In this document: piece after piece, positions 1 through 64,000 of the stretch | How positions within the stretch are numbered: position 1 is the first letter of the stretch | Layout of the letters: each line of letters begins with the position of its first letter | Source of the DNA: Deltaproteobacteria bacterium | Lineage (GTDB): Bacteria > Desulfobacterota > BSN033 > WVXP01 | Assembly (NCBI GenBank): GCA_019308905.1 | Contig: JAFDHF010000003.1 | Location: 10,282 to 74,281, forward strand | DNA: 64,000 bases | Direction: 5' to 3' | Notes under the pieces: model-generated | Told to the model about the DNA's origin: nothing | Seen by the model: only the letters and a program-made list of their open reading frames with translations | Database searches by the model: none | Translations under genes and position numbers: made by a program

Positions 1-1021
1 TGCCGATATCCAGGGTGTCAGGTCCAATCAACTGGTGGGCTACGGCCTCGTCATCGGCCTCGACGGAACAGGGGACAACCAGGGGACGGAGTTTACCATT
101 CAGAGTCTGGTCAGCATGCTGAAACGGATGGGAATTCAGGTGGACCGCTCCAAGGTCAAGGTGGACAACGTGGCTGCCGTAATGGTGACGGCGGACCTGC
201 CGCCCTTTGCAAGGGCAGGAACCCGCATCGACGCCCTGGTTTCGTCTATCGGCGACGCCGAGAGCCTACAGGGAGGAACCCTCGTGCTGACCTCCCTGAA
301 GGGACCGGATGGGTTGGTCTACGCTGTAGCCCAGGGCCCCGTTTCCATCGGCGGAGGATTCACGGTCTCGGGTGCAGCGGCAAAGGCACAGAAGAACCAT
401 CCCACGGTCGGGCGTGTCGTGAACGGAGCATTGATCGAAAGGGAGATTCCCTTCCGGTTCGGAAACAGGAGGGAGATCAGCATCAATCTCAGGCGCCCGG
501 ATTTTACCACGGCTTTGCGCCTTGCTCGGGTCGTCAATTCCGCCTTGGATGGAGAATTCGCCACGCCCATAGACGGCGGCACGGTGAGGGTGGAGCTGCC
601 TTCCGAATATGCGGACGACGTTGTGGGACTCGTTGCCTCTATTGAGGGACTGGACGTAACCCCGGACAGGATTGCAAAGGTGGTTCTCGATGAAAGAACC
701 GGTACGGTGGTGATCGGAGAGGAGGTACGGATCTCCGCCGTGGCTATCTCCCATGGCAATCTCAGCATCGTGATCAAGGAAAGGCCCGAGGTCTCACAGC
801 CCATGCCCTTTGCGAGGAGGGGAGAGACGGTCGTTACGCCCAAGACCGAGCTCAGGGTCAAAGAGGAGAAGCAGAAGGTGATGCTCATGCCCGAGGGCGT
901 CAGTATACAGGAGGTGGTCAAAGCCCTCAACGCCATCGGTGTTTCACCTAGAGATCTCATCGCCATCTTCCAGGCCCTCAAGCAGGCCGGAGCCCTTCAG
1001 GCTGAGTTGGAGATCATGTAG
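1..1021 (+). CDS. flgI: Flagellar P-ring protein FlgI (5' end outside window)
   Basis: Translation in this frame reads ...NQLVGYGLVIGLDGTGD... with a conserved FlgI C-terminus. The frame is open from base 2, so the N-terminus is cut by the window edge. Confidence 0.9.
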   Translation, partial: ADIQGVRSNQLVGYGLVIGLDGTGDNQGTEFTIQSLVSMLKRMGIQVDRSKVKVDNVAAVMVTADLPPFARAGTRIDALVSSIGDAESLQGGTLVLTSLKGPDGLVYAVAQGPVSIGGGFTVSGAAAKAQKNHPTVGRVVNGALIEREIPFRFGNRREISINLRRPDFTTALRLARVVNSALDGEFATPIDGGTVRVELPSEYADDVVGLVASIEGLDVTPDRIAKVVLDERTGTVVIGEEVRISAVAISHGNLSIVIKERPEVSQPMPFARRGETVVTPKTELRVKEEKQKVMLMPEGVSIQEVVKALNAIGVSPRDLIAIFQALKQAGALQAELEIM

Positions 1022-1068
1022 TTCGAAGCTGTCAGAAACAAGGGAATGAACCTGTTGGTGGAGTTGGA

Positions 1069-1566
1069 GTGGAACGAGTTTTCCCCCTTAGCGGTATGGT
1101 CGAGAAGGAGTTGCCCGGCGCTTCTCCACGTTTTTTGCCCGTGAGAGGCGGTGACCGCCCGGGGATGACCGACAAACCGGGTCGTCTGCGGAGGGCCTGC
1201 CAGGATTTTGAGTCGATCTTTATCTACACCCTGCTCAAAACCATGCGAGCCGGCCTTGCACAACCCCAGGGAATGGGCCTGCACAGCGGGTTGTATACAT
1301 CGATGGGCGACCTTGAAGTTGCACGCTTCCTGGCCCGCGGCCGGGGTATAGGCCTGGCGGATCTCGTCTTCGAACAACTCAACGCCTCCTTAGACGAGCC
1401 GGGTGCCGGGGCAGGGAAGCGGGTTGCTCCCTACAAACCGGGTACGGTCTGGAATGTCCAGCGGGTGAGCGGAGGAGGGGGTGTCACCTTTGCGGGATCG
1501 CGTCCCCGCGATGGAGAATCGACCGGAGAAGACCGGAAGGGCCCGGCGGAGCGCCGGAATGGCTAA
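1069..1566 (+). CDS. Rod-binding / FlgJ N-terminal-like protein
   Basis: FESIFIYTLLKTM matches the Rod_binding (FlgJ N-terminal) motif. No muramidase domain is present. GTG start with GGTGGAG 5 nt upstream. Position between flgI and flgM fits. Confidence 0.65.
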   Translation: MERVFPLSGMVEKELPGASPRFLPVRGGDRPGMTDKPGRLRRACQDFESIFIYTLLKTMRAGLAQPQGMGLHSGLYTSMGDLEVARFLARGRGIGLADLVFEQLNASLDEPGAGAGKRVAPYKPGTVWNVQRVSGGGGVTFAGSRPRDGESTGEDRKGPAERRNG

Positions 1567-1591
1567 AGTTTTGCTTGTCGGCTGTCGATAG
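1564..1591 (+). promoter_or_regulatory. Sigma-28 (FliA) type promoter upstream of flgM
   Basis: TAAAGTTT (exact consensus -35 box) at 1564-1571, then 12 nt, then GTCGATAG (6/8 to the GCCGATAA -10 box) at 1584-1591. Lies 44 nt upstream of the flgM ATG. flgM is a classical sigma-28 target. Confidence 0.55.
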
Positions 1592-1634
1592 GTGTGGTAG
1601 ACACGGTTTAGAGTCTGTGGAAGGAGTCGCGGCT

Positions 1635-1952
1635 ATGAAGATTTCCGGGGACAAACCCTATGTGCTCGAGCCCTATATCAAAAGGGCGGGAGAGAAGGAG
1701 AAAGCCTCACAAGGGCGAGGGCCTGACAAACAGTCATCCAGGCTCGATAGGGTCGAGATTTCAAGGGCAGCGCGGGAGAGGGAGACCCAGGAAATAACAC
1801 AAAAGGTGAAAGGACTTCTGGAGAAGGTCCCTGATGTTCGAGAGGATAAAGTGGTCGGCCTCAAAAGGGCGATCGAGGCAGGGACATACTCTGTGAAGGG
1901 CGAAGATGTCGCCCGGAAGATGATAAAAGAGGGGATTGATGAGTTTGCCTAG
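1635..1952 (+). CDS. flgM: Anti-sigma-28 factor FlgM
   Basis: C-terminal ...VVGLKRAIEAGTYSVKGEDVARKMI... matches the FlgM sigma-binding helix. AAGGAG RBS at 1621-1626 ahead of the ATG at 1635. The ORF track's 1575 start is probably too early. Confidence 0.8.
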   Translation: MKISGDKPYVLEPYIKRAGEKEKASQGRGPDKQSSRLDRVEISRAARERETQEITQKVKGLLEKVPDVREDKVVGLKRAIEAGTYSVKGEDVARKMIKEGIDEFA

Positions 1953-1997
1953 ACCCTCCTCTTTTGTGTCTGAAACGCGGGCAACGGGAAAAATACC

Positions 1998-2498
1998 TTG
2001 GAATTCATCCTCACCGATTTATCGGATCTTCTGGCCAGGGAACTGGAAATCTATCGCTCCCTCCTCTCTCTTCTCCAGCAGGAGAGAAGGATCGTCGTTG
2101 ACTGTTCCATACCCGAACTGATACAGGCCACCAAGGAGAAGGAGAATCTCGTCCTCAAGATACGGATACTGGAGCAGTCTCGACAGGCCATACTCCAGGA
2201 TCTGGCCGGGAGAATGGGGCTCTCCCCCGATGAGCTGACCCTTTCGGCCCTGGAAGCGCGGCTCGAAGAGCCTCTGGCAGGGCGGCTGAGGAGCCTCCGG
2301 TCGAATCTGTCGGCGATCCTGAGGAGTATCCAGGAGGCGAACGAAGAGAACCGGGTGTTCCTCCAGCATTCTGCGGACTTTGTCAGGGGGTCTCTCGCCC
2401 TGATCCGGTATCTCGCGGTGTCGAGTCCGAAGTATGCTGCCTCCGGGGTCTTGGACGGTGACCGAGGCGGCGGCCGATTCCTTTCGGAGAAAGCTTAG
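1998..2498 (+). CDS. flgN: FlgN-family flagellar export chaperone
   Basis: Coiled-coil protein (…LARELEIYRSLLSLLQQERRIV…) with FlgN-like architecture, sitting directly upstream of flgK-flgL. TTG start is uncertain. Confidence 0.55.
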   Translation: MEFILTDLSDLLARELEIYRSLLSLLQQERRIVVDCSIPELIQATKEKENLVLKIRILEQSRQAILQDLAGRMGLSPDELTLSALEARLEEPLAGRLRSLRSNLSAILRSIQEANEENRVFLQHSADFVRGSLALIRYLAVSSPKYAASGVLDGDRGGGRFLSEKA

Positions 2499-2510
2499 GG
2501 CGGGTTTGAA

Positions 2511-4211
2511 ATGTCGACCATATATGCCATCATGAACACGGCCAAATGGGCCCTTCTGACCCATCAGAAGTCCCTCCAGGTTGCGAGCCACAACATCGCA
2601 AATGTGGGGACACCGGGCTTTTCCCGGCAGGAGGTGATCCTCGAGACGGCCACGCCCCTCTCTTCCAATCCAGGACAGATCGGAACCGGAGTCCGTGCGG
2701 AGGAGGTGCGGAGGGTCTACGACCGGTTCCTCCAGTCTCAACTCGCAAAGGAGTCCCAGATCCTGGGCAGATGGCAGGCCCGCAAGGGGGCCGTAGGCCA
2801 GGTTGCCGCGATTTTCGATGAGACCTCCGAGACAGGCCTGAGTGCACGGATGACCGAATTCTGGAATGCCTGGCAAGAGTTGGCCAATAATCCGTCAGGC
2901 CAGGCCGAGAGAACAGATCTTGTCCTGAAGGCCACCTCCATGGCGGAGATGTTCAACCGTGCTTACTCGAACCTGTCCGACCTCCGGGATCAGATGGACG
3001 ACTTGGTTTCAGATGGATTAGACACCGTCAATACCATTTCCACCCAGATTGCCAACCTGAACGAGAAAATAGCCTCCGTCGAGGTGACCGGGCAAAACGC
3101 CAACGACTACAGGGACCAGAGAGACCAACTCCTGAAAGACCTCTCCGAGATGATCGATTTCAACAGCTTCGAGAGTTCAGACGGGATGGTGACCGTTTTT
3201 GTCGCCGGGGGCAAGCCGATCGTCCAGGGTAAGATCAGTTTTTCTCTCCAAGGCGAGACGAACAGCTCGGGCTTTTACGATGTAATGTGGAACGACGGCA
3301 AGGATAACCTGACCGACATCACCTCAAAGATCGAGCAGGGGAAGCTCGGGGCATGGCTTGAGATGCGGGATGATACGATAGCGGGGTACATCGACCAGTT
3401 GAACACCCTCGCCCAATCGATGATAGGCGAGGTCAACCGGCTCCACAGCTCGGGGGTGGGGCTCAGCTACCACACTTCTCTTACGACCTCGTACGAGGCC
3501 GACCCGGCAGCCTCTCTCGCCTCGTCCGCGTCGGGCCTCCCTTTCTGGGACGAAATAGTGGAAGGCAACGGTTTTTCTCTCTGGGTGTACAATACGGCTA
3601 CACAAGGGGAGACAGAGACGTCGATAACCGTGGACCCAGGGGATACGCTCCAGGACCTCGGGCAGAAGGTCGACGCGGTGACCGGGGTTTCTGCAACGGT
3701 CTCGGGAGGCTACATGACGATCAGCGCGGATAGCGGGTATGAGTTTCATTTCTCAGATGACCAGAGTGACGTCCTCATGGCCCTGGGGTTGAACGGTTTC
3801 TTTGACGGGACCGGTGCTTCGGACATGGCGGTAAACTCCGTCATCCAGAACGATGTGAGTAAAATCGCCGCAGCCACGGACCACCGGGCCCTGCCCGGAG
3901 ACAACCGGAATGCTCTTGCCATCGCCGATCTTCAGAATGCCAACCTCCTCGCCGGCAACACGGCCACCTTCGACGGGTATTACAACAGCCTTGTTGGTTC
4001 GGTGGGTGCCTCTCTGTCGGACGCCAAGACTGCCACGGACCATCAAGAATCCATGGTCGAACATATCGAGAACCGGAGGGAGGAGGTTTCAGGCGTCTCC
4101 CTGGACGAGGAGATGACGAATCTGATGGAATTCCAGCAGGCCTACGAGGCATCGGCTCAGATGATTCGTGTGGTGGGAGAGATGCTGGATACTGTTATGA
4201 GTCTGGTGTGA
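2511..4211 (+). CDS. flgK: Flagellar hook-associated protein 1 FlgK
   Basis: N-terminus MSTIYAIMNTAKWALLTHQKSLQVASHNIANVGTPGFSRQ matches FlgK. The conserved C-terminal rod/hook domain (NLMEFQQAYEASAQMIRV) is also present. Confidence 0.92.
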   Translation: MSTIYAIMNTAKWALLTHQKSLQVASHNIANVGTPGFSRQEVILETATPLSSNPGQIGTGVRAEEVRRVYDRFLQSQLAKESQILGRWQARKGAVGQVAAIFDETSETGLSARMTEFWNAWQELANNPSGQAERTDLVLKATSMAEMFNRAYSNLSDLRDQMDDLVSDGLDTVNTISTQIANLNEKIASVEVTGQNANDYRDQRDQLLKDLSEMIDFNSFESSDGMVTVFVAGGKPIVQGKISFSLQGETNSSGFYDVMWNDGKDNLTDITSKIEQGKLGAWLEMRDDTIAGYIDQLNTLAQSMIGEVNRLHSSGVGLSYHTSLTTSYEADPAASLASSASGLPFWDEIVEGNGFSLWVYNTATQGETETSITVDPGDTLQDLGQKVDAVTGVSATVSGGYMTISADSGYEFHFSDDQSDVLMALGLNGFFDGTGASDMAVNSVIQNDVSKIAAATDHRALPGDNRNALAIADLQNANLLAGNTATFDGYYNSLVGSVGASLSDAKTATDHQESMVEHIENRREEVSGVSLDEEMTNLMEFQQAYEASAQMIRVVGEMLDTVMSLV

Positions 4212-4255
4212 AGGAAGACGAGAGAAACCCAGGCAGATCCATCAAGGAGTGATCT

Positions 4256-5140
4256 ATGCGGGTTACCAACAGAATGGCCTACAATCTGATCGGTAAGGGC
4301 CTTTCCCAGAGAGCGGAGAGGATCATGAGGGTTCACGAGTCGATCTCCTCTGGGAAGCGCGTCAACGACCTCTCTGACGATCCGCTGGCCTTGACCCGGA
4401 TCCTGGACCACCGGAGGAGTCTGGCCTCCCTGGATCAGTATACGGAGAATATCGACCAGGCCACCTCCTGGCTGAAGGCGACCGAATCGAGCCTCTACGA
4501 TGTCAATAAGCTCCTGGCGAGAACCAAGGAGCTGGTTCTCGGTCAGACAACAGGGACGGCCACGGATGAGACAAGGCAGGCCGTGGCCGAGGAGGTGGAC
4601 AGGATTTTCGAACATGCCATTCAACTGGCCGACCTCCGTCTGGGAGACAGATACGTCTTCTCGGGTTTCAAGACAGATACACTGCCATTTTCTTCGACTT
4701 CTGACTACACCTATCAAGGAGACACGGGATCGATTCAGGTGGAGATCGCCAGGGATCAGAAGGTAACGATCAACCTGAACGGGGCGGAGGTCTTTACCAG
4801 TGGTTCCATCAATGTATTCTCGGTTTTTGACAACGTGGTCACCCATCTGGGAAGCAACGACGTCTCGGGCCTCCAGGCAGACCTAGCCGATCTTGACACA
4901 GCCATGGACCAGATTCTTGGAAAACTGGCCGAAGTGGGAGCCAAGGCAAACCAACTGGAGTCGACCAAACAGAGCCTCCTGGATCTCAAACTCAACATTA
5001 CCGGAATGGTCTCGGAGTTGGAGGATACGGACCTGGCAGATGCCGTGGCCGAACTCTCACTCCAGGAGACGGCCTATCAGGCCTCCCTGGCTTCTTCCGT
5101 TAGGTTGATGGAGACAAACCTGTTGGACTTCTTGAAATAG
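4256..5140 (+). CDS. flgL: Flagellar hook-associated protein 3 FlgL
   Basis: [10 protein letters not shown]... N-terminus is flagellin-like, and the C-terminus ([25 protein letters not shown]) is FlgL-like. GGAG RBS upstream. Confidence 0.9.
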
Positions 5141-5180
5141 AACTGCTCGCGAGGCGGGTCCAATCCCTTCGCCATACACC

Positions 5181-5429
5181 ATGGAGGGTGGAGTGCTGAT
5201 CTTGACAAGGAAGTCAGGTGAGAGGATCACTATTGGCGATCGGATCCGGGTAACGGTCGTCGAGATCAAGGGGAAACAGGTTCGTCTGGGTATCGAGGCC
5301 CCACCGGATACCAAGGTTCACCGGGAAGAGATATTCCAGAAGATCCAGCACGAAAACGAGGTGGCAGCCAGCAGCGGTGTGAAGGCCCTGGAAACCCTGG
5401 CCCGCTTCTGGCAGGAGAAGTCCGAGTGA
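5181..5429 (+). CDS. csrA: Carbon storage regulator CsrA
   Basis: [47 protein letters not shown] is the canonical CsrA sequence. The true start may be the GTG at 5193. Confidence 0.92.
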
Positions 5430-5556
5430 AGACCGGCGGCAGCGGGTTTTCCCGGGCCAGGCGGGTTGAGGCAGAAGGTATGAGAGGTGGCAACTCTTCA
5501 TTGAGCCGAGAATCCCGGAGGAGCATGCATCGTGCCGGAGAGGCTTGGCGGTTGCC

Positions 5557-5594
5557 CGCCGACGGGGGAACCCCGTCGGCGAGGACTCCTCGCC
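5557..5594 (+). promoter_or_regulatory. Strong GC hairpin pair in the csrA-fliW intergenic region
   Basis: CGCCGACGGGG-gaa-CCCCGTCGGCG forms a perfect 11-bp stem at 5557-5581. It overlaps a second hairpin, GCGAGG-act-CCTCGC, at 5579-5593. No U-tract follows. Confidence 0.4.
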
Positions 5595-5635
5595 TCAGGG
5601 CAAGCAGCCGCTCTCAGGAGAGCAAGGCGCGGACC

Positions 5636-6070
5636 ATGAAGCTCATTTCCAAGAAGCTCGGCGAGGTTTGCTACAGGGAAGACGAGGTAATCACTTTCCC
5701 AGAGGGTCTGCTCGGTTTTCCAGAAAAGAAGCGCTACGTCTTTGTCGAGCACCGAGGGGGAAGCCCCCTGAAGTGGCTCCAGTGCCTCGATGATCCGTCG
5801 CTCAGCTTCGTAGTCGTCAATCCTCTGCTTTTCAAGAGGGATTACGAGGTGCGGGTTGACAAGAGGGATCTCGCCCTTGTGGGGGATTCCGATCCCGCCC
5901 ATATCACCATCTGGACCCTGATCTCCTTCACTCCCGACGCTCCCGAAGCCAGTACGGCCAATCTCCTGGGTCCCCTGGCCATCAACTGTGCAACCCGTCT
6001 CGGAAAGCAACTGGTCCTCGATCCCTCCAAGTACGATCTCCGGTATCCCATCTTCAAGAACAAGAGATGA
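5636..6070 (+). CDS. fliW: Flagellar assembly factor FliW (CsrA antagonist)
   Basis: MKLISKKLGEVCYREDEVITFPEGLLGFPEKKRYVFVEH... is typical FliW, about 145 aa. The ORF-track N-terminal extension from 5426 is low-complexity Arg/Ser-rich and probably not translated. Confidence 0.85.
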   Translation: MKLISKKLGEVCYREDEVITFPEGLLGFPEKKRYVFVEHRGGSPLKWLQCLDDPSLSFVVVNPLLFKRDYEVRVDKRDLALVGDSDPAHITIWTLISFTPDAPEASTANLLGPLAINCATRLGKQLVLDPSKYDLRYPIFKNKR

Positions 6071-6148
6071 AAGGCGCAGGATCGTTCTTGCCTGGTGAAC
6101 CCCCTCCGGTAAGCCGCCGGGCATCCGCGTGAAGGCGAGTGAAAAGGC

Positions 6149-6176
6149 TAAAGTCCTCCCTCCAATCGACCGATAA
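6149..6176 (+). promoter_or_regulatory. Sigma-28 type promoter upstream of flagellin
   Basis: TAAAGTCC (6149-6156), then 12 nt, then ACCGATAA (6169-6176; 7/8 to GCCGATAA). The N12 spacer matches the flgM promoter in this window. About 185-nt leader to the fliC ATG. Confidence 0.55.
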
Positions 6177-6286
6177 CTCAACTGAATACGAGAGGGTCTC
6201 TCAAGGACCCGGAAAAAGACCGGAGAGAAAGGGGGGATGAAAGCGCGATGTCAGGTTCTCACAAGGCAACAAATGTGAGGACCCAG

Positions 6287-6304
6287 CAGGGTAAGGATAC
6301 CCTG
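6287..6304 (+). promoter_or_regulatory. CsrA-type binding hairpin in the fliC leader (GGA in loop)
   Basis: CAGGGT-AAGGAT-ACCCTG: a 6-bp stem with AAGGAU in the loop. A second GGA overlaps the Shine-Dalgarno sequence ACAAGGAGG at 6342-6350. This two-site arrangement is what CsrA needs to repress hag in Bacillus subtilis. Confidence 0.5.
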
Positions 6305-6361
6305 ACTATTAAGACACGGACGGCCCAAGGCCGGCCGCAACAGGACAAGGAGGTTTGAATC

Positions 6362-7204
6362 ATGGCACTTCGTATCAACCACAACGTAATGGCTCTCAAT
6401 TCCTACCGGCACCTGAGCATCACCCAGGGCAAGCTGTCCAAGTCGATCGAGAAGCTCTCGTCTGGTCTCAGGATCGTCCGGGCAGCCGATGACGCCGCAG
6501 GCCTCGCGATTTCCGAGAAGATGCGGGCCGACATCCGCGGTTTCAATCAAGCGGTTCGGAATGCCAACGACGGTGTGAGCATGCTCCAGACCGCTGAAGG
6601 GGCTCTGAACGAGATCAGTGGCATGCTGACCCGAATGAGGGAGCTTGCCGAGCAGGCGGCAACGGGTACCGTGGGGACGAGCCAGAAGGGAACCCTGGAT
6701 CAGGAATTCCAGGCCCTGGTGAGCGAGATCAACCGGATCGCCGACGCTACGGAGTTCAACGGCACCAAGCTGATCAACGGTGCTCTCTCTTCCGGGTCCG
6801 CCACCGCGGCGACCTTCCAGATCGGTATCGGCAACAACTCGAGCACAGACAGGTTGAGCATCGGCATCAGCGGCATGCACGCGGCATCCATCGGCCTCAG
6901 CGGCATCTCCATAAGCGCCACCGCCAATGCTCTGACCGCTCTGGCGGCCGTCGACACGGCTATTGCCAATGTGGCCAGCCAGCGAGGCGATATCGGTGCG
7001 GTTCAGAACAGGCTCGAGAGCACCATAGCCAACCTCAATATCTCGGCAGAGAACCTGACGGCGGCCGAGTCTCAGATCCGTGATGTGGACATGGCGCTCG
7101 AGATGGCCAATTTCACCAAGAATCAGATCATGACCCAGGCTGGAACAGCCATGTTGGCCCAGGCGAACCTGGCCAACCAGTCGGTTCTGACGCTTCTTGG
7201 TTAA
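6362..7204 (+). CDS. fliC: Flagellin (short, 280 aa)
   Basis: MALRINHNVMALNSYRHLSITQGKLSKSIEKLSSGLRIVRAADDAAGLAISEKM... N-terminus and LLG C-terminus are flagellin D0/D1. AGGAGG RBS upstream. There is no hypervariable domain. The central segment is Ser/Thr/Ala-rich. Confidence 0.95.
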   Translation: MALRINHNVMALNSYRHLSITQGKLSKSIEKLSSGLRIVRAADDAAGLAISEKMRADIRGFNQAVRNANDGVSMLQTAEGALNEISGMLTRMRELAEQAATGTVGTSQKGTLDQEFQALVSEINRIADATEFNGTKLINGALSSGSATAATFQIGIGNNSSTDRLSIGISGMHAASIGLSGISISATANALTALAAVDTAIANVASQRGDIGAVQNRLESTIANLNISAENLTAAESQIRDVDMALEMANFTKNQIMTQAGTAMLAQANLANQSVLTLLG

Positions 7205-7215
7205 TCGGTATCGAG

Positions 7216-7245
7216 ATGCCTGGAGGGGAGTTCTCCTCCAGGCAT
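7216..7245 (+). terminator. Stem-loop immediately downstream of fliC
   Basis: ATGCCTGGAGG-ggagttct-CCTCCAGGCAT: a perfect 11-bp stem starting 12 nt after the fliC stop. There is no obvious U-tract. Confidence 0.5.
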
Positions 7246-7264
7246 TACCGCCGAGAGGTGAACC

Positions 7265-7642
7265 ATGAAGCCCTTTGATGGTATTGGATCCATAGAAGCT
7301 TCCTCAGTTCAGTCCGTGGAGGGCTACCCCTCTCAGGAACGGGGAAAGACCCCCCAGGTGGCCGGGCCTGAAAGGGCGACCCGGGACGCAGAGGCGTTGA
7401 ATGAGAGGAGACAGGCCGAGAGGGAGCAGGCAAGGAGGATCGCCGACCATCTGAACCGCACGAGCCGCGTCTTTGACAGGAGAATCCACTTCGAGGTACC
7501 GTCTGACAGCAGGGAAGTGATCGTGAAAATCGTCGACCGTGAGACAGGGCATGTCATCCGTCAGATTCCGCCGGCCGAACTCGTGAAACTGGCAAAACAG
7601 ATGGACGAGATCTGTGAGACCATCTTCAGTTCCAAGCTGTAG
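7265..7642 (+). CDS. flaG: Flagellar protein FlaG
   Basis: C-terminal ...REVIVKIVDRETGHVIRQIPPAELVKLAKQMDEI matches the FlaG family. Position between fliC and fliD is conserved. Confidence 0.75.
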   Translation: MKPFDGIGSIEASSVQSVEGYPSQERGKTPQVAGPERATRDAEALNERRQAEREQARRIADHLNRTSRVFDRRIHFEVPSDSREVIVKIVDRETGHVIRQIPPAELVKLAKQMDEICETIFSSKL

Positions 7643-7664
7643 TCAAAAGGGAGAATGATCGATC

Positions 7665-9575
7665 ATGGCAACATCTACTGTGAGCGGCTTGGCTTCGGGG
7701 ATCAACTGGACGGACATAATAAGCCAGTTGATGGAAATCGAACGCCGCCCCATCACACTTCTTGAGAGCAGGAAGTCCGACTACCAGGAGAAGCTCTCCG
7801 CGTGGCAGACGATCAATACGCGTCTTTTGTCTCTCAAGAGCGAAGCCGACTCCCTGAAAACCGCCTCCGATTTTCTAGCAAAGACCGCCTCGTCCAGCGA
7901 CGAGGACATCCTTACGGTCTCCGCCACCAGCTCCGCTGTGGCAGGCAGTTACTCGGTAACGGTCAACCGGCTTGCCCAGTCCCACAAGATCGGCTCTCAA
8001 GGTTGGGAGGACGAGGACAGTACGGCTGTGGCCAGCAGCTCCGGGACCTTCACATTCTCGGTGGGGTCCGGTGACAGCGTGGAGATATCGGTGGATTCCA
8101 CCACCACCCTGCTCGATCTCAGGGATGCCATCAACGGAGCCGACGGCGGCCTCACCGCTACGATCCTCAATGACGGTTCGGCAACCAATCCTTACCGTCT
8201 GGTACTGACGGCCGACGAATCCGGAGAGGAAAATGCCATCACGATCTCAAATAACGACACTTCTCTCAACTTCAGCACAAAGAGTATCGAGACGGCCGCG
8301 GCCGACAGCGACAACACCTTTGACGGTACCGTAACCTCTTCCGGCACGTACACCGGTACGGAAAACAAGACCTATCTGATCGAGATCACCACTGGAGGGG
8401 CTCTAGGGGCAGCCAAATTCAAAGTTTCCGAGGACGGTGGAGTAACCTGGGGTGCTGCCGATGCGTACACGACCAGTGCGACCGCCACGTCGATTTTCGA
8501 CGAGCTCCACAGCACAGATCAGGGGGTGGATGTGGCCTTCGGAGCCGGAACCCAGGATTTCGCCGTGGGAGACCGCTTTACCATTGACGTATTCAACCCC
8601 ACCCTTCAGGCTGCACAGGACGCGAGCCTCGAGGTGGACAACATCAGCATGACCAAGAGCTCCAATACAATCACCGATGTGATCGAGGGAATGACCCTCA
8701 ACCTTCTCTCCGCAGATTCCAGCAGTCCGGTTTCCGTCACTGTCTCGAACGACACGTCGACGGTCATGTCCAATATCAGCGATTTTGTGGAGGCTTACAA
8801 CAGCGCCCTTTCCCTTATCGATGAGCAGTTTCAGTACGATAGCGACAACGATACTTCGGGTCCCCTCAACGGGGACGCAACTCTGCGCAATATCCAACAG
8901 CAGCTCAGGAGCATTATCAGCACATCCATCGATGGGCTCACCGGCGACTATGTGGTTCTCTCCCAGATCGGAATCAAGACCGGAAGCGACGGGCAACTCG
9001 CGATCGACGAATCTGATCTCTCTGACGCCCTTTCTGACGATTTTGTGGGGGTCAGCCGGATTTTCGTTGGTCACGGCAGCACGAGCCACGGTTCCGTCTC
9101 CTACCTCTCCCACACCGATGACACCGAGGCCGGCACTTACGATATCCGTATTTCCGGCAACACCTTGCAGTTCAGAGTGTCCGGCGGGGATACATGGTAC
9201 GATGCCCCAGAGGCGGTGGACAGTTCGGATGTTTTTACCGGGCCAGAAGACAGTCCCATGGAGGGCTTGAGAATCCAGACAGCGGCGTCGACTCCCGGCG
9301 ACTATGGGACAGTGACCATTACCCGTGGGGTGGCCGCCCAGCTGAGCAGGCAACTGGATTATCTCACCGACTCGTACACGGGTACGATTCACTACCAGGA
9401 AAAGGGCATCGAGGACCACATGGACTATCTGGACGACCGGATCGCCGATCTCGAAGTCCGGATGGACCAGATTGAGGCGAGGTACACCAGGCAGTTTTCT
9501 GTTCTGGAAGCCCTGCTCGGTCGGATGCAGAGCCAGAGTGACTGGTTGACCAACCAGGTGGTGAGATTGCGTTAG
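7665..9575 (+). CDS. fliD: Flagellar filament cap protein FliD
   Basis: MATSTVSGLASGINWTDIISQLMEIERRPITLLESRKSDYQEKLSAWQ... is a FliD N-terminus. The conserved C-terminal coiled coil is present. 636 aa. Confidence 0.9.
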   Translation: MATSTVSGLASGINWTDIISQLMEIERRPITLLESRKSDYQEKLSAWQTINTRLLSLKSEADSLKTASDFLAKTASSSDEDILTVSATSSAVAGSYSVTVNRLAQSHKIGSQGWEDEDSTAVASSSGTFTFSVGSGDSVEISVDSTTTLLDLRDAINGADGGLTATILNDGSATNPYRLVLTADESGEENAITISNNDTSLNFSTKSIETAAADSDNTFDGTVTSSGTYTGTENKTYLIEITTGGALGAAKFKVSEDGGVTWGAADAYTTSATATSIFDELHSTDQGVDVAFGAGTQDFAVGDRFTIDVFNPTLQAAQDASLEVDNISMTKSSNTITDVIEGMTLNLLSADSSSPVSVTVSNDTSTVMSNISDFVEAYNSALSLIDEQFQYDSDNDTSGPLNGDATLRNIQQQLRSIISTSIDGLTGDYVVLSQIGIKTGSDGQLAIDESDLSDALSDDFVGVSRIFVGHGSTSHGSVSYLSHTDDTEAGTYDIRISGNTLQFRVSGGDTWYDAPEAVDSSDVFTGPEDSPMEGLRIQTAASTPGDYGTVTITRGVAAQLSRQLDYLTDSYTGTIHYQEKGIEDHMDYLDDRIADLEVRMDQIEARYTRQFSVLEALLGRMQSQSDWLTNQVVRLR

Positions 9576-9586
9576 AATACCGGACA

Positions 9587-10039
9587 ATGAAGGGAGTATG
9601 TCACATGGATCTGAACTATTCCTTTACCCAGTACCAGAAGACCCGCTTTGTCACGGCGGACCAGGGCAGGCTGATTCTCATGATGTATGACGGGGCTATC
9701 CGGTTCATTGAACAGGCAAAGACGAAGATGGAAAGGGGAGACATCCCGGGCAAGGGGATTGCCATTGCAAGGGCCCAGGGTATAATTTCCGAATTGAACG
9801 GCAGCCTGAACCGAGAAAAGGGAGGCCAGTTGGCCCTTTCTCTGGAAACCCTTTATCTGTACATCAACAATCAGCTCTCCATGGCCAACCTCAAGAACAG
9901 CCAAGAACACCTGGACGACGCACTCAAGGTTATTCGGGAACTGTTGACCGGGTGGAAGGCGATTATCCAACGGCCCAACTCCCAGAGGCTCCACAGGGCA
10001 GCAAGAGATTTCAGGCCTGAGACCGCATCGGCTCTGTAG
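9587..10039 (+). CDS. fliS: Flagellin-specific chaperone FliS
   Basis: FTQYQKTRFVTADQGRLILMMYDGAIRFIEQAK...LYLYINNQL is the FliS four-helix-bundle signature. Start may be 9587 or the ATG at 9605. Confidence 0.85.
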   Translation: MKGVCHMDLNYSFTQYQKTRFVTADQGRLILMMYDGAIRFIEQAKTKMERGDIPGKGIAIARAQGIISELNGSLNREKGGQLALSLETLYLYINNQLSMANLKNSQEHLDDALKVIRELLTGWKAIIQRPNSQRLHRAARDFRPETASAL

Positions 10040-10126
10040 GGAAGGTTGCAGGAAACCCCAAGGTTGTTCCTTTCTGAAAGGGGCGAGGCAGATCTTTCCT
10101 CTCCTGCCGGAGTTGCCCGCACCCGG

Positions 10127-10141
10127 GGTTGATACCTTGCA
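10127..10141 (+). promoter_or_regulatory. Possible sigma-54 -24/-12 element upstream of the island
   Basis: GGTTGATACCTTGCA: GG and TTGC at the correct 12-nt register. The -24 box is a weak match to TGGCAC. Confidence 0.25.
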
Positions 10142-10147
10142 GGGTCC

Positions 10148-13100
10148 GTGGTCCGGGGATACGCCTCCCCGCCTTTGCTCCCGAATAACAACAAAAGACA
10201 TCCATGGGTACCTTGCCTCACCGGCCCGGTCTCCGTCTCAGGCATGGGTTGGTACGGCCTTTGCTTCCAAGGCGGTGGATATTTCCCTGACCGGAAAAGC
10301 AAACTGGAGGACGGGGTGGCTACCGGGTCGTGTCTCAATATCCTCACCTTCAACTGGCATGAGGCTTATCTGACGATGCTCGCCCGAACAGGGCATCTTT
10401 TCCACGCGGTGGAGGTCGCCAAGGGGGGACACTTCGGGTGGCAATACAACATGCGACCTCTCCCTGAAAACATCACCCTCCTGCAGGAGGCGGAGGCCCT
10501 CGCAAGGCTCCGGGCAGGGGATTTCGACCTCGTGGTATGCCATAACATGAGGGACCTTCTGGCAGTCGAAGGGGTCGATATCCCCAAGATCCTCGTGTTT
10601 CACAACAAGATCTCCACCGAAATCGCCCTGGGAGGCCACAGGGCCACAGCCGAACAGTACCGTACCGGGATCCGTGACCTTGCGGCAAGAAACCGTCTGA
10701 CCCTTGTCTTTATCTCCGAGTCTAAGCGGGAGAACTGCGCACTGGAAGGACCCGTGATCCTCCCAGGGATCGACCTGAATCACTACGGCGGGTATAAGGG
10801 GGAGGTGGAGCGGGTTCTCAGGGTGGGCAACCTCATGAAAGAACGGGACATCATGCTCGGGTTCTCATGGCAGGAGGAGATCCTGAGGGGTATCCCCTCC
10901 ACCCTTGTAGGAATCAATCCTACGGTTGCCGAGTCGAGAGTGTCGGAAAGCTGGCAGGATCTGAAGAACCACTATCAGAGCCACCGCCTTTTTCTCAACT
11001 CCACCCTCCATCCGTGGGAAGACGGGTACAACCTGGCCATGCTGGAGGCCATGGCCACGGGGATGCCTGTTGTCTCCATTGCGAACCCGACATCCCCGAT
11101 CGTGGACGGCATAAATGGTTACATTTCTCAGGACACGGCTTATCTGAGGCATAGGATCGAAGAACTTCTCTCGGACAGGGAAAAGGCCTCCGAACTCGGG
11201 AGGCAAGCCCGGAAGACTGTGGAGAAGCGGTTTCCCATGGCCCGGTTCGTCCGAGGCTGGAACCGTCTTTTCGAAAAGGTCATGGAGAGATCGACGAATC
11301 CCGCGATCCCCCGCTGGCGGAGAAATCCCGAGTGGTGTCGAGGCGGTCGCTCTCGGTCCACGAGGGAAAACACTGTTGGGATGAAAAACGTCCTTCTCTG
11401 CTATACCTCCAACCCGACTACGACGGGATGCTACCTGGAGAGAAGCTTCAGAAGGCATCACAACGTTATCACCTGTGGTCCTGCTATCAGCCGGGAAATG
11501 ATCCGCGCCTGGAACCTTGAAAACATGAAGGAGAAGCCCAGGACTCATGATTTTTCCTCGGCTTCAGTGGATCTGAGGGTTGTCATGGGATCCGTGGGCA
11601 AGGTTTGGCGCCCCGACTTCTTGCTCTGGGTCGAGACGGGGATCTGGTTTCCCCTGGAGGGGCTCGATTCACTCGACTGCCCCAGGGCCTGTTACCTCAT
11701 CGACACCCATCTGCACAGGGATCTCCATCTCAGGTGGGCCAGAAACTTCGATGTGGTCTTTCTGGCCCAGCGGGCCTATATCCCGATTTTCCAGGAGGCA
11801 GGGATAGAAAGGGTCTACTGGCTTCCTCTGGCCTGTGATCGTGATATCCACGGCAGGAAGAGGGTAAAGAAGCGCTATGATATTGGGTTCGTAGGGAGCA
11901 TCACCGCTGGAAACCAGAGGAGAATCGTTCTTCTCGATCGGCTTTCAAAGCGTTTTGATCTTCATGTTGAGAGATGTTTTCTCAAGGACATGGCCCGTGT
12001 TTTCAGTGCTTCGAGAATCGTCTTCAACAACGCCATCAAAGATGATCTCAACATGCGTATTTTCGAGGTCCTTGCCAGTGGAAGCCTTCTCCTTACCGAC
12101 AGGGCCAGGGGGAGCGGGCTCGAGGACCTCTTCCAGGACAGGGTCCACCTGGTGATCTACGAGGACGAGAGTCTGGAAGATATCGCCGGATACTATCTCG
12201 ACCATGAGGAAGAGCGGGAGGCCATAGCGGCCAGGGGAAGAAGAGAGGTCCTGATGAGGCATACCTACGACCACAGGGTTCGGGAGATCATCAACAGGCT
12301 CGGGGACGTGAGCCAACAGGGCAGTCGGAGGGCTTCCTGGAGGGCAATGAGAGGATTCAGGCGGAGGCCTCAGCAGGGGCCGAGCCCCGCGAGTTCGATT
12401 CCAGGTGAGAAACTCGAAGAGAAGGGCTGCCTGACCGAAGCGAGAGAGCGATATTGGGAGCGGTTGAAGAGAGACCCATCAGACAGAAGGGCGCTCATGG
12501 GGCTCGGCAGGATCTCCATCCGGTTTCAGAAGTGGCAGGCCGCAGAGTCATACCTCCAGAGGGCGGTTGATGTGGAGGAGGATTGGGAGTCGCTCTTTCT
12601 CCTGGCGAGGTGCAAGATGAATTCTGGAAAGCAGTCAGAGGCACTGGCCTATCTCGACAGAGCCAGGGATCAGGACGGCCGGGATCCCCGTCGTCGGACG
12701 GCGGTGCTCAGCGCCATGGGGGAGTGCCTGGGACAATTGGGTGATTACGAAAGAGCAGAGGCGAGCTTTGTCGAGGCCGCCGGTGTGGACCCCTCTTCCG
12801 ATGAGGCCTGGACCGGCTTGGGAGAGGTCGAAAGTATGAGAGGGAATCACGAAAAAGCAGAAGGGGCCTTTCGAAAGGCCGTCGGTATCAACTCGAAGAA
12901 CGATCGTGCCCGGTGCGGCCTGGGACTCGCCGTGTGGGAGCGGGGCAAAAGGGACGAGGCCATCGAAATACTCCAAAGGGCTCTCGACATAAACCCCGAA
13001 AACCTGGTCTGCCTGAACCGTCTTCTCGGATGCTGCCGCGAGGAGGGGATGTTCAATGTGGCGGAGAGGTATCTCAAGGAGTACCTGAGGGTCCATCCCT

Positions 13101-13333
13101 TGAATTGCGAGGTTCTTTACGGCTTGGGCTCGCTCTACTACGAGTGGGGGCGGTACGAGGAAGCCAGGAGAGCGGCGGAGACGATCCTCATGTTCGAGCC
13201 GAACCACAAAGGAGCAAATGAGATGACAGCCCTCCTCGCGGGCAAGGAGGAAAAGGGAAGTGAGGGGCGGCCCCCTCTGCCCGATCCGGGGGGTCCCGGG
13301 TCCTGGAAAAAGCAAGACCGGCCTATGCCTTGA
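10148..13333 (+). CDS. Multidomain glycosyltransferase: GT4-like + CgeB-like (Glyco_trans_1_2/DUF3880) + C-terminal TPR
   Basis: N-terminal part has EDGYNLAMLEAMATGMPVV (GT4 E-x7-E). The middle part has FEVLASGSLLLTD...HTYDHRVREI, CgeB-like. C-terminal about 300 aa are TPR repeats. Start uncertain (10148 or ATG 10244). Confidence 0.7.
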   Translation: MVRGYASPPLLPNNNKRHPWVPCLTGPVSVSGMGWYGLCFQGGGYFPDRKSKLEDGVATGSCLNILTFNWHEAYLTMLARTGHLFHAVEVAKGGHFGWQYNMRPLPENITLLQEAEALARLRAGDFDLVVCHNMRDLLAVEGVDIPKILVFHNKISTEIALGGHRATAEQYRTGIRDLAARNRLTLVFISESKRENCALEGPVILPGIDLNHYGGYKGEVERVLRVGNLMKERDIMLGFSWQEEILRGIPSTLVGINPTVAESRVSESWQDLKNHYQSHRLFLNSTLHPWEDGYNLAMLEAMATGMPVVSIANPTSPIVDGINGYISQDTAYLRHRIEELLSDREKASELGRQARKTVEKRFPMARFVRGWNRLFEKVMERSTNPAIPRWRRNPEWCRGGRSRSTRENTVGMKNVLLCYTSNPTTTGCYLERSFRRHHNVITCGPAISREMIRAWNLENMKEKPRTHDFSSASVDLRVVMGSVGKVWRPDFLLWVETGIWFPLEGLDSLDCPRACYLIDTHLHRDLHLRWARNFDVVFLAQRAYIPIFQEAGIERVYWLPLACDRDIHGRKRVKKRYDIGFVGSITAGNQRRIVLLDRLSKRFDLHVERCFLKDMARVFSASRIVFNNAIKDDLNMRIFEVLASGSLLLTDRARGSGLEDLFQDRVHLVIYEDESLEDIAGYYLDHEEEREAIAARGRREVLMRHTYDHRVREIINRLGDVSQQGSRRASWRAMRGFRRRPQQGPSPASSIPGEKLEEKGCLTEARERYWERLKRDPSDRRALMGLGRISIRFQKWQAAESYLQRAVDVEEDWESLFLLARCKMNSGKQSEALAYLDRARDQDGRDPRRRTAVLSAMGECLGQLGDYERAEASFVEAAGVDPSSDEAWTGLGEVESMRGNHEKAEGAFRKAVGINSKNDRARCGLGLAVWERGKRDEAIEILQRALDINPENLVCLNRLLGCCREEGMFNVAERYLKEYLRVHPLNCEVLYGLGSLYYEWGRYEEARRAAETILMFEPNHKGANEMTALLAGKEEKGSEGRPPLPDPGGPGSWKKQDRPMP

Positions 13334-14558
13334 TCCTCAGGGGAGAGCGGTGTCAACCCATACTGGCAAGGTCAGCCTTTACATACCCTGCCGAAACGCA
13401 GAGAAGCATCTGGAAAAGACTCTGAGGAGTGTCTTCTCCCAAACCCACCCGCTTCTCGAGGTCATCGCGGTGGACGACGGGTCCGAAGATCGTACGGGGG
13501 AGATTCTCGAGTCTTACGGGGTCAGAGTCGTCAGGCATCAAGAGCCCATGGGGATCACCCGGGCGCGCAATACCGCCCTCCACCATGCCAGAGGGGAATT
13601 CCTCGCCTCTGTCGATGCGGATGTCGTGCTCGAACCGGACTGGTTGGAGAAAATCATGACCAACTTCTCCGAAGGGTTTGTGGGGGGTGTTGGAGGGAGA
13701 ATCGTCGAAAGGAACGTCGATTCTCTGGTGGGGAGGTGGATCCTCGCCCACCGGAATCCAGACAAGGGAGAGACAAAACTGGTACCCCCGGCCCTTCCGA
13801 CCACGGCCGTGGTCTACAGGAGAAAGACCCTCCTGGAGATCGGCGGGTTCAACGACGATAAGCGTTACGACCACTCCGACCTCGACGCCTCAATGCGGGC
13901 GGTCATGATCGGATACAGGCTCGTCTATGAACCCGAAGCCACGTGCTATCACTACTTTCAGGGAGACATACGAAGGCTCTTTGACGGGATGTGGCGGTTC
14001 AAGAAAGACGCCTATGTGAACTGCGGGCTTTTTGTCAACCCCTTTGGTTTGAGAAGAAAGGTCGAAATAAACCTTGGCGAGTTTTACCAGATGCTGATGG
14101 ACGATTTCGGCGCTGGAAGGCGCACCATCATGCCTCTGGATATTATCGGGGCATTGCGTCATTCCCTCATGGACATCCGGCTTTATTGCAGACTCCACCC
14201 AGACCACATCAGAGGTCTTGAAGGGGACACCTTTGGAGCCCTGAAACTCGGGCTCCGATACATTCTGGAGCAAAAGGAGGCTGTCTCCGGCCCGCTGGCA
14301 GCGGATATTCTGAGAGAGATCTGGGACATTTCCGTGGACTCCGCAAGAGAGGGGGCGTTGTCCGAGTCCGCAGGGGGAAATGGGAATGTCGGCCTCTCCG
14401 GTTTTCTCAGGGCCCGGTTTCCAAGGGCCGATCTGGAGAGGGTCTCGGAGTGGCTGACCATGTTCCTGGGCTTCCTGAACAGTTTTCCCGACGAGATATG
14501 GGAAAGCATGAATAGACCGGCCGAGCAAGCAGGCCGGAGTATGACGGATCAGGGTTGA
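13260..14558 (+). CDS. GT2-family glycosyltransferase
   Basis: SLYIPCRNAEKHLEKTLRSVFSQTHPLLEVIAVDDGSEDRT...SVDADVVLEPDW is a GT-A DxD fold. Start uncertain (ATG 13260 overlapping the upstream gene, or GTG 13350). Confidence 0.8.
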   Translation: MRGGPLCPIRGVPGPGKSKTGLCLDPQGRAVSTHTGKVSLYIPCRNAEKHLEKTLRSVFSQTHPLLEVIAVDDGSEDRTGEILESYGVRVVRHQEPMGITRARNTALHHARGEFLASVDADVVLEPDWLEKIMTNFSEGFVGGVGGRIVERNVDSLVGRWILAHRNPDKGETKLVPPALPTTAVVYRRKTLLEIGGFNDDKRYDHSDLDASMRAVMIGYRLVYEPEATCYHYFQGDIRRLFDGMWRFKKDAYVNCGLFVNPFGLRRKVEINLGEFYQMLMDDFGAGRRTIMPLDIIGALRHSLMDIRLYCRLHPDHIRGLEGDTFGALKLGLRYILEQKEAVSGPLAADILREIWDISVDSAREGALSESAGGNGNVGLSGFLRARFPRADLERVSEWLTMFLGFLNSFPDEIWESMNRPAEQAGRSMTDQG

Positions 14559-16084
14559 GGGCAGAGCATATGGAAAAGACGATGGCTGAAACCGCAAGCT
14601 GGAAGGCAGGGGAAGGCGACGTCAGGGTCTTCGACACCCACCCGGAAGCCGTTGCCCTTCAGCCTTTTTGTGTGGGAAAGGGTGTGGACGTGGGGTGCGG
14701 CTTCAGGAAGACACACCCCGACGCGATCGGTATCGATTTGCTGGGAAAAGGTGAGATAGGGCAGTACGGTTGCATGGAGGGAATGCCCTCTGTTGCAGAC
14801 ATAAAGGCATCAGGGGACGATCTCTACATGTTCAAAGACGGGGAACTCGACTACGTGGTGAACAGGCATAATCTCGAGCACTATGTGGACGTCGTCAAGA
14901 CTCTTTGGGAATGGAAGCGGGTGCTTAAGATCGGAGGAGTGCTGGGCATGGTCCTTCCCGATGAGACCAGACTCGATACCATAGCTCTCGATCCCACCCA
15001 TAAGCATGTTTTCACGCCCGAAAGCATAACGAACCTACTTGTATTGATCGGTGGGTTTCGGGTGGAGAAGGTCGAGGTCGTAATTCCCGACTGGTCATTC
15101 CTCGTGGTCGCAAGGAGGGTCGAGGAGAAGGGGGCGCTGGGTAAAACGTTACCGAGTGGGCTGTTCGGAGAACTTCGGTCTTGCCTTCCGGAGCGGCGCG
15201 GATCCTTGCAGCAGGAAGACTCGGATTCGGCTTGTGAAGGATCTGCCGTGGCGACAAGTACGTACAGCCATATACCCACAATTATCCGTTTCCTGAAAAA
15301 GACAAGGCCTTCGTCGATTCTCGACGTGGGCGTTGGAAACGGGAAGATCGGCTTTGTTGCGAGGGACTACCTCGATGTGATGCTGGGCCAGAGAAACAGG
15401 AGAAAAGACTGGAGAGTGAGGATAGACGGAATCGAGATATTCTCTGACTATATCCAGGAACATCAGAAGGCCGTTTACGACAGTATCTTCATCGGTGACG
15501 CCTTGGATGTCATCCAGAAGCTGGAAAGATACGATGTTGTCATCCTCGGCGACGTGGTCGAGCATCTCGAGAAAGAAAGGGCAATGGATCTGCTGGACGC
15601 ATGTGCTTCTCGGTGCGGTTACATGATTCTGGCCATGCCACTGGGAAGGAACTGGAAACAACCCGCCGTGTACGGCTACCCCTCCGAGGAGTGCTGCTCC
15701 TTTTGGCAATACGAGGAGTTCAAGCCTTTTGTCTGTGATGAGGAGCTCTTCTCGTTTTCCGGTACCGGTGACTACGGGTGCTTTCTCGTGCAAACCGAGG
15801 ATTATCTTCACCATCGTACAAGGGAGAAGGCGGACGCCCTCTTCTCGGAAGGAAAGAGGGATCAGGCCGTGGCGTACATGGAGAATTCGATCCGTCAACT
15901 TCCCCCAAACGTGGAGAGTGAGTATATCCTGGTGGACCTGCTTCTCAAGAGCGGCAGGATCCGGGAGGCGGTGGATCGCCTCAAAGGGATTCTGAATGTA
16001 TTCCCCGAGAACAGGGCGGCCAAGCGGTATCTTGGCATGCTTGCCGAAAAGACTACGGTAGCTTCCCAACCGGGGAACCAGTGA
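14555..16084 (+). CDS. Tandem class I SAM-dependent methyltransferase domains + C-terminal TPR
   Basis: Two motif-I glycine loops (VDVGCGFRK... and ILDVGVGNGKIG...), each followed by acidic motifs. TPR-like C-terminus. ATGA overlap with the upstream gene. Confidence 0.75.
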   Translation: MRAEHMEKTMAETASWKAGEGDVRVFDTHPEAVALQPFCVGKGVDVGCGFRKTHPDAIGIDLLGKGEIGQYGCMEGMPSVADIKASGDDLYMFKDGELDYVVNRHNLEHYVDVVKTLWEWKRVLKIGGVLGMVLPDETRLDTIALDPTHKHVFTPESITNLLVLIGGFRVEKVEVVIPDWSFLVVARRVEEKGALGKTLPSGLFGELRSCLPERRGSLQQEDSDSACEGSAVATSTYSHIPTIIRFLKKTRPSSILDVGVGNGKIGFVARDYLDVMLGQRNRRKDWRVRIDGIEIFSDYIQEHQKAVYDSIFIGDALDVIQKLERYDVVILGDVVEHLEKERAMDLLDACASRCGYMILAMPLGRNWKQPAVYGYPSEECCSFWQYEEFKPFVCDEELFSFSGTGDYGCFLVQTEDYLHHRTREKADALFSEGKRDQAVAYMENSIRQLPPNVESEYILVDLLLKSGRIREAVDRLKGILNVFPENRAAKRYLGMLAEKTTVASQPGNQ

Positions 16085-16123
16085 GGTGGAAGCCCGGTCG
16101 CTCGATCCCATGGAGAGATACCA

Positions 16124-17821
16124 TTGGCGAAGTTGGTCTGGGCCAGCCTGGATGACTACCTGCCCCCTGGCAAGGGTTTTGGGTGTGTGGGCAGAAGCGT
16201 GGCAAACCACGCCTTCTTCCAGGCTCTCATGAGATACGGCCGTTTCGACGAATACCACTTTTTCCTCGCAAACGGGAGTCACAGGAGGGCCTTCGAGACG
16301 GGCCACGGAGGCTTTCTGGAATCCGTGGGTGCGAGCAAGAAGGTGAGACTATTCGACCGCTTGGACCTACCGGAGCAGGTGAGCAAGTACGACTATACGG
16401 TCTTTCATCAGGGCGATCACATAACCTACTTCAACTCTCTCTGCCACTTTCGTAACCGATCGGCTTCCTTCCCTGTCACGGCTTTCATCCACTCGTTGAG
16501 CTATCAGAGCTTTATGAGCACCTACCTCCAGATGACCCTCGGGGGGGTGACATGCTCTGATGCGTTGATTTGTTCGTCCGTGAGTGGGAAAAAGGTACTC
16601 GAAAACTGTTTTGGACACATTGCCCGTCAGTTGAAAAGAGAGCCCCCCTCCGTTCAGATGGAGGTCATTCCGCTCGGGGTGGACGGCGGGGGCATGTACA
16701 AACTCAGCCGGCGTGCTGCCAGGAAGCGGCTCGGGCTTGATGAGAAGGAAGTGATCGGGCTCTGTTTCGGCAGATTCTCAGACTACGACAAGATGGATCT
16801 CTTCCCACTGTTGCAGGCCTTCCAGATGATTCTGAGAGCGGGCCGGCCGTGGAGACTGATCCTGGCCGGGGCCGTTCACGTGGAGGCCTATCTTGAAATC
16901 TTGAAGCTATGGGCCAGGGTTTTGGGAGTTTCCAATAGGGTGACTTTTCTCACCAACCTCTCAGAGGAGGAGAAGGCAGCTGTCTACGGGGCTGCCGACT
17001 TCTTTACTTCCGTCAGCGACAACCCCCAGGAGACCTTCGGGATTACCCTTCTGGAGGCCATGGGATGGGGGCTCCCCCTCCTTGTCTCCGACTTTGACGG
17101 ATACAGGGAGATCGTCACCGAGGATGTGGGAAGGAGAATCGCGACCACATGGGGCGACTTTGAACCCTTCTGGAAGCTGAGCCCTCTGATGGACGAGGTC
17201 ACCCTCCATCGATATCTCGGCCAGTCGGTCTGTGTGGACGTGGAGGGACTGGCCGACGGCCTGGAGTTCTTCTTCTCGGACCCGGATCGCTGCCGGGAAA
17301 TGGGAATGGCAGCCAGAGAACGATTCTTGAGGCTCTACGACTCACGCGTGATCATTCCACGGTTGGAAGCCCTCTGGACGAGGCTGAAAGAGGGTTTTCG
17401 TCCCGGCCCCGGAGCTTCCTGCGAAGACCCTCTGGCCATGAAGGCCTTTCCCTGCTTCTCGCACTATGTGACCCAGACTCTGAGTCACGAGATGAGGATA
17501 AGAACCACCCGGTTTGGGCGGAGCCTGCTGGCTTCAGAAGTGCGGTATCCCCTGCTCTCGGGGATGGGCCGTCTGGTAGATCCTGAAGAAACAGGTCTTG
17601 TTATGGCCCAGGCAATGGACCCCTGTTCGGTCGGCCAGATTTTGAGGAGCGCCGAGCACCAAGAGTGGAAGAGGCGCTATCTGATACTGTGGATGCTCAA
17701 ACACGGCCTCTTGCAGTTTGTTCCGCATACTGATCGAGAAGGGAACAGACATGCCCCGGAACAGGATGAAACGAGTCCGCTGCTCTTTGCAGGAGACACA
17801 GGGCGTACGGTCCATCGGTAG
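16124..17821 (+). CDS. GT4-family glycosyltransferase
   Basis: C-terminal half ...ETFGITLLEAMGWGLPLLVSDFDGYREIV is a Glycos_transf_1 signature. TTG start. Confidence 0.75.
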   Translation: MAKLVWASLDDYLPPGKGFGCVGRSVANHAFFQALMRYGRFDEYHFFLANGSHRRAFETGHGGFLESVGASKKVRLFDRLDLPEQVSKYDYTVFHQGDHITYFNSLCHFRNRSASFPVTAFIHSLSYQSFMSTYLQMTLGGVTCSDALICSSVSGKKVLENCFGHIARQLKREPPSVQMEVIPLGVDGGGMYKLSRRAARKRLGLDEKEVIGLCFGRFSDYDKMDLFPLLQAFQMILRAGRPWRLILAGAVHVEAYLEILKLWARVLGVSNRVTFLTNLSEEEKAAVYGAADFFTSVSDNPQETFGITLLEAMGWGLPLLVSDFDGYREIVTEDVGRRIATTWGDFEPFWKLSPLMDEVTLHRYLGQSVCVDVEGLADGLEFFFSDPDRCREMGMAARERFLRLYDSRVIIPRLEALWTRLKEGFRPGPGASCEDPLAMKAFPCFSHYVTQTLSHEMRIRTTRFGRSLLASEVRYPLLSGMGRLVDPEETGLVMAQAMDPCSVGQILRSAEHQEWKRRYLILWMLKHGLLQFVPHTDREGNRHAPEQDETSPLLFAGDTGRTVHR

Positions 17822-17858
17822 ATGATGGAGATCGGGCGAGTCACGGGCGGTTTGTATT

Positions 17859-18842
17859 ATGCAAGGGCCGAAGATATTCTACTTCTGCTATGACCACCAG
17901 AACCCCACAGGGGGGCAGAAACAGGTATACAGACATGTGGACATCCTCAACGGCCACGGCCGTCAGGCCTTTGTGCTCCATCTGGAGAGAGGATTTAGGC
18001 TCACCTGGTTCGACAACACGACCCGGGCGATCAGCCTGGACGAATTCAAGGGGACCTACCAGGCCGACAGGGACGTACTGGTTATTCCAGAGGATCTGGG
18101 TGAGAGGATCCTCGCATTCCCGGGCCGAAAGGTCATTTTCAACCAGAACTGCTACTACGGGTTCTCCTGTTTCGGTCTCCGGGAGCCCGAGATCTACCCG
18201 TACCTACACCCTGACATAATAGGCGTGTTCGTGGTATCGGATCATAACCGGGAATATCTGAGTTTTGCCTATCCTCGGTTGAAGATTCACCGGGTCTACT
18301 ATGGAATAGATCCGGAGAGATTCGCCTATCGGCCTCTGAAGGAAAAGAAGAAAATGATAGCCTGCCTCCCGGCCAAGAACTCTATGGAGGTTGCACAGGT
18401 TTATCACCAACTGATTTCCAGATCGAAACAGGCTCTGAACGTACTGGAGGACTATGAATGGGTTTTTATCCAAAATCGATCCGAGACAGAGGTGACCAGA
18501 ATACTCGGAGACGCCTTGCTGTTTATCTTTTTGAGCACGAATGAGGGCTTCGGGCTCATGCCCCTCGAGGCTATGGCCTCCGGGAGTCTGGTTGTTGCTT
18601 ACGATTCTGGCGCTTCGTCGGAATTCCTTGGCCCCTCGAACTCGTTTCTTTCTGCACCGGGCGATGTGTTGGGTATCGTAAGGACTGTGGAGCGAATCAC
18701 TTCTCTCTTCCCCGGCGATACGCGGGAACTGCAAGCGGTGAGCGAGGCAGCCCTGAGAGGGGCACGTGAATACTCGCTCCAGAGAGAGATCGAAAGCGTG
18801 GTCGCAGCGTGGCAAGAGATCACAGGAGAAATCCGCCCTTGA
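17859..18842 (+). CDS. GT4-like glycosyltransferase
   Basis: FLSTNEGFGLMPLEAMASGSLVVAYDSGASSEF is the E-x7-E retaining GT-B motif. Confidence 0.7.
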   Translation: MQGPKIFYFCYDHQNPTGGQKQVYRHVDILNGHGRQAFVLHLERGFRLTWFDNTTRAISLDEFKGTYQADRDVLVIPEDLGERILAFPGRKVIFNQNCYYGFSCFGLREPEIYPYLHPDIIGVFVVSDHNREYLSFAYPRLKIHRVYYGIDPERFAYRPLKEKKKMIACLPAKNSMEVAQVYHQLISRSKQALNVLEDYEWVFIQNRSETEVTRILGDALLFIFLSTNEGFGLMPLEAMASGSLVVAYDSGASSEFLGPSNSFLSAPGDVLGIVRTVERITSLFPGDTRELQAVSEAALRGAREYSLQREIESVVAAWQEITGEIRP

Positions 18843-19095
18843 GACGGGGACGACATGATCGGATCTGCACCCGGCTCGGCAAGGCGTTCCGTCTTTCCGA
18901 TGTGAATGGCCATCGCTTTCCTGGAGCGAGGATTTCTCGCCTCGCGGGAGGGAGGAACGATCTTCCCAGGGGTTGTCAAGGGGCCGGCCTCGGATGTCAA
19001 TAACCCGTACGGGTGACTCTCTGCTTTTCTGATCAATTTCCTCCTCGGCCAGACTTCTTTGGCCTTCCGGTCTTCCGTGGTGAACAGCCCCCAGT

Positions 19096-19111
19096 GGCAC
19101 ACTAATTGCTT
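19096..19111 (+). promoter_or_regulatory. Sigma-54 (RpoN) -24/-12 promoter
   Basis: TGGCAC-actaa-TTGCT is an exact match to consensus TGGCAC-N5-TTGCW. It lies 42 nt upstream of the NusG-paralog start. Confidence 0.6.
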
Positions 19112-19120
19112 TTCCACTCA

Positions 19121-19135
19121 CTGAATGGACAGTTG
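19121..19135 (+). promoter_or_regulatory. Leader motif ACTGAATGGACAGTT (first of three TGAATGGA copies)
   Basis: TGAATGGA(C/T)(A/G)GT recurs at 19896-19909 and 20057-20070. GGGACGA(A/C)(G/A)TG recurs at 18847-18858, 19777-19789 and 19977-19989. Together these define three degenerate tandem units in untranslated leaders. Confidence 0.35.
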
Positions 19136-19152
19136 GGTTTCAGTCGGGCGTA

Positions 19153-19713
19153 TTGGCTATGCCGCGAAGTGTCGAGGAATATCCACGGATCAGCTTTCCT
19201 GAGGATGTGCTGGAGCACCGGGTTGACGGCGAGCTATGGTGGGTGGCTCACACCAAGAGCAGGAGGGAAAAGGCGCTTGCCGTTTTGCTGGAGAGGCAGA
19301 GAATCGGGTACTTCCTGCCCCTGATGAAAAAGCGTTACCGGAGCAGTGGCCGGGCCAGAATATCCATAGTTCCCATGTTTTCGGGATATGCCTTTTTCAA
19401 AGGTTCGAGATTGGACCGCTATCATGCTTTGAAGACCGGTCATGTTGCCAACGTTCTCGAGGTCTCTGACCAGCAGCAACTGGTCAGGGAGCTGAAGCAG
19501 ATTCAAAAGGCAATCTGTCTGGATGCCCCGGTTGAACCCTTCCCTTTTGTGAAGCAGGGAAACAGGGTGAGGGTGGTTGATGGACCCTTCATGGGGCTCG
19601 AAGGGGTCATTGAGAGGCGCAAGAGGTCGGACCGGCTGATCCTGTCTGTCGATACCATCAGACGGTCAGTCGCCCTCGAAATCGACGCGGATAGTGTCGA
19701 ACCGGTTTCCTGA
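19153..19713 (+). CDS. NusG-paralog transcription antiterminator (UpxY/LoaP/TaA-like; NGN + KOW)
   Basis: NGN-type N-terminus (WWVAHTKSRREKALAVLLERQRIGYFLPL...). KOW-like C-terminus (VRVVDGPFMGLEGVIER). 186 aa is too short for housekeeping NusG, and the gene sits at the head of a polysaccharide-type locus. Confidence 0.7.
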   Translation: MAMPRSVEEYPRISFPEDVLEHRVDGELWWVAHTKSRREKALAVLLERQRIGYFLPLMKKRYRSSGRARISIVPMFSGYAFFKGSRLDRYHALKTGHVANVLEVSDQQQLVRELKQIQKAICLDAPVEPFPFVKQGNRVRVVDGPFMGLEGVIERRKRSDRLILSVDTIRRSVALEIDADSVEPVS

Positions 19714-20086
19714 GAACCACCTTCCACGATCCATCGATGCCTACAACGCAAGGGTTTTGACAAACTCTGACATCGAAGGGGACGAAGTGCAGCCAGGCAG
19801 TGCGTGGTGGTATCGAAAGATGGGCCGCAGGGCACCTTTCTTCTCAGCCAAAGGGGCTCAAGTGGGACCTGATTCCTGCCGATAATGACCATATAGTGAA
19901 TGGACGGTCGGCTGTCCATCTCCAGTACGATCTCAGAATTTCTCCCGCGGACTGCAACACCCAAAGGTACAGCGAAAGGGACGAAGTGTGTTCCCCCGGC
20001 GCCGTTAGGAACGGTATTGTCGACCGAGACATCTCTCTTTCCAGGGTAACCATGTAGTGAATGGATAGTCTCTTCAAGGAAGCGAA

Positions 20087-20707
20087 ATGATAAACGGAGA
20101 ATCGAGATTTTTCGTACCCAGCAAGCTCCTGAGGACTCTGCATGTTTTGACCGAGATAGGGCGGCAACCCGACATCAGCCAGCACCAGCTTGCGTTGCGG
20201 GCCAGACTGAGCAGCTCGCAAATCAACAACTACGTCAAAGAACTGAAGGCCAAGGGCCTGGTCAATACCAAGGGCAATACGAACCGGACGATGCGCTATC
20301 TCCTGACTCCTGAAGGGCATCGGACGAGATCTTCGCTGCTGGTGGCATACTCGGTGGATGTGATTCAGCTTTACTCCCGGGTGAAGAGGGAATTCGCGGC
20401 AAAATTGCAGCAGATCTTCGACGAGGGATTGGCCAGGGTCATTCTCTTTGGGGCTGCAGAAACCGGGGAGTTGGCTTTGACCGCCTCGAGGGAAACTGAT
20501 CTGGACGTCATCGGTATTTCCGACAACGACCCGCTGAAACACGGTAAACCCTTCGGAGATCTGAGGATCATCCCTCCTTCGGAAATAGAGGGTTTGAACC
20601 CGGATGGAATCGTCATTACTTCCTTTGGACGGTTGGGAGAAATCCTCGAGAGCCTGCGGTTCTTGGAGAAAAAGGGGATAGCCATGAGGAGCCTCACTGA
20701 TGAATAG
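20087..20707 (+). CDS. Winged-helix regulator with C-terminal Rossmann-like (PglD/NeuD-N-like, Rex-like architecture) domain
   Basis: N-terminus is MarR/wHTH-like (ISQHQLALRARLSSSQINNYVKELKAKGLV). C-terminus RVILFGAAETGELAL...DVIGISDNDPLKHGKPFGDLRIIP...DGIVITS resembles the NeuD/PglD N-terminal nucleotide-binding fold. Confidence 0.55.
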   Translation: MINGESRFFVPSKLLRTLHVLTEIGRQPDISQHQLALRARLSSSQINNYVKELKAKGLVNTKGNTNRTMRYLLTPEGHRTRSSLLVAYSVDVIQLYSRVKREFAAKLQQIFDEGLARVILFGAAETGELALTASRETDLDVIGISDNDPLKHGKPFGDLRIIPPSEIEGLNPDGIVITSFGRLGEILESLRFLEKKGIAMRSLTDE

Positions 20708-20749
20708 ACACTGCCCGGAAGAGCACCCCGGGGTGACAGGAAAGAGGCC

Positions 20750-22276
20750 ATGAAGGGAATGGACAAGATTAGAGTTTTTGTAATGGATTGCGACGGCGTC
20801 CTTACGGACGGGACGATTTATTACGGCAAAGACGGGGAGAGCCTGAGGAAGTTCAACACGAGGGACGGCATGGCGATCGAATTACTCCGGCGACACAATG
20901 TCCGGACTGCCCTCGTTTCCGGCGAGGACTCTGCCGCCATCTCGCAGAGGGCTGAAAAGCTTCGGATCGACAGGATATGGCTGGGGGTGAAGGACAAGAA
21001 AGGGGTATTGCGAGAGCTGGAGAGAACCTTCGATGTTTGTGCAGAAGAGATTGCCTACATCGGTGACGACATCAATGACATAGAGCTCATGAAATCAGTC
21101 GGCTTCCCCATTGCCGTAGCCGATGCCAGCCCCAAAGTCAAGAATGTGGCGACCTATGTCACCAGGGCGGCCGGGGGCCGTGGCGCGGTTCGGGAGGCGA
21201 TCGAACTCCTCCTGGATGAGAGGGCGAAGAAGGCCATCGATGTGGCGGGTCGTCTGATCGGTGAATCGCAACCGTGCTTTCTGATAGCCGAAATCGGAAA
21301 CAACCACCAAGGAGAGGTCGAACTGGCCAGGACATTGATCGACATATCCGGCGAGGCGGGAGTGGACGCGGTCAAATTCCAAAAGAGAGACAATCGAACC
21401 CTCTTGACCCGGGAGGGGTTTCACAAATCCTACGGGGGAACCCATAGCTTCGGCAGGACCTACGGCCAACACCGGGAATATCTGGAACTGAGCAAGGATG
21501 ATTTCGCCTCTCTGAAGGAATACGCCGAATCCAAAGGTCTCATATTCTTCTCGTCGGTCTGGGACGAAAAGAGTGTGGATGTCCTGGAATCGATCGGTGT
21601 TGCCCTCTATAAGATTCCCTCTGCCGATCTCACCAATATCAGGCTCGTGGAGAAGGTCGCCGAGATCGGGAAGCCTACCATACTCTCCACGGGCATGAGC
21701 TTCCTCCATGAGATCGACTCCGCTGTGCACCTCTTTCTCAAGAGGAACGAAAACCTCATCCTGATGCACTGTGTAAGCGTCTATCCTCATCCACCGGCCC
21801 TGGCGAACATGAGAGTCATCGAGACCCTGAGACAGCGGTATCATCTCCCGGTTGGGTATTCTTCGCACGAGGAGGGTATTCTCGTGACCAGCGCCGCTCC
21901 GCTCCTCGGTGCTGTTGCGATAGAGAAGCACGTTACCCTGGACCGGAATATGAGAGGGAGTGACCACAGGGCCTCGATCGAAAAGGAGGAACTGGTCAGG
22001 ATGGTGAGCCTGATCCGCCTCTACGACAAGGCTCGGGGGGATGGAATCAAGACTCTCCTGCCCGATGAGATTGAATCGAGAAAAAAGCTCGGCAAAAGCA
22101 TCGTTGCCAAAAGGGACATCGAGAAGGGTGAGGTACTCAACTGGAGGAACATCACCTACAGATGCGCCAACAACGGGATGTACACCCTGGATTTGAAGGA
22201 CGTCCTTGGCAAGGTCAGCTCTTGCAACATCAAGCGTGACGAGTTGATAAGCGAAAGGGTGATCGCCAATCCATGA
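20750..22276 (+). CDS. Bifunctional KdsC-type HAD phosphatase :: NeuB-family nonulosonate synthase (with SAF domain)
   Basis: Residues 1-165 match KDO-8-P phosphatase (VMDCDGVLTDG...GDDINDIELMK...TRAAGGRGAVREAIELLL). The remainder matches NeuB/PseI (CFLIAEIGNNHQG...VDAVKFQK..., C-terminal SAF). Confidence 0.85.
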   Translation: MKGMDKIRVFVMDCDGVLTDGTIYYGKDGESLRKFNTRDGMAIELLRRHNVRTALVSGEDSAAISQRAEKLRIDRIWLGVKDKKGVLRELERTFDVCAEEIAYIGDDINDIELMKSVGFPIAVADASPKVKNVATYVTRAAGGRGAVREAIELLLDERAKKAIDVAGRLIGESQPCFLIAEIGNNHQGEVELARTLIDISGEAGVDAVKFQKRDNRTLLTREGFHKSYGGTHSFGRTYGQHREYLELSKDDFASLKEYAESKGLIFFSSVWDEKSVDVLESIGVALYKIPSADLTNIRLVEKVAEIGKPTILSTGMSFLHEIDSAVHLFLKRNENLILMHCVSVYPHPPALANMRVIETLRQRYHLPVGYSSHEEGILVTSAAPLLGAVAIEKHVTLDRNMRGSDHRASIEKEELVRMVSLIRLYDKARGDGIKTLLPDEIESRKKLGKSIVAKRDIEKGEVLNWRNITYRCANNGMYTLDLKDVLGKVSSCNIKRDELISERVIANP

Positions 22277-23229
22277 AGATCATTCACTTTGCCATCAACG
22301 ATCCAGCAGGAGCCGCCATCGCTTTCGTGAAGGCCATCAACCGGTACACTCCCCACCGGGCAAGGCTCGTCACCTGGGAGATTCGGTACAACTTCATGTT
22401 CGAAAAGGATTTTCACATTCCCTGGATGGACAAACAGGCCCTCGAGTTTCTCTATGAAGAGATGTGGGAGGCGGACATCTTCCACTTCCACATGCTTATC
22501 GACGAAACCCATCCTGTGGGCGGGTTCAGAATCTCCGATTTTGCCAATTGTAAGAAAATCCTCCACCACCACCACGGCCATCCGGATTTCAGAGCGAATC
22601 CCGACAAGTACAGGAAGAAGTACCGAAATCCGAAAAGAAGGGTCTTAGCCAGTACTCCCGACCTACTGCACCTTATCCCTGAGGCGCTGTGGCAACCCAA
22701 TCTGGTTCCGATCAACGACCATTCCTACCTGCCTGCGTGCGATTCCAACAACGGCGTCGTGAAGGTAGGCCAGGCACCGACGCGGAAGGATCTGAAGAAC
22801 ACGGCGGAGTTGGTTCGGGTCGCGAGCAGGCTCCGATCGGCCGTAGGCCAGTCAAGGCTGGAACTGGAGATCATCGAGAATTGCCTCCACAGGGATTGCC
22901 TGGAGAGAAAGAAGCGGTGCGACATCATCTTTGATCACATGCAGGGTTACTACGGGGTCTCATCCTTGGAATCCCTGAGCCAGGGCAAACCTGTGATAGC
23001 GGGCTTGGACGATTGGAACGCGGGATGGATCAAAAAGTTCGCGGAGTCAAGTGATCTGCCCTGGGTTTTGGCCCGGAATCAGGACGAACTCGAGGGACAG
23101 CTCTTGAGGCTTGTAGAAGACCCGGACCTGCGCGTTGAAATCGGCTGCAAAAGCAGGAGGTTCATGGAGGAACACTGGACCGAAAAGCAGGTGCTCAAAC
23201 CCCTTTTGGAGGTCTATGCATCTCTTTGA
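22273..23229 (+). CDS. Hypothetical protein, GT-B-like glycosyltransferase fold (possible HP-motif transferase)
   Basis: No strong family signature. Rossmann-like halves; His-rich HHHHGHP segment. ATGA overlap with the upstream synthase gene. Confidence 0.4.
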   Translation: MKIIHFAINDPAGAAIAFVKAINRYTPHRARLVTWEIRYNFMFEKDFHIPWMDKQALEFLYEEMWEADIFHFHMLIDETHPVGGFRISDFANCKKILHHHHGHPDFRANPDKYRKKYRNPKRRVLASTPDLLHLIPEALWQPNLVPINDHSYLPACDSNNGVVKVGQAPTRKDLKNTAELVRVASRLRSAVGQSRLELEIIENCLHRDCLERKKRCDIIFDHMQGYYGVSSLESLSQGKPVIAGLDDWNAGWIKKFAESSDLPWVLARNQDELEGQLLRLVEDPDLRVEIGCKSRRFMEEHWTEKQVLKPLLEVYASL

Positions 23230-23348
23230 GAGGGCGTTATCAAGAGGTTGAAGGCCTTGGTCCAGCACGGAGATTTCACCGCTTATCGGAATCCACCTCT
23301 TCTGGCAGTGAATTCCTCACCTCACCACTTTGCATAGGAGTCGATGCG

Positions 23349-24032
23349 ATGGCAACGCCCCGCCGAGTCACAGAGAGCGAGGAATACACCTTTACCGATC
23401 TCGAGAAACACTTTACAGAAACACTCTGTGTAAGAGACTATGGAGCCCGGTACCTTTCCTATCTGGCCGACCTGATGGTACGTGTTGATCTGCAAGCGGT
23501 AGAAAACATCACGGATGTTCTCGTCGAGGCCGGAGAGCGGGGCAACACGATTTATTCCATTGGAAACGGCGGCAGTGCTGCCACGGCCTCCCACTTTGTC
23601 AATGACATCACCATCGGCACAAGAACCAGGGGATCGAAACCCATCAGAGCTTACAGCTTGGCCGACAACCTGCCGGCTCTGACCGCCCTTGCCAACGATG
23701 AGGGATACCCCAGTGTTTTTGTCAGGCAGTTAGAAGGTCTGTTGCAACCCGGAGATGTGGTCATCGCTTTTTCGGTGAGTGGGAATTCGAGAAATATCCT
23801 GGAAGCCTTGAGATATGCCAAGCAGCACCTAGCCATCACAATCGGTTTGACAGGGTTTGACGGTGGCCGGATGCTCGAAATCGCGGATATGACTCTGCAT
23901 ATTCCGACTCGCCCCGGCGAGTATGGACCGGCAGAGGATCTGTTCACGGTTCTGACCCATCTCATTTGCAGCTACATAAGGCTCGACCGGGAGGCTGCTC
24001 TGCGGCCTTTACAGAGTGAGCAGAGGCATTGA
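23349..24032 (+). CDS. SIS-domain sugar-phosphate isomerase, GmhA (sedoheptulose-7-P isomerase)-like
   Basis: IYSIGNGGSAATASHFVNDI and VIAFSVSGNSRNILEAL are GmhA-type SIS motifs. ATG 23349 with AGGAG 8 nt upstream. The ORF-track start at 23226 is less likely. Confidence 0.75.
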   Translation: MATPRRVTESEEYTFTDLEKHFTETLCVRDYGARYLSYLADLMVRVDLQAVENITDVLVEAGERGNTIYSIGNGGSAATASHFVNDITIGTRTRGSKPIRAYSLADNLPALTALANDEGYPSVFVRQLEGLLQPGDVVIAFSVSGNSRNILEALRYAKQHLAITIGLTGFDGGRMLEIADMTLHIPTRPGEYGPAEDLFTVLTHLICSYIRLDREAALRPLQSEQRH

Positions 24033-24126
24033 GCACATCCGGGTTTTCCGAGCTTGTCCCTTGCCCTGATCAAGGTCCGCGAGTGGTCGATAGCCATGTA
24101 CTGGCCTGGATAAGAGGAATCCTCCC

Positions 24127-24774
24127 GTGAATATTGTTTCGTTCATTCCCGCCAGAGGCGCCTCCAAGGGGGTCCCGGGAAAGAACAAGAAGATTCTCGG
24201 CAACAAGCCTCTTGTCGCCTGGACGGTGGAGGATGCCTTGGAGAGTGAACTCATCGATAGGGTCGTCGTGTCGACCGAGGACGAGGAGATTTCGAGAATC
24301 GCAAGAAAGTGGGGGGCAGAAGTCATCCCCAGGCCCAAAGAACTTGCCACCGACACGGCGGACCTCCAGGATGCCGTCGAGTTCACCCTGAACAGGTTGC
24401 GGGAGAACGGTTATGACCCGGACTACATGGTTGCGATGTTTCCGACTTCGCCTTTCAGGAGAAGAGGGCTTGTCGACTCGGCCATCAGGATGGCCTTGGA
24501 CAATCCCGACATCTGCTATGTCCATTCCCTGAAGCGTGTCGATTTCGATTTGGAGGATCTCGTCGATTCCGATGGGACTCCTTACATGTCCCATGAGGTC
24601 GCAAGGGATCTCAGGGGTTGCGTCTTTTCCACGAAGATGAACTTTGGGGTCGAGAGGATGCGTGAGGGGCCGGCGGGGAGGCGTGGGATCATCCTGCTCC
24701 CGGACGAATCGATAGACATCGATCTGCCCCGAGACTGGGAAGCCGCCGAAAGGGCATGTGCGAGATGGCTGTGA
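24127..24774 (+). CDS. NeuA-like acylneuraminate (nonulosonate) cytidylyltransferase (CMP-sugar synthetase)
   Basis: IVSFIPARGASKGVPGKNKKILGNKPLVAWTVEDA is the CTP_transf_3 signature. GTG start. Confidence 0.8.
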   Translation: MNIVSFIPARGASKGVPGKNKKILGNKPLVAWTVEDALESELIDRVVVSTEDEEISRIARKWGAEVIPRPKELATDTADLQDAVEFTLNRLRENGYDPDYMVAMFPTSPFRRRGLVDSAIRMALDNPDICYVHSLKRVDFDLEDLVDSDGTPYMSHEVARDLRGCVFSTKMNFGVERMREGPAGRRGIILLPDESIDIDLPRDWEAAERACARWL

Positions 24775-25214
24775 AGCGGATTGAGATCGATTTCGGGAAA
24801 ATAGGGAAACCCCTCAGGCTCCGCGTCAGGCAATGGGTCAGGCAGCAAGGGATCACCCCCCCTTGTCTACTCGTCGGCAGGGGTGTCGCCATCCCGGAAG
24901 AGACGCTGAACGATTGGGAGTCATGGGGATACAATCTCATGTCAGCCGTCCCGGCTCCTGATCACCCCTTTCTTTTTGCCAAGCAGGACCTCGAGACAGG
25001 AGAGATCTCATTCCCCTTCAGAAAAGACATCGGGAAGGGAAAGAGACGACAGGATCTGGAGCCTGTCTACCTCTTCGTAGAGGGCTTTGCCTTCATTCAC
25101 GAGATAGAAGCGCCTTTCAGACCTCTTGTTGTGTCCGGCGAGGTGCCGGCACCTGAAGATTACGGTTGCCAGGAGATTCACCTCCCCGCGCTCCTAGAAA
25201 TGGAAGCGGTGTAA
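24756..25214 (+). CDS. Hypothetical protein (152 aa)
   Basis: Fills the NeuA-AsnB gap. No recognisable motif; coding status uncertain. Confidence 0.35.
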   Translation: MCEMAVKRIEIDFGKIGKPLRLRVRQWVRQQGITPPCLLVGRGVAIPEETLNDWESWGYNLMSAVPAPDHPFLFAKQDLETGEISFPFRKDIGKGKRRQDLEPVYLFVEGFAFIHEIEAPFRPLVVSGEVPAPEDYGCQEIHLPALLEMEAV

Positions 25215-25217
25215 TAC

Positions 25218-27098
25218 ATGTGTGGAATTTGCGGCTATACGAGATCCCACAGGGATATTCCCGAGGGAATCATAGACGATATGAAGGATGCCCTTGTTCA
25301 CCGGGGACCGGACGAGGAGGGTACCTATGCGGATGACCAAATCGTTCTCGGCCATAGGAGGCTTTCCATCATAGACCTCGAAGGGGGGCGCCAGCCCATG
25401 GCCAGCGAGGACGGAAGGATCATCGTGGTATGCAATGGAGAGATATACAACTATGTGGAACTGAGAAAGTTCCTTGAACAGCGGGGACATCGGTTTTCCA
25501 GTCGATGCGATACGGAAATCCTCGTCCATCTTTTCGAAGAATACGGGATTGACATGGTCAGGCGGCTCACCGGGATGTTCGCAATGGCCGTCTGGGACTC
25601 CGGGGACCGGGCCCTCGTGCTCGTCCGGGACCGCTTCGGTCAGAAACCCCTGTACTATGCGGAAAGGGACGGGCAACTGATCTTCGCCTCGGAACTCGGA
25701 TCCCTTGTCAAACATCCCGGGATCGAGAAGAAGATCGACAAGACCGCGTTGAGCCGGTACCTCGCATACCAGTATGTTCCGGCCCCGTTCTCCATATACG
25801 AGGGGGTCTACAAGTTGGACGCCGGATCGTGTCTGGAATGGAAGCGTGGGAAAGTACGGACTTTCCGTTACTGGGATTTCCCGGTGGGTCGTTCCAACTT
25901 CGACGGGACGATCGACGAGTGCTGCTCGGAACTGTCGAGGCTGCTCGGTGATTCTGTCCGCCGGAGATTGATAAGCGATGTGCCGATCGGCGTCTTCCTC
26001 AGCGGCGGGGTCGATTCTACCGCGATCGTGGCCCTTATGGCTCGGCACATGCCTCCGCAGGCGATCAAGACCTTTTCGATCGGTTTTACCGAAAAGAGGT
26101 TTGATGAGTCGGCCTATGCCCGGTCCGTGGCCCGGTACTTCGGCACCGCCCACGAAGAGGAGATCCTGGAAGGCACGGATCTGATAGACATGCTCCCGAA
26201 GGTGGCCGAAGCCTATGACGAGCCCTTTGCAGATCCTTCTGCCATACCGACCTATCTGCTTTCGCGGTTTGCACGCCGTCACGTTATCGTGGCCCTGGGC
26301 GGCGACGGGGGAGACGAGCTCTTTGCGGGGTACGAGGCTTTTATCGGTCACCGGATTGCCAGGCTTTTCGAGTACCTACCGGACTCTCTCAGGAGAGGGG
26401 TTTTCCCCAGGTTGGCCGGCTTGTTCCCACCCTCTGACGGAAACATGAGTTTTCCCTTTGCGGCCAGACGGTTCTTCAGCCACCTCGAAGCCGACTCCGT
26501 GAGGAGGAACCAGCTTTGGCTGGGTGCGTTCGACTATGATTCGCAGAAAGAGCTGCTGGCGGGGGAGTTTTCGTCCGGTCTGGCCGATCCTTTCGACGAC
26601 GAGCGCAGGGACAACGAACGACTTCATTACCTCGATGCAGTGGCTTACTCCTACATCAGGACCTACCTCCAGGAAGACATACTCACCAAGGTCGACAGAG
26701 CGAGCATGGCCCACGGCCTCGAGGTGAGGGCCCCTTTCCTCGACCACGAATTCGGTGAGTTTGCCGGGTCGATACCCATGAGATGGAAGCTAAAGGGCTT
26801 GACGCCCAAGTACCTTCTCAAACGTGCAATGAGCGGTCTAATCCCGGGGGAGGTCCTGAAACGAAGGAAGAGGGGCTTTGCAATTCCAAGGTCCAAGTGG
26901 CTCAGGGAAGATCTGGGCCAGTGTCTCAGGGACTTGTTCACCGAGGAGAGGGTCAAGGAACAGGGCACATTCTCTTATACCTATGTTAGAAGACTCATGG
27001 AAGAGCATTTTGACCGGAAAAGCGATCATCAGAAGGAACTATGGACGCTTCTGATGTTCGAAATGTGGCGCGGCAAGCACGGCGGGAGCATGTCTTGA
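25218..27098 (+). CDS. Asparagine synthetase family glutamine amidotransferase (AsnB-like; likely sugar amidotransferase)
   Basis: MCGICGY... Ntn Cys2, then the full AsnB glutaminase domain and the synthetase domain (SGGVDSTAI). Confidence 0.9.
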   Translation: MCGICGYTRSHRDIPEGIIDDMKDALVHRGPDEEGTYADDQIVLGHRRLSIIDLEGGRQPMASEDGRIIVVCNGEIYNYVELRKFLEQRGHRFSSRCDTEILVHLFEEYGIDMVRRLTGMFAMAVWDSGDRALVLVRDRFGQKPLYYAERDGQLIFASELGSLVKHPGIEKKIDKTALSRYLAYQYVPAPFSIYEGVYKLDAGSCLEWKRGKVRTFRYWDFPVGRSNFDGTIDECCSELSRLLGDSVRRRLISDVPIGVFLSGGVDSTAIVALMARHMPPQAIKTFSIGFTEKRFDESAYARSVARYFGTAHEEEILEGTDLIDMLPKVAEAYDEPFADPSAIPTYLLSRFARRHVIVALGGDGGDELFAGYEAFIGHRIARLFEYLPDSLRRGVFPRLAGLFPPSDGNMSFPFAARRFFSHLEADSVRRNQLWLGAFDYDSQKELLAGEFSSGLADPFDDERRDNERLHYLDAVAYSYIRTYLQEDILTKVDRASMAHGLEVRAPFLDHEFGEFAGSIPMRWKLKGLTPKYLLKRAMSGLIPGEVLKRRKRGFAIPRSKWLREDLGQCLRDLFTEERVKEQGTFSYTYVRRLMEEHFDRKSDHQKELWTLLMFEMWRGKHGGSMS

Positions 27099-28270
27099 AG
27101 AGGACGACAGGACTCTTCGTCTGCAATTGTTACTATCCTCTATCCGCAGGAGTGGGAAACGCCACCGCCAATCTGTGCCGTGCCCTGAAGGAGTATGGGG
27201 GCATCGATCCAGTGGTTATTACCCCGAAACGGTCGCAGAGCCCCGATCGGGAGGTGCACCAGGGGGTCACCGTTATACGTGTTCCAGGCGGAGTCTGGGC
27301 CGGAAATCCTGTGCTTTCCTTTCTTTACTATCCCTGGTTCGCAATCCATCTCCTACGGGAGGTGGTCAGGTACAAGCCCCTTTTTGTGCTTTTTCAGACA
27401 GCATGGGAAGGCGGCCCGCTCATTCCCCTTGTCCGCATGGTCAGCAAAACGCTCGTTGTCGTTCATACCCACGCGGATGTCCACTATGCCAGTCGATTTG
27501 AATCTTGGGCCCGGTTAGCCTATGGCAGGGCAGACATAGTCATGGGCACCACCACGCAGTACCTGCGAGACGTGGAATCCCGTTACATGCGCGCCGACGC
27601 GGTTCTTCTGCCGAACGCTTACTATGCCCCGCGACTTCCCGAAAGCCGAGAGGAACTGCGCAGCCGCTATGGATACTCCCCCGGGTTTGTTCATGTGACC
27701 GCCGTCGGCAGAATGGTTTATGAACTCGATTTGGAGACAAAAGGATTCAGCCATCTGATCGAAGCAGCAGCCAAGGTACCGGGGGTTTGGCTTCACATGT
27801 TCGGCACAGGTCCGGCCAGGCAGAGATATGAGCGGATGGCCGAGAACCTGGGGGTTGCCCTCAGATGCACTTTCTATGGCCACCAGCCCGGGGATGTCCT
27901 CTTGCGGCACCTGAAGGCCGGGGATGTGCTGGTTATTTCTTCCCTCAACGAAGGCCTAAGTATGGCCCTCATCGAGGCCTTGTGCCTTGGGGTTCCGATA
28001 ATCGCCACCAGAACCGCCGGAGCCTTGGACTATATCCGCAATGGTTATAACGGGCTCCTCATCCCTCCGGGAGACACCGCCTCGCTGGTAGAAGCCCTTG
28101 AGTATGCCACGAGAGAACCGGACAGACTCGCCCGGATGGGCAGAGAGGGTAGGCTCACCTTTGAGCGGAGTTTTGCCCCACCCGTCATTGCATCGGAATT
28201 CGTGCAGGTGATCTCGCGTGTATTGGAGTCCCGACGGATGAGAACAAGAACCCCTGTAGAAACCACATGA
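27041..28270 (+). CDS. GT4-family glycosyltransferase
   Basis: ISSLNEGLSMALIEALCLGVPIIATRTAGALDYIRNGYNGLL is the E-x7-E motif. Start uncertain (overlaps the AsnB 3' end). Confidence 0.8.
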   Translation: MDASDVRNVARQARREHVLKRTTGLFVCNCYYPLSAGVGNATANLCRALKEYGGIDPVVITPKRSQSPDREVHQGVTVIRVPGGVWAGNPVLSFLYYPWFAIHLLREVVRYKPLFVLFQTAWEGGPLIPLVRMVSKTLVVVHTHADVHYASRFESWARLAYGRADIVMGTTTQYLRDVESRYMRADAVLLPNAYYAPRLPESREELRSRYGYSPGFVHVTAVGRMVYELDLETKGFSHLIEAAAKVPGVWLHMFGTGPARQRYERMAENLGVALRCTFYGHQPGDVLLRHLKAGDVLVISSLNEGLSMALIEALCLGVPIIATRTAGALDYIRNGYNGLLIPPGDTASLVEALEYATREPDRLARMGREGRLTFERSFAPPVIASEFVQVISRVLESRRMRTRTPVETT

Positions 28271-29703
28271 AAGCGGTTGTCTATCGGCCCAACGACGGCT
28301 TTCTCTGCGAAGAGAACGGGACCAGTGCACCGACCACGTACAGGGTCTTCCCATACTCCCTTGCCGTTTGCGCGGCTTCCCTGGAGGAATCCGGCGTGGA
28401 GGTGGGGGTGGTGGATGCCGCGGCAGGACGGCTGGGGTGGCAGAAGGCGATCGGCCTGGTCGAGAAGGAGAGGCCCGAGGTGGTGATAGTGGCCGTGAAC
28501 AACATTGCAGCAGGCCTCGATATGCAGGGGATAGAGCAGATGAAGTCCCGCCTGGCCATACCTGTGGTGGCCCTCATGACACACCCCATGGAAGAGGAGA
28601 CGATCCGTTCCTACCCCTTCCTGGACGTGGCGATTCGGAGGGAATGGAGTTCGACTGCGGTCGACGTCCTAAAGGCCTTGGCGGGAAGAAAAGACCTTGC
28701 CCTTGTTCCCGGTGTGACCCTGGTCCGTGACGGCGAAGTGGTCAGGACGGAAGGGCGTCCCCATCAGGGATTGGACGAAAGGCCTGTTCCCGCCTTACAC
28801 CTCTTCCCCATGAAACAGTATGACTCTTATCAGATAGCCATGTCAGAGGGGTGCAATTACCACTGCTCCTTTTGTTGGTTTTGCGGCTATCCACCATCAG
28901 GTTGGTCGGGCAGGAATATCGACCGCGTCCTGGAGGAACTCCGGAGGTTGAAGAGCTACGGGAGTAAGCCGGTTTTCACCATAGACGACGAGTTGACCTT
29001 CGACCCGGAGTACGCGAAACGGGTGTGCCAAGGCATCGTCAAGGCCAAGATCAACATGATGTTCTCGGCAAACACCCGGGCAGACAGAGCAGAGGACGAA
29101 CTACTTGAAATGATGTCTCGCGCCGGATTCTTCAATCTGCAGTTCGGCGTGGAATCAGGATGCCAGGAGATCCTGGACAGGAACGGGACCAGAAAGACCC
29201 TGGAGCAAGCAAAGGCGGCCTTCGCCTTGCTGGAGAAACACCGGATCGCTTCGAAGGTATTTTTCTTGATCGGCTTGCTCCACGAGACCAGGGAGACCGT
29301 ACAGCAGACCTTTCGTTTTGTCAGGGAGGAGCTCAACCACTACGATGCCTCCTTTGATATCGCCATCCCGTACCCGGGTACGAGCATGCACAGATTCCTC
29401 AAACGGAAGGGGTGGATTCGAACCCTCGACCCGGAGAACCTCTCGTGGATCTATTTCCATGTATACGGCTGCAGGCAGCTCGCAGGGACACCCATGAGGA
29501 AACCTTTCTGGCGGATTGGAAAGATGACCTTTGACGACTTGTACGAGATGGAGAGGAAGTTCTACCGTTATGTCCCTCGGGGCGGTCTGGTGCCGCAGCT
29601 CAAGCGTCTGATGTTCAATCGTGCTTTTCGAAGGACGACCAGGGATCTGCTCTGGCACGAACCGGGCGAGCTCCTCGGGCTGGCCGCCCGCCTCCTCAGT
29701 TAG
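28267..29703 (+). CDS. B12-binding (class B) radical SAM enzyme
   Basis: N-terminal cobalamin-binding Rossmann domain, then CNYHCSFC (CxxxCxxC) and the radical SAM core. Confidence 0.8.
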   Translation: MKAVVYRPNDGFLCEENGTSAPTTYRVFPYSLAVCAASLEESGVEVGVVDAAAGRLGWQKAIGLVEKERPEVVIVAVNNIAAGLDMQGIEQMKSRLAIPVVALMTHPMEEETIRSYPFLDVAIRREWSSTAVDVLKALAGRKDLALVPGVTLVRDGEVVRTEGRPHQGLDERPVPALHLFPMKQYDSYQIAMSEGCNYHCSFCWFCGYPPSGWSGRNIDRVLEELRRLKSYGSKPVFTIDDELTFDPEYAKRVCQGIVKAKINMMFSANTRADRAEDELLEMMSRAGFFNLQFGVESGCQEILDRNGTRKTLEQAKAAFALLEKHRIASKVFFLIGLLHETRETVQQTFRFVREELNHYDASFDIAIPYPGTSMHRFLKRKGWIRTLDPENLSWIYFHVYGCRQLAGTPMRKPFWRIGKMTFDDLYEMERKFYRYVPRGGLVPQLKRLMFNRAFRRTTRDLLWHEPGELLGLAARLLS

Positions 29704-29748
29704 ACCTAGCAACCCGCTCTTTATTTCAAGGTTTTTCCGCGAGGACAT

Positions 29749-31095
29749 ATGAAGATCCTTATGGCAGGAGCAGGACTGGCGAATCTGAGTGCCGCCTATC
29801 ACCTGAAACTCGGGCAGGCCGGGCAGTTGGAATGCAGAATCTTCGAACAAGGGAATCGAGTGGGCGGACTATGCAGGACCGTTCTCAAGGACGGTTTTGC
29901 CTTCGACCTCACGGGGCACCTGCTCCATTTTCGAACGGACTACTGCCGGGAATTGGTGACGGCCCTGCTCGGCGACAACCTCCGCAGACTCGAAAGAAAG
30001 GCGTGGGTCTACTCGCACGGCCGATATATCCGGTATCCCTTCCAGGCAAATCTGCACGGTTTGCCGCCGGAGATAGTGCGGGAGTGTGTGAAGGGTTTTA
30101 TGGAGGCCGACCGTCGGCATGGAGGGGTGACACCCGGTGAGCTCTTGGAAATGAGTTTCAAGGAATGGGTCACCGGCAGGTTCGGTCGGGGTATCGCCCG
30201 GCATTTCATGATCCCCTATAACCGAAAGCTCTGGACCGTTGACCCCGGCGAGCTGACCTGCGACTGGATGGGTAGGTACGTCCCGTGCCCGACCGTGGAA
30301 GAGGTGATCGCGGGTGCTGCCGGCGAGAACGTCAGGCAGTACGGCTACAACGCCCACTTCTGGTATCCCCTGAAAGGTGGCATCCAATCCCTTTCGGACG
30401 CTTTGGCTCAAGGTGCGGGCGATATTCGGCTGAACAAGGAGGTGGTCTGTGTCGACCTCTCCTCGAAGACGATCGAGTTCCAGGACGGGGATGGGGCCGA
30501 CTATGAGATCCTGGTATCGGCGATTCCCCTCAAGAAGATGATCGGCTTGTGCCGCGGAGTGCCCGAGGGACTGAAGAAAGCCGCCTCCGGCCTGAGATAC
30601 GCCTCTGTTCTCGATATCAATCTGGGCATTGATAGGGCGAAGATCTCCGAAAAGCACTGGATCTATTTCCCAGAGGGGAGATTTGTCTTCTATCGGGTCG
30701 GATTCCCCATGAATTTCTCCCCTTACGTCTGCCCGCCGGGCTCGAGCTCCGTTTACGTGGAGGTCGCCCTCACTCCGGGGAACTCTGTAGATGAAGAGGA
30801 TACGGCAAGAGTCGCCGTGGACCAGCTCGTCGAAACCGGCCTGCTTCGAAATCGGAAAGAGGTGGTGGTCACTCATATCCAACGCATTCCTTTCGCGTAT
30901 GCAATCTATGACCAACATCGCCGCCGGGCAGTGCCGGCCTTGCTCTCCTTTCTGAGGGAGTACTCAGTGTATTCGATAGGGCGGTATGGTGCCTGGGAGT
31001 ATTCGGCGATGGAGGACGCCCTCCTTGCCGGAAGAAATGTAGCCAGAGAGATCGTCGCGTCCCGGTTGGTCAGCCGGGGCTCCAGGGCCGCGTGA
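29749..31095 (+). CDS. FAD/NAD(P)-binding oxidoreductase (amine-oxidase / UDP-galactopyranose-mutase-like)
   Basis: MKILMAGAGLANLSAAYHL...GNRVGGL dinucleotide-binding motif. FWYPLKGGIQSL is the mutase/oxidase family motif. Confidence 0.7.
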   Translation: MKILMAGAGLANLSAAYHLKLGQAGQLECRIFEQGNRVGGLCRTVLKDGFAFDLTGHLLHFRTDYCRELVTALLGDNLRRLERKAWVYSHGRYIRYPFQANLHGLPPEIVRECVKGFMEADRRHGGVTPGELLEMSFKEWVTGRFGRGIARHFMIPYNRKLWTVDPGELTCDWMGRYVPCPTVEEVIAGAAGENVRQYGYNAHFWYPLKGGIQSLSDALAQGAGDIRLNKEVVCVDLSSKTIEFQDGDGADYEILVSAIPLKKMIGLCRGVPEGLKKAASGLRYASVLDINLGIDRAKISEKHWIYFPEGRFVFYRVGFPMNFSPYVCPPGSSSVYVEVALTPGNSVDEEDTARVAVDQLVETGLLRNRKEVVVTHIQRIPFAYAIYDQHRRRAVPALLSFLREYSVYSIGRYGAWEYSAMEDALLAGRNVAREIVASRLVSRGSRAA

Positions 31096-31132
31096 AGAGC
31101 ATGGAGCCGCGAGACGGTACCGAAGGTCACCC

Positions 31133-32062
31133 ATGGAGATAGTCCGGATAGACGACATGCAGGCCTGGGAAACCATAAGGGCAGCCACATCGGATCTTCG
31201 TGGTTATTCCTTCAGTTACAGATGGCTCAGCTTCCAGGCCGCCTGGACCGGGGGGAAAAGGATAACGGTTGCACTGTACGGTGATGACGGGAGGCTCCTG
31301 GATGTCTTTGCAGGTGTGGAAAGGGGAGGAGTCGTACTGGCCGGGCCGGAAAAGGCGCCCGGGGGATGCATCGACCCGTGTCATCTGACCGCCTTCTCCG
31401 AGTACTTCTCGAAGAAGAAGATGTACCTTACCTCCCTGCGCCGATTTCCCTTCAGGCACGACGAAAACTACGAACTGGTAATCGATCTGAAGGGCATTGA
31501 ATCCCTGGATCAGTTCGTGAGAGAGAGGGTTTCCAGAGATGCAAGGCAGCGTTACGGGAAGGCGAGGAGGAAGGGGTACGAGGTGAGGCCCGGCCTTGTC
31601 GACGACTTCATGGAGTGCTACTTGGAGTTGAGCCGAAGAAAACGGGTCACCTCTCCATTTCCGAAAGACTATTTCGAAAGGATGATGAACCACCTAGGCG
31701 ACGAAGCGATCTTGAAGTCCTTCTGGCTGGGAGAGGAGCTCATGGGTTCGTCGCTCCTTTTCGTAACCCCGGCACAGATCCATTCCTATTTCCTCCTGTC
31801 GAAGCAGAAGGCCTTCAAGGACGGCCTCTCAGCGCTTATCTATCTCGACATGGTGGCAGAAGCCCTCAGGCGGGGCAAGGGCACGGCCAATTGCGGTCCC
31901 TCTTCGCCATGGGACGGCACCTTCGCGTTCAAGAGACGGTTCGGTGCAAGGCCGCGCAGGGTTTTTTCTTACATCGTAAACGGCGGTTTCCTGGAAAGAA
32001 TGCTCTTCCTGGCAAAGACCAAAGTGAAGCAACACGGCAATGGTTCACCGTTCACTGCTTAG
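31133..32062 (+). CDS. FemAB-family / GNAT-fold acyl(aminoacyl)transferase
   Basis: C-terminal ...FAFKRRFGARP is characteristic of FemAB/Acetyltransf_6. Size about 300 aa. Confidence 0.55.
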   Translation: MEIVRIDDMQAWETIRAATSDLRGYSFSYRWLSFQAAWTGGKRITVALYGDDGRLLDVFAGVERGGVVLAGPEKAPGGCIDPCHLTAFSEYFSKKKMYLTSLRRFPFRHDENYELVIDLKGIESLDQFVRERVSRDARQRYGKARRKGYEVRPGLVDDFMECYLELSRRKRVTSPFPKDYFERMMNHLGDEAILKSFWLGEELMGSSLLFVTPAQIHSYFLLSKQKAFKDGLSALIYLDMVAEALRRGKGTANCGPSSPWDGTFAFKRRFGARPRRVFSYIVNGGFLERMLFLAKTKVKQHGNGSPFTA

Positions 32063-33032
32063 GAGACTCAAGGTCGGAACGAAACATCTCCTGGATCACA
32101 TCCGGCCGTATTTTCTCTTGACCGGGATTTCGCCCATACCCGGATACACGGCGCGGCAGTTCGGGAGCCTTATTCACAGAGAAGCCTCGGTCCGAGGCCG
32201 GCTGGGTCTCTGTGAGCCTGCGTGGTTTCAGATGAACCGGGGCGCCTTCTGCAGAAACATCAGGGTGCCGGGCAAACACTTTTGCTATGTAGGTGAGGAC
32301 TCTTCCCTTCTGGACAGAACCGTCCGATCCCATACGATGGTCTTTGACGGAGCAATACTGGAAGGCAGGGAATGCCCCGCAAGGGGGATCACCGTCTCGG
32401 TGGATCTGGAGGGGAATACCGCCTCGAGTTGTGATGGCTCGGCCGGAGAACGGGAAGTTCAAAGGGAGGCTGCCGAACGGGCCAGGATCATCCATTCGAT
32501 ATTCCAAGATCTGGGGCTGAGAACCGTCTGGTATGTCGTGGGGTCTCTGTTTGAGGATCGAGAAATGAAATCGCTCTGTGAGGAGATCATGGACGACCCA
32601 AACATCGAGATCGGTTGGCATACCCAGAACCACATAAACTACTTCGATGCGGACGAGGACGCGGTGAAGAGAGACATGGAATGCGCCGACACGATACGCC
32701 ACAGATACTCTCTCGACATGACCGCGATGGCCTTTCCGTACAACGCGGTCGGCTACGTGGAAGAGGTGATCGCAAACGGGTTCACGAAACTGAGAGGATA
32801 CGTGGGACAGTACAGCCTTCCCTTCACCGTCGATTTCGGCATGTTCCTGTTCTGCGGGACGACTCTGTACCTGGGCCCACACACGGTGGCCGCATCTCGT
32901 CGCGCCTTGAGCGCGATCAAGGGAGGCTCGAACATATTCCTGCATCCGGTAGACTGGATCGGGTGTGACCTCGACCCTCTCAGACACGCCCTGGAGAGCC
33001 TCCGGGCCACATTCAATCAGGCCGAATCCTGA
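32040..33032 (+). CDS. Polysaccharide deacetylase (CE4/NodB)-like protein
   Basis: ITVSVDLEG (Asp motif) and GWHTQNH (H-T-x-x-H) are consistent with CE4. Start uncertain. Confidence 0.5.
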   Translation: MVHRSLLRRLKVGTKHLLDHIRPYFLLTGISPIPGYTARQFGSLIHREASVRGRLGLCEPAWFQMNRGAFCRNIRVPGKHFCYVGEDSSLLDRTVRSHTMVFDGAILEGRECPARGITVSVDLEGNTASSCDGSAGEREVQREAAERARIIHSIFQDLGLRTVWYVVGSLFEDREMKSLCEEIMDDPNIEIGWHTQNHINYFDADEDAVKRDMECADTIRHRYSLDMTAMAFPYNAVGYVEEVIANGFTKLRGYVGQYSLPFTVDFGMFLFCGTTLYLGPHTVAASRRALSAIKGGSNIFLHPVDWIGCDLDPLRHALESLRATFNQAES

Positions 33033-33041
33033 CGTTCTTCA

Positions 33042-34598
33042 ATGAGACTCATGACTGACCCATTGGTCCTCATTTCAGGCCTGGCCTTGGCCTGCATCGG
33101 CTACAACTCCCTCTGGTATGCCCGCTTCAGGGATTCCCTTGAGGACACTGATTTTGGGTATGCCAGCTACCACGGGTGCAAGGCCGGGAAGGAGGGGAAT
33201 CGCAGAGTCCTCTCAGAGGCCGGAGACTTTCCGTCTTTCAAGACGATCCTGTACTACTTCTTCTATTGGTCATATGGGCTTTCCAGGTCACCGGTTCGGG
33301 CTCCGCGGATTCTCTTCTGCATCGTCGATACCTTCGGCGTGATCTTCTTCTCCCTGGCTCTCTATCTGCTCTCCCGTTCACCATCTCAGACGATCATGGG
33401 CACATTGGTTTTCTGTGTCCTCTCTTCGGCCCCGCAACTCGGAGGGTTGTATCTCCAATCCGAGTTCTGGGCCCTCACGTTTACCTCCGCCGCCCTTGCC
33501 CTCATTTTGTCGAACAATCCCTTCTCCGCCTTTGCCGGGGGAATGTGTCTCGCCGTAAATCCTCTCTCTGTGAAGCCCGTCTATCTCGTGGAATCCATGG
33601 TTCTTATCTCCTTGGCGCCGGGAGATCTCAAAGCACCTGTGGGAACTGGTTTTGTTGCTTGTGCCTGTCTCATCCTATTGCTATACGGGAAGGACGGTTT
33701 CCTGGGATGGATTCCCTTCCATCTCAAGGACCGGGGGATGCTCAAGTATTTCTTGAAGTTCAACAGAAGGGGCTCAGGCAGGAGGAGGATCCGGAACCTG
33801 ATCGTATTTTTCCCTGTCTTTTTCACGGTCTTTCCACCACTGATCGCCCCTGCGTTGTCGAACCCGCAGGCCTTACCGACAAGGCTCTGGGCTTTGGCTG
33901 TTGCAGAAGGGCTTATCGTGGTGGTGCAGTTTCGGTTTTTCAGGTATCACTTCGTCACGCTTCTCCCCGGTTGGGTCTTGCTGTTTGCATGCGCCCCCTT
34001 TTCGGTTCTTCACCTCCCCGGGTTCATCCCCGTGGCGTACACCCTATCTTTCCTTTTCTTCAAGAGCAGGGAAGGCCTCGACCGGCGCCTGAACGGTGTG
34101 ATAGTCCACTACCACACGAGGAACTGTGCCGCGCGGCCTATTGCCGAATGGATCAGGGAGAACACGAGCCCCCGGGATCGCATACTGGTTGTTGGGAGTA
34201 CTTTTCAGATATACGTGCATAGCGAGAGGCTCTCTATGTATCCACGGCTGTTTTTCACACCTGAAGTTACTTACAGCAACCCACAGTCAATACGGCTCAT
34301 GGAGAAGACGTTGGCCGGAGCGCCTCCAAAGGCGATCGTCCTCGATCAGAACTGTCTGAACTGGAAGATGGTCGAGTATCTTACAGGGTCGCGCTACAGA
34401 TTCGCAAAGGGTTTCCGATGGAACTCTGAATTTTTCCCCATATACATGAAGGCAGAAAGCGTCGATCGAAAGGCCCCGGAAAACAGAGAACTCTTCATAG
34501 AGTGCCTCCATGTAACCGAGAAACGCCTTTTGTGGAATCCGATGCCGCGACCCGGAGGTATCGATCCCAACCCCACGGCTTTCTGTGAGAGCACGTGA
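33042..34598 (+). CDS. Polytopic membrane protein, GT-C-like (ArnT/PMT-type) glycosyltransferase candidate
   Basis: Many hydrophobic helices in the N-terminal 350 aa, soluble C-terminal domain. No stronger signature. Confidence 0.5.
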   Translation: MRLMTDPLVLISGLALACIGYNSLWYARFRDSLEDTDFGYASYHGCKAGKEGNRRVLSEAGDFPSFKTILYYFFYWSYGLSRSPVRAPRILFCIVDTFGVIFFSLALYLLSRSPSQTIMGTLVFCVLSSAPQLGGLYLQSEFWALTFTSAALALILSNNPFSAFAGGMCLAVNPLSVKPVYLVESMVLISLAPGDLKAPVGTGFVACACLILLLYGKDGFLGWIPFHLKDRGMLKYFLKFNRRGSGRRRIRNLIVFFPVFFTVFPPLIAPALSNPQALPTRLWALAVAEGLIVVVQFRFFRYHFVTLLPGWVLLFACAPFSVLHLPGFIPVAYTLSFLFFKSREGLDRRLNGVIVHYHTRNCAARPIAEWIRENTSPRDRILVVGSTFQIYVHSERLSMYPRLFFTPEVTYSNPQSIRLMEKTLAGAPPKAIVLDQNCLNWKMVEYLTGSRYRFAKGFRWNSEFFPIYMKAESVDRKAPENRELFIECLHVTEKRLLWNPMPRPGGIDPNPTAFCEST

Positions 34599-36901
34599 TG
34601 TCATCGGTATCCATACTCATCGGTATCGTAACAGTACAATCCCTGGTGCGGATCGTGTATTCTCTCAGGCTCTTCTTCGAGGCTGACTACTGTATGAATT
34701 CCCAATACGACGTGGTCCTTCAAAGTGGGGGCAAGCCAGGGCGGGATTTCGAAATCTGCTGGGGGGCAAAAATCGTATCGTACTTTGGATGCCGGTTGGC
34801 GAGGCGCCTGCTCCCCTTCGGTATATATGCACCACGCATCGCCCTCGTGTTTGTTCAGGTCTTGACAACCGTCGTCGTGTTTATCCTCACCCTTCACGTT
34901 TCAAATTCCCATGTCGGTGCGGTGAGTGCAGCAGCCATATACGCTGTGGTTTCGTCTCTGATCCACACCGGGACATACGTCTGTAGTCCCGAGAACTTCG
35001 ATGTAATGGCCTTGGCGGTTCTCGCCTCGTGCCTTGTCTTTCCATCGGTCGCGACGGCGGCACTGGCAGGTCTGGTGCTTGCCCTCATGATTTCGTGGTC
35101 AAAGATGGTCGACGCCTTCCATGCGGGTCCTGTGTTCTTTTTATACTGGATCAACGGTCGCAGGGGCCTGTCCTTCGTTTTTCTGGGATCGCTGGCTGTC
35201 TTCCTTGCAGCCTCGGTCGTCCATTACAGGATGAGTCCTTACTATCAGCCCCTCTCAGGGATCCTTAGGAAGGCGTATCGCTATGCTACCCGGACACAGG
35301 ACAGATCGAAGAAGAAGCTGTTCCACATCAGTCTGACAGGAGCCGAAAGGCTTCTCTGGAGGGGGCTGCTCAGGGAGATCCCGGTCGTTCTGTTCGCCCT
35401 TGCGCTCGGCCCCTTGTTCCTCTACCAGTCAGCTTCGGGCAGGGCTGTGGCGTTGCTCGCCTGGAGCGCGGTTTTTGTGATGGTCCTTCAAAACAAGCTC
35501 TGGCCGGTCCACTTCTATCCCGTGCTCTCCCTGGCCTCCGTGCTGGGCGGCTTCCTTGTGGGGGTTCCACCCCTTTGGTATGCCGTTGTCTTTCTTTTCG
35601 GAGTTTCGGTGTATCACTTCCTGAAGCCGCTATCCATACCCGGACACTTGCTTTCAAAGTATTTCTGGCGTGAAGGGACCGGCGCCCTCCATTACCTCGA
35701 TGAGGAAGCCAGCATAGAGGCGGCGGAGTGGATAAGAAGAGACTCTCCCGAGGTGAAGCGGGTTCTCTGCTGGGGGATGCAGACACAACTATATACGCTC
35801 TTGGAGATTATGGGACCAAGACCGATCCAGCATTTCAATCGAGAAACATTGACCATTCCTTCAAGGAGGGAAGAGCTCCTGAGGTGGTTCACCGAATCTC
35901 CACCGGAGTATGTATTCTTCTCCGACCCGTATTTCAGGTACTTTCCGATCCCGATTCTGGAAGGGCTCGCCGGAAAGGAATACCAGAGAGTGGCGATTCT
36001 GGGAGAAGGCTGTTTTCCCCTTTACCGGCTGACCGAAAAACCGGTCGAACAATGGAAGAGACAGGTTGCGGAGTCTGTTGGATTCGACCCGGAAAAGGTC
36101 GACTTCGTTGATCCCTTCTGCAGCAGACAGGCGATCAAAGCCGGGTTCCTCGAAGAAACCCTCGGCAGAATGAAGGGAGCCGGGATACGTTCGGTATATC
36201 TCTACGGTCGGTGTGATCAGGAGAGGATCGCGGAGGAGGCGGCCAAGAGGGGTATCGATATCATCGGCGTCGTTGAAACGGAGCCTTCAAGGGGATCCGG
36301 GGTGTTCTCTCCAAGAGAGGTTGCCTGGCCGGTGGGTGAAGAAACAGGATTTCTGATCACGGCAAGGAGTTACAATTCCATATCCCAGATCAGAGAGCTG
36401 GTAACCGAAAGGCAGCCCGGCGCGAAAATCTTCACGGTTGTGGACGAGTCTCCACTGGTAGACTGGCTCTCCGAGGAATCCAGGGAGAAACCCCTGACGG
36501 TCTACGCCCTGGGGGACAGGGGCCGGTATGTCCTGAATCTCTGCCTTTGCCGGGGTATCCGGACCGTTGGGTTCTTCGACGAAGCGGAGAAGGTCTTTCA
36601 CGGAAGGGGCAACGGTCAGGCCCGGTTCGAAGAATTGAGAGCTCTTCCACTGGATCAGGTCATTCACGGGGAGGGTACCATACTCCTTGGAGGAGCTCCA
36701 TCCACAAACGTCGCGATCTACTTTTCTCTTATCGCAAAAGGGGTGGTGGAATCGAGACTCAAGGATTTTGGAGCGATCTTCGGGCGGTGCTGTCTTCCGG
36801 GGAATTCGAGCGAGGTGAGGGTAGGGCGTTTAGATCCGGAGCGGCGGTCAAAAGATCTCTTGCCCGGGGCCGGTGAGTTCGCATCCCCCCTCTGCCCCTG
36901 A
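34595..36901 (+). CDS. Membrane protein (GT-C-like N-terminus) with two C-terminal Rossmann-like PglD/NeuD-N-like modules
   Basis: About 330-aa hydrophobic N-terminus. C-terminal IRSVYLYGRCDQ...GIDIIGVVE and VYALGDRGRYVL...GIRTVGFFDE segments repeat the module seen in three other island genes. Confidence 0.5.
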   Translation: MMSSVSILIGIVTVQSLVRIVYSLRLFFEADYCMNSQYDVVLQSGGKPGRDFEICWGAKIVSYFGCRLARRLLPFGIYAPRIALVFVQVLTTVVVFILTLHVSNSHVGAVSAAAIYAVVSSLIHTGTYVCSPENFDVMALAVLASCLVFPSVATAALAGLVLALMISWSKMVDAFHAGPVFFLYWINGRRGLSFVFLGSLAVFLAASVVHYRMSPYYQPLSGILRKAYRYATRTQDRSKKKLFHISLTGAERLLWRGLLREIPVVLFALALGPLFLYQSASGRAVALLAWSAVFVMVLQNKLWPVHFYPVLSLASVLGGFLVGVPPLWYAVVFLFGVSVYHFLKPLSIPGHLLSKYFWREGTGALHYLDEEASIEAAEWIRRDSPEVKRVLCWGMQTQLYTLLEIMGPRPIQHFNRETLTIPSRREELLRWFTESPPEYVFFSDPYFRYFPIPILEGLAGKEYQRVAILGEGCFPLYRLTEKPVEQWKRQVAESVGFDPEKVDFVDPFCSRQAIKAGFLEETLGRMKGAGIRSVYLYGRCDQERIAEEAAKRGIDIIGVVETEPSRGSGVFSPREVAWPVGEETGFLITARSYNSISQIRELVTERQPGAKIFTVVDESPLVDWLSEESREKPLTVYALGDRGRYVLNLCLCRGIRTVGFFDEAEKVFHGRGNGQARFEELRALPLDQVIHGEGTILLGGAPSTNVAIYFSLIAKGVVESRLKDFGAIFGRCCLPGNSSEVRVGRLDPERRSKDLLPGAGEFASPLCP

Positions 36902-37766
36902 GAGACCATTGCTCAGGCGCACCGTGTTGTTTTCGAACATCCATTACATAGTTCTGCGGGTGCTGAGAAGATTCGTCTTCCGCGGACGTCTTCTGTCCGT
37001 TTTCGAGAGGAACCTGCCGTACTACAGGACGAATTTCAACGAGATTTCACCCTCTACAGTAGCTGAGAAGTATTCGAAGTACTGTTCCGTTGTGGACATG
37101 AGCCCCAGAGGTAAGAACGTCCTTGAGATTGGAATCGGTGTTACAAACAGTTGTGGTTACGAAATAGTAGCGCAAGGGGCGCGCCGGTGTTGGGGTTATG
37201 AACCGTTTGAGAAGTTCAACGCGGAGCGGGACAGGGCTAGGCTCGACGACGCGGTGCAAAGACACGTGCGAGATTACGACTTCTTTCGTCACAGGTTCAC
37301 CAGAATCGACACTCTGGCCGACCTCGAGGAAGGCTCGATAGAGCTGGTTCTTTCACACAATGTCCTGGAACACGTTACTGCACTTTCAGAGCTGGTGGAC
37401 GAACTGGAGAGGCTGCTGACGAGGGACGGGTGCATGATTCATATAGTCGACTACCGTGACCATTTCTTTGAGTACCCTTATCATTTCCTGCAGTTTTCAG
37501 ACAAGACGTGGAACAGGTTCTTGAACCCCGGCCACTTGCCCAGGTACCGGCTGGACGATCACGTCGAGGCTTTCAGGAGCAAGGGGTTCACGGTTGAGAT
37601 CCTGGAGACGTCGACCGACAATGGGGAGTTTGCGAAGGTTCGCGAAAGAATCAGCCAGAAGTTCAAGGAATACAGCGAGAGGTCGTTGGCAGTGACAACG
37701 GCCGTATTGGCAGTCAGTCGCTCGAAGAACCGGCGGATCCCGGAATATCCGGGATGTGACTTTTGA
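36873..37766 (+). CDS. Class I SAM-dependent methyltransferase
   Basis: VLEIGIGVTNSCGYEIV is motif I. Downstream ELVLSHNVLEHV is motif II/III. Confidence 0.65.
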   Translation: MSSHPPSAPERPLLRRTVLFSNIHYIVLRVLRRFVFRGRLLSVFERNLPYYRTNFNEISPSTVAEKYSKYCSVVDMSPRGKNVLEIGIGVTNSCGYEIVAQGARRCWGYEPFEKFNAERDRARLDDAVQRHVRDYDFFRHRFTRIDTLADLEEGSIELVLSHNVLEHVTALSELVDELERLLTRDGCMIHIVDYRDHFFEYPYHFLQFSDKTWNRFLNPGHLPRYRLDDHVEAFRSKGFTVEILETSTDNGEFAKVRERISQKFKEYSERSLAVTTAVLAVSRSKNRRIPEYPGCDF

Positions 37767-38964
37767 CTCTGGTGGTACGGGATGTCCGGTTGGAGTGTCG
37801 AGCAAGTCGTTTCGGGATGAATGCGTAATGGTCCAGGAAGTCGTTCTCAGGAGCCTTATGCGAAAGGCAATCATGCCTTTCGGGAAATACGACGGGAAAA
37901 AGGTCTTCAACTTCACCCTCAATGTTTTGGAACGCTTCATGCGGAGGAGAAGGCTCGTGTCTTTTCCGATAGGGATCGATCTGATCAGCACGACCAGGTG
38001 TAATCTCAAATGTTTCTATTGCAAGAAGTACGACTGGGGAGGGAAACAGGATTTCACGAGGGACGACTTCGAGTTTGTTGCAAAGACGTTTTTTCCGAGA
38101 CTGTTGTATGTGAAGTTTGGATCTGCAGGTGAAGCGCTGGTCAACAGGGATCTGGGTTTTATGCTCGAGAAATGTCGTGAGTATGGCGTCTCCGTGGTAA
38201 TGAATTCGAACGGCTCCCTCCTCGATGAGGAAAAAATCGAGATGCTCTTCGAGCAGGACGTGAAGATCTTCGGGATATCACTCGACGGGGCCACAAGGGA
38301 GACGGCAGAGGGGATTCGAAGGGGCCTCGATTTTGAGCTATTGATCGAAAAGATCAGAATGATCAGAGACTTGAAGGAACGGTACGGGCGGAAGTACCCG
38401 ATCTTGACGGTCAACTTCGCCGTGATGAGACGGAATATCACGGAACTCCCGTCGTTTGTCGGCCTCATGTCGGACCTGGGAGTATCTGCCGTCCGTGTGA
38501 TGTTCCTCTACGTCCACGAGTTCATGGATCCTGGGGAATCCCTGTTCCTGCATCGGGAGCTGGTGGAGAAGTATTTTGCCTTGGCCGGGAAAAGTGCGAG
38601 GGCCTCCGGCATCAGGCTGCTCTTGCCCCCTGGGTTGGAGGGAAGAAACGGGGACAGGATGTGCTTTTTCCCCTATCACGAGATAGGACTGAGTCCTGAC
38701 GGGTCGGTCGCCTTTTGCTGTAATGCATGGGGTGAAGAGAAGATGGGGAATGTTTTCAAGCAGGATTTCATGAGTGAAATCTGGAACTCCGGGAGATACC
38801 AGGAGTTGAGGCGGCGGGTGAACAGTTCCAGGCCGATGCATACCCTCTGCCGAGAGTGCTCGGCCCTGGACAGAGGGGTCGGTGGGATCTCGAGGCATTT
38901 TGCCCGAGAGCACCACACCCGTGTAAGGGAGATGATTTTATCCCAATACGGGCGGCCTGTTTGA
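37756..38964 (+). CDS. Radical SAM / SPASM-domain protein
   Basis: CNLKCFYC (CxxxCxxC) and a C-terminal Cys cluster (CCNAWGE...CRECSALD) fit a SPASM/twitch auxiliary cluster. Probable start is ATG 37828. Confidence 0.75.
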   Translation: MTFDSGGTGCPVGVSSKSFRDECVMVQEVVLRSLMRKAIMPFGKYDGKKVFNFTLNVLERFMRRRRLVSFPIGIDLISTTRCNLKCFYCKKYDWGGKQDFTRDDFEFVAKTFFPRLLYVKFGSAGEALVNRDLGFMLEKCREYGVSVVMNSNGSLLDEEKIEMLFEQDVKIFGISLDGATRETAEGIRRGLDFELLIEKIRMIRDLKERYGRKYPILTVNFAVMRRNITELPSFVGLMSDLGVSAVRVMFLYVHEFMDPGESLFLHRELVEKYFALAGKSARASGIRLLLPPGLEGRNGDRMCFFPYHEIGLSPDGSVAFCCNAWGEEKMGNVFKQDFMSEIWNSGRYQELRRRVNSSRPMHTLCRECSALDRGVGGISRHFAREHHTRVREMILSQYGRPV

Positions 38965-39010
38965 TACAGGACATGCGCCCTTTTGGGGCCGGTGGAGGCG
39001 GTCCCTGGCC

Positions 39011-40510
39011 ATGAAAGTCGTACTCATCAATCCTCCCCAGGTATTTTCGAAGTCACAGGTTGCAGCCGGTGTCATCCCCCCCTTGGGTCTGCTCTACCTA
39101 GCCGCTGCTTTGAGGCAGTCAGGGCATGTGCCCCTGATAATCGATTCTGTTGTCGAGGCCGCAACAAATATCTACAGGATCAGCGGCAGTATTGCCTGCA
39201 GGGGGCTTGAGATCGACGAGATCGTCGCCCGTATACCGAAAGATACGGGTTTGGTGGGGGTAAGCAATCTCTTTTCTTTCGCCTTCCCGGTCGTGAAGAG
39301 GCTTACAGAGCAGATCAAGAGGGTCCGCCCGGATGTGGGAATCGCCGTGGGCGGCGCCCACCCATCGGCCTTGCCCTTGGAGACCGTGTCCGAGAAGTCG
39401 ATCGACTTTGTGGTCATAAGCGAAGGCGAGGAAACACTCACCAAACTCCTAAACAATCTGGGAGACCATGAAGCTTACAGGGGGATAGATGGGTTGGCCT
39501 ACAAGGGCAGGGAGGGAATTCCCTGCGTCAATCAGAAGGCCGAGTTTATCGAGGATCTAGATGGTCTTCCCTTCCCTGCGAGGGACCTGGTTCCCCTAGA
39601 GAAGTACTATGAGATAGGCGAGGCCCATGGTCCGACCCAGGGCAGGAGGTGGACGCCGATTCTCTCGTCAAGGGGCTGCCCGTACCAGTGTACCTTCTGT
39701 ACCCCGAGGCTGTGGGGAAGAAGATACCGCGTTAGATCGGCCGAGAACGTGCTGGCCGAGATAGAGGAGTGCCAGAGGGAGTACGGAATAAGGGAGTTTC
39801 ATTTCGAGGACGAGAACCTGACGATAGACAAGAGAAGACTCATGGAGATTTGCAATGGGATCATCGAACGAGGCCTGGAGATAAGATGGCAGACTCCCAA
39901 CGGAATAAGAGCATCTGTTACCGATGTGGAAATGCTCGATCTGATGAAGGAGTCGGGGTGCTGTCACGTCACCGTGGCTCCTGAATCAGGCTCCGAAAGG
40001 GTTCTCAACGAAATAATAAGAAAGCGGCAGGACCTCGCAAAGGTGACGCGCCTTGTCAGGCATGCCCACCGGAGGGGCCTAAAGACCGCAGCCTATTTTA
40101 TCATGGGCCTACCCGGTGAGACCAGGAAGGACGTGGAGATGTCGATCGATTATGCCTGCCGCCTGGCAAAGGCAGGACTGGACGAGGTCGTTTTCTCGAA
40201 TTTTGTTGCTCTTCCGGGTTCGGAACTTTTCGACAGGCTTCTAAAGGAGGGAAGATTCCACGGGGATTGGTCGAGACTCGTGGCCATGGGTGATATTTCG
40301 ACTGCAGAATCCTGGTCCGAGGGAATCACCTCCAGAGAGCTCAAGGCGCTGAGAAGGAAGGCCTATCTGAAGTTCCACTTGGTCAAAGCCTTTTGGTACC
40401 CACTGAAGGCCATGAGATCGGTTCTGAACGTTCTGAGAAAAAGGGAAGAGCTCAAGACAGAGAGGGTGTTGATAACCTTTATCAAGAGGATCGGCTTGAG
40501 AACGGGTTGA
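39011..40510 (+). CDS. B12-binding (class B) radical SAM enzyme
   Basis: N-terminal B12-binding fold (VVLINPP...GHVPLIID), then CPYQCTFC and the radical SAM core. Confidence 0.8.
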   Translation: MKVVLINPPQVFSKSQVAAGVIPPLGLLYLAAALRQSGHVPLIIDSVVEAATNIYRISGSIACRGLEIDEIVARIPKDTGLVGVSNLFSFAFPVVKRLTEQIKRVRPDVGIAVGGAHPSALPLETVSEKSIDFVVISEGEETLTKLLNNLGDHEAYRGIDGLAYKGREGIPCVNQKAEFIEDLDGLPFPARDLVPLEKYYEIGEAHGPTQGRRWTPILSSRGCPYQCTFCTPRLWGRRYRVRSAENVLAEIEECQREYGIREFHFEDENLTIDKRRLMEICNGIIERGLEIRWQTPNGIRASVTDVEMLDLMKESGCCHVTVAPESGSERVLNEIIRKRQDLAKVTRLVRHAHRRGLKTAAYFIMGLPGETRKDVEMSIDYACRLAKAGLDEVVFSNFVALPGSELFDRLLKEGRFHGDWSRLVAMGDISTAESWSEGITSRELKALRRKAYLKFHLVKAFWYPLKAMRSVLNVLRKREELKTERVLITFIKRIGLRTG

Positions 40511-40634
40511 ATTAGGTGGTCGAATCCCGATTCTGAGGGTTTGCGGGTTCAGCGTGTTGCCGGCTCGACAGAGGGTCGGCCGGTTTGACAACCAATCTGC
40601 CGCCGGCACTCGGTTCAGAAGGAGGACATAGCTG

Positions 40635-42065
40635 ATGAACGAAATCAAGGACGGCAACCCGAGCTTTCTTCTGATCGGGCACTACCGGTGCGGCACCTCT
40701 CTGCTGAGGCACGTGATCAACCGCCACTCCAGACTGCTACTGACGACGGAGGCTCATTGGCTCCCCCAGGTGTTTCAGGCCGGGGCGGTCTTCCAGAAAT
40801 TCTTCGAGGTTAACCCCGTTGAGTTTGAACTGAACGAGTTGCCCCTGCAGAGAACTTCCCGCTGGTATCATGGGATTCGTGCATTGCACTCGGCTCTTTT
40901 CGAAGAACATCGGGACAAGATATGGGGCATGACAGTAATCGGCCACGGAAACGCCGCATACGCCGATTATCTGTTTACCCTGTATGGGGAAGCCAAGTAC
41001 GTCCTGGCGATTCGTGATCCGAGGGATATTTACCTTTCATATCTTCGAACCAATATCGGGGGGGAATACGGTGCGTATACGTTGAAGACCTTCTTGAACC
41101 ATCTCAATATGAACGGCTTGCCGTACCTTGTAGTTCGATATGAGGACATGGTCATTGACCCGAGGAGACAGATAGAGAGGCTGTGCTGTTTTCTCGGGGT
41201 GGACTATGAACCGGGTATGCTGGAGCCACTGACTCGCAGACTGTCCGGGAACTTGACGCCGGCCCTCCAAAGGGCCGCTTTGAACGAGGAGTATCCGGTG
41301 GGAAATCGGGCACTGGTCGAAAGGTGGAAGTCCCAATTGACCGACGAGGCACTCCTGAGACTGAACGATCAGGTGGATGCCATCGATCAGTTGGGATACC
41401 CGGTCGTCAGGGCCGAGGGTGCCGGGTTGCGCCACAGCATCAGAGACGAGGTCTCGGGGACCTTGATCGGCATGAAGGACTCCCTTACCAAAAGGGATTG
41501 TTTCTCGGGTGCCCTTCCTGAAAGGGTCGACATTCTTTCGGCAGGGGCGTTCGGGATCCGATTTCAGAACCGGCCTGGCAACGGCACGGCAAGAATCAGA
41601 ATCGATGGTTTCGGAGAACTCGCTGAGAGCATGGAGTCGCCCCTGCTTTACTACCATGCCGTCTACGGATCTCCTTTACCCTTCCATCCTGTCTATGGGG
41701 AGTCTTTTCCCACTGAGAGGAAGTGGAAGTATCTGTTGAAACAGAACAAGAGGAGGCTCCTGCTCTTTTCCGCCGGAGGTGCGACCAGGGCGTTTTTATC
41801 AGGGCAAACGATCCCGACCTCGGAATTCGAGATCGTAGGCGTGATCGACAATCACAAAAGGGGATTCATGGACCATGGGGGCAAGCGGTACAGGATCTAC
41901 CCGCTCAAGAAGGCACTGGAAGTCGACCACGATGCGATTCTCATCACCTCTCCCACCTTCCGTCATGAGATAAAGGAGTGTTTGGTCAAATGCGGGCTCA
42001 GGGAGAACAGGGATTTCTACTGCTTTTTCCCAAGCCGGTGTGCGGGGAGTGGAAAGTTCGAATGA
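40635..42065 (+). CDS. Sulfotransferase (P-loop 5'-PSB type) fused to Rossmann-like PglD/NeuD-N-like module
   Basis: FLLIGHYRCGTSLLRHVINRH is the PAPS 5'-phosphosulfate-binding loop. C-terminal RLLLFSAGGATRAFL...FEIVGVIDNHKRGFMDHGGKRYRIYP...DAILITS is the repeated module. Confidence 0.7.
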   Translation: MNEIKDGNPSFLLIGHYRCGTSLLRHVINRHSRLLLTTEAHWLPQVFQAGAVFQKFFEVNPVEFELNELPLQRTSRWYHGIRALHSALFEEHRDKIWGMTVIGHGNAAYADYLFTLYGEAKYVLAIRDPRDIYLSYLRTNIGGEYGAYTLKTFLNHLNMNGLPYLVVRYEDMVIDPRRQIERLCCFLGVDYEPGMLEPLTRRLSGNLTPALQRAALNEEYPVGNRALVERWKSQLTDEALLRLNDQVDAIDQLGYPVVRAEGAGLRHSIRDEVSGTLIGMKDSLTKRDCFSGALPERVDILSAGAFGIRFQNRPGNGTARIRIDGFGELAESMESPLLYYHAVYGSPLPFHPVYGESFPTERKWKYLLKQNKRRLLLFSAGGATRAFLSGQTIPTSEFEIVGVIDNHKRGFMDHGGKRYRIYPLKKALEVDHDAILITSPTFRHEIKECLVKCGLRENRDFYCFFPSRCAGSGKFE

Positions 42066-42128
42066 AGACGTGTTTCCCTGTTCCCGTCGGAATGCACCAC
42101 GAAAATCGAACACTATAGAGGTGGAATC

Positions 42129-43211
42129 ATGATCAGCGTAGTCATACCTGTTTACAATGAAGAGAAGAACATCGATCTACTGTACGATCGGCTCTCCTCT
42201 GTTCTGTCTCAGCTAAAGTATGACTGGGAGATCATCTTTGTGAACGACGGGAGTGAAGATAATTCTCTCGAGATACTGAAAAGGTACGCAAGCCAGGACA
42301 GAAGAGTAAAAATCATAAGTCTCAGCAGGAATTTCGGCCATCAGGTCGCACTGAGCGCAGGAATGCGGGAGGCAAGGGGTGTCGTGTGTGTCACCATGGA
42401 TTGTGATCTCCAGGATCCTCCTGAGCTGATTCCAGCCATGATAAGAAAATACGAAGAAGGGAACAATATTGTCTATGCGAGGAGAACGAACAGATCCGAC
42501 GGTTTCCTGAAGAAGCTGACCGCAAGGGTCTATTACAAGATATTGGATTTGATCTCCGAGGTCCGCGTCCCCCAAAACGTCGGGGACTTCAGGTTGGTCG
42601 ACAGGAAGGTTTTGACGGTCCTGAACAACCTGCCGGAGAAATGCAGGTACCTTAGAGGTATGGTCAGTTGGGTCGGATTCAAGCAGGCCTTTGTGGAATT
42701 CGACAGGCCCAACAGATGCAATGGGAAGACCAGTTACACCTGGATAAGGATGCTTGAACTCGCTGCAGCCGGTATTCTGAGCTCCTCGCTCCTGCCACTA
42801 AAGTTGGGGATGTACATTGGAATGCTCTCGATGATTGTGGGTTTTGGGTTTCTCATATACATGATCGGAGACACTCTTGTATTCAACACCGTGTACCCTC
42901 TGTACAGGTGGCTCATGGTAGTCGTCTTTGTCTTCTTCGGGCTCAGTTTTATTCTCATTTGGATAATGGCGGAATATATAGGAAGGATCTACAAGGAAGA
43001 AACTGGAAGGCCGCTTTACATCATCGACGAGAAGACAAATCTTGAAACTCAAGTCAGTGAAGATAATCAATTGTACAGTCCCGTATGTGATTGCTCCTGG
43101 GTGGAGATGGGTGAACGGACGTTGAACGGCGACCGTGTCGATTACGGATCTGACCCTCTTGCGGCCGGGCCTGATGGAGAGAGTCTCGAAGTCGCTCACT
43201 CATTGCAGTAA
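42129..43211 (+). CDS. GT2 polyprenyl-phosphate sugar transferase (ArnC/GtrB/DPM1-like)
   Basis: MISVVIPVYNEEKNIDLLYDRL...EIIFVNDGSEDNS...DCDLQDPP, plus two C-terminal TM helices, as in ArnC/GtrB. Confidence 0.8.
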   Translation: MISVVIPVYNEEKNIDLLYDRLSSVLSQLKYDWEIIFVNDGSEDNSLEILKRYASQDRRVKIISLSRNFGHQVALSAGMREARGVVCVTMDCDLQDPPELIPAMIRKYEEGNNIVYARRTNRSDGFLKKLTARVYYKILDLISEVRVPQNVGDFRLVDRKVLTVLNNLPEKCRYLRGMVSWVGFKQAFVEFDRPNRCNGKTSYTWIRMLELAAAGILSSSLLPLKLGMYIGMLSMIVGFGFLIYMIGDTLVFNTVYPLYRWLMVVVFVFFGLSFILIWIMAEYIGRIYKEETGRPLYIIDEKTNLETQVSEDNQLYSPVCDCSWVEMGERTLNGDRVDYGSDPLAAGPDGESLEVAHSLQ

Positions 43212-43230
43212 ATATGCCGAAGCGACGGAT

Positions 43231-44379
43231 ATGGAGAAGAACATACTGATCATCAACAACGAATTTCCGCCGATCGGAGGGGGTGCCGGAAATGCCTCTT
43301 TCTACCTTGCCAAAAATCTCTCGAAACTCGGGCATAGAGTCAGGGTTGTAACTGCGGGGTTCCGTGACCTCCCTCCCAGGGAGGAGGAGGGCGGAGTCAC
43401 AATCAACCGTGTGAAATGCAGCAGAAGGAAACGGTTTGAGTCGGGGCTTTGGGAACTTCTGTCATATGCTGGAAGCGCCGTGAGATTCATATCCCGGGAA
43501 TTGAAGGCCGGCGGAGAAAGGTATGATATCTCGATATGCTTCCACACCCTTCCAGCAGGGATGGTGAGTTATGCCTTGCTAAGAAACTCGAATGTACCGT
43601 ACATAGTCATGCTGCGAGGGGGGGACGTGCCGGGTTTTCTTCCCGAGAGGTTCAGATACTACCACATGGTTTCCATGCCGGTGATCAAGGCTGTGTGGAA
43701 GAACGCACGGCACGTGGTGGCGAACTCGAAAGGACTGGGGGAGCTGGCTGGAAGAACGGCATGCAGGATCGGCCGGGAGGTCCTGGTCATAGAGAACGGC
43801 GTCGATCTTTCCTCATTTCAAGCCCGAAGCAGACACCGGTTCGATGGAACCCTGAGAATGCTCTTTGTGGGCCGGTTGGAGAAACAGAAGGGCATTCCCT
43901 ATCTGATAGAGGCCGTGTCTCTGCTCGCAGTGGAAGACCGCGAAAGGGTCAGAGTCGATCTGATCGGAGAAGGACCCGAAAGGGCGGTTTTGGAAGAGAT
44001 GATAGAGGAGAGAGGGCTCCGCAATTTCAGGTTCCTGGGGTATTTCCCTCATGACAGAATCAGCACGCGATTCGGGGAGGCGGATCTGTTCGTCCTCCCA
44101 TCCCTTTACGAAGGAATGCCGAATGCCCTTCTCGAGGCGATGGCAGGAGGGCTTCCTGCATTGGTAACGGATATCATGGGCAACAATGAATTGGTTGAGA
44201 ATGAAATAAACGGTTTTCTGGTCCCCCCTGCTGATCCGTGGGCGCTGAGGGCTGCCATAATGAGATTCCTGGAACGCCCCGAGTTGCTCTCAGAATTCCG
44301 AGAAAACACCCTGTGCAGGGTACGGAAATTCGATTGGATGAAGGCGACACAAGAGTTGAACAACCTGATAATGAGCTAG
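43231..44379 (+). CDS. GT4-family glycosyltransferase
   Basis: ILIINNEFPPIGGGAGNASFYLAKNL N-terminus and PSLYEGMPNALLEAMAGGLPALVTD (E-x7-E). ATG 43231. Confidence 0.85.
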   Translation: MEKNILIINNEFPPIGGGAGNASFYLAKNLSKLGHRVRVVTAGFRDLPPREEEGGVTINRVKCSRRKRFESGLWELLSYAGSAVRFISRELKAGGERYDISICFHTLPAGMVSYALLRNSNVPYIVMLRGGDVPGFLPERFRYYHMVSMPVIKAVWKNARHVVANSKGLGELAGRTACRIGREVLVIENGVDLSSFQARSRHRFDGTLRMLFVGRLEKQKGIPYLIEAVSLLAVEDRERVRVDLIGEGPERAVLEEMIEERGLRNFRFLGYFPHDRISTRFGEADLFVLPSLYEGMPNALLEAMAGGLPALVTDIMGNNELVENEINGFLVPPADPWALRAAIMRFLERPELLSEFRENTLCRVRKFDWMKATQELNNLIMS

Positions 44380-45437
44380 TGCCCGTCCGGAAAGCCCCTG
44401 TTCACGTCCGATCAGTTCAGAAAAAAGACTCGAGTCTCTGGGATTTCCTCGAACCACCCGACAGTCAAGAATCAAACCCGAACGGCCGCCTGTCAGATAG
44501 ACCTTATGACCGTAACACGGCTCACGTCCCCCTTTTTCGATGATGCCGGTATGATCTTCAAAAAACGAAACCACCTTCTCAGAGGCTGCAACCTTCTCCC
44601 CCCGAATCACCCGACGCTCGGTCTGATCGATCACTCGCCCGAAGATCATCAGCTCCCGCTCCAGCTTCTCCATCAATACCCGAGCCCGGCAAAACTCTCC
44701 TACATCATCGCTCTGAAAATGATCCAATGCCGATATGGCCTCTGTAGTATAACCCACAACCCGACGAGCCACCCCGAGAAGCTCTCGGTAAGCCTTCTGG
44801 CGAACTTTGCTGCTCCTGCTGTTGACAATGGCCATGACTCGCCTGTTTGCCACCCGTCGGTGGTCCGAAAACCGATACCCAGGCACAGGCCGAAGCCGTT
44901 TTCCCTCAATCAAAAGCCGAGTGATAAGCCGGATGCCATCCTCCAGAAGCCTGGAGTCCGTAGGATAATGGATATTGCTCTCAATGGCCGTGGAGTCGAG
45001 CCGAACCGTACGACCCTTCTTGAACCCTTAAACCACAGCGTATCGGATGAGCAGCCTGTTGACCGCCTCCCGGGTACCGGGCCTAAGTTGCTTGATGTTT
45101 TATTGAAGGGTCGATACCCCAGCCGCTGCCCCATCCCAAGCCGACAAGAGGCCCGAAAGGACTGAGAATCCTCCAGATGAAAGGCCAGCTCCTCATAGCT
45201 CAAATTGCGATACTGCTTCAATATGGTACATCGAAGGACCTGCTCGGCCGTCATCCCCTCACGCCCCGTGTCAGGACGCTTGGCCCGAACCATATCCCGA
45301 TAAACAAGATCATAGATGCCTGGATTGTCATCGAGAACTCTCGAAATGGCCTCCAGTTCTCGGGCGACCTGGTTGCGCGGCATGGTGTGGAAAATACTCA
45401 GTTGAGAAATCCGTTTTTCACGCATCTTTATCCCCAC
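44290..45437 (-). pseudogene. IS5/ISNCY-type transposase, frameshifted and 3'-degenerate
   Basis: N-terminal fragment (44910-45437) has a DUF772/InsH-N-like segment (...GREGMTAEQVLRCTILKQYRNLSYEELAFHL...). It continues in another frame (44290-44913) into a DDE-region remnant. The tail overlaps the upstream GT4 gene, so the reading frame is not intact. Confidence 0.65.
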
Positions 45438-45580
45438 AGAATAGAGATTTGTCTAACTATTTCAAGACCTTATTGTGAGGATGATACACCGAATAACATG
45501 AAAATACAACACAAAAATGACCACATATTCAATTAAATCAATCAATTAGAGTTTCCGGATGGAGTCTATCTACCTGCAAT
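44380..45580 (-). mobile_element. Degenerate insertion-sequence remnant with AT-rich junction
   Basis: The only minus-strand coding signal in the window. Base composition drops sharply at 45440-45580 (runs of A/T such as ATTCAATTAAATCAATCAATTAG). No intact terminal inverted repeats were identified by eye. Confidence 0.5.
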
Positions 45581-45581
45581 C

Positions 45582-46850
45582 ATGATCTTTCCAAAGGACA
45601 AGACGGCCGCTCCCGGGATACACCCGACCGATTCCGGGGATTTTGTCTCCCGTGCCTGTGGAGATCCCGCAGATGTATACGTGGCCGAAGACTCTGATGG
45701 CCTGTTCATGGGGGACCTGATGACCAAAACCGGAGATCCTTTCTATGAAGGATCGAGCATCTTGAAGGTTTCATACTGGTACAAGAAGTCTTTGGTGGTT
45801 CCCCGCTTCAACCTCGTCCTCTTGGAGAAGAAGATCCGGTTCCACTTGGTGGACATCTCTTCCGCGTGGAAGAAGGTAGAAGAGCAATCGGATAGGGTGG
45901 TAACGTCGATTCTTTCTACGTTTGACTTCTTTGAGAGGTCTCCCGATGCAATGGAGGATTTTGGCCGGCTCCTTGGCGACTACTACAGCAGAAAGGGTGT
46001 CGAGCTGGATAAGATGGGTCGCTCCGAAGAGGCAAAGGCGGCGATGCTTACCTCGATCTCCTGTTTCCTGAATCAGGCCGACGTGCATCGGAATCTCGCG
46101 GTGATTCTCGCCCGGCAGGGCGAGCTGGAAAGAGCCGTCCGCTACATCCGTGGTGCTTTACAAATCGATCCACGAAAAGAGGAGTACTGGTCTCTTCTGA
46201 TCGCACTGTTGAACAGATGCGGGCTCGACTCGGAAGGGATCGACTGGATGAGGAAGATGGAGGGGGTGATCCCGCCTGATCCGGGATTGCTCAGAGCCCT
46301 TGGGGCATTGGGGTTGACCTATCACCAGGAAGATATGATCGCCATTGTGCTCGGCTTGATCGAGAAGATTGAGCCAGAGGATGCCATGATAGGTCCCTTG
46401 AAATCAGCCCTGGAAGGCGATCTGAGTGAGGCGGTCAGGCAATATGAGGCACTGCCCACGAAACCGGGCAGCAGGAGCATCCCCCGGGATCTCTCAACGG
46501 CAGGGTGTGAAAGGCCCTTTTCCAACCAAGAGATGCTGAAAACGTTGAGATGTCTCCTTCCGGAGGGGAGACGGCGAATCGCGCTCTACACGGCAGGAGG
46601 AGCTACCAGATCTCTCTTGGAAAGGACCTCCTTTGCCGGCTTCGAGATTGTTTGCATCATCGACAGGGACCGTTCCGGAGGCACACTTAACGGCTATCCG
46701 ATTGTGACACTCAGCACGGCGCTGGAACAAGGAGTGGACTATATCATCGTCTCCAGCCCTGCTTTCTATAGCGAAATCAAGCCGAAACTACAGGCAAGGG
46801 GCCTTAGAGAATTCAACGATTTCAGCCCCCTCCCGCCCCACTCTTCTTGA
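45582..46850 (+). CDS. TPR-like protein fused to Rossmann-like PglD/NeuD-N-like module
   Basis: Central helical/TPR-like repeats. C-terminal RIALYTAGGATRSLL...FEIVCIIDRDRSGGTLNGYPIV...DYIIVSS is the repeated module. Start uncertain. Confidence 0.5.
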   Translation: MIFPKDKTAAPGIHPTDSGDFVSRACGDPADVYVAEDSDGLFMGDLMTKTGDPFYEGSSILKVSYWYKKSLVVPRFNLVLLEKKIRFHLVDISSAWKKVEEQSDRVVTSILSTFDFFERSPDAMEDFGRLLGDYYSRKGVELDKMGRSEEAKAAMLTSISCFLNQADVHRNLAVILARQGELERAVRYIRGALQIDPRKEEYWSLLIALLNRCGLDSEGIDWMRKMEGVIPPDPGLLRALGALGLTYHQEDMIAIVLGLIEKIEPEDAMIGPLKSALEGDLSEAVRQYEALPTKPGSRSIPRDLSTAGCERPFSNQEMLKTLRCLLPEGRRRIALYTAGGATRSLLERTSFAGFEIVCIIDRDRSGGTLNGYPIVTLSTALEQGVDYIIVSSPAFYSEIKPKLQARGLREFNDFSPLPPHSS

Positions 46851-46896
46851 AGGCGGGCATAGGTCTCGAGAAGCCGGATCAGAGGAGAATCGAATC

Positions 46897-47859
46897 ATGC
46901 CTTCGTTTATTTGCGATTTCTTGAAGGAGATCGTCGTCTTGTCCGACGGTGGTGTGACAACCTGCTGCATGGATCCCCTGGGAATGAACCGTTTCGGCAG
47001 CATTTACAGGGACAGCTTTGAAGATATCCAGGCAAGATATATGAGCGTCCGCCGGAGAATAACGAAAGATGTTCTCCTTATGCCCCGATGTTCCAGGTGC
47101 TTCAATAAGATCAAGGAACAAGGCTTTCCCGAGACGGGGACTTACAAGGTCGATCCGGATTCAGCAGAAATCAGGAGGTTTATCGACAGAGGAAGGGACG
47201 ATGTATTTCAGCTCGTGATCGAGCTTTCTTCCAAATGCAACCTCAAGTGTAATGGCTGCATGCAGAGCCGGGTGAATTTTGAAGAATACAGGGCCGATCC
47301 TTTCCTCGACGTCGACTATCTGCAGTCATGGGTGGGCCGATACTGGGGCGAAGTCAAGAAGATACGCCTCTACAATTACGGTGAGACTTTCATGCACCCG
47401 GGGGCACTGGGATTCTGCTCTTTTGTCAAGAAACACGGTCCTGACACCGTGGTTGAGATTGCGACCAACGGAATGCTGCTGGATACGCACGAAAAGAGAA
47501 GGGAAATCGTCTTGTCCGGGGTCGACGATATCGTCTTTTCGATTCACGGAAGCAGCCAAGAGATCATACAGAAGTATATGACCAGGAAGTTCTCTTTTGA
47601 AAAGGTTCTGGATACCTTGAAGGACCTTGCAGCGATCAAGCATGAGCTCGGCTTCTCGAAGCCGAGATTGTTCTGGAAGTATCTCCTCTTTGAATGGAAC
47701 GACTCGGACGAGGAGATAACGAGGGCTAGAACCTTATCCAGGGAAATCGGGCTTGAGGGCGTGATCTTCGGCCTGGTGGGATTTCCGGCCCCTTCAAGAC
47801 GTTTTACACGACACAGCGAAGAGTGGAAACGCCTCGTGAGGGAATCCCAGGCTCTTTGA
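46897..47859 (+). CDS. Radical SAM domain protein
   Basis: SSKCNLKCNGC (CxxxCxxC). An additional N-terminal Cys pair/cluster (TTCCMDP...CSRC). Confidence 0.65.
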   Translation: MPSFICDFLKEIVVLSDGGVTTCCMDPLGMNRFGSIYRDSFEDIQARYMSVRRRITKDVLLMPRCSRCFNKIKEQGFPETGTYKVDPDSAEIRRFIDRGRDDVFQLVIELSSKCNLKCNGCMQSRVNFEEYRADPFLDVDYLQSWVGRYWGEVKKIRLYNYGETFMHPGALGFCSFVKKHGPDTVVEIATNGMLLDTHEKRREIVLSGVDDIVFSIHGSSQEIIQKYMTRKFSFEKVLDTLKDLAAIKHELGFSKPRLFWKYLLFEWNDSDEEITRARTLSREIGLEGVIFGLVGFPAPSRRFTRHSEEWKRLVRESQAL

Positions 47860-47902
47860 GACTAGGTGGCGATTCTCTCAGTTCTTTGTGAAAGGGTAGG
47901 TC

Positions 47903-49057
47903 ATGGAGGAATGGTCTCCGCCGAAGAGATGGAATCCTTTCAACAGCAACAAACTCCTAGCCCAGGTATACCGGTGGCGCCTGATAAAGAGGGGAGCCTC
48001 TCTGCCTCAACCGGTTCTCGTCACGGTCGACCCGATAAACGCATGTAACCTGAGATGCACGTGGTGCAATTCCCGGTTCGTGTTGAGAAATCGGAACGGA
48101 ATGATAGATCGAGAAGCGCTGATGGAAATCGCAGAGGGTCTGGCCCGCTGGCAGGGCAGTCCTGACTGGCCGGCCGGGGTTGAGGCGGTCTGCATCGCGG
48201 GTGGAGGGGAACCTCTCCTGCATCCTGATGTTGGCGCTTTTATCGAATCCTGCATCGACAATGGGATCGAGGTGGGGGTGGTTACCAACGGAGTCAATAT
48301 CGACAGGTTCATCCCCCAGCTCGCCCTCTGCACTTGGGTAGGGGTTTCGGTGGATGCCGGTTCTCGCAAGACGTTCGAATCACTCAAAGGGAGGGACCTT
48401 TTCAACGAGGTCTGCAGGAACATGAGGAGTCTGTCGGACTATCTGTCGCGGAATGCCTGTACCTTAGGCCGCGAAGGCTCGGGCCGGGGGGTGAGCTACA
48501 AGTATCTACTGTACGACGGGAATATCGACGAGGTTTTCGAGGCAGCGAGGATAGCAAAGGAGGTGGGGGCCAAGAACTTTCATCTCCGTCCCGCAGGAAC
48601 CCCGTGGCATCTTCTCCCTGGGAGAAGTGGGTCGGTTTTTCACGGAGATGCCAAGATGAGACTCGGTGAGCAGATTGACAAGGCCCGTGAGCTCGAAGAT
48701 GAAACCTTCGGTGTCTATGCGATTACGCATAAGTTCGGTCCCGAGTTGGAGATCGCGAACAACTTCGACACATGCCATGCTATCTTCATGACAGCGGTTT
48801 TCATGCCGCCGAGGGATGAGAGAAGAGAGAGGTTTTGCGTGAGCTGCTGCTGTGACAGGCGCGGCGACCCCAGGCTGGAGTTTGGAGAATCTCTCAGGGA
48901 ATTCAAACAGGTGGAAGAGTTGTGGGGATCCGAGAAACACTGGCAGATATTCGACCGGATCGATCTGAAAGATTGCCCGCGGTGTACTTACGCACCCCAT
49001 AATCAGATGTTCACCCAGGTCATAGAGAGAGATGACATGACCTATAAGTTCATCTAG
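47903..49057 (+). CDS. Radical SAM / SPASM-domain protein
   Basis: NACNLRCTWC, and a C-terminal CVSCCCDRRG...DCPRCTY Cys cluster. Confidence 0.75.
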   Translation: MEEWSPPKRWNPFNSNKLLAQVYRWRLIKRGASLPQPVLVTVDPINACNLRCTWCNSRFVLRNRNGMIDREALMEIAEGLARWQGSPDWPAGVEAVCIAGGGEPLLHPDVGAFIESCIDNGIEVGVVTNGVNIDRFIPQLALCTWVGVSVDAGSRKTFESLKGRDLFNEVCRNMRSLSDYLSRNACTLGREGSGRGVSYKYLLYDGNIDEVFEAARIAKEVGAKNFHLRPAGTPWHLLPGRSGSVFHGDAKMRLGEQIDKARELEDETFGVYAITHKFGPELEIANNFDTCHAIFMTAVFMPPRDERRERFCVSCCCDRRGDPRLEFGESLREFKQVEELWGSEKHWQIFDRIDLKDCPRCTYAPHNQMFTQVIERDDMTYKFI

Positions 49058-49104
49058 CGGTCACCGAAGAATGCGCCTTTCAAACCCTATCTGGATATGA
49101 GGCT

Positions 49105-49923
49105 ATGGAGAAGGTAAGCATTGTCATTCCGAATTATAACCAGGTGAAATACCTCCCCGCATGTATCGACAGTTGCTATTTTCAAACCTATCCGAATATC
49201 GAGCTGATCATTGTCGACGGGGGGTCGACCGACGGAACAAAAGAATATCTGGCAGGCCTTGAGCAGAGGATCGAAAGCGAGAAGGTCGCTCCTGTACTCT
49301 ATATGGACGGGAACGGAGAGATAGTCTACAAGGAGTGCCTGGCCTACCATGAAGACACCCATGCCGAACATCCGAAACGTGAAATAAAGATATTTTCTTT
49401 TCGTGAAAACCTGGGCAGGACGCGCTCTTATAATGTGGGTTTCAAAGAAGTCACGGGTAGATACTGCACATATGTCGTCGGGGATGACATTGCGCATCCC
49501 CATATGATAGAAGAACTCGTTTCGGCGATAGAGGCAAGTAACGCGGATGTGGTCTATTCCGATTTCAATATAGTCGATGATACAGGGCACATCCTCCGTC
49601 TCGTGCGCAAACCGGACTACGATTTTGAGGAATGTCTTGCCAAGTGGTTCCATCTAGGCGTTTCCCGCCTTCACCGGTCGTCATGGTTCAAAAAAGTGGG
49701 ATTCATGGATGAGGACTTCCGGGTGGCCAACGATTACAGCTTCTTCCTCAAGATGGCCAAAGCCGGGGCGACCTTTCATCACGTCGCGAGGGTCCTGTAT
49801 TCGGTCCGCTTCCACGGTGCCGAAACGGACCTGGAGGAATCTAAGAAGCTCGCTTTAGAGGCAAGGCGATTCATCTGTTCAGGCGGGAGGAAAGAGGAGC
49901 AACTCCACCTTAACGGTGTATAG
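49105..49923 (+). CDS. GT2-family glycosyltransferase
   Basis: VSIVIPNYNQVKYLPACIDSCYFQTYPNIELIIVDGGSTDGT is the GT-A signature. Confidence 0.85.
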   Translation: MEKVSIVIPNYNQVKYLPACIDSCYFQTYPNIELIIVDGGSTDGTKEYLAGLEQRIESEKVAPVLYMDGNGEIVYKECLAYHEDTHAEHPKREIKIFSFRENLGRTRSYNVGFKEVTGRYCTYVVGDDIAHPHMIEELVSAIEASNADVVYSDFNIVDDTGHILRLVRKPDYDFEECLAKWFHLGVSRLHRSSWFKKVGFMDEDFRVANDYSFFLKMAKAGATFHHVARVLYSVRFHGAETDLEESKKLALEARRFICSGGRKEEQLHLNGV

Positions 49924-50998
49924 AGACACGGCAATGACAAGACTGAGAAGACTCGTGATCGAAGTTAGCAATCGATGCAATCTGAGATGCAGGACTTGTA
50001 CGGATAGGCCCCTGAACGGTCCCATTATTCAGCCTGAGGCCTTTGAGGGGATCCTGAAGAAAGTCTCCAGTCCGGATGACATCGAACTTGTCAGGTTTGT
50101 AGGGGCTGGTGAGACATTACTGGTACCCTATTTTGACGAAATGGTCGCCAGGGCGACCAAGGCGTTTCAAGACACGGAGGTGAACTTCTTCACCAACGGG
50201 ATGCTACTGGAACACAGGCTGGTAGAATCCCTTCTAAGACGGAACGTGAGGGCATACATCACCCTATCGATGGATGCCGCTACACCTCATGTGTTCGAGT
50301 ACATCAGGCGAGGGGCTTCTTTCGACAGGATTCTAAAGAACATAGAGAATATCGGCAAACTGAAAGAGGACTATGGCTCCAGATATCCTGTATTGAAAAT
50401 CAACTTCACCATGTTGAAGCACAACGTCAAAGAGATTCCCAAGATGGTCAAATTAGCCAGTGATCTCAACATCGCGGAGATCGTATTCTCGCAGATGGGA
50501 GTCAATGAATCGATTGAATTCGCGAGGATCGACCAGCATCCATTCTATGGAGACAACAGGAAAGCAACCAAACAGGCCCTGCTGGAGGCGCGGGAGTTGG
50601 CACAAGCCTGTGGAGTCGTAGTCACCGCCACGTGGCCACAGGTTTTCGGTTGGACGGAACAGTACTCGGACCGGCACGAACTCGCAGAAGGACTGGGTGT
50701 GGAGTTGAGATATGAACCGTGTGTGTGGGCATTGTCGGCTTTACTGGTGAACATCAGGGGGGACGTATATCCCTGTTGCCGGCACAGTACCGCGTTTGGA
50801 AACATCAAGGATCGCGATGACCTGATCGCTCTGTTCGATTCGGATGAGGCGGAGAGCCTGAGACACAGGTTGTTGAACGGACAGGCCGTAAGGGAATGTG
50901 ACAACTGCATCTGGTACAACCGCTATTCGTTCAGGCATGATAATGAGTACTATTGGATATCGGAAAGCATGTTCGGCAACACAGTCAACATACGATGA
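49916..50998 (+). CDS. Radical SAM / SPASM-domain protein (paralog of 37756-38964)
   Basis: VSNRCNLRCRTC, and a C-terminal Cys cluster (CVWAL...YPCCRHS...CDNCIWY). Collinear similarity to the 37756 gene product. Confidence 0.75.
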   Translation: MYRDTAMTRLRRLVIEVSNRCNLRCRTCTDRPLNGPIIQPEAFEGILKKVSSPDDIELVRFVGAGETLLVPYFDEMVARATKAFQDTEVNFFTNGMLLEHRLVESLLRRNVRAYITLSMDAATPHVFEYIRRGASFDRILKNIENIGKLKEDYGSRYPVLKINFTMLKHNVKEIPKMVKLASDLNIAEIVFSQMGVNESIEFARIDQHPFYGDNRKATKQALLEARELAQACGVVVTATWPQVFGWTEQYSDRHELAEGLGVELRYEPCVWALSALLVNIRGDVYPCCRHSTAFGNIKDRDDLIALFDSDEAESLRHRLLNGQAVRECDNCIWYNRYSFRHDNEYYWISESMFGNTVNIR

Positions 50999-51073
50999 AT
51001 GGAGTTTTGTCCCGCCCCGTGGTGCCGGACCTGTGTGATCAGGCGGGAATAGGATTTGCTTCGCTTCGGAATC

Positions 51074-52627
51074 ATGGAGACCGTGGAGACGGATGTGCTC
51101 GTTATCGGGGCGGGTGCTGCCGGAATTCGCGCGGCCCTGGCCGCTTCAGAGCGTGGGAGTAAAGTGGTCGTCGTTGCCAAGGGCGGCCTGACGCACTGCG
51201 GCTCCACGTTTTCCCCGCTTTCCGAGGGGTGGGGATTCCAGGCTCTGATCGGTGCGGAGAGGACGGAAGCGAATCTCGAGGCCTTCTTCGACGATATTGT
51301 TCGAGTGGGCCTGGGGCGGTGTAACGAGGGGCTGGCCCGCCTTCTCGTTGAGGAATCGGGCCCGCGTTTTGAGGATCTGGTCGCCCACGGACTGGAATTC
51401 AGAAAGGATTCCCAGGGGCGCTACCTGCGGGTGAGAGGCTGTTTCAGCGACCACGAACGTGCTTTCGTAACGGATCCTTCCAGGAGCATGAAAGGGGTGT
51501 TCGGGCGGATTCTGGAGCGTTCCCGTGCCCTGCTCATCACGGGCTGCGCGGCAGAGTTGATCGTGGAGGACGGGAATTGTTGGGGAGCCTGGATTCTCAC
51601 ACAAGGGGAAGAACTGCTAAGGATGCGTGCGAGAGCGACGATTCTGGCCACAGGTGGCGGAGCCGGTATCTTCCGGGACAACCTGGTCAGCGACGGCCAG
51701 ATCGGTGACGGGTATGCTCTGGCCCACAGAGCAGGAGCGGAGTTGAGAAACCTCGAGTTTGTCCAGTTCATGCTGGGCCTGACCGAGAACGGGGGGCGCC
51801 GTTTCCTCCCCCTTTCGGACTTGGACAGGGCGGGTGTCTTGACCGATTATGAGGGCAATGACCTCCTCGAGCTGACTATGCCGAACCCCCGGGCAAGGGC
51901 TGAGGCGGTCCGCCAGCGGCAGAAGCACGCCCCCTTCAGTTCTCGCGACGAATCGTACCTGATCGATGTTGCCGTGGCTCGGAGCCTCAAAGGGAGGAAG
52001 GAGATCTTCTGGCGTGGAGACCCCGGGAGGAGGGGCCAGGAGATGTGCAGGGTCCGGCATTTCGCCCATGCCTTCAACGGCGGCATCGAGATCGACGAGA
52101 GGGCGGAGTCGACGATCCCCGGCCTCTTTGCCGCGGGTGAAGTGGCGGCCGGCCCTCATGGAGCGGATCGTATCGGCGGGTGCATGATGACTGCTACACA
52201 GGTCTTCGGTGAGAGAGCCGGACGTGAAGCGGCCCGAAGGGCAATGTCACTGAAAGACGTGAGCTTTCCGGATTCTGTGGCAGGAGGCGATATCGAGTGG
52301 GCGAAACGGACGGCCGGGATGGGTACTGCCAAGCCTCCTCGCGCTATCGGATCCGGGATCAGGGAGGCGGTGAATAGATACTCCATGGTTCTGAGGTCGA
52401 AAAAAGGGCTGGAAAGGTGCGGAGAGATTCTCCATGATTCCCAACAGGAGCTTACGAGAATGAGGAGGGCAGGACAGATCTCGCCGGGAAGATTCTTTGA
52501 GATGCGAAATATGATTCTCACGGCCATGCTGGTCACAGAAGCCGCGCTTGACAGGGATAGAAGCCTCGGTCCCCACTTCAGGGAAGATACCGCCATGATT
52601 CGAGAAAAGGAGCGGGCCGGGCTCTAA
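51074..52627 (+). CDS. FAD-binding oxidoreductase (succinate DH/fumarate reductase/L-aspartate oxidase flavoprotein-like)
   Basis: METVETDVLVIGAGAAGIRAALAA is the FAD_binding_2 N-terminus. ...ADRIGGCMMTATQVFGERAG is the active-site region. A TTG at 51056 is an alternative start. Confidence 0.75.
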   Translation: METVETDVLVIGAGAAGIRAALAASERGSKVVVVAKGGLTHCGSTFSPLSEGWGFQALIGAERTEANLEAFFDDIVRVGLGRCNEGLARLLVEESGPRFEDLVAHGLEFRKDSQGRYLRVRGCFSDHERAFVTDPSRSMKGVFGRILERSRALLITGCAAELIVEDGNCWGAWILTQGEELLRMRARATILATGGGAGIFRDNLVSDGQIGDGYALAHRAGAELRNLEFVQFMLGLTENGGRRFLPLSDLDRAGVLTDYEGNDLLELTMPNPRARAEAVRQRQKHAPFSSRDESYLIDVAVARSLKGRKEIFWRGDPGRRGQEMCRVRHFAHAFNGGIEIDERAESTIPGLFAAGEVAAGPHGADRIGGCMMTATQVFGERAGREAARRAMSLKDVSFPDSVAGGDIEWAKRTAGMGTAKPPRAIGSGIREAVNRYSMVLRSKKGLERCGEILHDSQQELTRMRRAGQISPGRFFEMRNMILTAMLVTEAALDRDRSLGPHFREDTAMIREKERAGL

Positions 52628-52634
52628 CGAGAGG

Positions 52635-55049
52635 GTGATGAATCTGGAACTGCTGGCCATAGAGTATTCCTCCCGTATGGCGAAGAGGTGGTATCTCCAT
52701 CCTGATTTCGCCTCTATCGGGTTGTACGAGGGCGTCCATCTCGGAGAGTGCAGCGAGTACACGGTATTCCGTGAGTTGATGCGGATTGTCAAGTTCAAGC
52801 TCCTGACCTGCCGGCCCGGTGGCCCAGGAGCCCTGCCGCCGGAAAGCATGGAAGGGCCGTCACTGAGAAAGGCAAGGCAATCCCGCCTGCTCTCTTTCGA
52901 ACAATTGGCCGCCTCTGCTCGCATCACAGACCAGGATTCGCCAAGGCCCGCCATCCTCCTCAGCGTTCGAGCCCAGAATCTGGCCCTCGCCCGTGCCCTG
53001 GACAGCAGCGGTGTTTTCGACCTCGTTGTCGAGGGCAACAGAGAAGCCATATCCCGGCCCCTGATCCGGAACGGGATCGACTACGAGAGATTCGAAGACT
53101 TCCTCACCCCTGAGATAAGGCTCGCGTGTGAGGCAAGGTTTGCGGCTCTCATGCCCCTTTGGATGGAGGCCGTTGAAGGTAAGTCCTTCCAGGCCCAGTT
53201 TTCATTGGGAGAGACGAGCCTTTTCCCTGAAATCGGGGACAGCCTCCGGAACCTCTTTCAAGGGGAGTTCCTGCAAGAGGCGCTGTACATCGAAACCCTC
53301 AAGCATCTTGTCCGGCAGCGGCGGCTCGTGATGGTTCTGGTCTGGAATGACAGCCTGCCCCTTCACAGGGCACTGGTGCTCTTTGCACAGGAAGCCGGGG
53401 TCCCGGTGCTCCACGTTGCTCACGCGATTTACGGAATGGAACCTACAAACGAAGTCGTCTATGCCGACAGAATCGCCGTTTACGGGGACCACAGCAAGGA
53501 GCTCTATGTGGGGAGGGGAAATCCACCCGAAAAGGTGGTCGTTACCGGGAACCCGGACTGGGACAAGTACAAGTACCTGCACACGGTACTGAGTAGAGCC
53601 GAAGTCTGCCGATCCCTCGGGCTTGACCGGAGAAAACGGATCGTCCTGTTTGCTACGTTCTTTGTTGCCGGTCCCATGGCGGCGGCAGACTCTTCGCTGC
53701 CGAAGAGGTTCTTCCAGACTCTCCTCAGGTCGATAAAGCGGCTAGGGTCTCGGTATCAGATGCAGCTCGCAGTCAAACTCCACCCGGCCGAACGGGACAG
53801 GGGATCCTGGTACCGGAGGATTGCAGCCCAAGAGGATATGGGAGACGTGGTGGTCGAAGCAGGCCATTTGGAAGAACTCCTCTTTGTCAGTGATCTTCTC
53901 ATATGTCGGGGATCGAACATCGGTTTCGAGGCCCTCTTGCTGGGCAAGCCCGTCATTTCCTATGGTTTGCCTGTGCGAGGCGAGGAAGAGGCGGTGACGA
54001 TCGTCAAAGACTCTTCCGAACTCACCCGTGCGATCGAAAAGAGCCTTTTTGACTATACCTACCGGGAAGCACTGGAGAAGAAAAGAGAAAAAGCAATATA
54101 CAGATTTAATTACCTGTGGGATGGCAGGGCAACCCATCGGGTGCTGGGTCTGATCGAGGAGATGACCGGTATCGATATAAGGATTCCGGATGACTTTGTT
54201 CCATTCACCCTCTCCGGATCTGGAGGAGTGGGGGATGACGGCAAACCGAAAGAAGAGTTCGGAGCGCCCTTGCTGGAGGAGGGTGACTACGCCGATGCCA
54301 GAGGAGAGTTTGAAAAAGCATTGGACATCTATCGGACGGCTCAGAAGATGTATCCATCCTCGCCGGAGCTTCTCAAACGGCTCGGCAGGACCCTGCTCAA
54401 GACCGGGCGCCTTGATGAAGGGATGGAAAGTCTGAGTGCCCTTATCCGGATAGACCCTGAAAACATGGAAGGCCATCTGCTGATGGCCCTGGCTTTGTAT
54501 TCCCAGGGAAGGCACTCCTCGGCGTTGAATCACCTGAGGTCGGTCCTCGGTTCGAAGCGGTCCACAGAGGAAGAGCGGAGATTGGCTTACCTTCACACCG
54601 GACGGTGCAAGAGGGCGATGGGGGACCTCGAAGGTGCAGAGGACGGCTACCGGGAGTGCCTTCTGCTTGACCCTGATTCAAGAGAGATCCTAAAGGAACT
54701 AGGCAGTCTCTATTTTGAAACGGCAAGATTCGACCTGGCACACAGTGCTCTTCGTAGAGTTGTCGCAGAGGATCCGGGTGATACAGAGGCACTCAGTGAT
54801 TTGGGGGTCGTGCTCTTTCACATGGGGGAGGTTGAAGAGGGAAAGTCATACCTGAGAAAGGCTCTGGAGCGAGACCCGGACCGCTTCGAAACCATGGCCA
54901 ATCTGGCGGAGGTCGAAAGAGCGGAGGGACACCTCGAGAACGCTCTGGCCCTTGTAGGTAGATTCCTCGAGAGAAATCCCGATATGGAGAGGGCACGGCG
55001 GATATACGATGAGCTCCATGCAGAAAGTTCTGGTGATTCAACTGGCTAG
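52635..55049 (+). CDS. GT-B-like transferase (KLHP/HP-motif, CMP-sugar-type candidate) with C-terminal TPR repeats
   Basis: Central ...HVAHAIYG...VVVTGNPDWDKY...AVKLHPAERD... resembles the capsule-synthesis/sialyl-type HP motif. The C-terminal 250 aa are TPR repeats. Confidence 0.5.
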   Translation: MMNLELLAIEYSSRMAKRWYLHPDFASIGLYEGVHLGECSEYTVFRELMRIVKFKLLTCRPGGPGALPPESMEGPSLRKARQSRLLSFEQLAASARITDQDSPRPAILLSVRAQNLALARALDSSGVFDLVVEGNREAISRPLIRNGIDYERFEDFLTPEIRLACEARFAALMPLWMEAVEGKSFQAQFSLGETSLFPEIGDSLRNLFQGEFLQEALYIETLKHLVRQRRLVMVLVWNDSLPLHRALVLFAQEAGVPVLHVAHAIYGMEPTNEVVYADRIAVYGDHSKELYVGRGNPPEKVVVTGNPDWDKYKYLHTVLSRAEVCRSLGLDRRKRIVLFATFFVAGPMAAADSSLPKRFFQTLLRSIKRLGSRYQMQLAVKLHPAERDRGSWYRRIAAQEDMGDVVVEAGHLEELLFVSDLLICRGSNIGFEALLLGKPVISYGLPVRGEEEAVTIVKDSSELTRAIEKSLFDYTYREALEKKREKAIYRFNYLWDGRATHRVLGLIEEMTGIDIRIPDDFVPFTLSGSGGVGDDGKPKEEFGAPLLEEGDYADARGEFEKALDIYRTAQKMYPSSPELLKRLGRTLLKTGRLDEGMESLSALIRIDPENMEGHLLMALALYSQGRHSSALNHLRSVLGSKRSTEEERRLAYLHTGRCKRAMGDLEGAEDGYRECLLLDPDSREILKELGSLYFETARFDLAHSALRRVVAEDPGDTEALSDLGVVLFHMGEVEEGKSYLRKALERDPDRFETMANLAEVERAEGHLENALALVGRFLERNPDMERARRIYDELHAESSGDSTG

Positions 55050-56685
55050 AATGGGGGACGTCCTCCAATCATCGGCGCTCGTCCAGGGCATCAGGGAGAA
55101 GAACCCGGATGCCATGGTCACCTTTCTGACAAGTGAGAAGACAAGGGACGTGGCCAGCAGTATAGGTGGTGTTGACGACGTCATCAGTCTCGATTTTGGC
55201 CAGGCTTCAGGCATTGCAAGTGACCGAGAGGCCGGGCTGTCGGAAAGGTACCGTCGCCTGTCGTCCCTCTTGAATGATCTCAAAGGGAGATGTTTTGATC
55301 TTGTCTATAATCTCAACTACTCGTGTGTGAACACCGGTCTGATGAACCTGATCCGCTACAGAAGAGCCCTCTGTTACAGCCTCGACACCAGCAGGAGGCA
55401 GATCGTGAAGAGCCCGTGGCTCAGCTACCTGTTGAGCATGCTGGGAGACAGACGGCTCAACCTGTTCAATCTCGTCGATCTGTATCTTAGGGGATCTGGA
55501 CTTTCCGTTCGGAAACCCTCCCTCTCTTTCCAGTTGGACAGAAGGGCCATGGACTCAGTCGACCGGTTCCTCACCGGGCAGGGTATCCAGCACCGGGAAC
55601 GGTTGGTGGGGTTCCAACTGGGGGCAGGCGACTCGGTCAGGTGTTGGCCCGTTGATTCCTACAGGGTTCTGGCAGATCGGTTGATCCGGAGACGGGGTGT
55701 GAGGATTCTCCTTTTCGGCACCTCCTCTGAGACGCCCCAGGCAGAGGCGCTGAAGGCGTGTTTCACGGCAGAAGGGACGGACCCGACCCGCAGGGGACTG
55801 GTCATCGATCTCGTTGGGAAGACCAGCACCAGGGAGCTGGCCTGCTTCTTGAGGCGTTGCGACCTCCTCGTAACGCCGGATACGGGCACCATGCACCTTG
55901 CCTGCGCCGTCGGCACCAGGGTTCTCGCACTTTTCATGGGATCGGCATTTCCCCATGAGACCGGCCCTTATGGCACGAATCACTTCGTTCTCCGACCGGT
56001 GCTTCCTTGCTATCCCTGTTTTGAGGGGGGGCCTTCCTGCACCAGTCAGGAGTGCAAGAGACTGATCCGGCCCGAGAAGGTGGCCCTCGTGGTGGAGAGA
56101 CTCCTGGCCGGGAACAACGGGGATCTGGAAAAGGGAGTGTCTGACTTCCTCGATTCGAACCTGATCCTTCTCCGCTCGGCAATGACACCCGATTGCGTCG
56201 GGTACAGCAGGGTCTGCCAAAGCACCGCTTCTCTTGAGGACGTCTTTGCCCTCGCATACCGCGCCATGTGGCAGGGCGTGCTCGATGAGGACCGGATCTG
56301 TGACTCCTCCGGGCAGGCGAATGTCCTGGAAGCTCTCGCCGTGCCTTTGCACGGTGGAGACCTGGTCGGTGATTTGAAGGAGGCCGAAAGGGATTTTGAC
56401 AGACTTCAAAGGATGCTCGCGGCCTACGGTGCATCGATGCGGGGTGGAAATGGCCCGTCGGGCCCAGACTTGAACCTCATGGCGGCCACCCTGAGATCAG
56501 AGGAGGACAAGAGGAGTAGGTGGGCAAAGCCGATACCGCGTTTCTTCGACGTGGAGTATGCCAATATCCGACTCTCCGGGAGAGATGTCAACAGGCGGGT
56601 GGAGAGACTGGTGGGAGGGCTTGCCTGGGGGGCCGGCTTCATGAAGGCCTTTGTCAGGCGGTTAGTGAGAACTCTCTCTTCCTGA
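55009..56685 (+). CDS. GT9-like (heptosyltransferase-fold) glycosyltransferase with C-terminal extension
   Basis: KVLVIQLARMGDVLQSSALVQGIREKNPDAMVTFL and TPDTGTMHLACAVGTRVLALF match the GT9 N-terminal and nucleotide-sugar-binding motifs. Confidence 0.7.
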   Translation: MSSMQKVLVIQLARMGDVLQSSALVQGIREKNPDAMVTFLTSEKTRDVASSIGGVDDVISLDFGQASGIASDREAGLSERYRRLSSLLNDLKGRCFDLVYNLNYSCVNTGLMNLIRYRRALCYSLDTSRRQIVKSPWLSYLLSMLGDRRLNLFNLVDLYLRGSGLSVRKPSLSFQLDRRAMDSVDRFLTGQGIQHRERLVGFQLGAGDSVRCWPVDSYRVLADRLIRRRGVRILLFGTSSETPQAEALKACFTAEGTDPTRRGLVIDLVGKTSTRELACFLRRCDLLVTPDTGTMHLACAVGTRVLALFMGSAFPHETGPYGTNHFVLRPVLPCYPCFEGGPSCTSQECKRLIRPEKVALVVERLLAGNNGDLEKGVSDFLDSNLILLRSAMTPDCVGYSRVCQSTASLEDVFALAYRAMWQGVLDEDRICDSSGQANVLEALAVPLHGGDLVGDLKEAERDFDRLQRMLAAYGASMRGGNGPSGPDLNLMAATLRSEEDKRSRWAKPIPRFFDVEYANIRLSGRDVNRRVERLVGGLAWGAGFMKAFVRRLVRTLSS

Positions 56686-56701
56686 GAAGGGATAGCGAGC
56701 C

Positions 56702-58537
56702 ATGGACCTTTTTGAAAGAAATCTCAAGATTCTCAATCGGATCGACGGTAGTCTCGCCAGGAGAATGGAAAGAACCAGGGCTCTGCCCTCAGCCGAAGTC
56801 CTCGAGGCAAAAAACGGCAGCCTGACATTGAAGGTCGATGGTGCGGCCTTGCACAGCACGTACGATCCGGTGAGAGAGGCGATGGTCTCGGTGGAGAGAT
56901 TCCTGGAAAAGGAGCCCGGGCCGGGGCCGATCTTCGTTCTGGGCCTGGGGTTCGGATACCATGTGGAGAGGCTTCATAGGGCGGCTCCCTCCTCGCCTCT
57001 GATCCTTGTCGAGCCCACTCCGGGGATCTTTCGACTCGCCCTTGAAAAGATCGAGATGGAAGGAATCCTCGCGCCGTGCCGCCGTGTTTTCGTGGGAGAG
57101 GCCGTTGATGAGGTCTTTGCCAGAATCAATGAGAAATCCCTTCTCCGAGGCGGGTACCGGGTCTTCGTGCACCCCCCGTCCCTTAAGATGAGCCGGGCCT
57201 ATCTCGACCGGCTGCTTGCCGGGCTTGAGGCAAGGGAGATTCTGGCAGGACTGAGGCTCAACATACTGGTCGTGCCACCGGTCTACGGGGGATCCCTCCC
57301 TGTCGCCGACTACTGTGTCCGAGCCCTGAGGAGAATGGGCCACACGGTCACCACGGTTGATAACTCAAAATATCTCGGACTCTTCAAGGAGATCGAAGGG
57401 GTTACGACCAATCGGTTTCACCAGCGTCAGTTGCAGGGTTCTCTCACCCAGCACCTCTCGGAGATCGTGATGGCAAGATGCCTGAACCTGAAGCCGGACT
57501 TGATCCTCGCCCTGGCCCAGGCCCCACTGACTCCTGAGATTCTTGACAGGATGAAGAGGTTTGGGATGCTCACGGCATTCTGGTTCGTGGAGGATTTCAG
57601 GGAGCTTCCCTACTGGAGAGAGGTGGCGGCTGGATATGGTCATTTTTTTGCCATCCAACGTAGAGAGGCCTTTGAAGAATCGGGCGGACTCGACGGAGTG
57701 GATTTTCACTATCTGCCCCTGGCCTGTGACCCACGTGTTCACAGGCCAGTGATACTCAATGACAGGGAGAGAAAACGCTACGGTTCTGAGGTCTCCTTTG
57801 TAGGAGCCGGCTATTACAACCGGCGCGTGTTTTTTGAGGGGCTCCTTGATTTGGATTTCAAAATTTGGGGAACAGAATGGGATCTCCTATCTCCTTTGAG
57901 CCGTGCGGTCCAGGAAGGGGGCCGGAGGGTCACAGCCCGGGAAGCCGTAAAGATCTTCAACGGGTCAGCGATCAATGTCAATCTCCATTCTTCCACATAC
58001 CACAGGGGGGTCAACCCGGCAGGGGATTTTGTCAACCCCAGAACCTTTGAGATCGCATCGAGCAGGGGGTTTCAACTCGTCGACCGCCGGTCCGACCTGG
58101 GTGAGCTGTTCCAACCCGGCCGGGAGCTCGTCTGCTTCGAGACCATAGAGGATCTCCGAGACAAAATCGCCTACTATCTGTCCCACAGAGAGGAGAGGGA
58201 AGAGATTGCGGCAAATGGCCAGAGGAGGGCCCGAAGGGATCATACCTATCAGAAGAGGATGACAAGGATTCTGGAAGCGGTAGTGGAAGGGAACCTCTCC
58301 CGTTTCAGGGAACTAAAAAGGAGCATCCAGACACCGGAGCGGTTGATCGCCGAGGCAGGGCCCGAAACGGAGCTCGGGCGATTCTTGAGGCGTTTCAGGG
58401 ACAGGGACCGCCTGACCCTGGATACGATAACCTCCGAGATCCGCCGCGGCCGGGGGAGGCTCACCGAGCCTGAGGTTATCTTCCTTTTAATGGAGGAATT
58501 CTCCAAGCAGGGCAGGAAAAGTCTGGGAGAGCAATGA
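56702..58537 (+). CDS. Maf-like (DUF115) + CgeB-like (Glyco_trans_1_2) flagellin glycosyltransferase candidate
   Basis: N-terminus MDLFERNLKILNRIDGSLARRME...IFVLGLGFGYHVERL is DUF115/Maf-like. The C-terminal half (...FEIASSRGFQLVD...REEREEIAANGQRRARRDHTYQKRM) is CgeB-like. Confidence 0.65.
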   Translation: MDLFERNLKILNRIDGSLARRMERTRALPSAEVLEAKNGSLTLKVDGAALHSTYDPVREAMVSVERFLEKEPGPGPIFVLGLGFGYHVERLHRAAPSSPLILVEPTPGIFRLALEKIEMEGILAPCRRVFVGEAVDEVFARINEKSLLRGGYRVFVHPPSLKMSRAYLDRLLAGLEAREILAGLRLNILVVPPVYGGSLPVADYCVRALRRMGHTVTTVDNSKYLGLFKEIEGVTTNRFHQRQLQGSLTQHLSEIVMARCLNLKPDLILALAQAPLTPEILDRMKRFGMLTAFWFVEDFRELPYWREVAAGYGHFFAIQRREAFEESGGLDGVDFHYLPLACDPRVHRPVILNDRERKRYGSEVSFVGAGYYNRRVFFEGLLDLDFKIWGTEWDLLSPLSRAVQEGGRRVTAREAVKIFNGSAINVNLHSSTYHRGVNPAGDFVNPRTFEIASSRGFQLVDRRSDLGELFQPGRELVCFETIEDLRDKIAYYLSHREEREEIAANGQRRARRDHTYQKRMTRILEAVVEGNLSRFRELKRSIQTPERLIAEAGPETELGRFLRRFRDRDRLTLDTITSEIRRGRGRLTEPEVIFLLMEEFSKQGRKSLGEQ

Positions 58538-60279
58538 CGTTGAACCGTGGGGGAGGCAAGAAGATACTGATCATCAATCTGGCCCGCATGGGTGATCTCC
58601 TCCAGATGACGCCCTTCCTTAAAGGATTTTGCAGGGAACGGCCTGGCGTGAGAATCACCCTTCTGGTTCTCAAGGAATTCTACGACGTCTGTAAAGGTTT
58701 TCCCTGCGTCGAAAGCGTGGAGACCTTCGATGGGGACGGCTACATTTCACGTCTGGAAGACCCGGGTTGTTCTCTTGTCGAAAACTTCAAGACGATCCAA
58801 GATCTGGTGGAGGACCTGAGAAACAGAGGGTTCGACACGGTCATCAATCTGACCTTTTCGAGACTTTCCGCTCTGCTCACCTACCTGCTCATGGTCGAGG
58901 ACGTGCGAGGAATAACGATCGACGACCATGGAAACCGCCTGGTGAAAAACCCCTGGATCAACCACTTCTACAACATGGTCACCAAACGGGAGATAAACCT
59001 CTTCAACTATGTGGATTTCATCAGGAAGGCCGGCGGATCGGATTCACCCTCTTCCATGCATGTGGACATCTCAGAGGCCGATCAGAGGTTCGCGGGAGCC
59101 TTCTACGCTCGCCGGAGCGTCTCGGATGAAGATTTTGTGGTGGGCTTTCAGCCAGGAGCCAGCAAGGAGAGCAGGAGGTGGCCCACCAGGTCCTTCGGAG
59201 ATCTGGGAGGAGCCCTGATCGAGGATGGAGCCAAGATCCTTCTCTTTGGGACTGCCGCGGAAAAAGAACTCGGGGAAGGGATCGGCCGATGCCTTTGCTG
59301 TGCCCAGGACCGTAGGGAGGGGCATCTGTTCGACATGACGGGGAAGACCTCTGTGGGACAGCTCGCTGCCCTGATCAAGAGGTGCGACCTCCTGGTTACG
59401 GGTGATACCGGCACCATGCACGTAGCCACGGCCGTGGGCACTCGAGTGGTGGCCCTCTTTTTTGGGCCCGCCTTCTATCCTGAGACCGGTCCTTACGGAG
59501 AGGACCACCTTGTCATACAGACCGATCTGCCCTGTGCACCCTGCGGTCACGACGTGCGGTGCAAGAATCCCCGGTGCCGGGAATCGATCAAGGTTTCCCA
59601 TGTCTTACAGGTGATTAGAATGATACGGGAGGGTTTTCCGGAGAGAGAGGTACAGGTCAAAGACGGCCCCGAGTGGGCGGGGATCAGCCTCTACCGGGGA
59701 GTTTTCGACGAGGAGGGGATGCTCGAGTTTCGTCCGGTGATCCGGAGGCCCCTCGCACCCATGGACCTCATCCGCCAGGTCTACCGGGAGATGTGGAAGA
59801 TCGTGCTGGACGGACGGCCCGGCAAGATCGATCCCGCCAGGGTAGGCGAGAAGGTGAAGAGCCTCTTTGCCCTGGACGGAGTCCGATTGAATCTGGATAG
59901 GGAATCGGAAATCTTCGAGAGAGTCGCCGGGCTCGCCCGTGAGGGGAGCGAGATTTCCCGAAAGCTGGTCCGATGGGCCGGAGACGTGCGAGAGCACCTC
60001 GCCTCGATAAAGAAGGCGGGAGATGTGATCCACCGCATCGACGAAGAGATCGAACTCCAGGGAATGGCCCACCCCGCATGCCATCCTCTGACCTACATGT
60101 TTCGCCAGGGCAAGGAGAACCTCGAAGAAGGGGACCTGGGCCTTTTGTCGAGAAAGACACTCGGGCTCTATGCGACCCTCCTTCGCGAGGCTGTCCTGAT
60201 GAGGTCCGGTCTGCAGGAGACCCTGGCCTGTCTCAAAGGGCCTCCACTGGGGAGAGAGACAGGAGATGGCTCTTTTTGA
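58534..60279 (+). CDS. GT9-like glycosyltransferase with C-terminal extension (paralog of 55009-56685)
   Basis: KILIINLARMGDLLQMTPFLKGF and GDTGTMHVATAVGTRVVALF. Collinear with the upstream GT9-like gene. Confidence 0.7.
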   Translation: MTLNRGGGKKILIINLARMGDLLQMTPFLKGFCRERPGVRITLLVLKEFYDVCKGFPCVESVETFDGDGYISRLEDPGCSLVENFKTIQDLVEDLRNRGFDTVINLTFSRLSALLTYLLMVEDVRGITIDDHGNRLVKNPWINHFYNMVTKREINLFNYVDFIRKAGGSDSPSSMHVDISEADQRFAGAFYARRSVSDEDFVVGFQPGASKESRRWPTRSFGDLGGALIEDGAKILLFGTAAEKELGEGIGRCLCCAQDRREGHLFDMTGKTSVGQLAALIKRCDLLVTGDTGTMHVATAVGTRVVALFFGPAFYPETGPYGEDHLVIQTDLPCAPCGHDVRCKNPRCRESIKVSHVLQVIRMIREGFPEREVQVKDGPEWAGISLYRGVFDEEGMLEFRPVIRRPLAPMDLIRQVYREMWKIVLDGRPGKIDPARVGEKVKSLFALDGVRLNLDRESEIFERVAGLAREGSEISRKLVRWAGDVREHLASIKKAGDVIHRIDEEIELQGMAHPACHPLTYMFRQGKENLEEGDLGLLSRKTLGLYATLLREAVLMRSGLQETLACLKGPPLGRETGDGSF

Positions 60280-62035
60280 GAGGAACCGGGAGGCCCTGGC
60301 AAGGACCTTTCCCAAACTGGCCGAGAGGATCGACAGGGCCCCCGATAAGAGCGGGTCTATCGATGTCTTCCCCTCCCGTCGAGGGCCGATGACCTGTAAG
60401 GCCTTGGGCTCCGACGGCCGATGGTTGACCCTCCATAGCACGGTGGATCCAGACAGGGAAGCAGTGCTCACCCTCAACAGGGTCAAGGATCTGGACAGAG
60501 GGATCGTGGTCGTACTGGGGATGGGCCTGGGGTACCCGCTTCTGGCCCTGGCAAGACGGCTGGGGAAGGGCCGGAAGGTCGTTTTCGTGGTGGAGAGAGA
60601 CCCGCTGCTGTTCCGGCTCTCCATGCAGCTGTTCGACTGGACGGGGCTCCTGGCGAGGAGAGACCTCCATCTCCTGATCGGGGATGAAGTCGACGAGATC
60701 CTCGGGACGGTCACAAGAGTCCGTATGAGATCCGGGTTTCAGGATCTGGTGGTCATTCCTCACAGGCCTTCGATCCGGAGAGATCCGGGCTTCTACGGCC
60801 CCCTGTTGGACCAGTTGCGCCTTATCGAAGCCTCGCCGCTCAGGTCCAGGCTGGACTACAGGCACCTGAGACGAGATCAGCTGACGGTTCTGGTGCTGGA
60901 TTCGCATTACTTTCTCGTCAGAGAGTGCATAAAGGCGCTCAGGAAACTAGGGCACAGGGTCCTGAGGGTTCCCCTGTCCGAGACTGGACTCGTAGGGTCG
61001 ATCCTCGGCCGGGTCGTAAGGGAGAGACCGGACTTCCTCCTCTCGGTGAATCACCTGGGCTTTGACGAAGATGGAAAACTGACCGACCTTCTCGGAGCAC
61101 TCAGGCTGCCCTACGCGGTCTGGTATGTCGACAGTCCGACCTTCATAATAAAGGACTTCAGGAGAAACATCTCCTCGTACTGTGCCCTCTTTGTCTGGGA
61201 CCGGTCGTATTTGGAACGGATGAGACAGTTTGGATTCGACCACGCCTGCTACCTCCCCCTGGCCACGGATCCTTCGGTCTTCAGGCCGATAGTGCCGAGT
61301 GCCGTGCCCGCCCGCTTCCGGGGGGCGGTCAGTTTTGTGGGCAACTCGATGAAGGAAGCCGTTGATGAGTGGTCCAGGCGGTTTCCCCATAGCGAGCGGA
61401 CAGAGGCCGTTTCACGCCTGGCTGTCGCGTTCCAGATCAGCCACCCCCATGTATCAATGGAAACGATTCTCGAGACCGTCGGCAGGGAGCAGGGCCTGCG
61501 GGTTGAGTTTGAAGATCCGGTCCACTATCTGAACTTCCAGGCCTCACTGGTATGGCGGGCCACCCTGGAGTTCCGAAAGAGGCTTGTGGAGAGCCTGGAA
61601 ACCCTGGGCATTCGGATCTTCGGAGACAGAGGGTGGCGTCAGATTCTGGACGGGAAGGTGAAAATATCCCCCCCCGTGAGTTACTACAGAGATCTACCCC
61701 TGGTTTTCAACGGTACGGAGGTGAATATCAATGCCACGAGCTTTCAGATGAATTCCGCTGTAAACCAGCGGGTCTTTGACGCGGCCTCTTGCGGAGCATT
61801 TCTCGTAACCGACTATCGACCGGATATGGACATCCTGTTCGACCGGAAACGGGAAGCGGTCTGTTACGGAGATCCGGCCGAGGCCAGGGACCAGGTGGCA
61901 TACTATTTGAAGCACGAGGGGGAAAGGATGAAGATCGCCGAAAGGGCGAGACAGAGGATCCTGGAAGAACATACCTACTGTCATCGGATTCGGGAGTTGA
62001 TAGACGTCATGAGGGAGAAGTTCGGATCTTTCTGA
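60266..62035 (+). CDS. Maf-like (DUF115) + CgeB-like glycosyltransferase candidate (paralog of 56702-58537)
   Basis: MALFERNREALARTFPKLAERID...VVVLGMGLGYPLLALARRL, and C-terminal VFDAASCGAFLVTDYRPDM...EEHTYCHRIRELI. Confidence 0.65.
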   Translation: MALFERNREALARTFPKLAERIDRAPDKSGSIDVFPSRRGPMTCKALGSDGRWLTLHSTVDPDREAVLTLNRVKDLDRGIVVVLGMGLGYPLLALARRLGKGRKVVFVVERDPLLFRLSMQLFDWTGLLARRDLHLLIGDEVDEILGTVTRVRMRSGFQDLVVIPHRPSIRRDPGFYGPLLDQLRLIEASPLRSRLDYRHLRRDQLTVLVLDSHYFLVRECIKALRKLGHRVLRVPLSETGLVGSILGRVVRERPDFLLSVNHLGFDEDGKLTDLLGALRLPYAVWYVDSPTFIIKDFRRNISSYCALFVWDRSYLERMRQFGFDHACYLPLATDPSVFRPIVPSAVPARFRGAVSFVGNSMKEAVDEWSRRFPHSERTEAVSRLAVAFQISHPHVSMETILETVGREQGLRVEFEDPVHYLNFQASLVWRATLEFRKRLVESLETLGIRIFGDRGWRQILDGKVKISPPVSYYRDLPLVFNGTEVNINATSFQMNSAVNQRVFDAASCGAFLVTDYRPDMDILFDRKREAVCYGDPAEARDQVAYYLKHEGERMKIAERARQRILEEHTYCHRIRELIDVMREKFGSF

Positions 62036-62057
62036 CCAATTCACGGGAGGAGAAAGG

Positions 62058-62714
62058 ATGCGAGTCTGTGTAGACGATCTCGAAGAAAAGATGGAGTTCC
62101 CCCCCGGGTTTTCCCTCGGGGAAATAATCAATCAGCTCTGTACCGAGAAGATCTCTCAGGACAGGGTAATCACCCGGGTTCGAGTCAACGGAGAGGAACT
62201 CGCTGAGGATGAGAGCGGCCTTTTTCCGGATGTTCCGGGCGGTGAAATAGATTCGTTGGAACTCGAAACAGAACACTCCTTTGAAACAGGGTACCGGGGA
62301 ATCGTGGATGCAAAGGAGTATCTGAAGAAACTCACCTCCGGAATTCAAGAAACGGCCGAACTCTTCCGGACGGGAGAAGAGAAGAGGGCTCACAATCGGT
62401 ATGCTCTCTGCATGGAAGGAATCAACTGGTTCATCCAAATCCTGGAAGGGGCGAGGCAGGTGATGGGCCTCGACTACGGTACGATGGTCTTCAACCGGGT
62501 TTCGGTAGACTCCTATATCGAAAACCTCCAGCATATCATCGGCGAAATGTTGTCAGCCCAATCCGATGAAGACTGGGTGATGCTGTCCGACCTTCTCGAG
62601 TATGAACTGCTGCCGACTCTGGAAGGATGGAAGGGGATCGTTCCCCTCATAGAGGAAGCGGCCAGAAAGCGGTGGGAAGAGGCAAAAGGCGGTGAAGCGA
62701 CCAGAGGGGGGTAA
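62058..62714 (+). CDS. Hypothetical protein
   Basis: 218-aa ORF following the island. No recognisable motif. GGAGG RBS upstream. Confidence 0.4.
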   Translation: MRVCVDDLEEKMEFPPGFSLGEIINQLCTEKISQDRVITRVRVNGEELAEDESGLFPDVPGGEIDSLELETEHSFETGYRGIVDAKEYLKKLTSGIQETAELFRTGEEKRAHNRYALCMEGINWFIQILEGARQVMGLDYGTMVFNRVSVDSYIENLQHIIGEMLSAQSDEDWVMLSDLLEYELLPTLEGWKGIVPLIEEAARKRWEEAKGGEATRGG

Positions 62715-63132
62715 GGGCAGAGGCCCTGAAACGAGACTTCTCCAGCTTCTCGCTCTTGCCAAGGAGCTTTGCGGTCTAACAGAGCGCCAGAGGGACGCGA
62801 TCCGATCAGGAGACTGGGAGCGCCTCAATGCGATTCTTGATCAAAAGGACCGATTGATCCATGCCTTCCAGGAGATGGAGGCGTCCGTGAAAGACGGGGA
62901 GGCGCCCGAGCAAACGGATACCTCCCCTGCGAGTGCCGAAAGCCTGCTGGCAGCCATCAAATCGAAGCTGACCGACACCCAATCCATTGAGGAGGAGTGC
63001 GAGCGCTTGCTGGTGGAAGAGAAAAACCGGACTGCCGTGACCCTCGGACAGATCAGGAGGCTCCACGACGGGATCAGGAGATTTGTGTCGCGGAGGCCTG
63101 GATCCGCAAGGTTTGTCGACCTTCGAAAATAG
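62692..63132 (+). CDS. Hypothetical coiled-coil protein (possibly FlgN/FliT-like chaperone)
   Basis: Helical, Leu/Glu-rich (LLQLLALAKELCGLTERQRDAIRSGDWERLNAILDQKDRLIHAFQEME). Assignment is tentative. Confidence 0.3.
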   Translation: MKRPEGGKGRGPETRLLQLLALAKELCGLTERQRDAIRSGDWERLNAILDQKDRLIHAFQEMEASVKDGEAPEQTDTSPASAESLLAAIKSKLTDTQSIEEECERLLVEEKNRTAVTLGQIRRLHDGIRRFVSRRPGSARFVDLRK

Positions 63133-63210
63133 ACAACCCCTTAAGTTTGGCGGGCCGACTGCCGATTAGGTTGGATAGGGAAGGAAAATCGATGGAGGGG
63201 GAGACAGGGC

Positions 63211-63444
63211 ATGGCCATCGCCGGGTTTCAGATTCAGAGCATCATCCGGACCTACCACAGAAACATTCGGCGGATGGAGAGAAGGACAGGGAACCGTGCG
63301 GAACAATCCCCGGGCCGCGATCTGGTGGAAATCTCGGTTGAGGGGAGAAAGAAACAGATCTGCAAGAAGGCGGCAGATCAAGTCATTCAAAGGCTCACTC
63401 GCGCTGCAGATCCAGGAGCCTCCCTTCCGAAGGAAAGCCGGTGA
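63211..63444 (+). CDS. Hypothetical small protein (77 aa)
   Basis: ORF between the hypothetical coiled-coil gene and the response regulator. Coding status uncertain. Confidence 0.3.
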   Translation: MAIAGFQIQSIIRTYHRNIRRMERRTGNRAEQSPGRDLVEISVEGRKKQICKKAADQVIQRLTRAADPGASLPKESR

Positions 63445-64000
63445 ATTCCCACAGAGACTCCTTGAGTATCCTCCTGGTAGATGACTATATCCCTTCAAGA
63501 AACGTGCTTCAGGAATTCCTCGAAGGGGATAGTTTCTCTATCGTCACCGCCGAAAACGGGCTCGAAGCGATTCACGCCATCGGAGAGAACCGGTTCGACC
63601 TTGTCATCACCGATCTCAAGATGCCCGGGCCTAACGGCATCGAGGTGTTGAAGAGAGCCAGGCAGGCGAATCCGGATGTGCAAGTCATCATCATTACCGG
63701 ATACGCATCCCTTGAAACCGCTATTGAGGCCGTCAAGGAGGGCGCTTACGACTATATTACCAGACCTTTCAAGCTCGACGAGATGAGAGTCGTGGTGGAG
63801 AACGCCTGCGAGAAGATCCGTCTCATCAAGGAAAACCAGAGACTGATCCGGAACCTCGAGGAGGTCTACCGGAAGATGAGGGATTTTCAGAAAGGGGGAG
63901 CGAAAGTCTCCAGAGCCGAGGAGATGGCCTCACGGGAACAGATGGAGGCCCTGGCTTCGTTTCTGGATTTCAGTTCGGTTGCGGGGGCGCGTCTTCCCCT
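63441..64000 (+). CDS. Response regulator, CheY-like receiver domain (3' end outside window)
   Basis: Not in the ORF track because there is no stop before the window end. Translation ILLVDDYIPSRNVLQEFLEGDSFSIVTAENGLEAIHAIGENRFDLVITDLKMPGPNGIEVLKRARQANPDVQVIIITGYASLETAIEAVKEGAYDYITRPF is a textbook receiver domain (DD, D, T, K positions). GTG start overlaps the upstream stop. Confidence 0.75.
   Translation, partial: MNSHRDSLSILLVDDYIPSRNVLQEFLEGDSFSIVTAENGLEAIHAIGENRFDLVITDLKMPGPNGIEVLKRARQANPDVQVIIITGYASLETAIEAVKEGAYDYITRPFKLDEMRVVVENACEKIRLIKENQRLIRNLEEVYRKMRDFQKGGAKVSRAEEMASREQMEALASFLDFSSVAGARLP

Follow-up and report, generated by a model that had tools for sequence, protein, structure and literature searches.

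The window (the whole 64,000-nucleotide stretch of DNA that was analysed) holds a sugar-decoration gene cluster adjoining flagellar genes, and the question raised by this locus is whether several proteins encoded in this cluster carry copies of one small domain and what such a domain would do. An earlier note had described a recurring module fused to five different proteins. The module was found in five copies, but in four proteins, one of which carries two. The fusion partners were as described (a MarR-type winged helix-turn-helix (wHTH), a sulfotransferase, a TPR protein and a polytopic membrane protein), except that the label "GT-C-like" for the membrane protein was backed by no search. All four ORFs were found at the coordinates listed here.

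20087-20707, plus strand: wHTH-module protein, 206 aa, with a MarR-type winged helix (residues ~13-73), a long helix (75-112) and then the Rossmann-like module
34595-36901, plus strand: polytopic membrane protein, 768 aa, with ~10-11 TM segments by hydropathy up to residue ~343 and a 425-aa soluble tail containing two module copies
40635-42065, plus strand: sulfotransferase-module protein, 476 aa, Sulfotransfer_3 (PF13469) 57.9 bits
45582-46850, plus strand: TPR-module protein, 422 aa, TPR_2 33.5 bits at residues 166-198

The preferred explanation, to which a probability of roughly 55% is given as a whole, is that all five segments represent a single small Rossmann-like domain of ~90-100 aa with a role in ligand binding. 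The elements of the module follow the order strand-helix-strand-loop-strand-helix-strand, and the copies are distributed as follows.

20423-20704, plus strand: module copy 1, wHTH protein residues ~113-206; loop LFGAAETGE, IGISDND ending strand 2, then GIVITS
36185-36445, plus strand: module copy 2 (membrane copy 1), residues 531-617, degenerate; loop YLYGRCDQ, VVETE after strand 2
36488-36769, plus strand: module copy 3 (membrane copy 2), residues 632-725; loop YALGDRG, FFDEA after strand 2
41751-42032, plus strand: module copy 4, sulfotransferase residues 373-466; loop FSAGGATR, VGVIDNH after strand 2, AILITS
46569-46838, plus strand: module copy 5, TPR protein residues 330-419; loop YTAGGATR, VCIIDRD after strand 2, YIIVSS

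The recurrence was confirmed by BLASTP, a module HMM and hhalign. The sulfotransferase and TPR copies demonstrated 43.8% identity across 89 aa (E=2.6e-17). A search profile seeded solely from these two copies retrieved 141 cluster representatives from 1.84 billion proteins, and three wHTH-module proteins were recovered independently among them. The module HMM, rebuilt from these matches, showed the wHTH copy at E=5.8e-14 and the TPR copy at E=8.6e-39, and hhalign against the module profile gave 99.3% (P=1.3e-20) for the wHTH copy. The wHTH, sulfotransferase and TPR copies are thus very probably, as judged from their sequences, homologous members of a catalogued group of nucleotide-binding domains.

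That group comprises short nucleotide-binding accessory domains, namely PglD_N, Methyltransf_14, C2185-like_N and CoA_binding/CoA_binding_3 (Rex; WbpM, PglF, WbaP), of which the module is a divergent member. It is no new kind of domain; since add-on domains of this group have been catalogued before, the feature is real but fairly ordinary. Pfam matches among 140 database relatives were to Methyltransf_14 (40), PglD_N (33, at E<=1e-3), C2185-like_N (15) and CoA_binding (9), while the module profile matched the solved structures of a WbpM-type fragment (3nkl, 1e-9), 2g6t (2.9e-8), B. subtilis Rex (5e-7), TylC3 (0.009) and VioB (0.015). The earlier note's comparison with PglD_N and with the C-terminal domain of Rex therefore holds at family level, as the Rex fold matches of the wHTH protein also show. 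None of the window's own copies reached a Pfam gathering score, and the two membrane copies were weak. The reading of the module as a mobile add-on also stood: its place in the relatives may be N-terminal, central or C-terminal, the copy number ranges from one to four, and many glycan enzymes stand beside it. The partners in the relatives are GT2, GT4, sulfotransferase, FkbM and class I methyltransferase, radical SAM and MarR domains, and the module is a mobile unit that has become joined to glycan-tailoring enzymes on many occasions. In the earlier interpretation the protein count was wrong, the "GT-C-like" label found no support, and a shared function by which the copies would coordinate the pathway is conjectural.

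The best solved-structure match (3nkl) is to the CoA_binding_3 DUF (PF13727) of large phosphoglycosyl transferases and PglF/WbpM-type dehydratases. The 3NKL fragment and the module share the pattern hhhYGAGxxG ... hhFhDD..xK.G..h.G, and both domains are non-catalytic add-ons; the partners of the DUF are sugar-nucleotide enzymes. The partners here (sulfotransferase, TPR, MarR wHTH and a different membrane protein) are not phosphoglycosyl transferases or dehydratases, and WbaP itself matched the module profile marginally (E=0.5). In WbaP the DUF gains stability from UMP, UDP and UTP and provides the dimer interface, and it is a published precedent for a nucleotide-sensing, dimerising accessory domain (PMC10942596). 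The PglD/NeuD/VioB N-terminal domain (PglD_N, PF17836) is, like the module, a short Rossmann-like unit, and residues 2-77 of VioB were matched; however, no window copy exceeded 13.5 bits, and the cut-off is 23.4. The module proteins contain no hexapeptide domain, as noted earlier, and no left-handed beta-helix follows the modules of the window. The N-terminal domain of PglD contributes to UDP-sugar binding, and the C-terminal domain of the sugar C-methyltransferase TcaB9 anchors the dTDP-sugar. In the latter family (Methyltransf_14, PF08484) the module profile matched TylC3 (4rv9) residues 316-394, with coverage by the window and homolog proteins limited to profile positions ~50-150 of 160, and the zinc and SAM domains of TcaB9/TylC3 have no counterpart upstream of the window module. 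The wHTH copy scored 20.1 bits with this model, below the cut-off of 23.5; several wHTH homologs matched the model, and three of them passed the cut-off (27.0-30.4 bits). For the N-terminal domain of the CA_C2185/HI1244 homologs (C2185-like_N, PF22674; 2G6T), residues 18-91 of 2g6t were matched. The window proteins fell short of E<=1 for this model in the local Pfam copy, while a PF22674 match is on record for all close wHTH homologs, among them P0001, whose sequence is the same as that of the wHTH protein of the window.

Conservation suggests a function for the module. Just two positions were at least 90% conserved across the relatives, namely the glycine of the loop and the aspartate of strand 2. 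In the 27 wHTH-module homologs that were found and aligned, GAAET and D146 varied little or not at all, and AGGAT and D405 did not vary among eight sulfotransferase-module proteins whose overall identity is just 28-41%. As conservation is highest in the glycine loop and at the acidic residue that follows strand 2, binding of a nucleotide or nucleotide-sugar is favoured and dimerisation is possible; we consider such binding somewhat more probable than its absence. The glycine-rich loop that follows strand 1, together with an acidic residue ending strand 2, would grip the ribose-phosphate of a nucleotide or nucleotide-activated sugar, and by analogy to Rex and WbaP the module may in addition mediate dimerisation. 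Some loops depart from GxGxxG (GAAETG in the wHTH copy, YGRCDQ in membrane copy 1). The surrounding genes are relevant to the candidate ligand.

19153-19713, plus strand: UpxY/RfaH-like antiterminator at the operon head, NCBIfam antiterm_UpxY E=1.1e-21, 77.5 bits, under the 100-bit cut-off
20750-22276, plus strand: fusion of a KdsC-type phosphatase with a NeuB-type nonulosonate synthase, directly after the wHTH-module gene; NeuB_NnaB E=7e-93, KdsC phosphatase 165.5 bits (NCBIfam)
24127-24774, plus strand: cytidylyltransferase of the CMP-ulosonate synthetase type, NCBIfam PseF E=2.8e-29 and KdsB-type models, all under cut-offs

The cytidylyltransferase, homologs of which were found in 22/60 loci, would be predicted to supply a CMP-sugar within the cluster. 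Given this enzyme and the NeuB-type synthase, a CMP-nonulosonate or the NDP-sugar from which it is made is a candidate ligand. In the sulfotransferase, the module would sense the nucleotide handle or hold it in position.

The wHTH protein matched MarR_2 (PF12802, 32.6 bits) and HTH_24 (31.4 bits) in Pfam, and its AF2 model had a mean pLDDT of 89.9. The best whole-chain fold matches of this model were Rex-family repressors (E about 1e-5), which likewise combine a winged helix at the N-terminus with a Rossmann domain at the C-terminus, but the overall TM-score was just ~0.35. Membership in the Rex family was rejected, as the NCBIfam Rex model gave 17.4 bits (E=0.0025) against a cut-off of 126 and the wHTH is of the MarR type. 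The layout of the fusion is thus Rex-like and lies outside the Rex family, from which the protein also differs in its 38-residue connecting helix, GAAET loop, shorter Rossmann part and neuB linkage. A neuB-like gene lay downstream of the wHTH-module gene on the same strand in 46/54 genomes, directly adjacent or overlapping in 32 of these 46, and in locus L064 the wHTH gene was flanked by a Maf-type (MptE-like) gene and neuB. The protein is tentatively taken as a regulator: a Rex-like, ligand-responsive DNA-binding protein that would sense a nucleotide-sugar and control its own nonulosonate operon. In 60 other genomes, the 6 kb flanking the wHTH gene on each side contained no further module copies, so that a sensor shared by the whole pathway is not a general design.

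The two membrane segments could instead be generic alpha/beta units with no specific relation to the other three, so that the module recurs three times and not five. This is improbable. The membrane protein gave no match in Pfam, NCBIfam and PDB-sequence searches and is a distant paralog of the product of 33042-34598 (22% identity over 266 aa, E=1e-3). Its copies were detectable solely by profile-profile comparison; pairwise and thin-profile searches gave no link to the other copies, and the module HMM reached just E=1.2e-3 for the whole protein, with two weak domains (per-domain E 0.17 and 1.6). The AF2 model, built from four sequences and of medium confidence (pLDDT 70.9), had no significant PDB fold match, the Foldseek matches being insignificant and to generic two-Rossmann enzymes, and the two segments did not match each other (hhalign 0.6%). 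However, the weak domains coincide exactly with the placements in the earlier note (next-best window ORF, E=0.96), and hhalign against the module profile gave 92.8% (P=3.9e-7) for membrane copy 1 and 95.8% (P=7.2e-9) for membrane copy 2 over 80-91 columns, whereas nine other alpha/beta domains of the window gave <=8.9% over <=33 columns and the reversed profile <=1.4%. Membrane copy 1 also gave 94.9% with the wHTH family profile, its HMM matched the wHTH homolog of L064 (E=1e-3), and the homologs in L062 and L065 scored better with the module HMM than the window protein (3e-5 and 2e-5). The order of secondary-structure elements is identical, with a strand-helix-strand-strand-helix-strand unit in copy 1 and a second beta-alpha-beta unit in copy 2 of the model. 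Both membrane copies therefore probably share the homology and group membership of the others. Three homologs were found, and both copies were conserved in P0170 and P0171; the loop of copy 2 reads GLGAAG and GLGATG in homologs, and copy 1 of P0171 is missing the acidic residue. Copy 1, with its degenerate loop, is probably structural only, and if the tail is periplasmic, nucleotide binding there is unlikely.

For the module as a whole, a ligand-free role in docking or oligomerisation is the more serious of the remaining alternatives, though we regard it as unlikely: copies would self- or cross-pair, joining the tailoring enzymes, TPR adaptor and membrane protein in one complex, and the Rossmann pocket would be vestigial. 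The WbaP DUF forms a dimer interface (PMC10942596). The related domain of Rex does so as well. Both agree with a docking role, as do the degenerate loop of membrane copy 1 and the connector-like module between catalytic domains in large relatives. The TPR protein also bears the module, and in a protein free of catalytic domains a substrate-holding domain has no obvious use. Against docking, the glycine and aspartate, conserved in every architecture, are Rossmann ligand-contact positions and part of neither core nor interface, and the wHTH-module protein occurs elsewhere without a second module gene within 6 kb, so that hetero-pairing is not its general role. Redox sensing has little probability; the wHTH protein would be a divergent Rex that responds to NAD(P)H/NAD(P)+ and ties glycan synthesis to redox state, with the enzyme-borne copies binding NAD(P). 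The whole-chain fold matches, the weak NCBIfam Rex match and the matches of the module profile to Rex sequences (5e-7 to 1e-2) are in its favour, but the Rex score lies far under its cut-off, the wHTH is of another type, and the loop reads GAAET(G/A)E instead of GxGxxG. The module moreover stops at ~90 aa, while Rex chains (208-224 aa, matched to about residue 172) extend past the match, the tight linkage is to neuB and not to respiratory or fermentation genes, and the closest PDB sequence relatives are sugar-nucleotide enzymes rather than Rex.

The sulfotransferase and module architecture had 13 database representatives, and the RxGT and RDPRD motifs were invariant in eight sulfotransferase-module relatives. 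The gene was missing at the corresponding place in the related clusters L065 and L062. One further element was located directly upstream of the TPR-module gene.

44290-45437, minus strand: IS remnant

Sequence and profile analyses of the window showed five copies of a small Rossmann-like domain of about 90 aa (the module), which on its database matches is no new kind of domain but a divergent addition to an already catalogued set of short Rossmann units that bind nucleotides. The earlier note had placed it on five different proteins; the five copies were upheld, and the carriers, each present as an ORF where the note had put it, numbered only four. The module was C-terminal in three of these four proteins.

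20087-20707: wHTH protein, 206 aa, one copy
34595-36901: membrane protein, 768 aa, two copies (copy 1 and copy 2)
40635-42065: sulfotransferase, 476 aa, one copy (residues 373-466)
45582-46850: TPR protein, 422 aa, one copy (residues 330-419)

Pairwise comparison showed obvious kinship for the sulfotransferase and TPR copies only (43.8% identity over 89 aa, E=2.6e-17). When HMMs were made from just two or three of the window copies, they did not connect the remaining ones in the wHTH and membrane proteins, so database-enriched profiles were needed. A profile of the sulfotransferase and TPR copies only was searched against 1.84 billion cluster representatives at E<=1e-3 and retrieved 141 proteins, with three wHTH-module database proteins independently recovered. 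The module HMM was rebuilt from 165 matched stretches of these 141 proteins and run on the window ORFs, with the results below. The 116-aa sulfotransferase module used as a query in a word-indexed protein search produced no match.

Matches of window ORFs to the rebuilt module HMM
TPR protein: E=8.6e-39
Sulfotransferase: E=2.9e-36
wHTH protein: E=5.8e-14
Membrane protein: E=1.2e-3
Next best window ORF: E=0.96

The membrane-protein score was made up of two weak domains (residues 525-568 and 631-716) at the positions of the two reported copies. With scores this weak, the rival explanation was that these two copies are not homologous to the module, and profile-profile alignment with hhalign, using the membrane protein's three homologs and a wHTH family of 27 members, argued against it. 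Against the module profile, the wHTH copy scored 99.3% (P=1e-20), membrane copy 1 scored 92.8% (P=4e-7, 80 columns) and membrane copy 2 scored 95.8% (P=7e-9, 91 columns), while membrane copy 1 scored 94.9% against the wHTH family profile. As controls, nine further alpha/beta domains from the window (B12-binding, FAD, SIS, HAD, cytidylyltransferase, GT4 halves and methyltransferase) peaked at 8.9%, with no more than 33 columns aligned, and a reversed module profile peaked at 1.4%. On these alignments the sulfotransferase, TPR and wHTH copies are certainly one module, and the two membrane-protein copies are probably its distant relatives. The earlier note's observation of a recurring segment is confirmed, with the corrections given here. 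The rebuilt HMM found no sixth copy in any window ORF of the 64 kb, and no second copy lay within 6 kb of the wHTH gene in 60 genome loci carrying wHTH-module relatives; five copies in 27 kb are therefore far above background.

Comparison with Pfam showed that 33 of 140 module relatives matched PglD_N at E<=1e-3, 40 matched Methyltransf_14 (the C-terminal domain of sugar C-methyltransferases), 15 matched C2185-like_N and 9 matched CoA_binding. The window copies themselves stayed below the Pfam thresholds and so look unannotated. For PglD_N (PF17836, cut-off 23.4 bits) the best copy was that of the TPR protein (13.5 bits, E=0.11), and for Methyltransf_14 (PF08484, cut-off 23.5 bits) the wHTH protein scored 20.1 bits, with no match in the remaining window copies; the wHTH homologs P0011, P0023 and P0006 scored 27.5, 30.4 and 27.0 bits, respectively. 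A precomputed match to PF22674.3 (C2185-like_N) was recorded for all close wHTH homologs, including P0001 (identical to the wHTH protein of the window), and the local PF22674.2 model matched no window protein at E<=1. Isolated segments gave sub-threshold Pfam matches only, including spurious ones to MptE-like, B12-binding and TMP-TENI families. A module profile from 40 sequences was also searched against PDB sequences.

Matches of the module profile to PDB sequences
3nkl, WbpM/PglF-type fragment annotated as UDP-D-quinovosamine 4-dehydrogenase: E=1e-9, profile positions 13-69
2g6t, presumably a CA_C2185-type protein, as read off the Pfam family name: E=2.9e-8
2vt2, B. subtilis Rex: E=5e-7
4rv9, TylC3, residues 316-394: E=0.009
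7txp, VioB, residues 2-77: E=0.015
2py6, FkbM methyltransferase: E=0.17
WbaP chains: E=0.5

The module is thus related in sequence to 3nkl, a solved member of the WbaP/PglF/WbpM accessory domain (CoA_binding_3), whereas the WbaP chains themselves reached only E=0.5. Taken together, the matches of the Pfam relatives and the PDB entries showed that the likeness to PglD_N and Rex proposed in the earlier note was correct and that the module belongs to a known domain group. Its remark that the hexapeptide beta-helix of PglD/NeuD is lacking also held, as no hexapeptide family matched any of the four carrier proteins at E<=1. The family consensus was (K/R)hhLYGAGxxTxxLL...hxhhGhhDxxxxKxGxxhxGhxI...DxIhI(S/T)Sxxxx(E)I. 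The novelty lies in added members, some with new fusion partners, of an already known kind of domain. In practice, the five blank stretches of about 90 aa here, all overlooked at standard Pfam thresholds, and many alike in glycan clusters can be labelled as nucleotide-binding accessory domains of the PglD_N / Methyltransf_14 / C2185-like_N type.

All five copies showed the classical Rossmann features: a loop rich in glycine behind strand 1 and an acidic residue closing strand 2. Across the relatives, conservation reached 90% at just two positions, one glycine of this loop and the aspartate ending strand 2. In Rossmann folds, these two residues provide phosphate and ribose contacts and are not part of the core. 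In eight sulfotransferase-module proteins, which were only 28-41% identical overall, AGGAT and the strand-2 aspartate were invariant. The wHTH family showed invariant G122, E125, E128, D146 and S179, with A123, A124, T126, D148 and K151 conserved at 90% or more. The loop of membrane copy 2 was GLGAAG or GLGATG in the homologs. That of membrane copy 1 was degenerate (YGRCDQ, with the first glycine alone retained), and the membrane-protein homolog P0171 had no acidic residue in this copy; copy 1 is therefore probably purely structural.

Among the relatives of the module, PglD_N helps to bind a UDP-sugar and the C-terminal domain of TcaB9 helps to bind a dTDP-sugar. UMP, UDP and UTP stabilised the WbaP DUF in isolation; in WbaP, whose dimer is beta-hairpin-swapped, the domain builds most of the dimer interface and appeared to be an allosteric regulator of the enzyme, and PglF-like dehydratases carry the same domain (PMC10942596). 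Given this precedent and the conserved contact positions, the best explanation is that the module would be an accessory domain binding a nucleotide or nucleotide-sugar, possibly dimerising too. A pure docking role, in which the module would only bring partners together, would be in keeping with the degenerate loop of membrane copy 1 and with the interface-building part played by the WbaP DUF, and is the less likely reading because the positions that are conserved are ligand contacts, which favours a ligand site. Literature on the Pfam accessions and on the regulation of flagellin glycosylation was searched, and the WbaP paper was the only one found to bear on the module.

Rex-like sensing of NAD(H) was a further rival, and it bears most directly on the wHTH protein. 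The AF2 model of this protein (pLDDT 89.9) showed a winged helix (13-73), a 38-residue helix (75-112) and a five-stranded alpha/beta unit, and thus the common layout of Rex, a winged helix with a C-terminal Rossmann domain. Foldseek against the PDB placed Rex chains at ranks 1-16, but with E of about 1e-5 and TM of about 0.35. True Rex identity was rejected: the protein scored 17.4 bits on NCBIfam NF003995 against a cut-off of 126, its winged helix was of the MarR type, and its loop was FGAAETGE, not GxGxxG. MarR_2 (32.6 bits, cut-off 27), HTH_24 (31.4, cut-off 21.9) and MarR (27.5, cut-off 24.6) were all passed, and the best NCBIfam match was the EPS-associated MarR model, below its cut-off. 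Across 25 close relatives the loop was LFGAAET(A/G)E. Sensing of NAD(H) in the manner of Rex is therefore considered less probable than binding of a nucleotide or nucleotide-sugar.

The wHTH-module protein had relatives in the genomes of 60 species, most of them from Desulfobacterales and some from Nitrospirota and Planctomycetota, with none above 48% identity. A NeuB-like gene lay downstream on the same strand in 46 of the 54 loci with enough downstream sequence, directly adjacent or overlapping in 32 of these 46. The linkage to neuB was seen in Desulfobacterales, Nitrospirota and Planctomycetota, often with an overlap or a gap of about 4 bp. A homolog of a 318-aa window protein was present in 37 of the 60 loci and a cytidylyltransferase in 22. 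The related cluster L064 contained, in order, a Maf-type (MptE-like) gene, wHTH, neuB, the 318-aa gene and the cytidylyltransferase; within L064 149-2664, the 632-aa Maf-type gene shared 4 bp with the beginning of the wHTH-module gene, and the wHTH protein was 66% identical to that of the window. Maf-like ORFs occurred nine times in the 60 loci, and the window had no Maf homolog. A search of 18800-20800 for operators, palindromes and promoters gave only inverted repeats within the upstream ORF and promoter matches at chance level.

The tight linkage to neuB makes it a reasonable hypothesis that the wHTH protein would be a ligand-responsive regulator of nonulosonate synthesis. A wider reading, which we consider rather improbable, is that the wHTH-module proteins would form an uncharacterised class of transcription factors sensing a nucleotide-activated sugar (such as CMP-nonulosonate or an NDP-sugar precursor) through the mini-Rossmann domain and controlling nonulosonate glycosylation of flagellin or the surface, with the sulfotransferase, TPR and membrane copies putting tailoring steps under the same metabolite. 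The literature searched contained no report of a characterised, nucleotide-sugar-sensing regulator for nonulosonate biosynthesis. With its spread across at least three phyla and its gene nearly always placed right in front of a NeuB-type synthase, at times behind a gene for a Maf-type flagellin glycosyltransferase, the family is a concrete candidate for such a regulator, and the wHTH/neuB linkage is the part worth experiment.

The fusion partners of the module relatives were GT2 (18), FkbM methyltransferase (13), sulfotransferase in the same architecture as in the window (13), GT4 / Glycos_transf_1 types (about 8), radical SAM (5), B12-binding (4), wHTH of the HTH_24 type (3), GDSL lipase (2) and several class I methyltransferases. 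One copy was carried by 116 relatives, two by 19, three by 4 and four by 2. By position, 90 cases fell in the C-terminal third, 38 in the N-terminal third and 24 in between. These varied sites and many partners bore out the view of the module as an add-on. That so many tailoring enzymes carry it suggests that glycan assembly may make far more general use of the allosteric or dimerising function described for the WbaP DUF.

Related clusters showed turnover of module-bearing genes. L061 contained the membrane-protein pair together with a module fused N-terminally to a class I methyltransferase (11937-13154, E=8.5e-15), a partner absent from the window. L065 and L062 shared the order deacetylase, membrane paralog, two-module membrane protein, methyltransferase, radical SAM, B12 radical SAM and GT2; in both, no sulfotransferase-module gene separated B12 radical SAM from GT2. 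An IS remnant lay immediately upstream of the TPR-module gene of the window. The sulfotransferase-module and TPR-module genes are accordingly read as accessory additions; the conserved cores include no module copies other than those of the membrane and wHTH proteins.

The sulfotransferase passed the cut-offs for Sulfotransfer_3 (57.9 bits) and Sulfotransfer_1 (43.8 bits), and the motifs R18-x-G20-T21 and R127-D128-x-R130-D131...S135, which we take to be the PAPS loops, were invariant in eight relatives. A metagenome scan for sulfotransferase-module relatives returned one sulfotransferase, which had no module. The TPR protein contained TPR repeats at about residues 139-208.

By hydropathy the membrane protein is polytopic, with about 10-11 TM segments within its first ~343 residues and a soluble tail of 425 aa behind them. 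Hydropathy and positive-inside counting left the topology ambiguous; a cytoplasmic tail is suggested by the K/R-rich loop at 210-260 and the roughly four TM segments after it. The earlier note had called this protein GT-C-like, and no GT-C family or structure emerged from the sequence-level searches, which gave no match in Pfam (E<=1), NCBIfam (E<=0.01) or, for the membrane part, PDB sequences (E<=0.01); a membrane-domain profile also found no relative in the PDB. In the AF2 model of residues 480-768 (pLDDT 70.9, from only four sequences), a strand-helix-strand-strand-helix-strand unit stood where each copy was expected, one directly after the other. When the PDB was searched with this two-module tail by Foldseek, nothing reached E<=1e-3, and the insignificant matches were generic two-Rossmann enzymes. 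The adjoining ORF 33042-34598, likewise a polytopic membrane protein, is a distant paralog (22% identity over 266 aa) that lacks the modules; it had no match in local Pfam, NCBIfam or PDB sequences, and a newer Pfam release places Competence-induced_Ccs4_N (PF27757) on its homologs in L062 and L065.

The surrounding genes comprised a flagellar block, then a giant TPR-plus-glycosyltransferase protein of FlmG-like architecture, and an operon behind an UpxY-like antiterminator. This operon contained the wHTH-module protein, a KdsC-phosphatase/NeuB fusion, a GmhA-like isomerase, a cytidylyltransferase, an asparagine-synthase homolog, six radical SAM proteins and several glycosyltransferases and methyltransferases. 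Taken as a whole, the window looks like an island for glycosylating flagellin or the surface, centred on a modified nonulosonic acid, and the position of the glycan cluster beside filament genes suggests flagellin. FlmG, a flagellin O-glycosyltransferase, has a TPR and glycosyltransferase layout similar to that of the window giants (PMC7591256).

35-10039: flagellar block with FlgI, FlgJ-like, FlgN-like, FlgK, FlgL, FliW-like, 280-aa flagellin (6362-7204), FliD and FliS-like
10148-13333: giant with TPR array and glycosyltransferase-like domain (Glyco_trans_1_2/DUF3880)
19153-19713: UpxY/RfaH-like antiterminator at the operon head
20750-22276: one ORF with KdsC-type phosphatase (165.5 bits, above cut-off) and NeuB-type synthase
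22273-23229: 318-aa protein without Pfam match, beside the wHTH-neuB pair
23226-24032: GmhA-like SIS isomerase
24127-24774: cytidylyltransferase
28267-29703, 37756-38964, 39011-40510, 46897-47859, 47903-49057, 49916-50998: radical SAM
43135-44379: GT4
44290-45437 (-): IS remnant split into two ORFs, DUF772 transposase domain
52635-55049: giant with TPR array and glycosyltransferase-like domain (Glyphos_transf/Capsule_synth)

The 318-aa protein (E=5e-133 in L064) is an uncharacterised core member of the nonulosonate cassette. The KdsC-phosphatase part was present in only 2 of the 60 related loci, and the sugar product may be Kdn-like or another unusual ulosonic acid. Among the radical SAM proteins, 39011-40510 had a Pfam B12-binding domain and 37756-38964, 46897-47859 and 49916-50998 had SPASM; the unusual density of these genes hints that the sugar is extensively C-methylated or tailored by other radical chemistry. 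Of 60 other genomes, only 2 had the antiterminator close to the wHTH gene, and homologs of each giant lay near that gene in 11 Desulfobacterales loci apiece. The IS remnant overlapped the 3' end of the GT4 gene by 90 bp, and GC dipped to 0.51-0.52 across 42-46 kb.

What the first reader, a model, noticed from the sequence alone, without database searches (positions are those of the whole stretch)
20750..24774. Unusual nonulosonate pathway: KdsC-phosphatase::NeuB-synthase fusion flanked by a GmhA-like heptose-phosphate isomerase and a NeuA-like CMP-transferase
Bacterial NeuB/PseI/LegI enzymes normally condense PEP with a non-phosphorylated sugar. A covalently fused KdsC-type HAD phosphatase implies a phosphorylated aldose substrate and a phosphorylated ulosonic product, as in the KDN-9-P or Neu5Ac-9-P routes or KDO-8-P logic.

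The nearest sugar-phosphate-generating enzyme in the operon is a GmhA-type SIS isomerase. That family makes D-glycero-D-manno-heptose-7-P from sedoheptulose-7-P. If the heptose-7-P is the acceptor, the product would be a 10-carbon ulosonic acid, possibly a previously undescribed class. Otherwise the product is KDN-like. The NeuA-like gene then makes the CMP-activated donor.

No UDP-GlcNAc 4,6-dehydratase, aminotransferase or NeuC-type genes are present. That argues against classical pseudaminic or legionaminic acid.
Basis: inference. Interest (0 to 1): 0.8.

Follow-up and report, generated by a model that had tools for sequence, protein, structure and literature searches.

The report
Fused sialic-acid-type synthase/phosphatase in flagellar sugar island
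A sulfate-reducer-type bacterium carries, in the sugar-decoration gene island next to its flagellar genes, a rare single protein that joins an animal-type (phospho-sugar-using) sialic-acid synthase to the phosphatase for the next step; it most likely makes the known nine-carbon sugar Kdn, not a new ten-carbon sugar.

Summary
Window 20750-22276 encodes an intact KdsC-type HAD phosphatase fused to a NeuB-SAF synthase. All lie in one + strand gene run inside a ~50 kb island that directly follows the flagellar genes.

The synthase half is of the phospho-sugar class. It aligns almost gaplessly with human NANS and shares the extended beta2-alpha2 loop motif with NANS and the Prymnesium Kdn-9-P synthase. 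It groups with them and with every other HAD-fused NeuB.

The ten-carbon idea is not supported. Close fusion homologues (58-74% identity) occur without any SIS gene. The SIS belongs to a distinct GmhA-like subfamily. In all 7 other loci examined it sits immediately next to a nucleotidyltransferase-PfkB kinase, whichever NeuB type is present, which points to a separate NDP-heptose-like branch.

The most likely product is Kdn from mannose-6-P. This is a new architectural variant of a known pathway, in a context not described in the papers searched. Interest is moderate.

The parts
19153..19713 (+). NusG-paralogue (UpxY/RfaH/LoaP-like) transcription antiterminator at the head of the cassette
   Evidence: It matches Pfam NusG+KOW and NCBIfam UpxY at 77.5 bits, below cutoff. 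Homologues lie next to the fusion in L001 and L005.
20087..20707 (+). Winged-helix (MarR-like) regulator with a C-terminal C2185-like_N / Methyltransf_14-like domain. It is the conserved first gene of the module.
   Evidence: Searches give the domains. The same protein type lies directly upstream of the NeuB gene in about 50 of 80 genome loci and in all the metagenome loci.
20750..21235 (+). N-terminal KdsC-type (C0, HAD-IIIA) phosphatase domain of the fusion protein (aa 1-162)
   Evidence: TIGR01670 scores 165.5 bits, above the 107 cutoff. The KdsC equivalog (153.7 against 208) and the Bacteroides Kdn-9-P phosphatase equivalog (136.9 against 180) both fall below cutoff. PDB relatives are KdsC proteins and BT1713. 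The HAD motifs DCDGVLTDG, VSGE, KDK and GDDIND are readable in the sequence.
21242..22276 (+). C-terminal NeuB + SAF nonulosonate-9-phosphate synthase domain of the fusion (aa 165-508), NANS-like
   Evidence: PF03102 scores 259.7 bits and SAF 27 bits. It is 37% identical to human NANS over 345 aa with 2 gaps. It is 47-49% identical with 0 gaps to stand-alone prokaryotic NANS-like enzymes. It has the loop motif SFGRTYGQHREYLEL.
22273..23229 (+). 318-aa GT-B / GT4-like glycosyltransferase with an invariant HHHHGH motif. It is the conserved partner of the NeuB gene, and its start overlaps the stop codon of the fusion gene.
   Evidence: It has no Pfam hit. It has 957 homologues at about 55% identity. 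The AlphaFold2 model has pLDDT 93.5. Foldseek hits are PimA, MshA and BshA. Relatives were found in 102 matched stretches of the species-representative genome collection, mostly Desulfobacterota.
23349..24032 (+). GmhA-like SIS sugar-phosphate isomerase of a distinct subfamily
   Evidence: SIS_2 scores 63 bits. gmhA TIGR00441 scores 108 bits, below the 209 cutoff. It is 30% identical to E. coli GmhA. The subfamily signature is D65, E172, D173, T58 and V/A120 in 120 of 120 relatives.
24127..24774 (+). NeuA/CMAS-like CMP-nonulosonate synthetase (215 aa, divergent C-terminal half)
   Evidence: CTP_transf_3 scores 82 bits. PseF scores 102 bits, below cutoff. Best PDB matches are NeuA 9ftb and CMAS enzymes, with KdsB far weaker. 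Orthologues follow the GT4-like gene in L009 and L011-L013 and occur in L090.
24756..25214 (+). 152-aa ORF of unknown function, probably a real gene
   Evidence: It has no Pfam or NCBIfam match and no homologue in the 88 loci held at the time. Its codon-position GC pattern (0.63/0.39/0.65) matches neighbouring genes.
25218..27098 (+). Glutamine-dependent asparagine-synthase-like amidotransferase (tailoring enzyme candidate)
   Evidence: Asn_synthase scores 356 bits. The XrtA/PEP-CTERM amidotransferase model scores 627 bits, below cutoff. Homologues recur in other loci that carry the GT4-like gene.
6362..10039 (+). Flagellin, FliD and FliS genes immediately upstream of the island (context)
   Evidence: The same flagellin-FliD-FliS neighbourhood precedes the fusion homologue in L001.
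55009..62035 (+). Two GT9 (heptosyltransferase-family) genes and two Maf_flag10_N + DUF3880 + Glyco_trans_1_2 genes at the distal end of the island (context; candidate transferases)

Best explanation
**What it is.** The cassette is the sugar-donor module of a flagellin glycosylation island in a Desulfobacterota-type MAG.

**Proposed pathway.**
1. The fusion protein is a bifunctional nonulosonate-9-phosphate synthase/phosphatase. Its NANS-like NeuB-SAF half condenses PEP with a 6-phospho-hexose. This is most likely mannose-6-P from central metabolism, giving Kdn-9-P.
2. Its KdsC-type HAD half removes the 9-phosphate.
3. The NeuA-like enzyme converts the free acid to the CMP-sugar.
4. The conserved GT4-like protein and the island's Maf-like/TPR glycosyltransferases use or elaborate it on flagellin. 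The methyltransferases, radical-SAM enzymes, sulfotransferase and amidotransferase are candidates for tailoring.

**Role of the SIS protein.** It is probably not the substrate supplier for the synthase. It belongs to a distinct GmhA-like subfamily that elsewhere works with a nucleotidyltransferase-PfkB kinase, making an NDP-heptose-like sugar. Here it has lost that partner. It either feeds a housekeeping heptose pathway for the two GT9 enzymes or has an unresolved role.

**Shown versus inferred.**
- Shown: domain content, intact motifs, class membership of the synthase, gene neighbourhoods.
- Inferred: identity of the sugar (Kdn), flagellin as the target, the role of the SIS protein.
For: **Domain calls and intact catalytic motifs**
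-.

**Phospho-sugar class of the synthase half**
- It is 37% identical to human NANS with 2 gaps over 345 aa. The NANS sequence was verified as SIAS_HUMAN.
- phmmer bit scores against the NeuB, SpsE and PseI proteins of known structure are 135-165, with 107 for a further SpsE-like entry.
- The extended beta2-alpha2 loop motif S-[FWY]-G-x-TYG-x-H-R/K-x-x-LE is shared with human NANS and with the experimentally Man-6-P-specific Prymnesium Kdn-9-P synthase. It is absent from the N. meningitidis, Leptospira, B. subtilis and C. jejuni enzymes. PMC8208679 cites this loop as favouring the phosphorylated substrate.
- N. meningitidis E134 is D and R314 is C here, as in eukaryotic NANS, which has D and V (PMC8208679).
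- In a neighbour-joining tree the domain falls in a clade with human NANS, Prymnesium Kdn9PS and all HAD-fused forms. Bootstrap is 84% for the broad clade.

**Repeated fusion of the two enzymes**
- HAD-NeuB, NeuB-HAD and CMP-transferase-HAD-NeuB architectures all exist.

**Kdn rather than Neu5Ac**
- No ManNAc-6-P-supplying gene appears in the fully covered island.
- Position 42 (human numbering) is Ile. Human NANS has Met and Prymnesium has Leu, whereas mouse and rat have Thr.

**SIS independent of the synthase**
- Fusion homologues in L001, L004 and L005 have GT9/GT2 genes, not SIS, after the GT4-like gene.
- SIS orthologues are next to CTP_transf_like-PfkB in 7 of 7 other loci. These loci carry three different NeuB types.
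- The synthase aligns without gaps to relatives from SIS-less loci.

**Flagellar context**
- for the window, and L001.
Against: - No enzyme assay exists for any member of this fusion clade.
- The HAD half scores below the curated cutoffs of both the KdsC and the Bacteroides Kdn-9-P phosphatase equivalogs. Its substrate is therefore not fixed by sequence.
- The Kdn-specific gatekeeper Arg196 of CMP-Kdn synthetase (PMC12934254) could not be located, because the C-terminal half of the window enzyme does not align.
- The SIS gene is intact and sits in the same gene run between the GT4-like gene and the cytidylyltransferase.
- The island contains no kinase/nucleotidyltransferase to use the SIS product. 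Locally, the synthase is the only evident consumer of an aldose phosphate.
- The four activities present (isomerase, PEP-condensing synthase, KdsC-type phosphatase, cytidylyltransferase) mirror the complete Kdo pathway logic.
- The tree is a crude neighbour-joining tree without BT1714. The narrow NANS-loop clade has only 53% bootstrap.
Confidence: 0.5

Rival explanations
1. The SIS enzyme converts sedoheptulose-7-P (or a related ketose phosphate) to an aldoheptose-7-P. The NANS-like domain condenses that with PEP to a 3-deoxy-deculosonate-10-phosphate. The HAD domain dephosphorylates it and the NeuA-like enzyme activates it as a CMP-sugar. The product would be a ten-carbon ulosonic acid.
For: - All four activities of a Kdo-like route are contiguous in one gene run.
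- The island has no other consumer for the SIS product.
- This is the only SIS locus of 8 that lacks the nucleotidyltransferase-PfkB partner, and it is also the only one in which the NeuB is fused to a phosphatase.
- The kinase/nucleotidyltransferase logic of the partner module elsewhere fits heptose-type substrates rather than hexose (inference from the known GmhA-HldE pathway).
- No natural deculosonic acid is described in the searched library.
Against: - Fusion homologues at 58-74% identity work without a local SIS gene.
- The synthase has the same loop length as, and aligns without gaps to, SIS-less relatives, and almost without gaps to hexose-6-P-using NANS.
- The SIS + nucleotidyltransferase-PfkB module combines with three NeuB types. 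In L027 it lies 9 kb away from the NeuB gene, so it behaves as an independent module.
- The SIS subfamily differs from true GmhA at catalytic and metal positions, so even heptose-7-P as its product is unproven.
Confidence: 0.1
2. The product is Kdn, and the SIS enzyme is part of the same pathway. It would act as a GmhA-type (manno-forming) phosphomannose isomerase that converts fructose-6-P to mannose-6-P for the synthase.
For: - GmhA chemistry generates the manno configuration at C2. Fructose-6-P is the one-carbon-shorter analogue of sedoheptulose-7-P (established stereochemistry; inference).
- The SIS subfamily has an altered active-site signature, so a substrate other than sedoheptulose-7-P is plausible.
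- Gene order places it between the synthase and the cytidylyltransferase.
Against: - The orthologues' constant partner is a kinase + nucleotidyltransferase. This makes little sense for mannose-6-P, which bacteria activate through a mutase (established knowledge).
- E65 to D shortens the catalytic base, whereas a shorter substrate would be expected to need the opposite (inference).
- Fusion homologues lack the SIS gene.
Confidence: 0.1
3. The fusion makes Neu5Ac, or another 9-phospho-nonulosonate, from ManNAc-6-P or another modified hexose-6-P supplied by genes outside the island.
For: - Human NANS, the closest characterised relative by score, uses ManNAc-6-P (PMC8208679).
- The best PDB matches of the cytidylyltransferase are Neu5Ac-type NeuA/CMAS enzymes.
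- The NCBIfam NeuB_NnaB model is the top synthase hit (311 bits).
Against: - No NeuC/GNE, NanK or NanE-type gene was found in the island.
- Position 42 is hydrophobic, as in Kdn-competent enzymes.
- The NeuB_NnaB score is below its 399.65 cutoff.
Confidence: 0.15
4. The HAD domain is an ordinary Kdo-8-P phosphatase for LPS that happens to be fused to an unrelated NeuB. The two halves would not act in sequence.
For: The HAD half scores slightly higher against KdsC models and structures than against the Bacteroides Kdn-9-P phosphatase.
Against: - HAD/NeuB fusions occur in three different domain architectures, and all have synthases of the same phospho-sugar clade.
- There is no KdsA, KdsB or KdsD in the island.
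- The location is a flagellar glycosylation island.
Confidence: 0.03

Closest known systems
Bacteroides thetaiotaomicron Kdn pathway (Kdn-9-P synthase BT1714, Kdn-9-P phosphatase BT1713, CMP-Kdn synthetase; Wang et al. 2008, as cited in PMC6200933) and the Prymnesium parvum Kdn-9-P synthase / CMP-Kdn synthetase (PMC6200933, PMC12934254)
   Same: - The three-step logic is the same: PEP + hexose-6-P gives ulosonate-9-P, then the free acid, then the CMP-sugar.
- The phosphatase is the same KdsC-type C0 HAD fold (PDB 3e81 hit).
- The synthase loop motif matches that of the Prymnesium enzyme.
   Different: - Here the synthase and phosphatase are one polypeptide.
- The synthase keeps a SAF domain, which the 312-aa Prymnesium enzyme lacks.
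- The HAD half fails the curated Bacteroides Kdn-9-P phosphatase cutoff.
- The genes lie in a flagellar glycosylation island with a GT4-like partner and a GmhA-like gene.
- The BT1714 sequence itself could not be compared.
Animal sialic acid pathway: NANS (Neu5Ac-9-P/Kdn-9-P synthase), NANP phosphatase, CMAS
   Same: - It is the closest experimentally characterised synthase compared here: 37% identity, 2 gaps, the shared beta2-alpha2 loop, D at N. meningitidis E134 and a non-Arg residue at R314.
- A KdsC-like HAD domain fused to a pathway enzyme is also seen in mouse CMAS (PDB 3ewi hit).
   Different: - The animal phosphatase NANP is a separate protein, and the HAD domain is fused to CMAS rather than to the synthase.
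- There is no GNE-type supply of ManNAc-6-P here.
Kdo pathway (KdsD isomerase, KdsA synthase, KdsC phosphatase, KdsB cytidylyltransferase)
   Same: - The four-step logic is identical if the SIS protein participates.
- The phosphatase belongs to the KdsC subfamily model.
   Different: - The synthase is NeuB-type, not KdsA/DAHP-synthase-type.
- The isomerase is GmhA-like, not SIS+CBS KdsD (KdsD hit only E=0.003).
- The cytidylyltransferase is NeuA-like, not KdsB.
GmhA / HldE NDP-heptose pathway (and, from memory only, the LmbN octulose-8-P isomerase branch of lincomycin biosynthesis)
   Same: - The SIS protein has the GmhA fold and keeps most binding motifs: GNGGS, ND, SxSGNS and the two His.
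- Its orthologues sit next to a kinase + nucleotidyltransferase, as GmhA does with HldE.
   Different: - It scores below the GmhA equivalog cutoff.
- It has invariant E65D, Q172E, E173D and T120V/A changes.
- The partner enzyme has the reverse domain order of HldE.
- That partner is absent from this window.
Pse/Leg flagellin glycosylation islands with Maf transferases (Campylobacter, Aeromonas; PMC4065374)
   Same: - The NulO synthase and CMP-transferase genes lie beside flagellin/FliD/FliS.
- Proteins with the Maf N-terminal domain are present.
   Different: - There is no dehydratase, aminotransferase or acetyltransferase set.
- The synthase is of the phospho-sugar class rather than PseI/LegI.

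Membership tests
NeuB-family nonulosonate synthases (PF03102) | NeuB TIM-barrel domain plus C-terminal SAF domain | tested here: met
   PF03102 scores 259.7 bits over the full model (1-241). SAF scores 27.3 bits.
NeuB-family nonulosonate synthases (PF03102) | Conserved catalytic/metal motifs (EIGxNH, KFQK, GxSxH, E-x-H, GxDH) | tested here: met
   AEIGNNH, KFQK, GYSSHE, IEKHVT and GSDH all align with the N. meningitidis and C. jejuni enzymes.
Bacterial Neu5Ac synthase NeuB/NnaB (TIGR03569 equivalog) | Score above the curated equivalog cutoff | tested here: not met
   It scores 311.2 bits against a cutoff of 399.65. PseI scores 221 against 340.
Phospho-sugar-dependent synthases (NANS / Kdn-9-P synthase class) | Extended beta2-alpha2 loop implicated in binding the sugar phosphate | tested here: met
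   The loop THSFGRTYGQHREYLEL aligns with human KHSWGKTYGEHKRHLEF and Prymnesium RNSYGDTYGAHREFLEF. It is gapped or unrelated in N. meningitidis NeuB, Leptospira NeuB, SpsE and PseI. The role of the loop is as cited in PMC8208679.
Phospho-sugar-dependent synthases (NANS / Kdn-9-P synthase class) | Phylogenetic grouping with characterised members | tested here: met
   In the neighbour-joining tree the broad clade with human NANS, Prymnesium Kdn9PS and all HAD fusions has 84% bootstrap. The narrow clade has 53%. BT1714 was not included.
Phospho-sugar-dependent synthases (NANS / Kdn-9-P synthase class) | Activity on mannose-6-P or ManNAc-6-P and not on the free sugars | not testable with these tools
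   This needs an enzyme assay.
KdsC-type C0 HAD phosphatases (TIGR01670 subfamily) | Score above the subfamily cutoff and four intact HAD motifs | tested here: met
   It scores 165.5 bits against a cutoff of 106.95. The motifs were read in the sequence.
Kdn-9-P phosphatase, Bacteroides type (NF058599 equivalog) | Score above the curated cutoff | tested here: not met
   It scores 136.9 bits against a cutoff of 180. The KdsC equivalog PRK09484 scores 153.7 against 208, also not met. Specificity residues described for BT1713 could not be checked because the papers are not held.
GmhA, sedoheptulose-7-P isomerase (TIGR00441 equivalog) | Score above the curated cutoff | tested here: not met
   It scores 108.3 bits against a cutoff of 209.45.
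GmhA, sedoheptulose-7-P isomerase (TIGR00441 equivalog) | Catalytic Glu65/His180 and metal ligands His61, Glu65, Gln172, His180 (E. coli numbering; roles recalled from the GmhA structural literature) | tested here: not met
   H61 and H180 are kept. E65 is D, Q172 is E and E173 is D, invariant in 120 of 120 subfamily members. The best PDB hit is the B. pseudomallei entry 5ltz, which has Glu at the aligned position.
GmhA, sedoheptulose-7-P isomerase (TIGR00441 equivalog) | Operates with a heptose kinase / nucleotidyltransferase (and GmhB phosphatase) | tested here: not met
   No PfkB/CTP_transf_like gene or remnant is present in the window. The island is fully contained in the window. Such a partner is present in 7 of 7 other SIS loci.
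CMP-nonulosonate synthetases (CTP_transf_3; NeuA/CMAS) | Cytidylyltransferase domain closer to NeuA/CMAS than to KdsB | tested here: met
   PF02348 scores 82 bits. NeuA 9ftb scores 81.9 bits against KdsB at 33 bits or less.
CMP-Kdn synthetase (Kdn-specific CMAS) | Gatekeeper Arg at the position of PpNeuA Arg196 (PMC12934254) | tested here: inconclusive
   The match to 9t4z covers only residues 2-117. The C-terminal half is too divergent to align.
Classical pseudaminic / legionaminic acid pathways | NDP-HexNAc 4,6-dehydratase, aminotransferase, N-acetyltransferase and hydrolase/2-epimerase genes with the synthase | tested here: not met
   None was found in the Pfam scans of the island's + strand ORFs of at least 140 aa that do not lie inside a longer ORF.
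GT4 retaining glycosyltransferases (for the 318-aa protein) | GT-B fold with a C-terminal nucleotide-sugar-binding domain | tested here: met
   The model has pLDDT 93.5. Foldseek finds PimA, MshA, BshA and GlgM at E of 1e-9 to 1e-12. Pfam GT1 is only faint in a few homologues.

The most novel reading that the evidence does not exclude
The intact GmhA-like isomerase has lost the kinase/nucleotidyltransferase partner it has in every other locus examined. It may deliver its aldose-phosphate product (a heptose-7-P or a related higher sugar phosphate) directly to the phospho-sugar-type synthase. The fusion protein and the NeuA-like enzyme would then make a CMP-activated ten-carbon (or otherwise non-nonulosonic) 3-deoxy-2-ulosonic acid for flagellin. 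No such sugar class was found described in the searched literature.
Probability: 0.1. Interest if true: 0.85.

Novelty: new variant of a known kind. Interest (0 to 1): 0.45.

Why it matters
**If the main reading holds**
- Phospho-sugar (animal/Bacteroides-type) sialic-acid chemistry, probably Kdn, would be used for flagellar decoration in sulfate-reducing Desulfobacterota.
- The literature searches found only Pse/Leg-type sugars described on flagellins, and no report of Kdn on flagellin.
- The fusion is a natural 'Rosetta stone' that ties KdsC-type phosphatases to NANS-like synthases. It could also serve as a compact two-step biocatalyst for Kdn or sialic-acid analogues.

**Wider result from the comparative work**
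- A widespread, uncharacterised module was exposed: a winged-helix regulator, a NeuB-family synthase and a highly conserved GT4-like protein with an HHHHGH motif. It was found in 102 matched stretches of the species-representative genome collection.
- A distinct GmhA-like subfamily was also exposed. It is coupled to a reversed HldE-like enzyme and often to a split transketolase.
- Both are good targets for discovering new bacterial sugars.

Tried and rejected
- **Remnants of the SIS partner genes.** I looked for traces of the nucleotidyltransferase-PfkB, ArgZ-like or transketolase genes in the window by tblastn with the L090 proteins. None was found.
- **Unassigned island ORFs.** NCBIfam and Pfam scans of 33042-34598, 34595-36901, 44506-45165, 62058-62714 and 24756-25214 found nothing. 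No hidden kinase or nucleotidyltransferase was identified, although these ORFs remain uncharacterised.
- **Extending past the window end.** The exact-product look-up of 60266-62035 failed. Translation of the last 1.3 kb showed flagellar/regulatory genes, so the island ends inside the window.
- **Papers on phosphatase specificity.** Wang 2008 and Lu 2009 on BT1713/BT1714 are not held. A text search for KDN9P/KDO8P gave nothing usable.
- **Rfam scan.** The whole window gave no hits.
- **Promoter/terminator scan.** Window 18800-27200 gave no convincing + strand terminator inside the cassette, and counts did not differ clearly from shuffles.
- **First tree script.** It timed out and was replaced by a lighter neighbour-joining script.
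- **Ideas considered and rejected.**
  - The 318-aa protein as a PseG/NeuC-like NDP-sugar hydrolase: its best folds are GT4 transferases, with UDP-GlcNAc 2-epimerase only at rank 35.
  - The cytidylyltransferase as a frameshifted pseudogene: it aligns full-length with the L012/L013 orthologues.
  - The long TTG start of the SIS gene.

Full report
**1. What is there**

The region is a run of + strand genes.
- 19153-19713 encodes a NusG paralogue of the UpxY/RfaH/LoaP type.
- 20087-20707 encodes a MarR-like winged-helix protein with a C-terminal domain that precomputed Pfam hits on its homologues call C2185-like_N.
- 20750-22276 encodes the fusion protein.
- 22273-23229 encodes a 318-aa protein with no Pfam hit.
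- 23226/23349-24032 encodes a SIS protein.
- 24127-24774 encodes a CTP_transf_3 cytidylyltransferase.
- 24756-25214 is an unknown 152-aa ORF.
- 25218-27098 encodes an asparagine-synthase-like amidotransferase.

The fusion carries a KdsC-type HAD domain (TIGR01670, 165.5 bits against a cutoff of 107). It also carries a full NeuB domain (259.7 bits) and a SAF domain. The four HAD motifs and the NeuB catalytic motifs are intact.

The window comes from a 'Deltaproteobacteria bacterium' MAG. The fusion is identical to MBW2056233.1, which is annotated only as 'HAD-IIIA family hydrolase'.

- A gene lies between the fusion and the SIS gene.
- The SIS gene starts at ATG 23349.

**2. Context**

- The first 10 kb of the window encode FlgI, FlgN, FlgK, FlgL, FliW, flagellin, FliD and FliS.
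- From 10.1 to 62.0 kb lies a single-strand island. It holds glycosyltransferases (several with TPR domains), methyltransferases, at least seven radical-SAM enzymes and a sulfotransferase. It also holds two GT9 heptosyltransferase-family proteins and two proteins with the Maf N-terminal domain.
- Past 62 kb the genes are again flagellar or regulatory, so the whole island is in view.
- This is a flagellin glycosylation island.
- The 58%-identical fusion homologue in L001 also lies directly downstream of flagellin, FlaG, FliD, FliS and FliT.

**3. The synthase half is of the phospho-sugar class**

I recalled the human NANS sequence from memory and verified it by exact look-up as SIAS_HUMAN.
- The window domain aligns with human NANS at 37% identity over 345 residues with only two gaps.
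- phmmer bit scores against the NeuB, SpsE and PseI proteins of known structure are 135-165, with 107 for one further SpsE-like entry. Those alignments are gapped in the beta2-alpha2 region.
- That region carries the motif S-[FWY]-G-x-TYG-x-H-R/K-x-x-LE in three enzymes: the window protein, human NANS and the Prymnesium parvum Kdn-9-P synthase. I translated the Prymnesium sequence from the supplement of PMC6200933, where it was shown to use mannose-6-P and not mannose.
- PMC8208679 states that this loop favours the phosphorylated substrate in the human enzyme. It also notes that eukaryotic and archaeal enzymes have D at N. meningitidis E134, and that eukaryotic enzymes have lost R314. The window protein has D and C at those positions.
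- In a neighbour-joining tree the domain falls in a clade with human NANS, the Prymnesium enzyme, stand-alone Desulfovibrionaceae enzymes and every HAD-fused form. It lies apart from N. meningitidis NeuB, Leptospira NeuB, SpsE, PseI and the NeuB-AP_endonuc_2 fusions. Bootstrap is 84% for the broad clade and 53% for the narrow one.

**4. The fusion is rare but recurrent**

- An exhaustive HMMER search of 1.84 billion cluster representatives found one 50%-identity cluster of this exact type (representative P0004).
- It also found a handful of other clusters with HAD-NeuB, NeuB-HAD or CMP-transferase-HAD-NeuB architectures.
- Three different fusion architectures of the same two enzyme types are strong evidence that they act consecutively.
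- Some close relatives (P0005, P0006) have a degenerate HAD domain without the DxD nucleophile.

**5. Which sugar**

- The island has no NeuC/GNE, NanK or NanE-type gene, no dehydratase and no aminotransferase. The substrate should therefore be a housekeeping hexose-6-P. Mannose-6-P is the obvious one, which gives Kdn.
- At the position of human Met42 the window protein has Ile, close fusions have Ile or Met, and the Kdn-specific Prymnesium enzyme has Leu. Mouse and rat NANS have Thr.
- Hao et al. 2006, cited in PMC6200933, reported that a single mutation removes Kdn-9-P synthase activity from the human enzyme. That the mutation is M42T is from my memory.
- This is weak, single-site support.
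- The Kdn gatekeeper Arg of CMP-Kdn synthetase (PMC12934254) could not be assessed, because the C-terminal half of the window enzyme is too divergent.

**6. The SIS protein**

- It is GmhA-like: 30% identical to verified E. coli GmhA and about 35% identical to the B. pseudomallei enzyme. It scores half the GmhA equivalog cutoff.
- Its 120 closest relatives (50-67% identity) form a subfamily with invariant D65, E172 and D173, where GmhA has E65, Q172 and E173. They also have T58 and V/A120.
- I examined seven other loci with an orthologue: L006, L007, L089, L090, L091, a JGI contig and L027.
  - In all seven the SIS gene is adjacent to a 501-504-aa protein. This protein has an N-terminal CTP_transf_like domain and a C-terminal PfkB kinase domain, the reverse order of HldE. 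In six of the seven the SIS gene comes first; in L027 it follows the partner gene.
  - An ArgZ-like Rossmann protein usually comes next, and a split transketolase is often present.
  - These loci carry three different NeuB types: NeuB-SAF-AP_endonuc_2 fusions, short about 290-aa enzymes, and a NANS-type enzyme in L027. In L027 the SIS module lies 9 kb from the NeuB gene.
- The module therefore behaves as an independent NDP-heptose-like branch.
- The window is the only locus without the kinase/nucleotidyltransferase, and no remnant is present.
- Conversely, the closest fusion homologues (L001, L004, L005) have GT9 or GT2 genes, not SIS, after the 318-aa gene.
- The synthase domain aligns without a single gap to relatives from SIS-less loci.
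- Together these points argue that the synthase does not depend on the SIS product.
- They do not exclude it. Locally the synthase is the only visible consumer of an aldose phosphate. One distant SIS relative (L008) sits with a pyruvate-aldolase-type gene and a CTP_transf_3 gene instead of a kinase.

**7. The 318-aa protein**

- It belongs to a large, strongly conserved family: 957 hits at about 55% identity, with invariant HHHHGH and FDHMQGYYG motifs.
- The AlphaFold2 model (pLDDT 93.5) is a GT-B fold closest to GT4 enzymes such as PimA, MshA and BshA.
- A scan of one genome per species found 102 matched stretches that encode it, nearly all Desulfobacterota with a few Planctomycetota.
- In about 50 of the 80 loci fetched, the order regulator - NeuB-family gene - this gene is kept. 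In several loci it is followed directly by an orthologue of the window's cytidylyltransferase.
- It is thus the conserved partner of the synthase, presumably a transferase that uses or elaborates the activated sugar.

**8. Verdict**

- The finding is a real, rare architecture.
- The phosphorylated-intermediate logic is supported.
- The best reading is a Kdn-type (nine-carbon) CMP-sugar pathway for flagellin glycosylation, with a bifunctional synthase/phosphatase (confidence about 0.5).
- The ten-carbon ulosonic acid remains possible but is disfavoured by comparative genomics (about 0.1).
- Searches of the held literature found no description of this fusion, of Kdn on flagellin, of these cassettes or of natural deculosonic acids.
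- I rate it a new variant of a known kind, of moderate interest.
- Two things seen along the way are of comparable interest: the conserved regulator-NeuB-GT4-like module, and the divergent GmhA-like/reversed-HldE/transketolase cassette.

Noticed in passing
window 22273-23229; loci L009-L088: A highly conserved 316-320-aa GT4-like family has an invariant HHHHGH motif and no Pfam model. It was found in 102 matched stretches of the species-representative genome collection (mostly Desulfobacterota, some Planctomycetota). It usually lies directly after a NeuB-family gene and a winged-helix/C2185-like regulator. About 30 of the 80 loci have it without a NeuB gene within 10 kb.
   Followed up: partly
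L006, L007, L089, L090, L091 (e.g. L007:7001-14448): A recurrent cassette contains a GmhA-like SIS gene, a 504-aa CTP_transf_like(N)-PfkB(C) protein (reverse domain order of HldE) and an ArgZ-like/deoxyhypusine-synthase-like Rossmann protein. Radical-SAM genes, Gtf3_C, Methyltransf_21 and a split transketolase follow. It looks like an undescribed NDP-higher-sugar pathway. The transketolase plus isomerase plus kinase logic recalls the lincomycin octose route (from memory).
   Followed up: partly
L006:534-2429, L007:4035-5909, L090:1478-3346 and about 10 GTDB loci: NeuB-SAF is fused C-terminally to a xylose-isomerase-like TIM barrel (AP_endonuc_2), giving proteins of 620-645 aa. This is a second, more common NeuB fusion type in the same module. 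Its synthase lacks the NANS-type loop.
   Followed up: no
L003 (Mucilaginibacter pineti FNAI01000011.1), 3184-10372: A different HAD-NeuB fusion (475 aa, no SAF) sits with CTP_transf_3, a split transketolase, a class-III aminotransferase, an SDR and a fatty-acid-hydroxylase-family gene. Actinobacterial-looking triple fusions CTP_transf_3-HAD-NeuB (P0033, P0046, P0074, P0395; 683-742 aa) also exist. They may be single-protein Kdn pathways.
   Followed up: no
P0005, P0006 (L004:3111-4688): Close relatives of the fusion (58-59% identity) keep the N-terminal domain but have lost the DxD nucleophile motif. The phosphatase half is degenerate in some lineages.
   Followed up: no
window 20087-20707 and homologues upstream of NeuB in most loci: The regulator combines a MarR-like winged helix with a domain weakly similar to the NDP-sugar-binding C-terminal domain of sugar C-methyltransferases (Methyltransf_14) and to Rex. 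It may sense a sugar nucleotide.
   Followed up: no
window 33042-34598, 34595-36901, 44506-45165, 62058-62714, 24756-25214: Five ORFs (518, 768, 219, 218 and 152 aa) inside or at the edge of the island have no Pfam or NCBIfam match. Codon-position GC was checked for the 518-, 768- and 152-aa ORFs and is gene-like.
   Followed up: partly
window 28267-50998: There is an unusual concentration of radical-SAM enzymes: 28267, 37756 (SPASM), 39011 (B12-binding), 46897 (SPASM), 47903 and 49916 (SPASM). A sulfotransferase (40635), a flavin amine-oxidase-like protein (29749), a FemAB-like protein (31133) and a polysaccharide deacetylase-like protein (32040) are also present. This suggests heavy tailoring of the flagellar glycan.
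   Followed up: no
window 51056-52627; L004:632-2332; L027:6915-8339; L091:2562-4067: A fumarate-reductase/succinate-dehydrogenase-like flavoprotein (FAD_binding_2) recurs next to the regulator-NeuB module in several loci and is also present in this island.
   Followed up: no
L008 (contig_18388), 2887-12585: A 56%-identical SIS relative lies in a polysaccharide locus with an HpcH/HpaI-type aldolase, CTP_transf_3, a DHQ-synthase-like protein, a GFO/IDH/MocA oxidoreductase and a DegT aminotransferase. It has no NeuB or kinase. This may be an aldolase-based route to an aminated ulosonic acid.
   Followed up: no

Follow-up and report, generated by a model that had tools for sequence, protein, structure and literature searches.

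The radical SAM enzyme AprD4 is a sugar dehydratase that acts without cobalamin. Extracytoplasmic, lipid-linked glycosylation, a route that flagellin does not take, is typically marked by polyprenyl-phosphate GT2 glycosyltransferases and polytopic membrane proteins. Glycosylation of flagellin by Maf or FlmG is cytoplasmic (cf. PMC4065374), and the TPR domain of FlmG binds flagellins (PMC7591256).

The window analyzed here, a 64,000-nucleotide stretch from an uncultured metagenome-assembled genome of the anaerobic Desulfobacterota ("Deltaproteobacteria"), contains six radical SAM genes (rS1 to rS6; Table 1), all exactly where the original prediction had placed them. Judged from gene context and remote similarity, on which all functional statements about these genes are based, it is rather probable that they encode O2-independent carbohydrate-tailoring enzymes of six separate, mostly uncharacterized families in a composite glycan island. 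Each would reductively cleave SAM and abstract a hydrogen from a sugar C-H.

A composite glycan island between flagellar genes

The island spans ~43 kb of co-directional genes between fliD and a fliT/flgN-like gene. Pfam identified FlgI, FlgK, FlgL, flagellin, FlaG, and FliD in the upstream flank and the FliT/FlgN-like gene downstream, with Maf-like glycosyltransferases, NeuB, and a cytidylyltransferase inside, bearing out the proposed sugar locus. Three parts were distinguished: the ulosonic-acid and Maf genes, a conserved cassette, and a block encoding a TPR protein, two radical SAM enzymes, a GT2, a further radical SAM enzyme, and a flavoprotein; three gene cassettes of the island were conserved in other genomes. 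The ulosonic-acid module (TIGR01670 match of 165.5 bits, above the 106.95 cutoff) encoded a KdsC-type phosphatase-NeuB-type synthase fusion, an uncharacterized protein, a GmhA-like isomerase, and a CMP-sugar cytidylyltransferase. A UpxY/RfaH-like antiterminator gene (NF033644 UpxY, 77.5 bits, below the cutoff of 100) headed the long co-directional run. The gaps next to the radical SAM genes measured 43–126 nt, no terminator-like site was seen in the island gaps (≤126 nt), and no riboswitch was found.

Table 1. Positions of the features in the window and the matches that identify them.
Feature	Position	Strand	Evidence
Maf/FlmG-like glycosyltransferase, C-terminal TPR	10148..13333	+	Glyco_trans_1_2, DUF3880, TPR, Maf_flag10_N
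UpxY/RfaH-like NusG paralogue	19153..19713	+	NusG, KOW
Ulosonic-acid module	20750..24774	+	PF03102 E = 3e-77; SIS_2; CTP_transf_3
rS1, class-B-like radical SAM, weak N-terminal B12-like domain, AprD4-like	28267..29703	+	PF04055 70.3 bits
FAD amine-oxidase/phytoene-desaturase-like flavoprotein	29749..31095	+	PF01593 E = 4.5e-24
Polytopic membrane protein, first cassette gene	34595..36901	+	At least 10 TM-like segments (hydropathy scan)
SAM-dependent methyltransferase	36873..37766	+	Methyltransf_23/11
rS2, radical SAM, C-terminal twitch-type domain	37756..38964	+	PF04055 60.1 bits; PF13186 47.8 bits
rS3, B12-binding (class B) radical SAM	39011..40510	+	PF02310 66.6 bits (cutoff 32.1); PF04055 89.8 bits
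Sulfotransferase	40635..42065	+	Sulfotransfer_3 E = 2.3e-15
ArnC/PgfS-like GT2	42129..43211	+	PF00535; two C-terminal TM segments, residues 221 and 254
GT4 glycosyltransferase	43135..44379	+	PF00534 E = 8e-39
Stand-alone TPR protein, directly upstream of rS4	45582..46850	+	TPR_2 and related families
rS4, radical SAM, N-terminal twitch-type domain	46897..47859	+	PF13186 residues 10-68; PF04055 residues 109-246
rS5, well-conserved uncharacterized radical SAM family, nucleotide-sugar-linked	47903..49057	+	PF04055 58.2 bits
Soluble GT2 of 272 aa, a conserved neighbor of rS5 and rS6	49105..49923	+	PF00535
rS6, radical SAM, C-terminal twitch-type domain, rare family	49916..50998	+	PF04055 54.2 bits; PF13186 31.5 bits
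Fumarate-reductase/L-aspartate-oxidase-like flavoprotein	51056..52627	+	FAD_binding_2, Succ_DH_flav_C
Two more Maf-like genes	56702-58537; 60266-62035

Six divergent radical SAM families

PF04055 (Radical_SAM) matched all six proteins (50.9–89.8 bits versus a gathering score of 29.5), and the CxxxCxxC motif occurred once in each of them and in none of the other window proteins (6/49). Their pairwise identity was at most 26%, so a recent duplication is not their origin. In the profile-HMM classification proposed earlier, a curated NCBIfam cutoff was reached by none of the six. Sugar or cyclitol enzymes (AprD4, BlsE, BtrN, or SpeY) were the best solved relatives of the five searched singly, while a family-profile search of the PDB with rS5 gave MoaA first and BlsE second, along with AbmM. 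In other genomes, radical SAM domains were fused to CMP- and NDP-sugar nucleotidyltransferases (CTP_transf_3 and NTP_transferase). These fusions, the PDB relatives, and the dehydrogenase linkage of the rS5 family described below support the original suggestion that the substrates are plausibly sugars; the reactions themselves are those we infer.

The auxiliary domains differed from their first description. The three genes called SPASM enzymes (rS2, rS5, and rS6) did encode an auxiliary domain, but with only four to five auxiliary Cys, the twitch pattern of one auxiliary cluster and not the seven Cys of SPASM. Both rS2 and rS6 had Pfam SPASM matches, five C-terminal Cys (C-x17-CC-x39-42-C-x2-C), and BlsE and BtrN as closest PDB sequences. 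No Pfam SPASM match was obtained for rS5, in which C291, C316, C317, C358, and C361 were invariant in 27 homologues. For rS4, listed only as a radical SAM core, PF13186 (28.7 bits) marked a SPASM/twitch-like domain at the N terminus (C6, C23, C24, C65, and C68) that aligned with the C-terminal twitch of rS2, and its top PDB match was the SpeY twitch dehydrogenase (7wzv, E = 1.6e-6).

Two class B enzymes with B12-binding domains had been expected, which held for rS3 and not for rS1, whose PF02310 match of 17.6 bits fell under the 32.1 cutoff. Methylation as the class B reaction is likewise uncertain, as AprD4 was the nearest solved relative of both enzymes and the B12 domain of rS1 was sub-threshold. 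rS1 (motif CNYHCSFC at residue 196) matched AprD4 best in the PDB (6fd2, E = 2.4e-21) and was rare: in a set of 1.84 billion representatives, full-length relatives numbered about 8. The flavoprotein gene starting 45 nt after rS1 had only sub-cutoff NCBIfam matches to "hypothetical protein" PRK07208-type models and encodes a candidate redox partner: dehydration by the AprD4-like rS1 with its degenerate B12 domain, followed by reduction, would amount to deoxygenation.

The rS5 family (902 homologues; 50–70% identity over full length among the matches listed) was statistically linked to UDP-sugar 6-dehydrogenase and to flagellar/Maf loci. A UDPG_MGDP_dh-family (UDP-sugar 6-dehydrogenase) gene started ≤1.3 kb downstream of the rS5 homologue in 46/74 loci and was present anywhere in the locus in 57/79. 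Flagellar structural genes lay within 10 kb in 12/80 loci, and of the 40 well-covered loci (≥20 kb), 15 had flagellar or Maf glycosyltransferase genes within that distance; the flagellar/Maf-linked loci came from Nitrospirota, Planctomycetota, Desulfobacterota, Magnetococcales, and Heliobacterium. No UDP-sugar 6-dehydrogenase was found within the window, which therefore lacks the chief contextual pointer to the function of rS5. The AF2 model (pLDDT 84.8) had DesII, BlsE, and SkfB as top folds, with DesII and BlsE first in Foldseek, and a paralogue elsewhere was a CTP_transf_3-radical SAM-SPASM fusion whose radical SAM part was 29% identical to rS5. The order of rS5 and its GT2 was kept in L004, L005, L006, and L071, the last also carrying NeuB, a u22273 homologue, a cytidylyltransferase, and a class B radical SAM gene. 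With this GT2, rS5 would act on a nucleotide-activated sugar, probably uronic or ulosonic, by DesII/BlsE-like dehydrogenation, decarboxylation, epimerization, or deamination.

Only 33 matches were obtained for rS6, two of them close (52% and 50% identity), and the fold neighbors of its AF2 model (pLDDT 88) were a mix of peptide and sugar enzymes. Locus L146 had rS6, the flavoprotein (502-bit homologue after that of rS6), and a TPR-transferase in conserved order, and L145 had a GT2 followed by rS6, with a cytidylyltransferase and a methyltransferase also common to the island. The flavoprotein next to rS6, for which every NCBIfam match was sub-cutoff, may serve with it in a redox step after rS5.

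Cassette, acceptor, and alternative substrates

The central cassette comprises a membrane protein, a methyltransferase, the twitch enzyme rS2, the B12-binding rS3, an ArnC/PgfS-like GT2, a GT4, and a sulfotransferase. All seven were shared with L147, a 13-kb contig, at 240–745 bits: the membrane protein (570 bits) headed the syntenic cassette, the methyltransferase (240 bits) held the same position, and rS2, the sulfotransferase, and GT4 scored 489, 335, and 437 bits. The 3' end of the methyltransferase gene overlapped the start of rS2, whose Cys comprised C82/86/89 plus C303, C321, C322, C365, and C368 and whose PDB matches were BlsE (core) and BtrN (twitch). The PDB matches of rS3 were AprD4, MgmA, TsrM, and TokK, and its top NCBIfam model was the Sden_1168 P-methyltransferase family (249 bits versus a cutoff of 575). 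The predicted sulfotransferase proved real, 124 nt downstream of rS3 and not 130 nt. An ArnC/PgfS-like GT2 lay near the rS3 homologue in four of the five loci examined (L001, L147, L148, and L149), with L002 and L003 sharing an identical protein and gene order. This GT2 is a candidate polyprenyl-phosphate sugar synthase (in NCBIfam it aligned over the full length with PgfS at 243 bits and with ArnC at 165 bits, each below cutoff). The first membrane protein, which had no Pfam, NCBIfam, or PDB match, is a candidate GT-C-type transferase; a second polytopic protein had at least six TM-like segments, and neither matched a known GT-C family. From its sequences the cassette looks lipid-linked and extracytoplasmic. 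It would build a modified sugar on polyprenyl phosphate, C-methylated by cobalamin-dependent rS3, oxidized or epimerized by rS2, and also O-methylated and sulfated, which the polytopic membrane protein would then transfer outside the cytoplasm.

The attribution to a flagellin glycan agrees with the flagellar setting and is uncertain for 27–44 kb, where the polyprenyl-type GT2 and the two polytopic proteins lie. It is a tentative but serious possibility that the middle part (about 25–44 kb), with rS1, rS2, and rS3, belongs to an envelope glycan or lipid system and not to that of flagellin. Such an Arn-, Gtr-, or Pgf-like system, directed at LPS, EPS, or a surface protein, would merely be housed in the flagellar locus. 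The GT2 with its C-terminal TM helices, the two polytopic proteins, and the cytoplasmic nature of Maf/FlmG glycosylation point this way, as do three genes (AsnB, FemAB-like, and polysaccharide deacetylase) that characteristically occur together in PEP-CTERM EPS loci, an antiterminator of the kind seen in capsule loci, the PMT_2, DUF2079, and DUF6798 membrane proteins adjoining rS3 homologues, and the occurrence of the cassette on L147 without flagellar genes. However, the genes of the middle part run in the same direction as the Maf and ulosonic-acid genes, tightly spaced and without terminator-like sites in the gaps, flagellar genes bracket the island on both sides, and no initiating phosphoglycosyltransferase, Wzx, Wzy, or ABC exporter was detected by Pfam in the window.

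The TPR protein upstream of rS4 is a candidate adaptor to a protein substrate. The nearest relative of rS4 (L087, 51% identity) occurred with Maf, cytidylyltransferase, and NeuB genes. In the flagellar locus L061, TPR was fused to N-twitch radical SAM proteins, whose cores resembled that of rS4 only remotely (E = 2e-5) and whose TPR tails had no significant similarity to the TPR protein. By analogy with the recruitment of FlmG to flagellin by TPR domains, rS4 and this protein may act on a protein-bound glycan. Modification of the flagellin polypeptide or another protein by rS4, rS6, or rS2 through TPR adaptors, in place of a sugar, appears unlikely; epimerization, cross-linking, or Cα/Cβ oxidation would be the reactions proposed. 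SPASM/twitch enzymes are known mainly as peptide modifiers, TPR proteins and fusions accompany N-twitch enzymes, the FlmG TPR domain binds flagellin (PMC7591256), and the flagellin has a short, exposed Ser/Thr-rich segment, but a TPR adaptor fits action on the flagellin-attached glycan equally well. An RRE/PqqD-type recognition domain was detected in none of the six enzymes, the top PDB sequence matches were sugar/cyclitol enzymes, and the conserved neighbors were glycosyltransferases, cytidylyltransferases, and sugar dehydrogenases.

A lipid substrate (polyprenyl, hopanoid-like, ether lipid, or carrier) for the two class B enzymes is improbable. The sub-threshold NCBIfam matches to HpnJ, HpnR, and a "lipid biosynthesis B12-binding/radical SAM protein" family that suggest it were all far under cutoff. 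The rS3 homologue of L002/L003 did lie beside UbiA, geranylgeranyl reductase, prenyltransferase, and phytoene-desaturase-like flavoprotein genes, and a flavoprotein of the last family directly follows rS1; yet the closest rS3 orthologues (L147, 67% identity; L001, 61%) were surrounded by glycosyltransferases, methyltransferases, and a sulfotransferase, and AprD4 acts on a sugar. A separate RiPP cluster or anSME-type sulfatase maturases are highly improbable and close to refuted: against generic SPASM/twitch matches, weak sub-threshold NCBIfam matches to peptide maturases, and a 17-aa, 3-Cys ORF at 50999-51052, that ORF had no Shine-Dalgarno and was not kept beside rS6 homologues, the flank search, in line with the first impression, turned up no credible precursor ORF in the gaps, genes for a peptidase, transporter, RRE, or sulfatase were not found within the window, no sulfatase gene or anSME signature appeared among the Pfam-scanned window genes and NCBIfam profiles, and no curated RiPP or anSME cutoff was reached.

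Precedent in other loci

The chemistry encoded here had been said to look unprecedented for a flagellin glycan. This holds for the literature searched, in which no paper linking radical SAM enzymes to flagellin glycans was found, but not for genomes: many glycan and flagellar loci of anaerobes carry members of several of the island families. Uncharacterized radical SAM families turn up repeatedly in the sugar and flagellar loci of related genomes.

Domain architecture of the radical SAM proteins

The six radical SAM (rSAM) genes of the original prediction, designated rS1 to rS6, were present exactly as claimed. All six proteins matched PF04055 (50.9-89.8 bits against a gathering score of 29.5), which directly establishes their identity as members of the superfamily, and each contained one CxxxCxxC motif that was absent from the other 43 predicted window proteins. 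Pairwise identity among them was at most 26%, and they therefore represent six separate families rather than recent duplicates. In profile-HMM classification, the check proposed with the original prediction, no protein reached any curated NCBIfam cutoff, including those of the AprD4-family diol dehydratase NF033070 (cutoff 500 bits; rS1 92.6 and rS3 123.1), the Sden_1168 family P-methyltransferase NF038361 (cutoff 575 bits; rS3 249.2 over a near full-length alignment), and the tungsten-cofactor oxidoreductase rSAM maturase TIGR04317 (cutoff 380; rS6 127.4, rS2 113.1, rS4 82.6, and rS5 51). Scores to the N_Twi_rSAM model NF033640 were 33-97.5 bits against a cutoff of 170, so the proteins are not members of that family.

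Two class B enzymes had been predicted, and this held for rS3, which is class B by its PF02310 domain (66.6 bits against a cutoff of 32.1) with predicted cobalamin binding, whereas rS1 stayed below the cutoff at 17.6 bits. The nearest solved relative of rS1 is AprD4, which we take to contain a B12-like domain without cobalamin. The SPASM label given to three further proteins had to be revised. Both rS2 and rS6 matched PF13186, yet their five auxiliary Cys residues (C-x17-CC-x39-42-C-x2-C) corresponded to a one-cluster twitch domain and not to the seven-Cys motif, while rS5 lacked a Pfam SPASM match and displayed twitch-pattern Cys instead. The enzyme rS4, described earlier as core only, contained an N-terminal SPASM/twitch-like domain (PF13186, residues 10-68) that aligned with the C-terminal twitch of rS2. 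Across the four proteins, the auxiliary Cys (five in rS2, rS4, and rS6; four to five conserved in rS5) followed the spacing C-x16-20-C(C)-x39-42-C-x2-C, the pattern of a single auxiliary [4Fe-4S] domain with about four Cys of the BtrN/MoaA/SpeY type, and rS2 residues 299-370 aligned with the BtrN twitch region 165-237. In rS5, C291, C316, C317, C358, and C361 were invariant among 27 homologues and a GGE motif was invariant across the family.

The solved relatives of the six proteins all act on sugars, cyclitols, or nucleotides, with modest E-values for the twitch enzymes (1e-5 to 1e-8). We take BtrN and SpeY to be twitch dehydrogenases, AprD4 a 1,2-diol dehydratase, and DesII a TDP-4-amino-4,6-dideoxyglucose deaminase/dehydrogenase. 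BlsE is a cytosylglucuronate decarboxylase acting at glucuronate C5 (PMC3715490).

Table. Location and closest similarities of the window features discussed in the text.
Feature	Coordinates	Strand	Description
Flagellin	6362-7204	+	280 aa, minimal
TPR-bearing proteins	10148-13333, 14555-16084, 45582-46850, 52635-55049		Maf-like glycosyltransferase, double methyltransferase, glycerophosphotransferase/capsule-synthesis-like domain, and stand-alone protein before rS4 (45582-46850)
ORFs with no family match	5498-6181, 13353-14597, 19844-20542	-	173-235 aa
NusG paralogue	19153-19713	+	Closest to UpxY/RfaH/LoaP-type operon-specific antiterminators; UpxY 77.5 bits against a cutoff of 100
Ulosonic-acid module	20750-24774	+	KdsC-type HAD phosphatase-NeuB-type synthase fusion, GmhA-like SIS isomerase, PseF/KdsB-like CMP-sugar cytidylyltransferase
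u22273	22273-23229	+	318 aa, no family match; faint GT-B-like C-terminal similarity
AsnB/FemAB/deacetylase triad	25218-27098, 31133-32062, 32040-33032		Asparagine-synthase-type amidotransferase, FemAB-like protein, polysaccharide deacetylase; triad typical of PEP-CTERM exopolysaccharide loci
rS1	28267-29703	+	Best PDB relative by sequence: AprD4
Membrane proteins	33042-34598, 34595-36901		Polytopic, at least 6 and at least 10 TM-like segments
rS2	37756-38964	+	Best PDB relatives by sequence: BlsE, then BtrN
rS3	39011-40510	+	Best PDB relatives by sequence: AprD4, then MgmA, TsrM, TokK
ArnC/PgfS-like GT2	42129-43211		Two C-terminal TM segments
rS4	46897-47859	+	Best PDB relative by sequence: SpeY
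rS5	47903-49057	+	Best PDB relatives via family profile: MoaA, BlsE, AbmM
rS6	49916-50998	+	Best PDB relatives by sequence: BtrN, then BlsE
17-aa ORF MEFCPAPWCRTCVIRRE	50999-51052	+	Three Cys; begins immediately behind the rS6 stop; shares the reading frame of the flavoprotein gene, from which a stop separates it

Flagellar island and the rS5 family

The window starts with FlgI, FlgK, FlgL, flagellin, FlaG, and FliD, followed by a gene run of ~52 kb that lies almost entirely on the plus strand, ends at a FliT/FlgN-like gene, and includes three Maf-like glycosyltransferases (one TPR-fused; Maf_flag10_N at 33.5 and 37.8 bits against a cutoff of 23.5) and many further glycosyltransferases. By gene content (flagellin/fliD locus, Maf, NeuB, and CTP_transf_3) it is a flagellin glycosylation island of an uncultured organism represented by a MAG, with flagellin as the predicted carrier of the glycan. 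The sole non-helical segment of the flagellin (residues 141-193) comprised 16 Ser/Thr in 53 residues and is a plausible candidate glycosylation patch. The NusG paralogue was preceded by a 310-nt gap and located ~1 kb upstream of the start of the co-directional glycan run at 20750, as in capsule loci. From this start on, the largest gap between plus-strand genes was 126 nt, and a scan for terminators and promoters yielded numbers close or equal to chance expectation, with no such site in the intergenic gaps, which is consistent with co-transcription and otherwise uninformative. No riboswitch or other RNA family, including cobalamin and SAM elements, was identified by Rfam in the whole window. 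The minus-strand ORFs of the table break the plus-strand layout and may not be real genes; the ORFs at 22273, 24756, 44506, and 45177 had no Pfam or NCBIfam match.

The window carried no PseB/C- or LegB/C-type genes, which suggests that the ulosonic acid is made from a sugar phosphate and is KDN/KDO-like rather than pseudaminic or legionaminic acid. The protein u22273, encoded within this module, was conserved along with NeuB and rS5-family proteins in three other loci (L007, L009, and L071; 322-382 bits).

Comparison with other genomes directly established three conserved cassettes and showed that rS5 is linked both to nucleotide-sugar enzymes and to flagellar loci. The rS5 search gave 902 matches, and those listed were 50-70% identical over their full length. 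A scan of one genome per species yielded 80 loci from Desulfobacterota, Geobacter relatives, Nitrospirota, Planctomycetota, Synergistota, Heliobacterium, Magnetococcales, and DPANN archaea. Cultured carriers of the family are Heliobacterium mobile DSM 6151, in which Maf genes flank rS5 and a class B rSAM on either side, Maridesulfovibrio bastinii, Desulfovibrio sp. 7SRBS1, Dethiosulfatarculus sandiegensis, and Desulfuromonas sp. CSMB_57. A gene of the UDP-glucose/GDP-mannose-dehydrogenase family started on the same strand within 1.3 kb downstream of rS5 in 46 of 74 loci and was located anywhere in the locus in 57 of 79; the window itself contained no UDP-sugar dehydrogenase. In the clade nearest to the window (L004, L005, and L071), a 275-aa GT2 comes first after rS5 as in the window, and L071 has the order NeuB, u22273 homologue, rS5, GT2, several genes, cytidylyltransferase, and class B rSAM.

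Flagellar structural genes were found within 10 kb of rS5 in 12 of 80 loci, and flagellar genes or a Maf-type glycosyltransferase domain in 15 of the 40 loci having at least 20 kb of sequence. Since flagellar filament genes occupy a small share of a genome, these counts point to a strong enrichment of rS5 at flagellar loci, by an uncontrolled estimate. Seven planctomycete loci with TPR-only "Maf" matches were dropped from the Maf glycosyltransferase count, while five of them (L039, L045, L049, L051, and L057) were still counted via their FlgI/K/L genes. Natural fusions joined rSAM and SPASM domains to a CTP_transf_3 cytidylyltransferase in a paralogue from Desulfovibrio sp. 7SRBS1 (L005:13295-15010; 571 aa, rSAM part 29% identical to rS5) and a radical SAM domain to an NTP_transferase in a locus of an rS3 homologue (L149:6084-8003; 639 aa), and such fusions to CMP-/NDP-sugar nucleotidyltransferases point at the substrate class. 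The proposed reaction of rS5 is hydrogen abstraction from a uronic or ulosonic sugar in its nucleotide-activated form, with an outcome like those of DesII and BlsE.

Candidate substrates and acceptors of the other enzymes

The part of the window between 25 and 44 kb is unlike a cytoplasmic flagellin-glycosylation pathway and resembles Arn/Gtr/Pgf-type systems, in which a sugar is loaded onto polyprenyl phosphate and then transferred outside the cytoplasm. Full-length alignments of its GT2 scored 243 bits with PgfS (cutoff 500) and 165 bits with ArnC (cutoff 529), the amidotransferase of the AsnB/FemAB/deacetylase triad reached 627 bits with the XrtA/PEP-CTERM amidotransferase model without attaining its cutoff, and the two membrane proteins had no family in Pfam, NCBIfam, or PDB, including no GT-C family. 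The sulfotransferase predicted near the second class B gene is real and follows rS3 by 124 nt. Homologues of rS3 were numerous, and the closest context examined (L147, 67% identity) repeats the window cassette gene for gene (240-745 bits) with a membrane protein like that at 34595-36901, methyltransferase, rS2 and rS3 orthologues, ArnC/PgfS-like GT2, and GT4, together with a further twitch rSAM, GT2, sulfotransferase, and another class B rSAM. Three other rS3 contexts (L001, L148, and L149) encoded an ArnC-like GT2, more class B and SPASM rSAMs, and large membrane proteins assigned to PMT_2, DUF2079, and DUF6798, and a B12-radical SAM protein fused to two methyltransferase domains was found elsewhere (L030:14462-17368; 968 aa).

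Flagellin never passes through the periplasm, and it is consequently just one candidate acceptor for the 25-44 kb part. That this cassette serves an envelope glycan instead has, for that part, a considerable probability short of an even chance, given the likeness to lipid-linked systems on one side and the position inside a flagellar gene run on the other. rS3 would be a candidate cobalamin-dependent C-methyltransferase on a sugar destined for polyprenyl phosphate and rS2 a candidate twitch dehydrogenase or epimerase on the same sugar, which would be further O-methylated and sulfated. rS1 and its adjacent flavoprotein may carry out an AprD4-like deoxygenation. rS1 was rare, with ~8 representative clusters among 1.84 billion proteins aligning over the full length at 31% identity or more. 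The Amino_oxidase gene adjacent to rS1 was not detectably related to those beside the rS3 homologue in L002, and an rSAM plus amine-oxidase pair was therefore rejected as a conserved unit.

The nearest relative of rS4 (L087, 51% identity) is encoded beside another twitch rSAM, a Maf-like gene, a cytidylyltransferase, and NeuB, and in the rS4 family 5 of 36 members contained TPR repeats and 1 of 36 a sulfotransferase domain. A flagellar locus of a Nitrospiraceae MAG (L061) has the order FlgI through FliD, rS5, and UDP-sugar dehydrogenase, and downstream of these, an RGP-like protein, and an FkbM methyltransferase it encodes two adjacent proteins (L061:16475-19568; 564 and 460 aa) with a radical SAM core and C-terminal TPR. 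Pfam detected an N-terminal SPASM-like domain in the 564-aa protein only, and both are only remote relatives of rS4. Orthology between the TPR protein preceding rS4 and the TPR tails of these fusions was unsupported by sequence, the architecture alone being analogous. The TPR repeats of the window are attached to four different catalytic classes, which fits, and suggests, a common TPR-based principle that aims enzymes of the island at flagellin. The TPR domain of FlmG binds flagellins (PMC7591256), and by analogy the TPR protein encoded upstream of rS4 may direct this enzyme to a glycan attached to protein. The family of rS6 was rare with two close relatives: GT2 then rS6 were found next to a cytidylyltransferase in L145, and the order rS6, fumarate-reductase-like flavoprotein, and TPR-glycerophosphotransferase-like protein was kept in L146. 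rS6 and its flavoprotein could perform a coupled redox step.

In its boldest form, the proposal is that TPR adaptors, separate as with rS4 or fused as in L061, would bring rSAM enzymes to glycosylated flagellin to edit the attached glycan or the Ser/Thr-sugar junction, alongside a widespread rS5 family doing new chemistry on UDP-uronic/CMP-ulosonic sugars in anaerobes. We consider this combination unlikely; if true, TPR-recruited editing would constitute a previously unknown "post-glycosylational" radical chemistry on protein-bound sugar. That a twitch enzyme modifies the flagellin polypeptide itself, an option that the same TPR-based targeting would allow and that the sugar, cyclitol, and nucleotide substrates of the solved relatives do not favor, is likewise improbable. 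Action of the class B enzymes on lipid is less likely: a more lipid-like rS3 context with UbiA, geranylgeranyl reductase, and prenyltransferase exists in L002/L003, and the closest context examined is the glycosyltransferase cassette of L147.

No peptide substrate genes accompany the rSAM genes, as observed directly in a scan that covered all gaps of 40 nt or longer and ORFs of 12 aa or longer. The earlier statement that no small precursor ORF lies beside these genes was borne out, with gaps of 43-126 nt and no plausible candidate. The sole Cys-rich ORF (17 aa, following rS6) lacked a Shine-Dalgarno sequence and was not conserved beside the rS6 homologues in L145 and L146, and is therefore probably due to chance. 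Peptidase, RRE/PqqD, exporter, and sulfatase domains were absent from the scanned window genes and the six rSAMs, and no anSME model was among the NCBIfam matches shown. Neither an adjacent RiPP precursor nor a set of anSME-type enzymes with a sulfatase nearby, the findings named in advance as contrary to the original prediction, was thus encountered, and a RiPP cluster or anSME maturases, for which a SPASM-like domain in several of the proteins would speak, are nearly excluded.

Comparison with known systems

To our knowledge, rSAM chemistry on sugars is known almost solely from antibiotic pathways. Sugar-acting rSAM enzymes as such are not new; the variant seen here lies in how regularly such candidate enzymes occur in the flagellar and surface-glycan loci of anaerobes, together with the conserved rS5-dehydrogenase pairing, the rSAM-TPR fusions, and a portable cassette of methyltransferase, twitch rSAM, B12-rSAM, ArnC-like GT2, GT4, and sulfotransferase. 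If the six enzymes act on surface or flagellar glycans, anaerobes would possess a hidden set of sugars altered by C-methylation, deoxygenation, decarboxylation, epimerisation, and sulfation, which on flagella or envelope would bear on motility, phage and immune recognition, and enzyme discovery. Entry points are the rS5 family (tied to the dehydrogenase in most genomes and present in cultured carriers), the portable cassette, and the rSAM-nucleotidyltransferase fusions.

The antibiotic-pathway enzymes DesII, BlsE, BtrN, SpeY, and AprD4 share the rSAM core with the window enzymes, include their best solved relatives by sequence and are among the best by fold, and have in common with rS2, rS4, and rS6 a single twitch auxiliary-cluster domain; as for them, the probable substrates of the window enzymes are nucleotide- or nucleoside-linked sugars. 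Identity is however only 14-21%, below any curated family cutoff, and the antibiotic enzymes belong to secondary-metabolite clusters in contrast to a cell-surface/flagellar glycan island. The twitch of rS4 is N-terminal, unlike in these relatives, and the partner genes of the window (GT2, fumarate-reductase-like flavoprotein, and TPR proteins) also differ.

Maf/FlmG plus nonulosonic-acid islands of Campylobacter, Aeromonas, Caulobacter, and Clostridium are like the window in flagellin/fliD adjacency, Maf-like or TPR-bearing glycosyltransferases, a NeuB-type synthase, and a CMP-sugar cytidylyltransferase. The window differs in lacking PseB/C or LegB/C, in the fusion of its synthase to a KdsC-type phosphatase, and in its length of ~52 kb, which includes a sulfotransferase gene, a putative lipid-linked module, and the six rSAM genes. 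With ArnC/ArnD/ArnT, GtrA/B/C, and streptococcal PgfS/PgfM it shares a GT2 of ~320-360 aa with two C-terminal TM helices and, in the same operon, a polysaccharide-deacetylase-family gene and large polytopic membrane proteins, although the latter match no known GT-C family and the pathway genes are interspersed with those for rSAM, methyltransferase, and sulfotransferase enzymes.

The literature searched yielded no paper in which radical SAM enzymes are connected with nonulosonic acids or with the glycosylation of flagellin. The nearest genomic record to the window combination is that of C. jejuni HS:19, whose LOS/capsule clusters contain sulphotransferase, glycosyltransferase, and "anSME-like" radical SAM genes, and also methyltransferase plus radical SAM (PMC8743553). 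A sulfotransferase, a glycosyltransferase, and an rSAM thus co-occur in a surface-glycan locus in both cases, a likeness of gene co-occurrence with function predicted in both, while the C. jejuni genes lie in capsule/LOS regions of another organism and those of the window in a flagellar locus.
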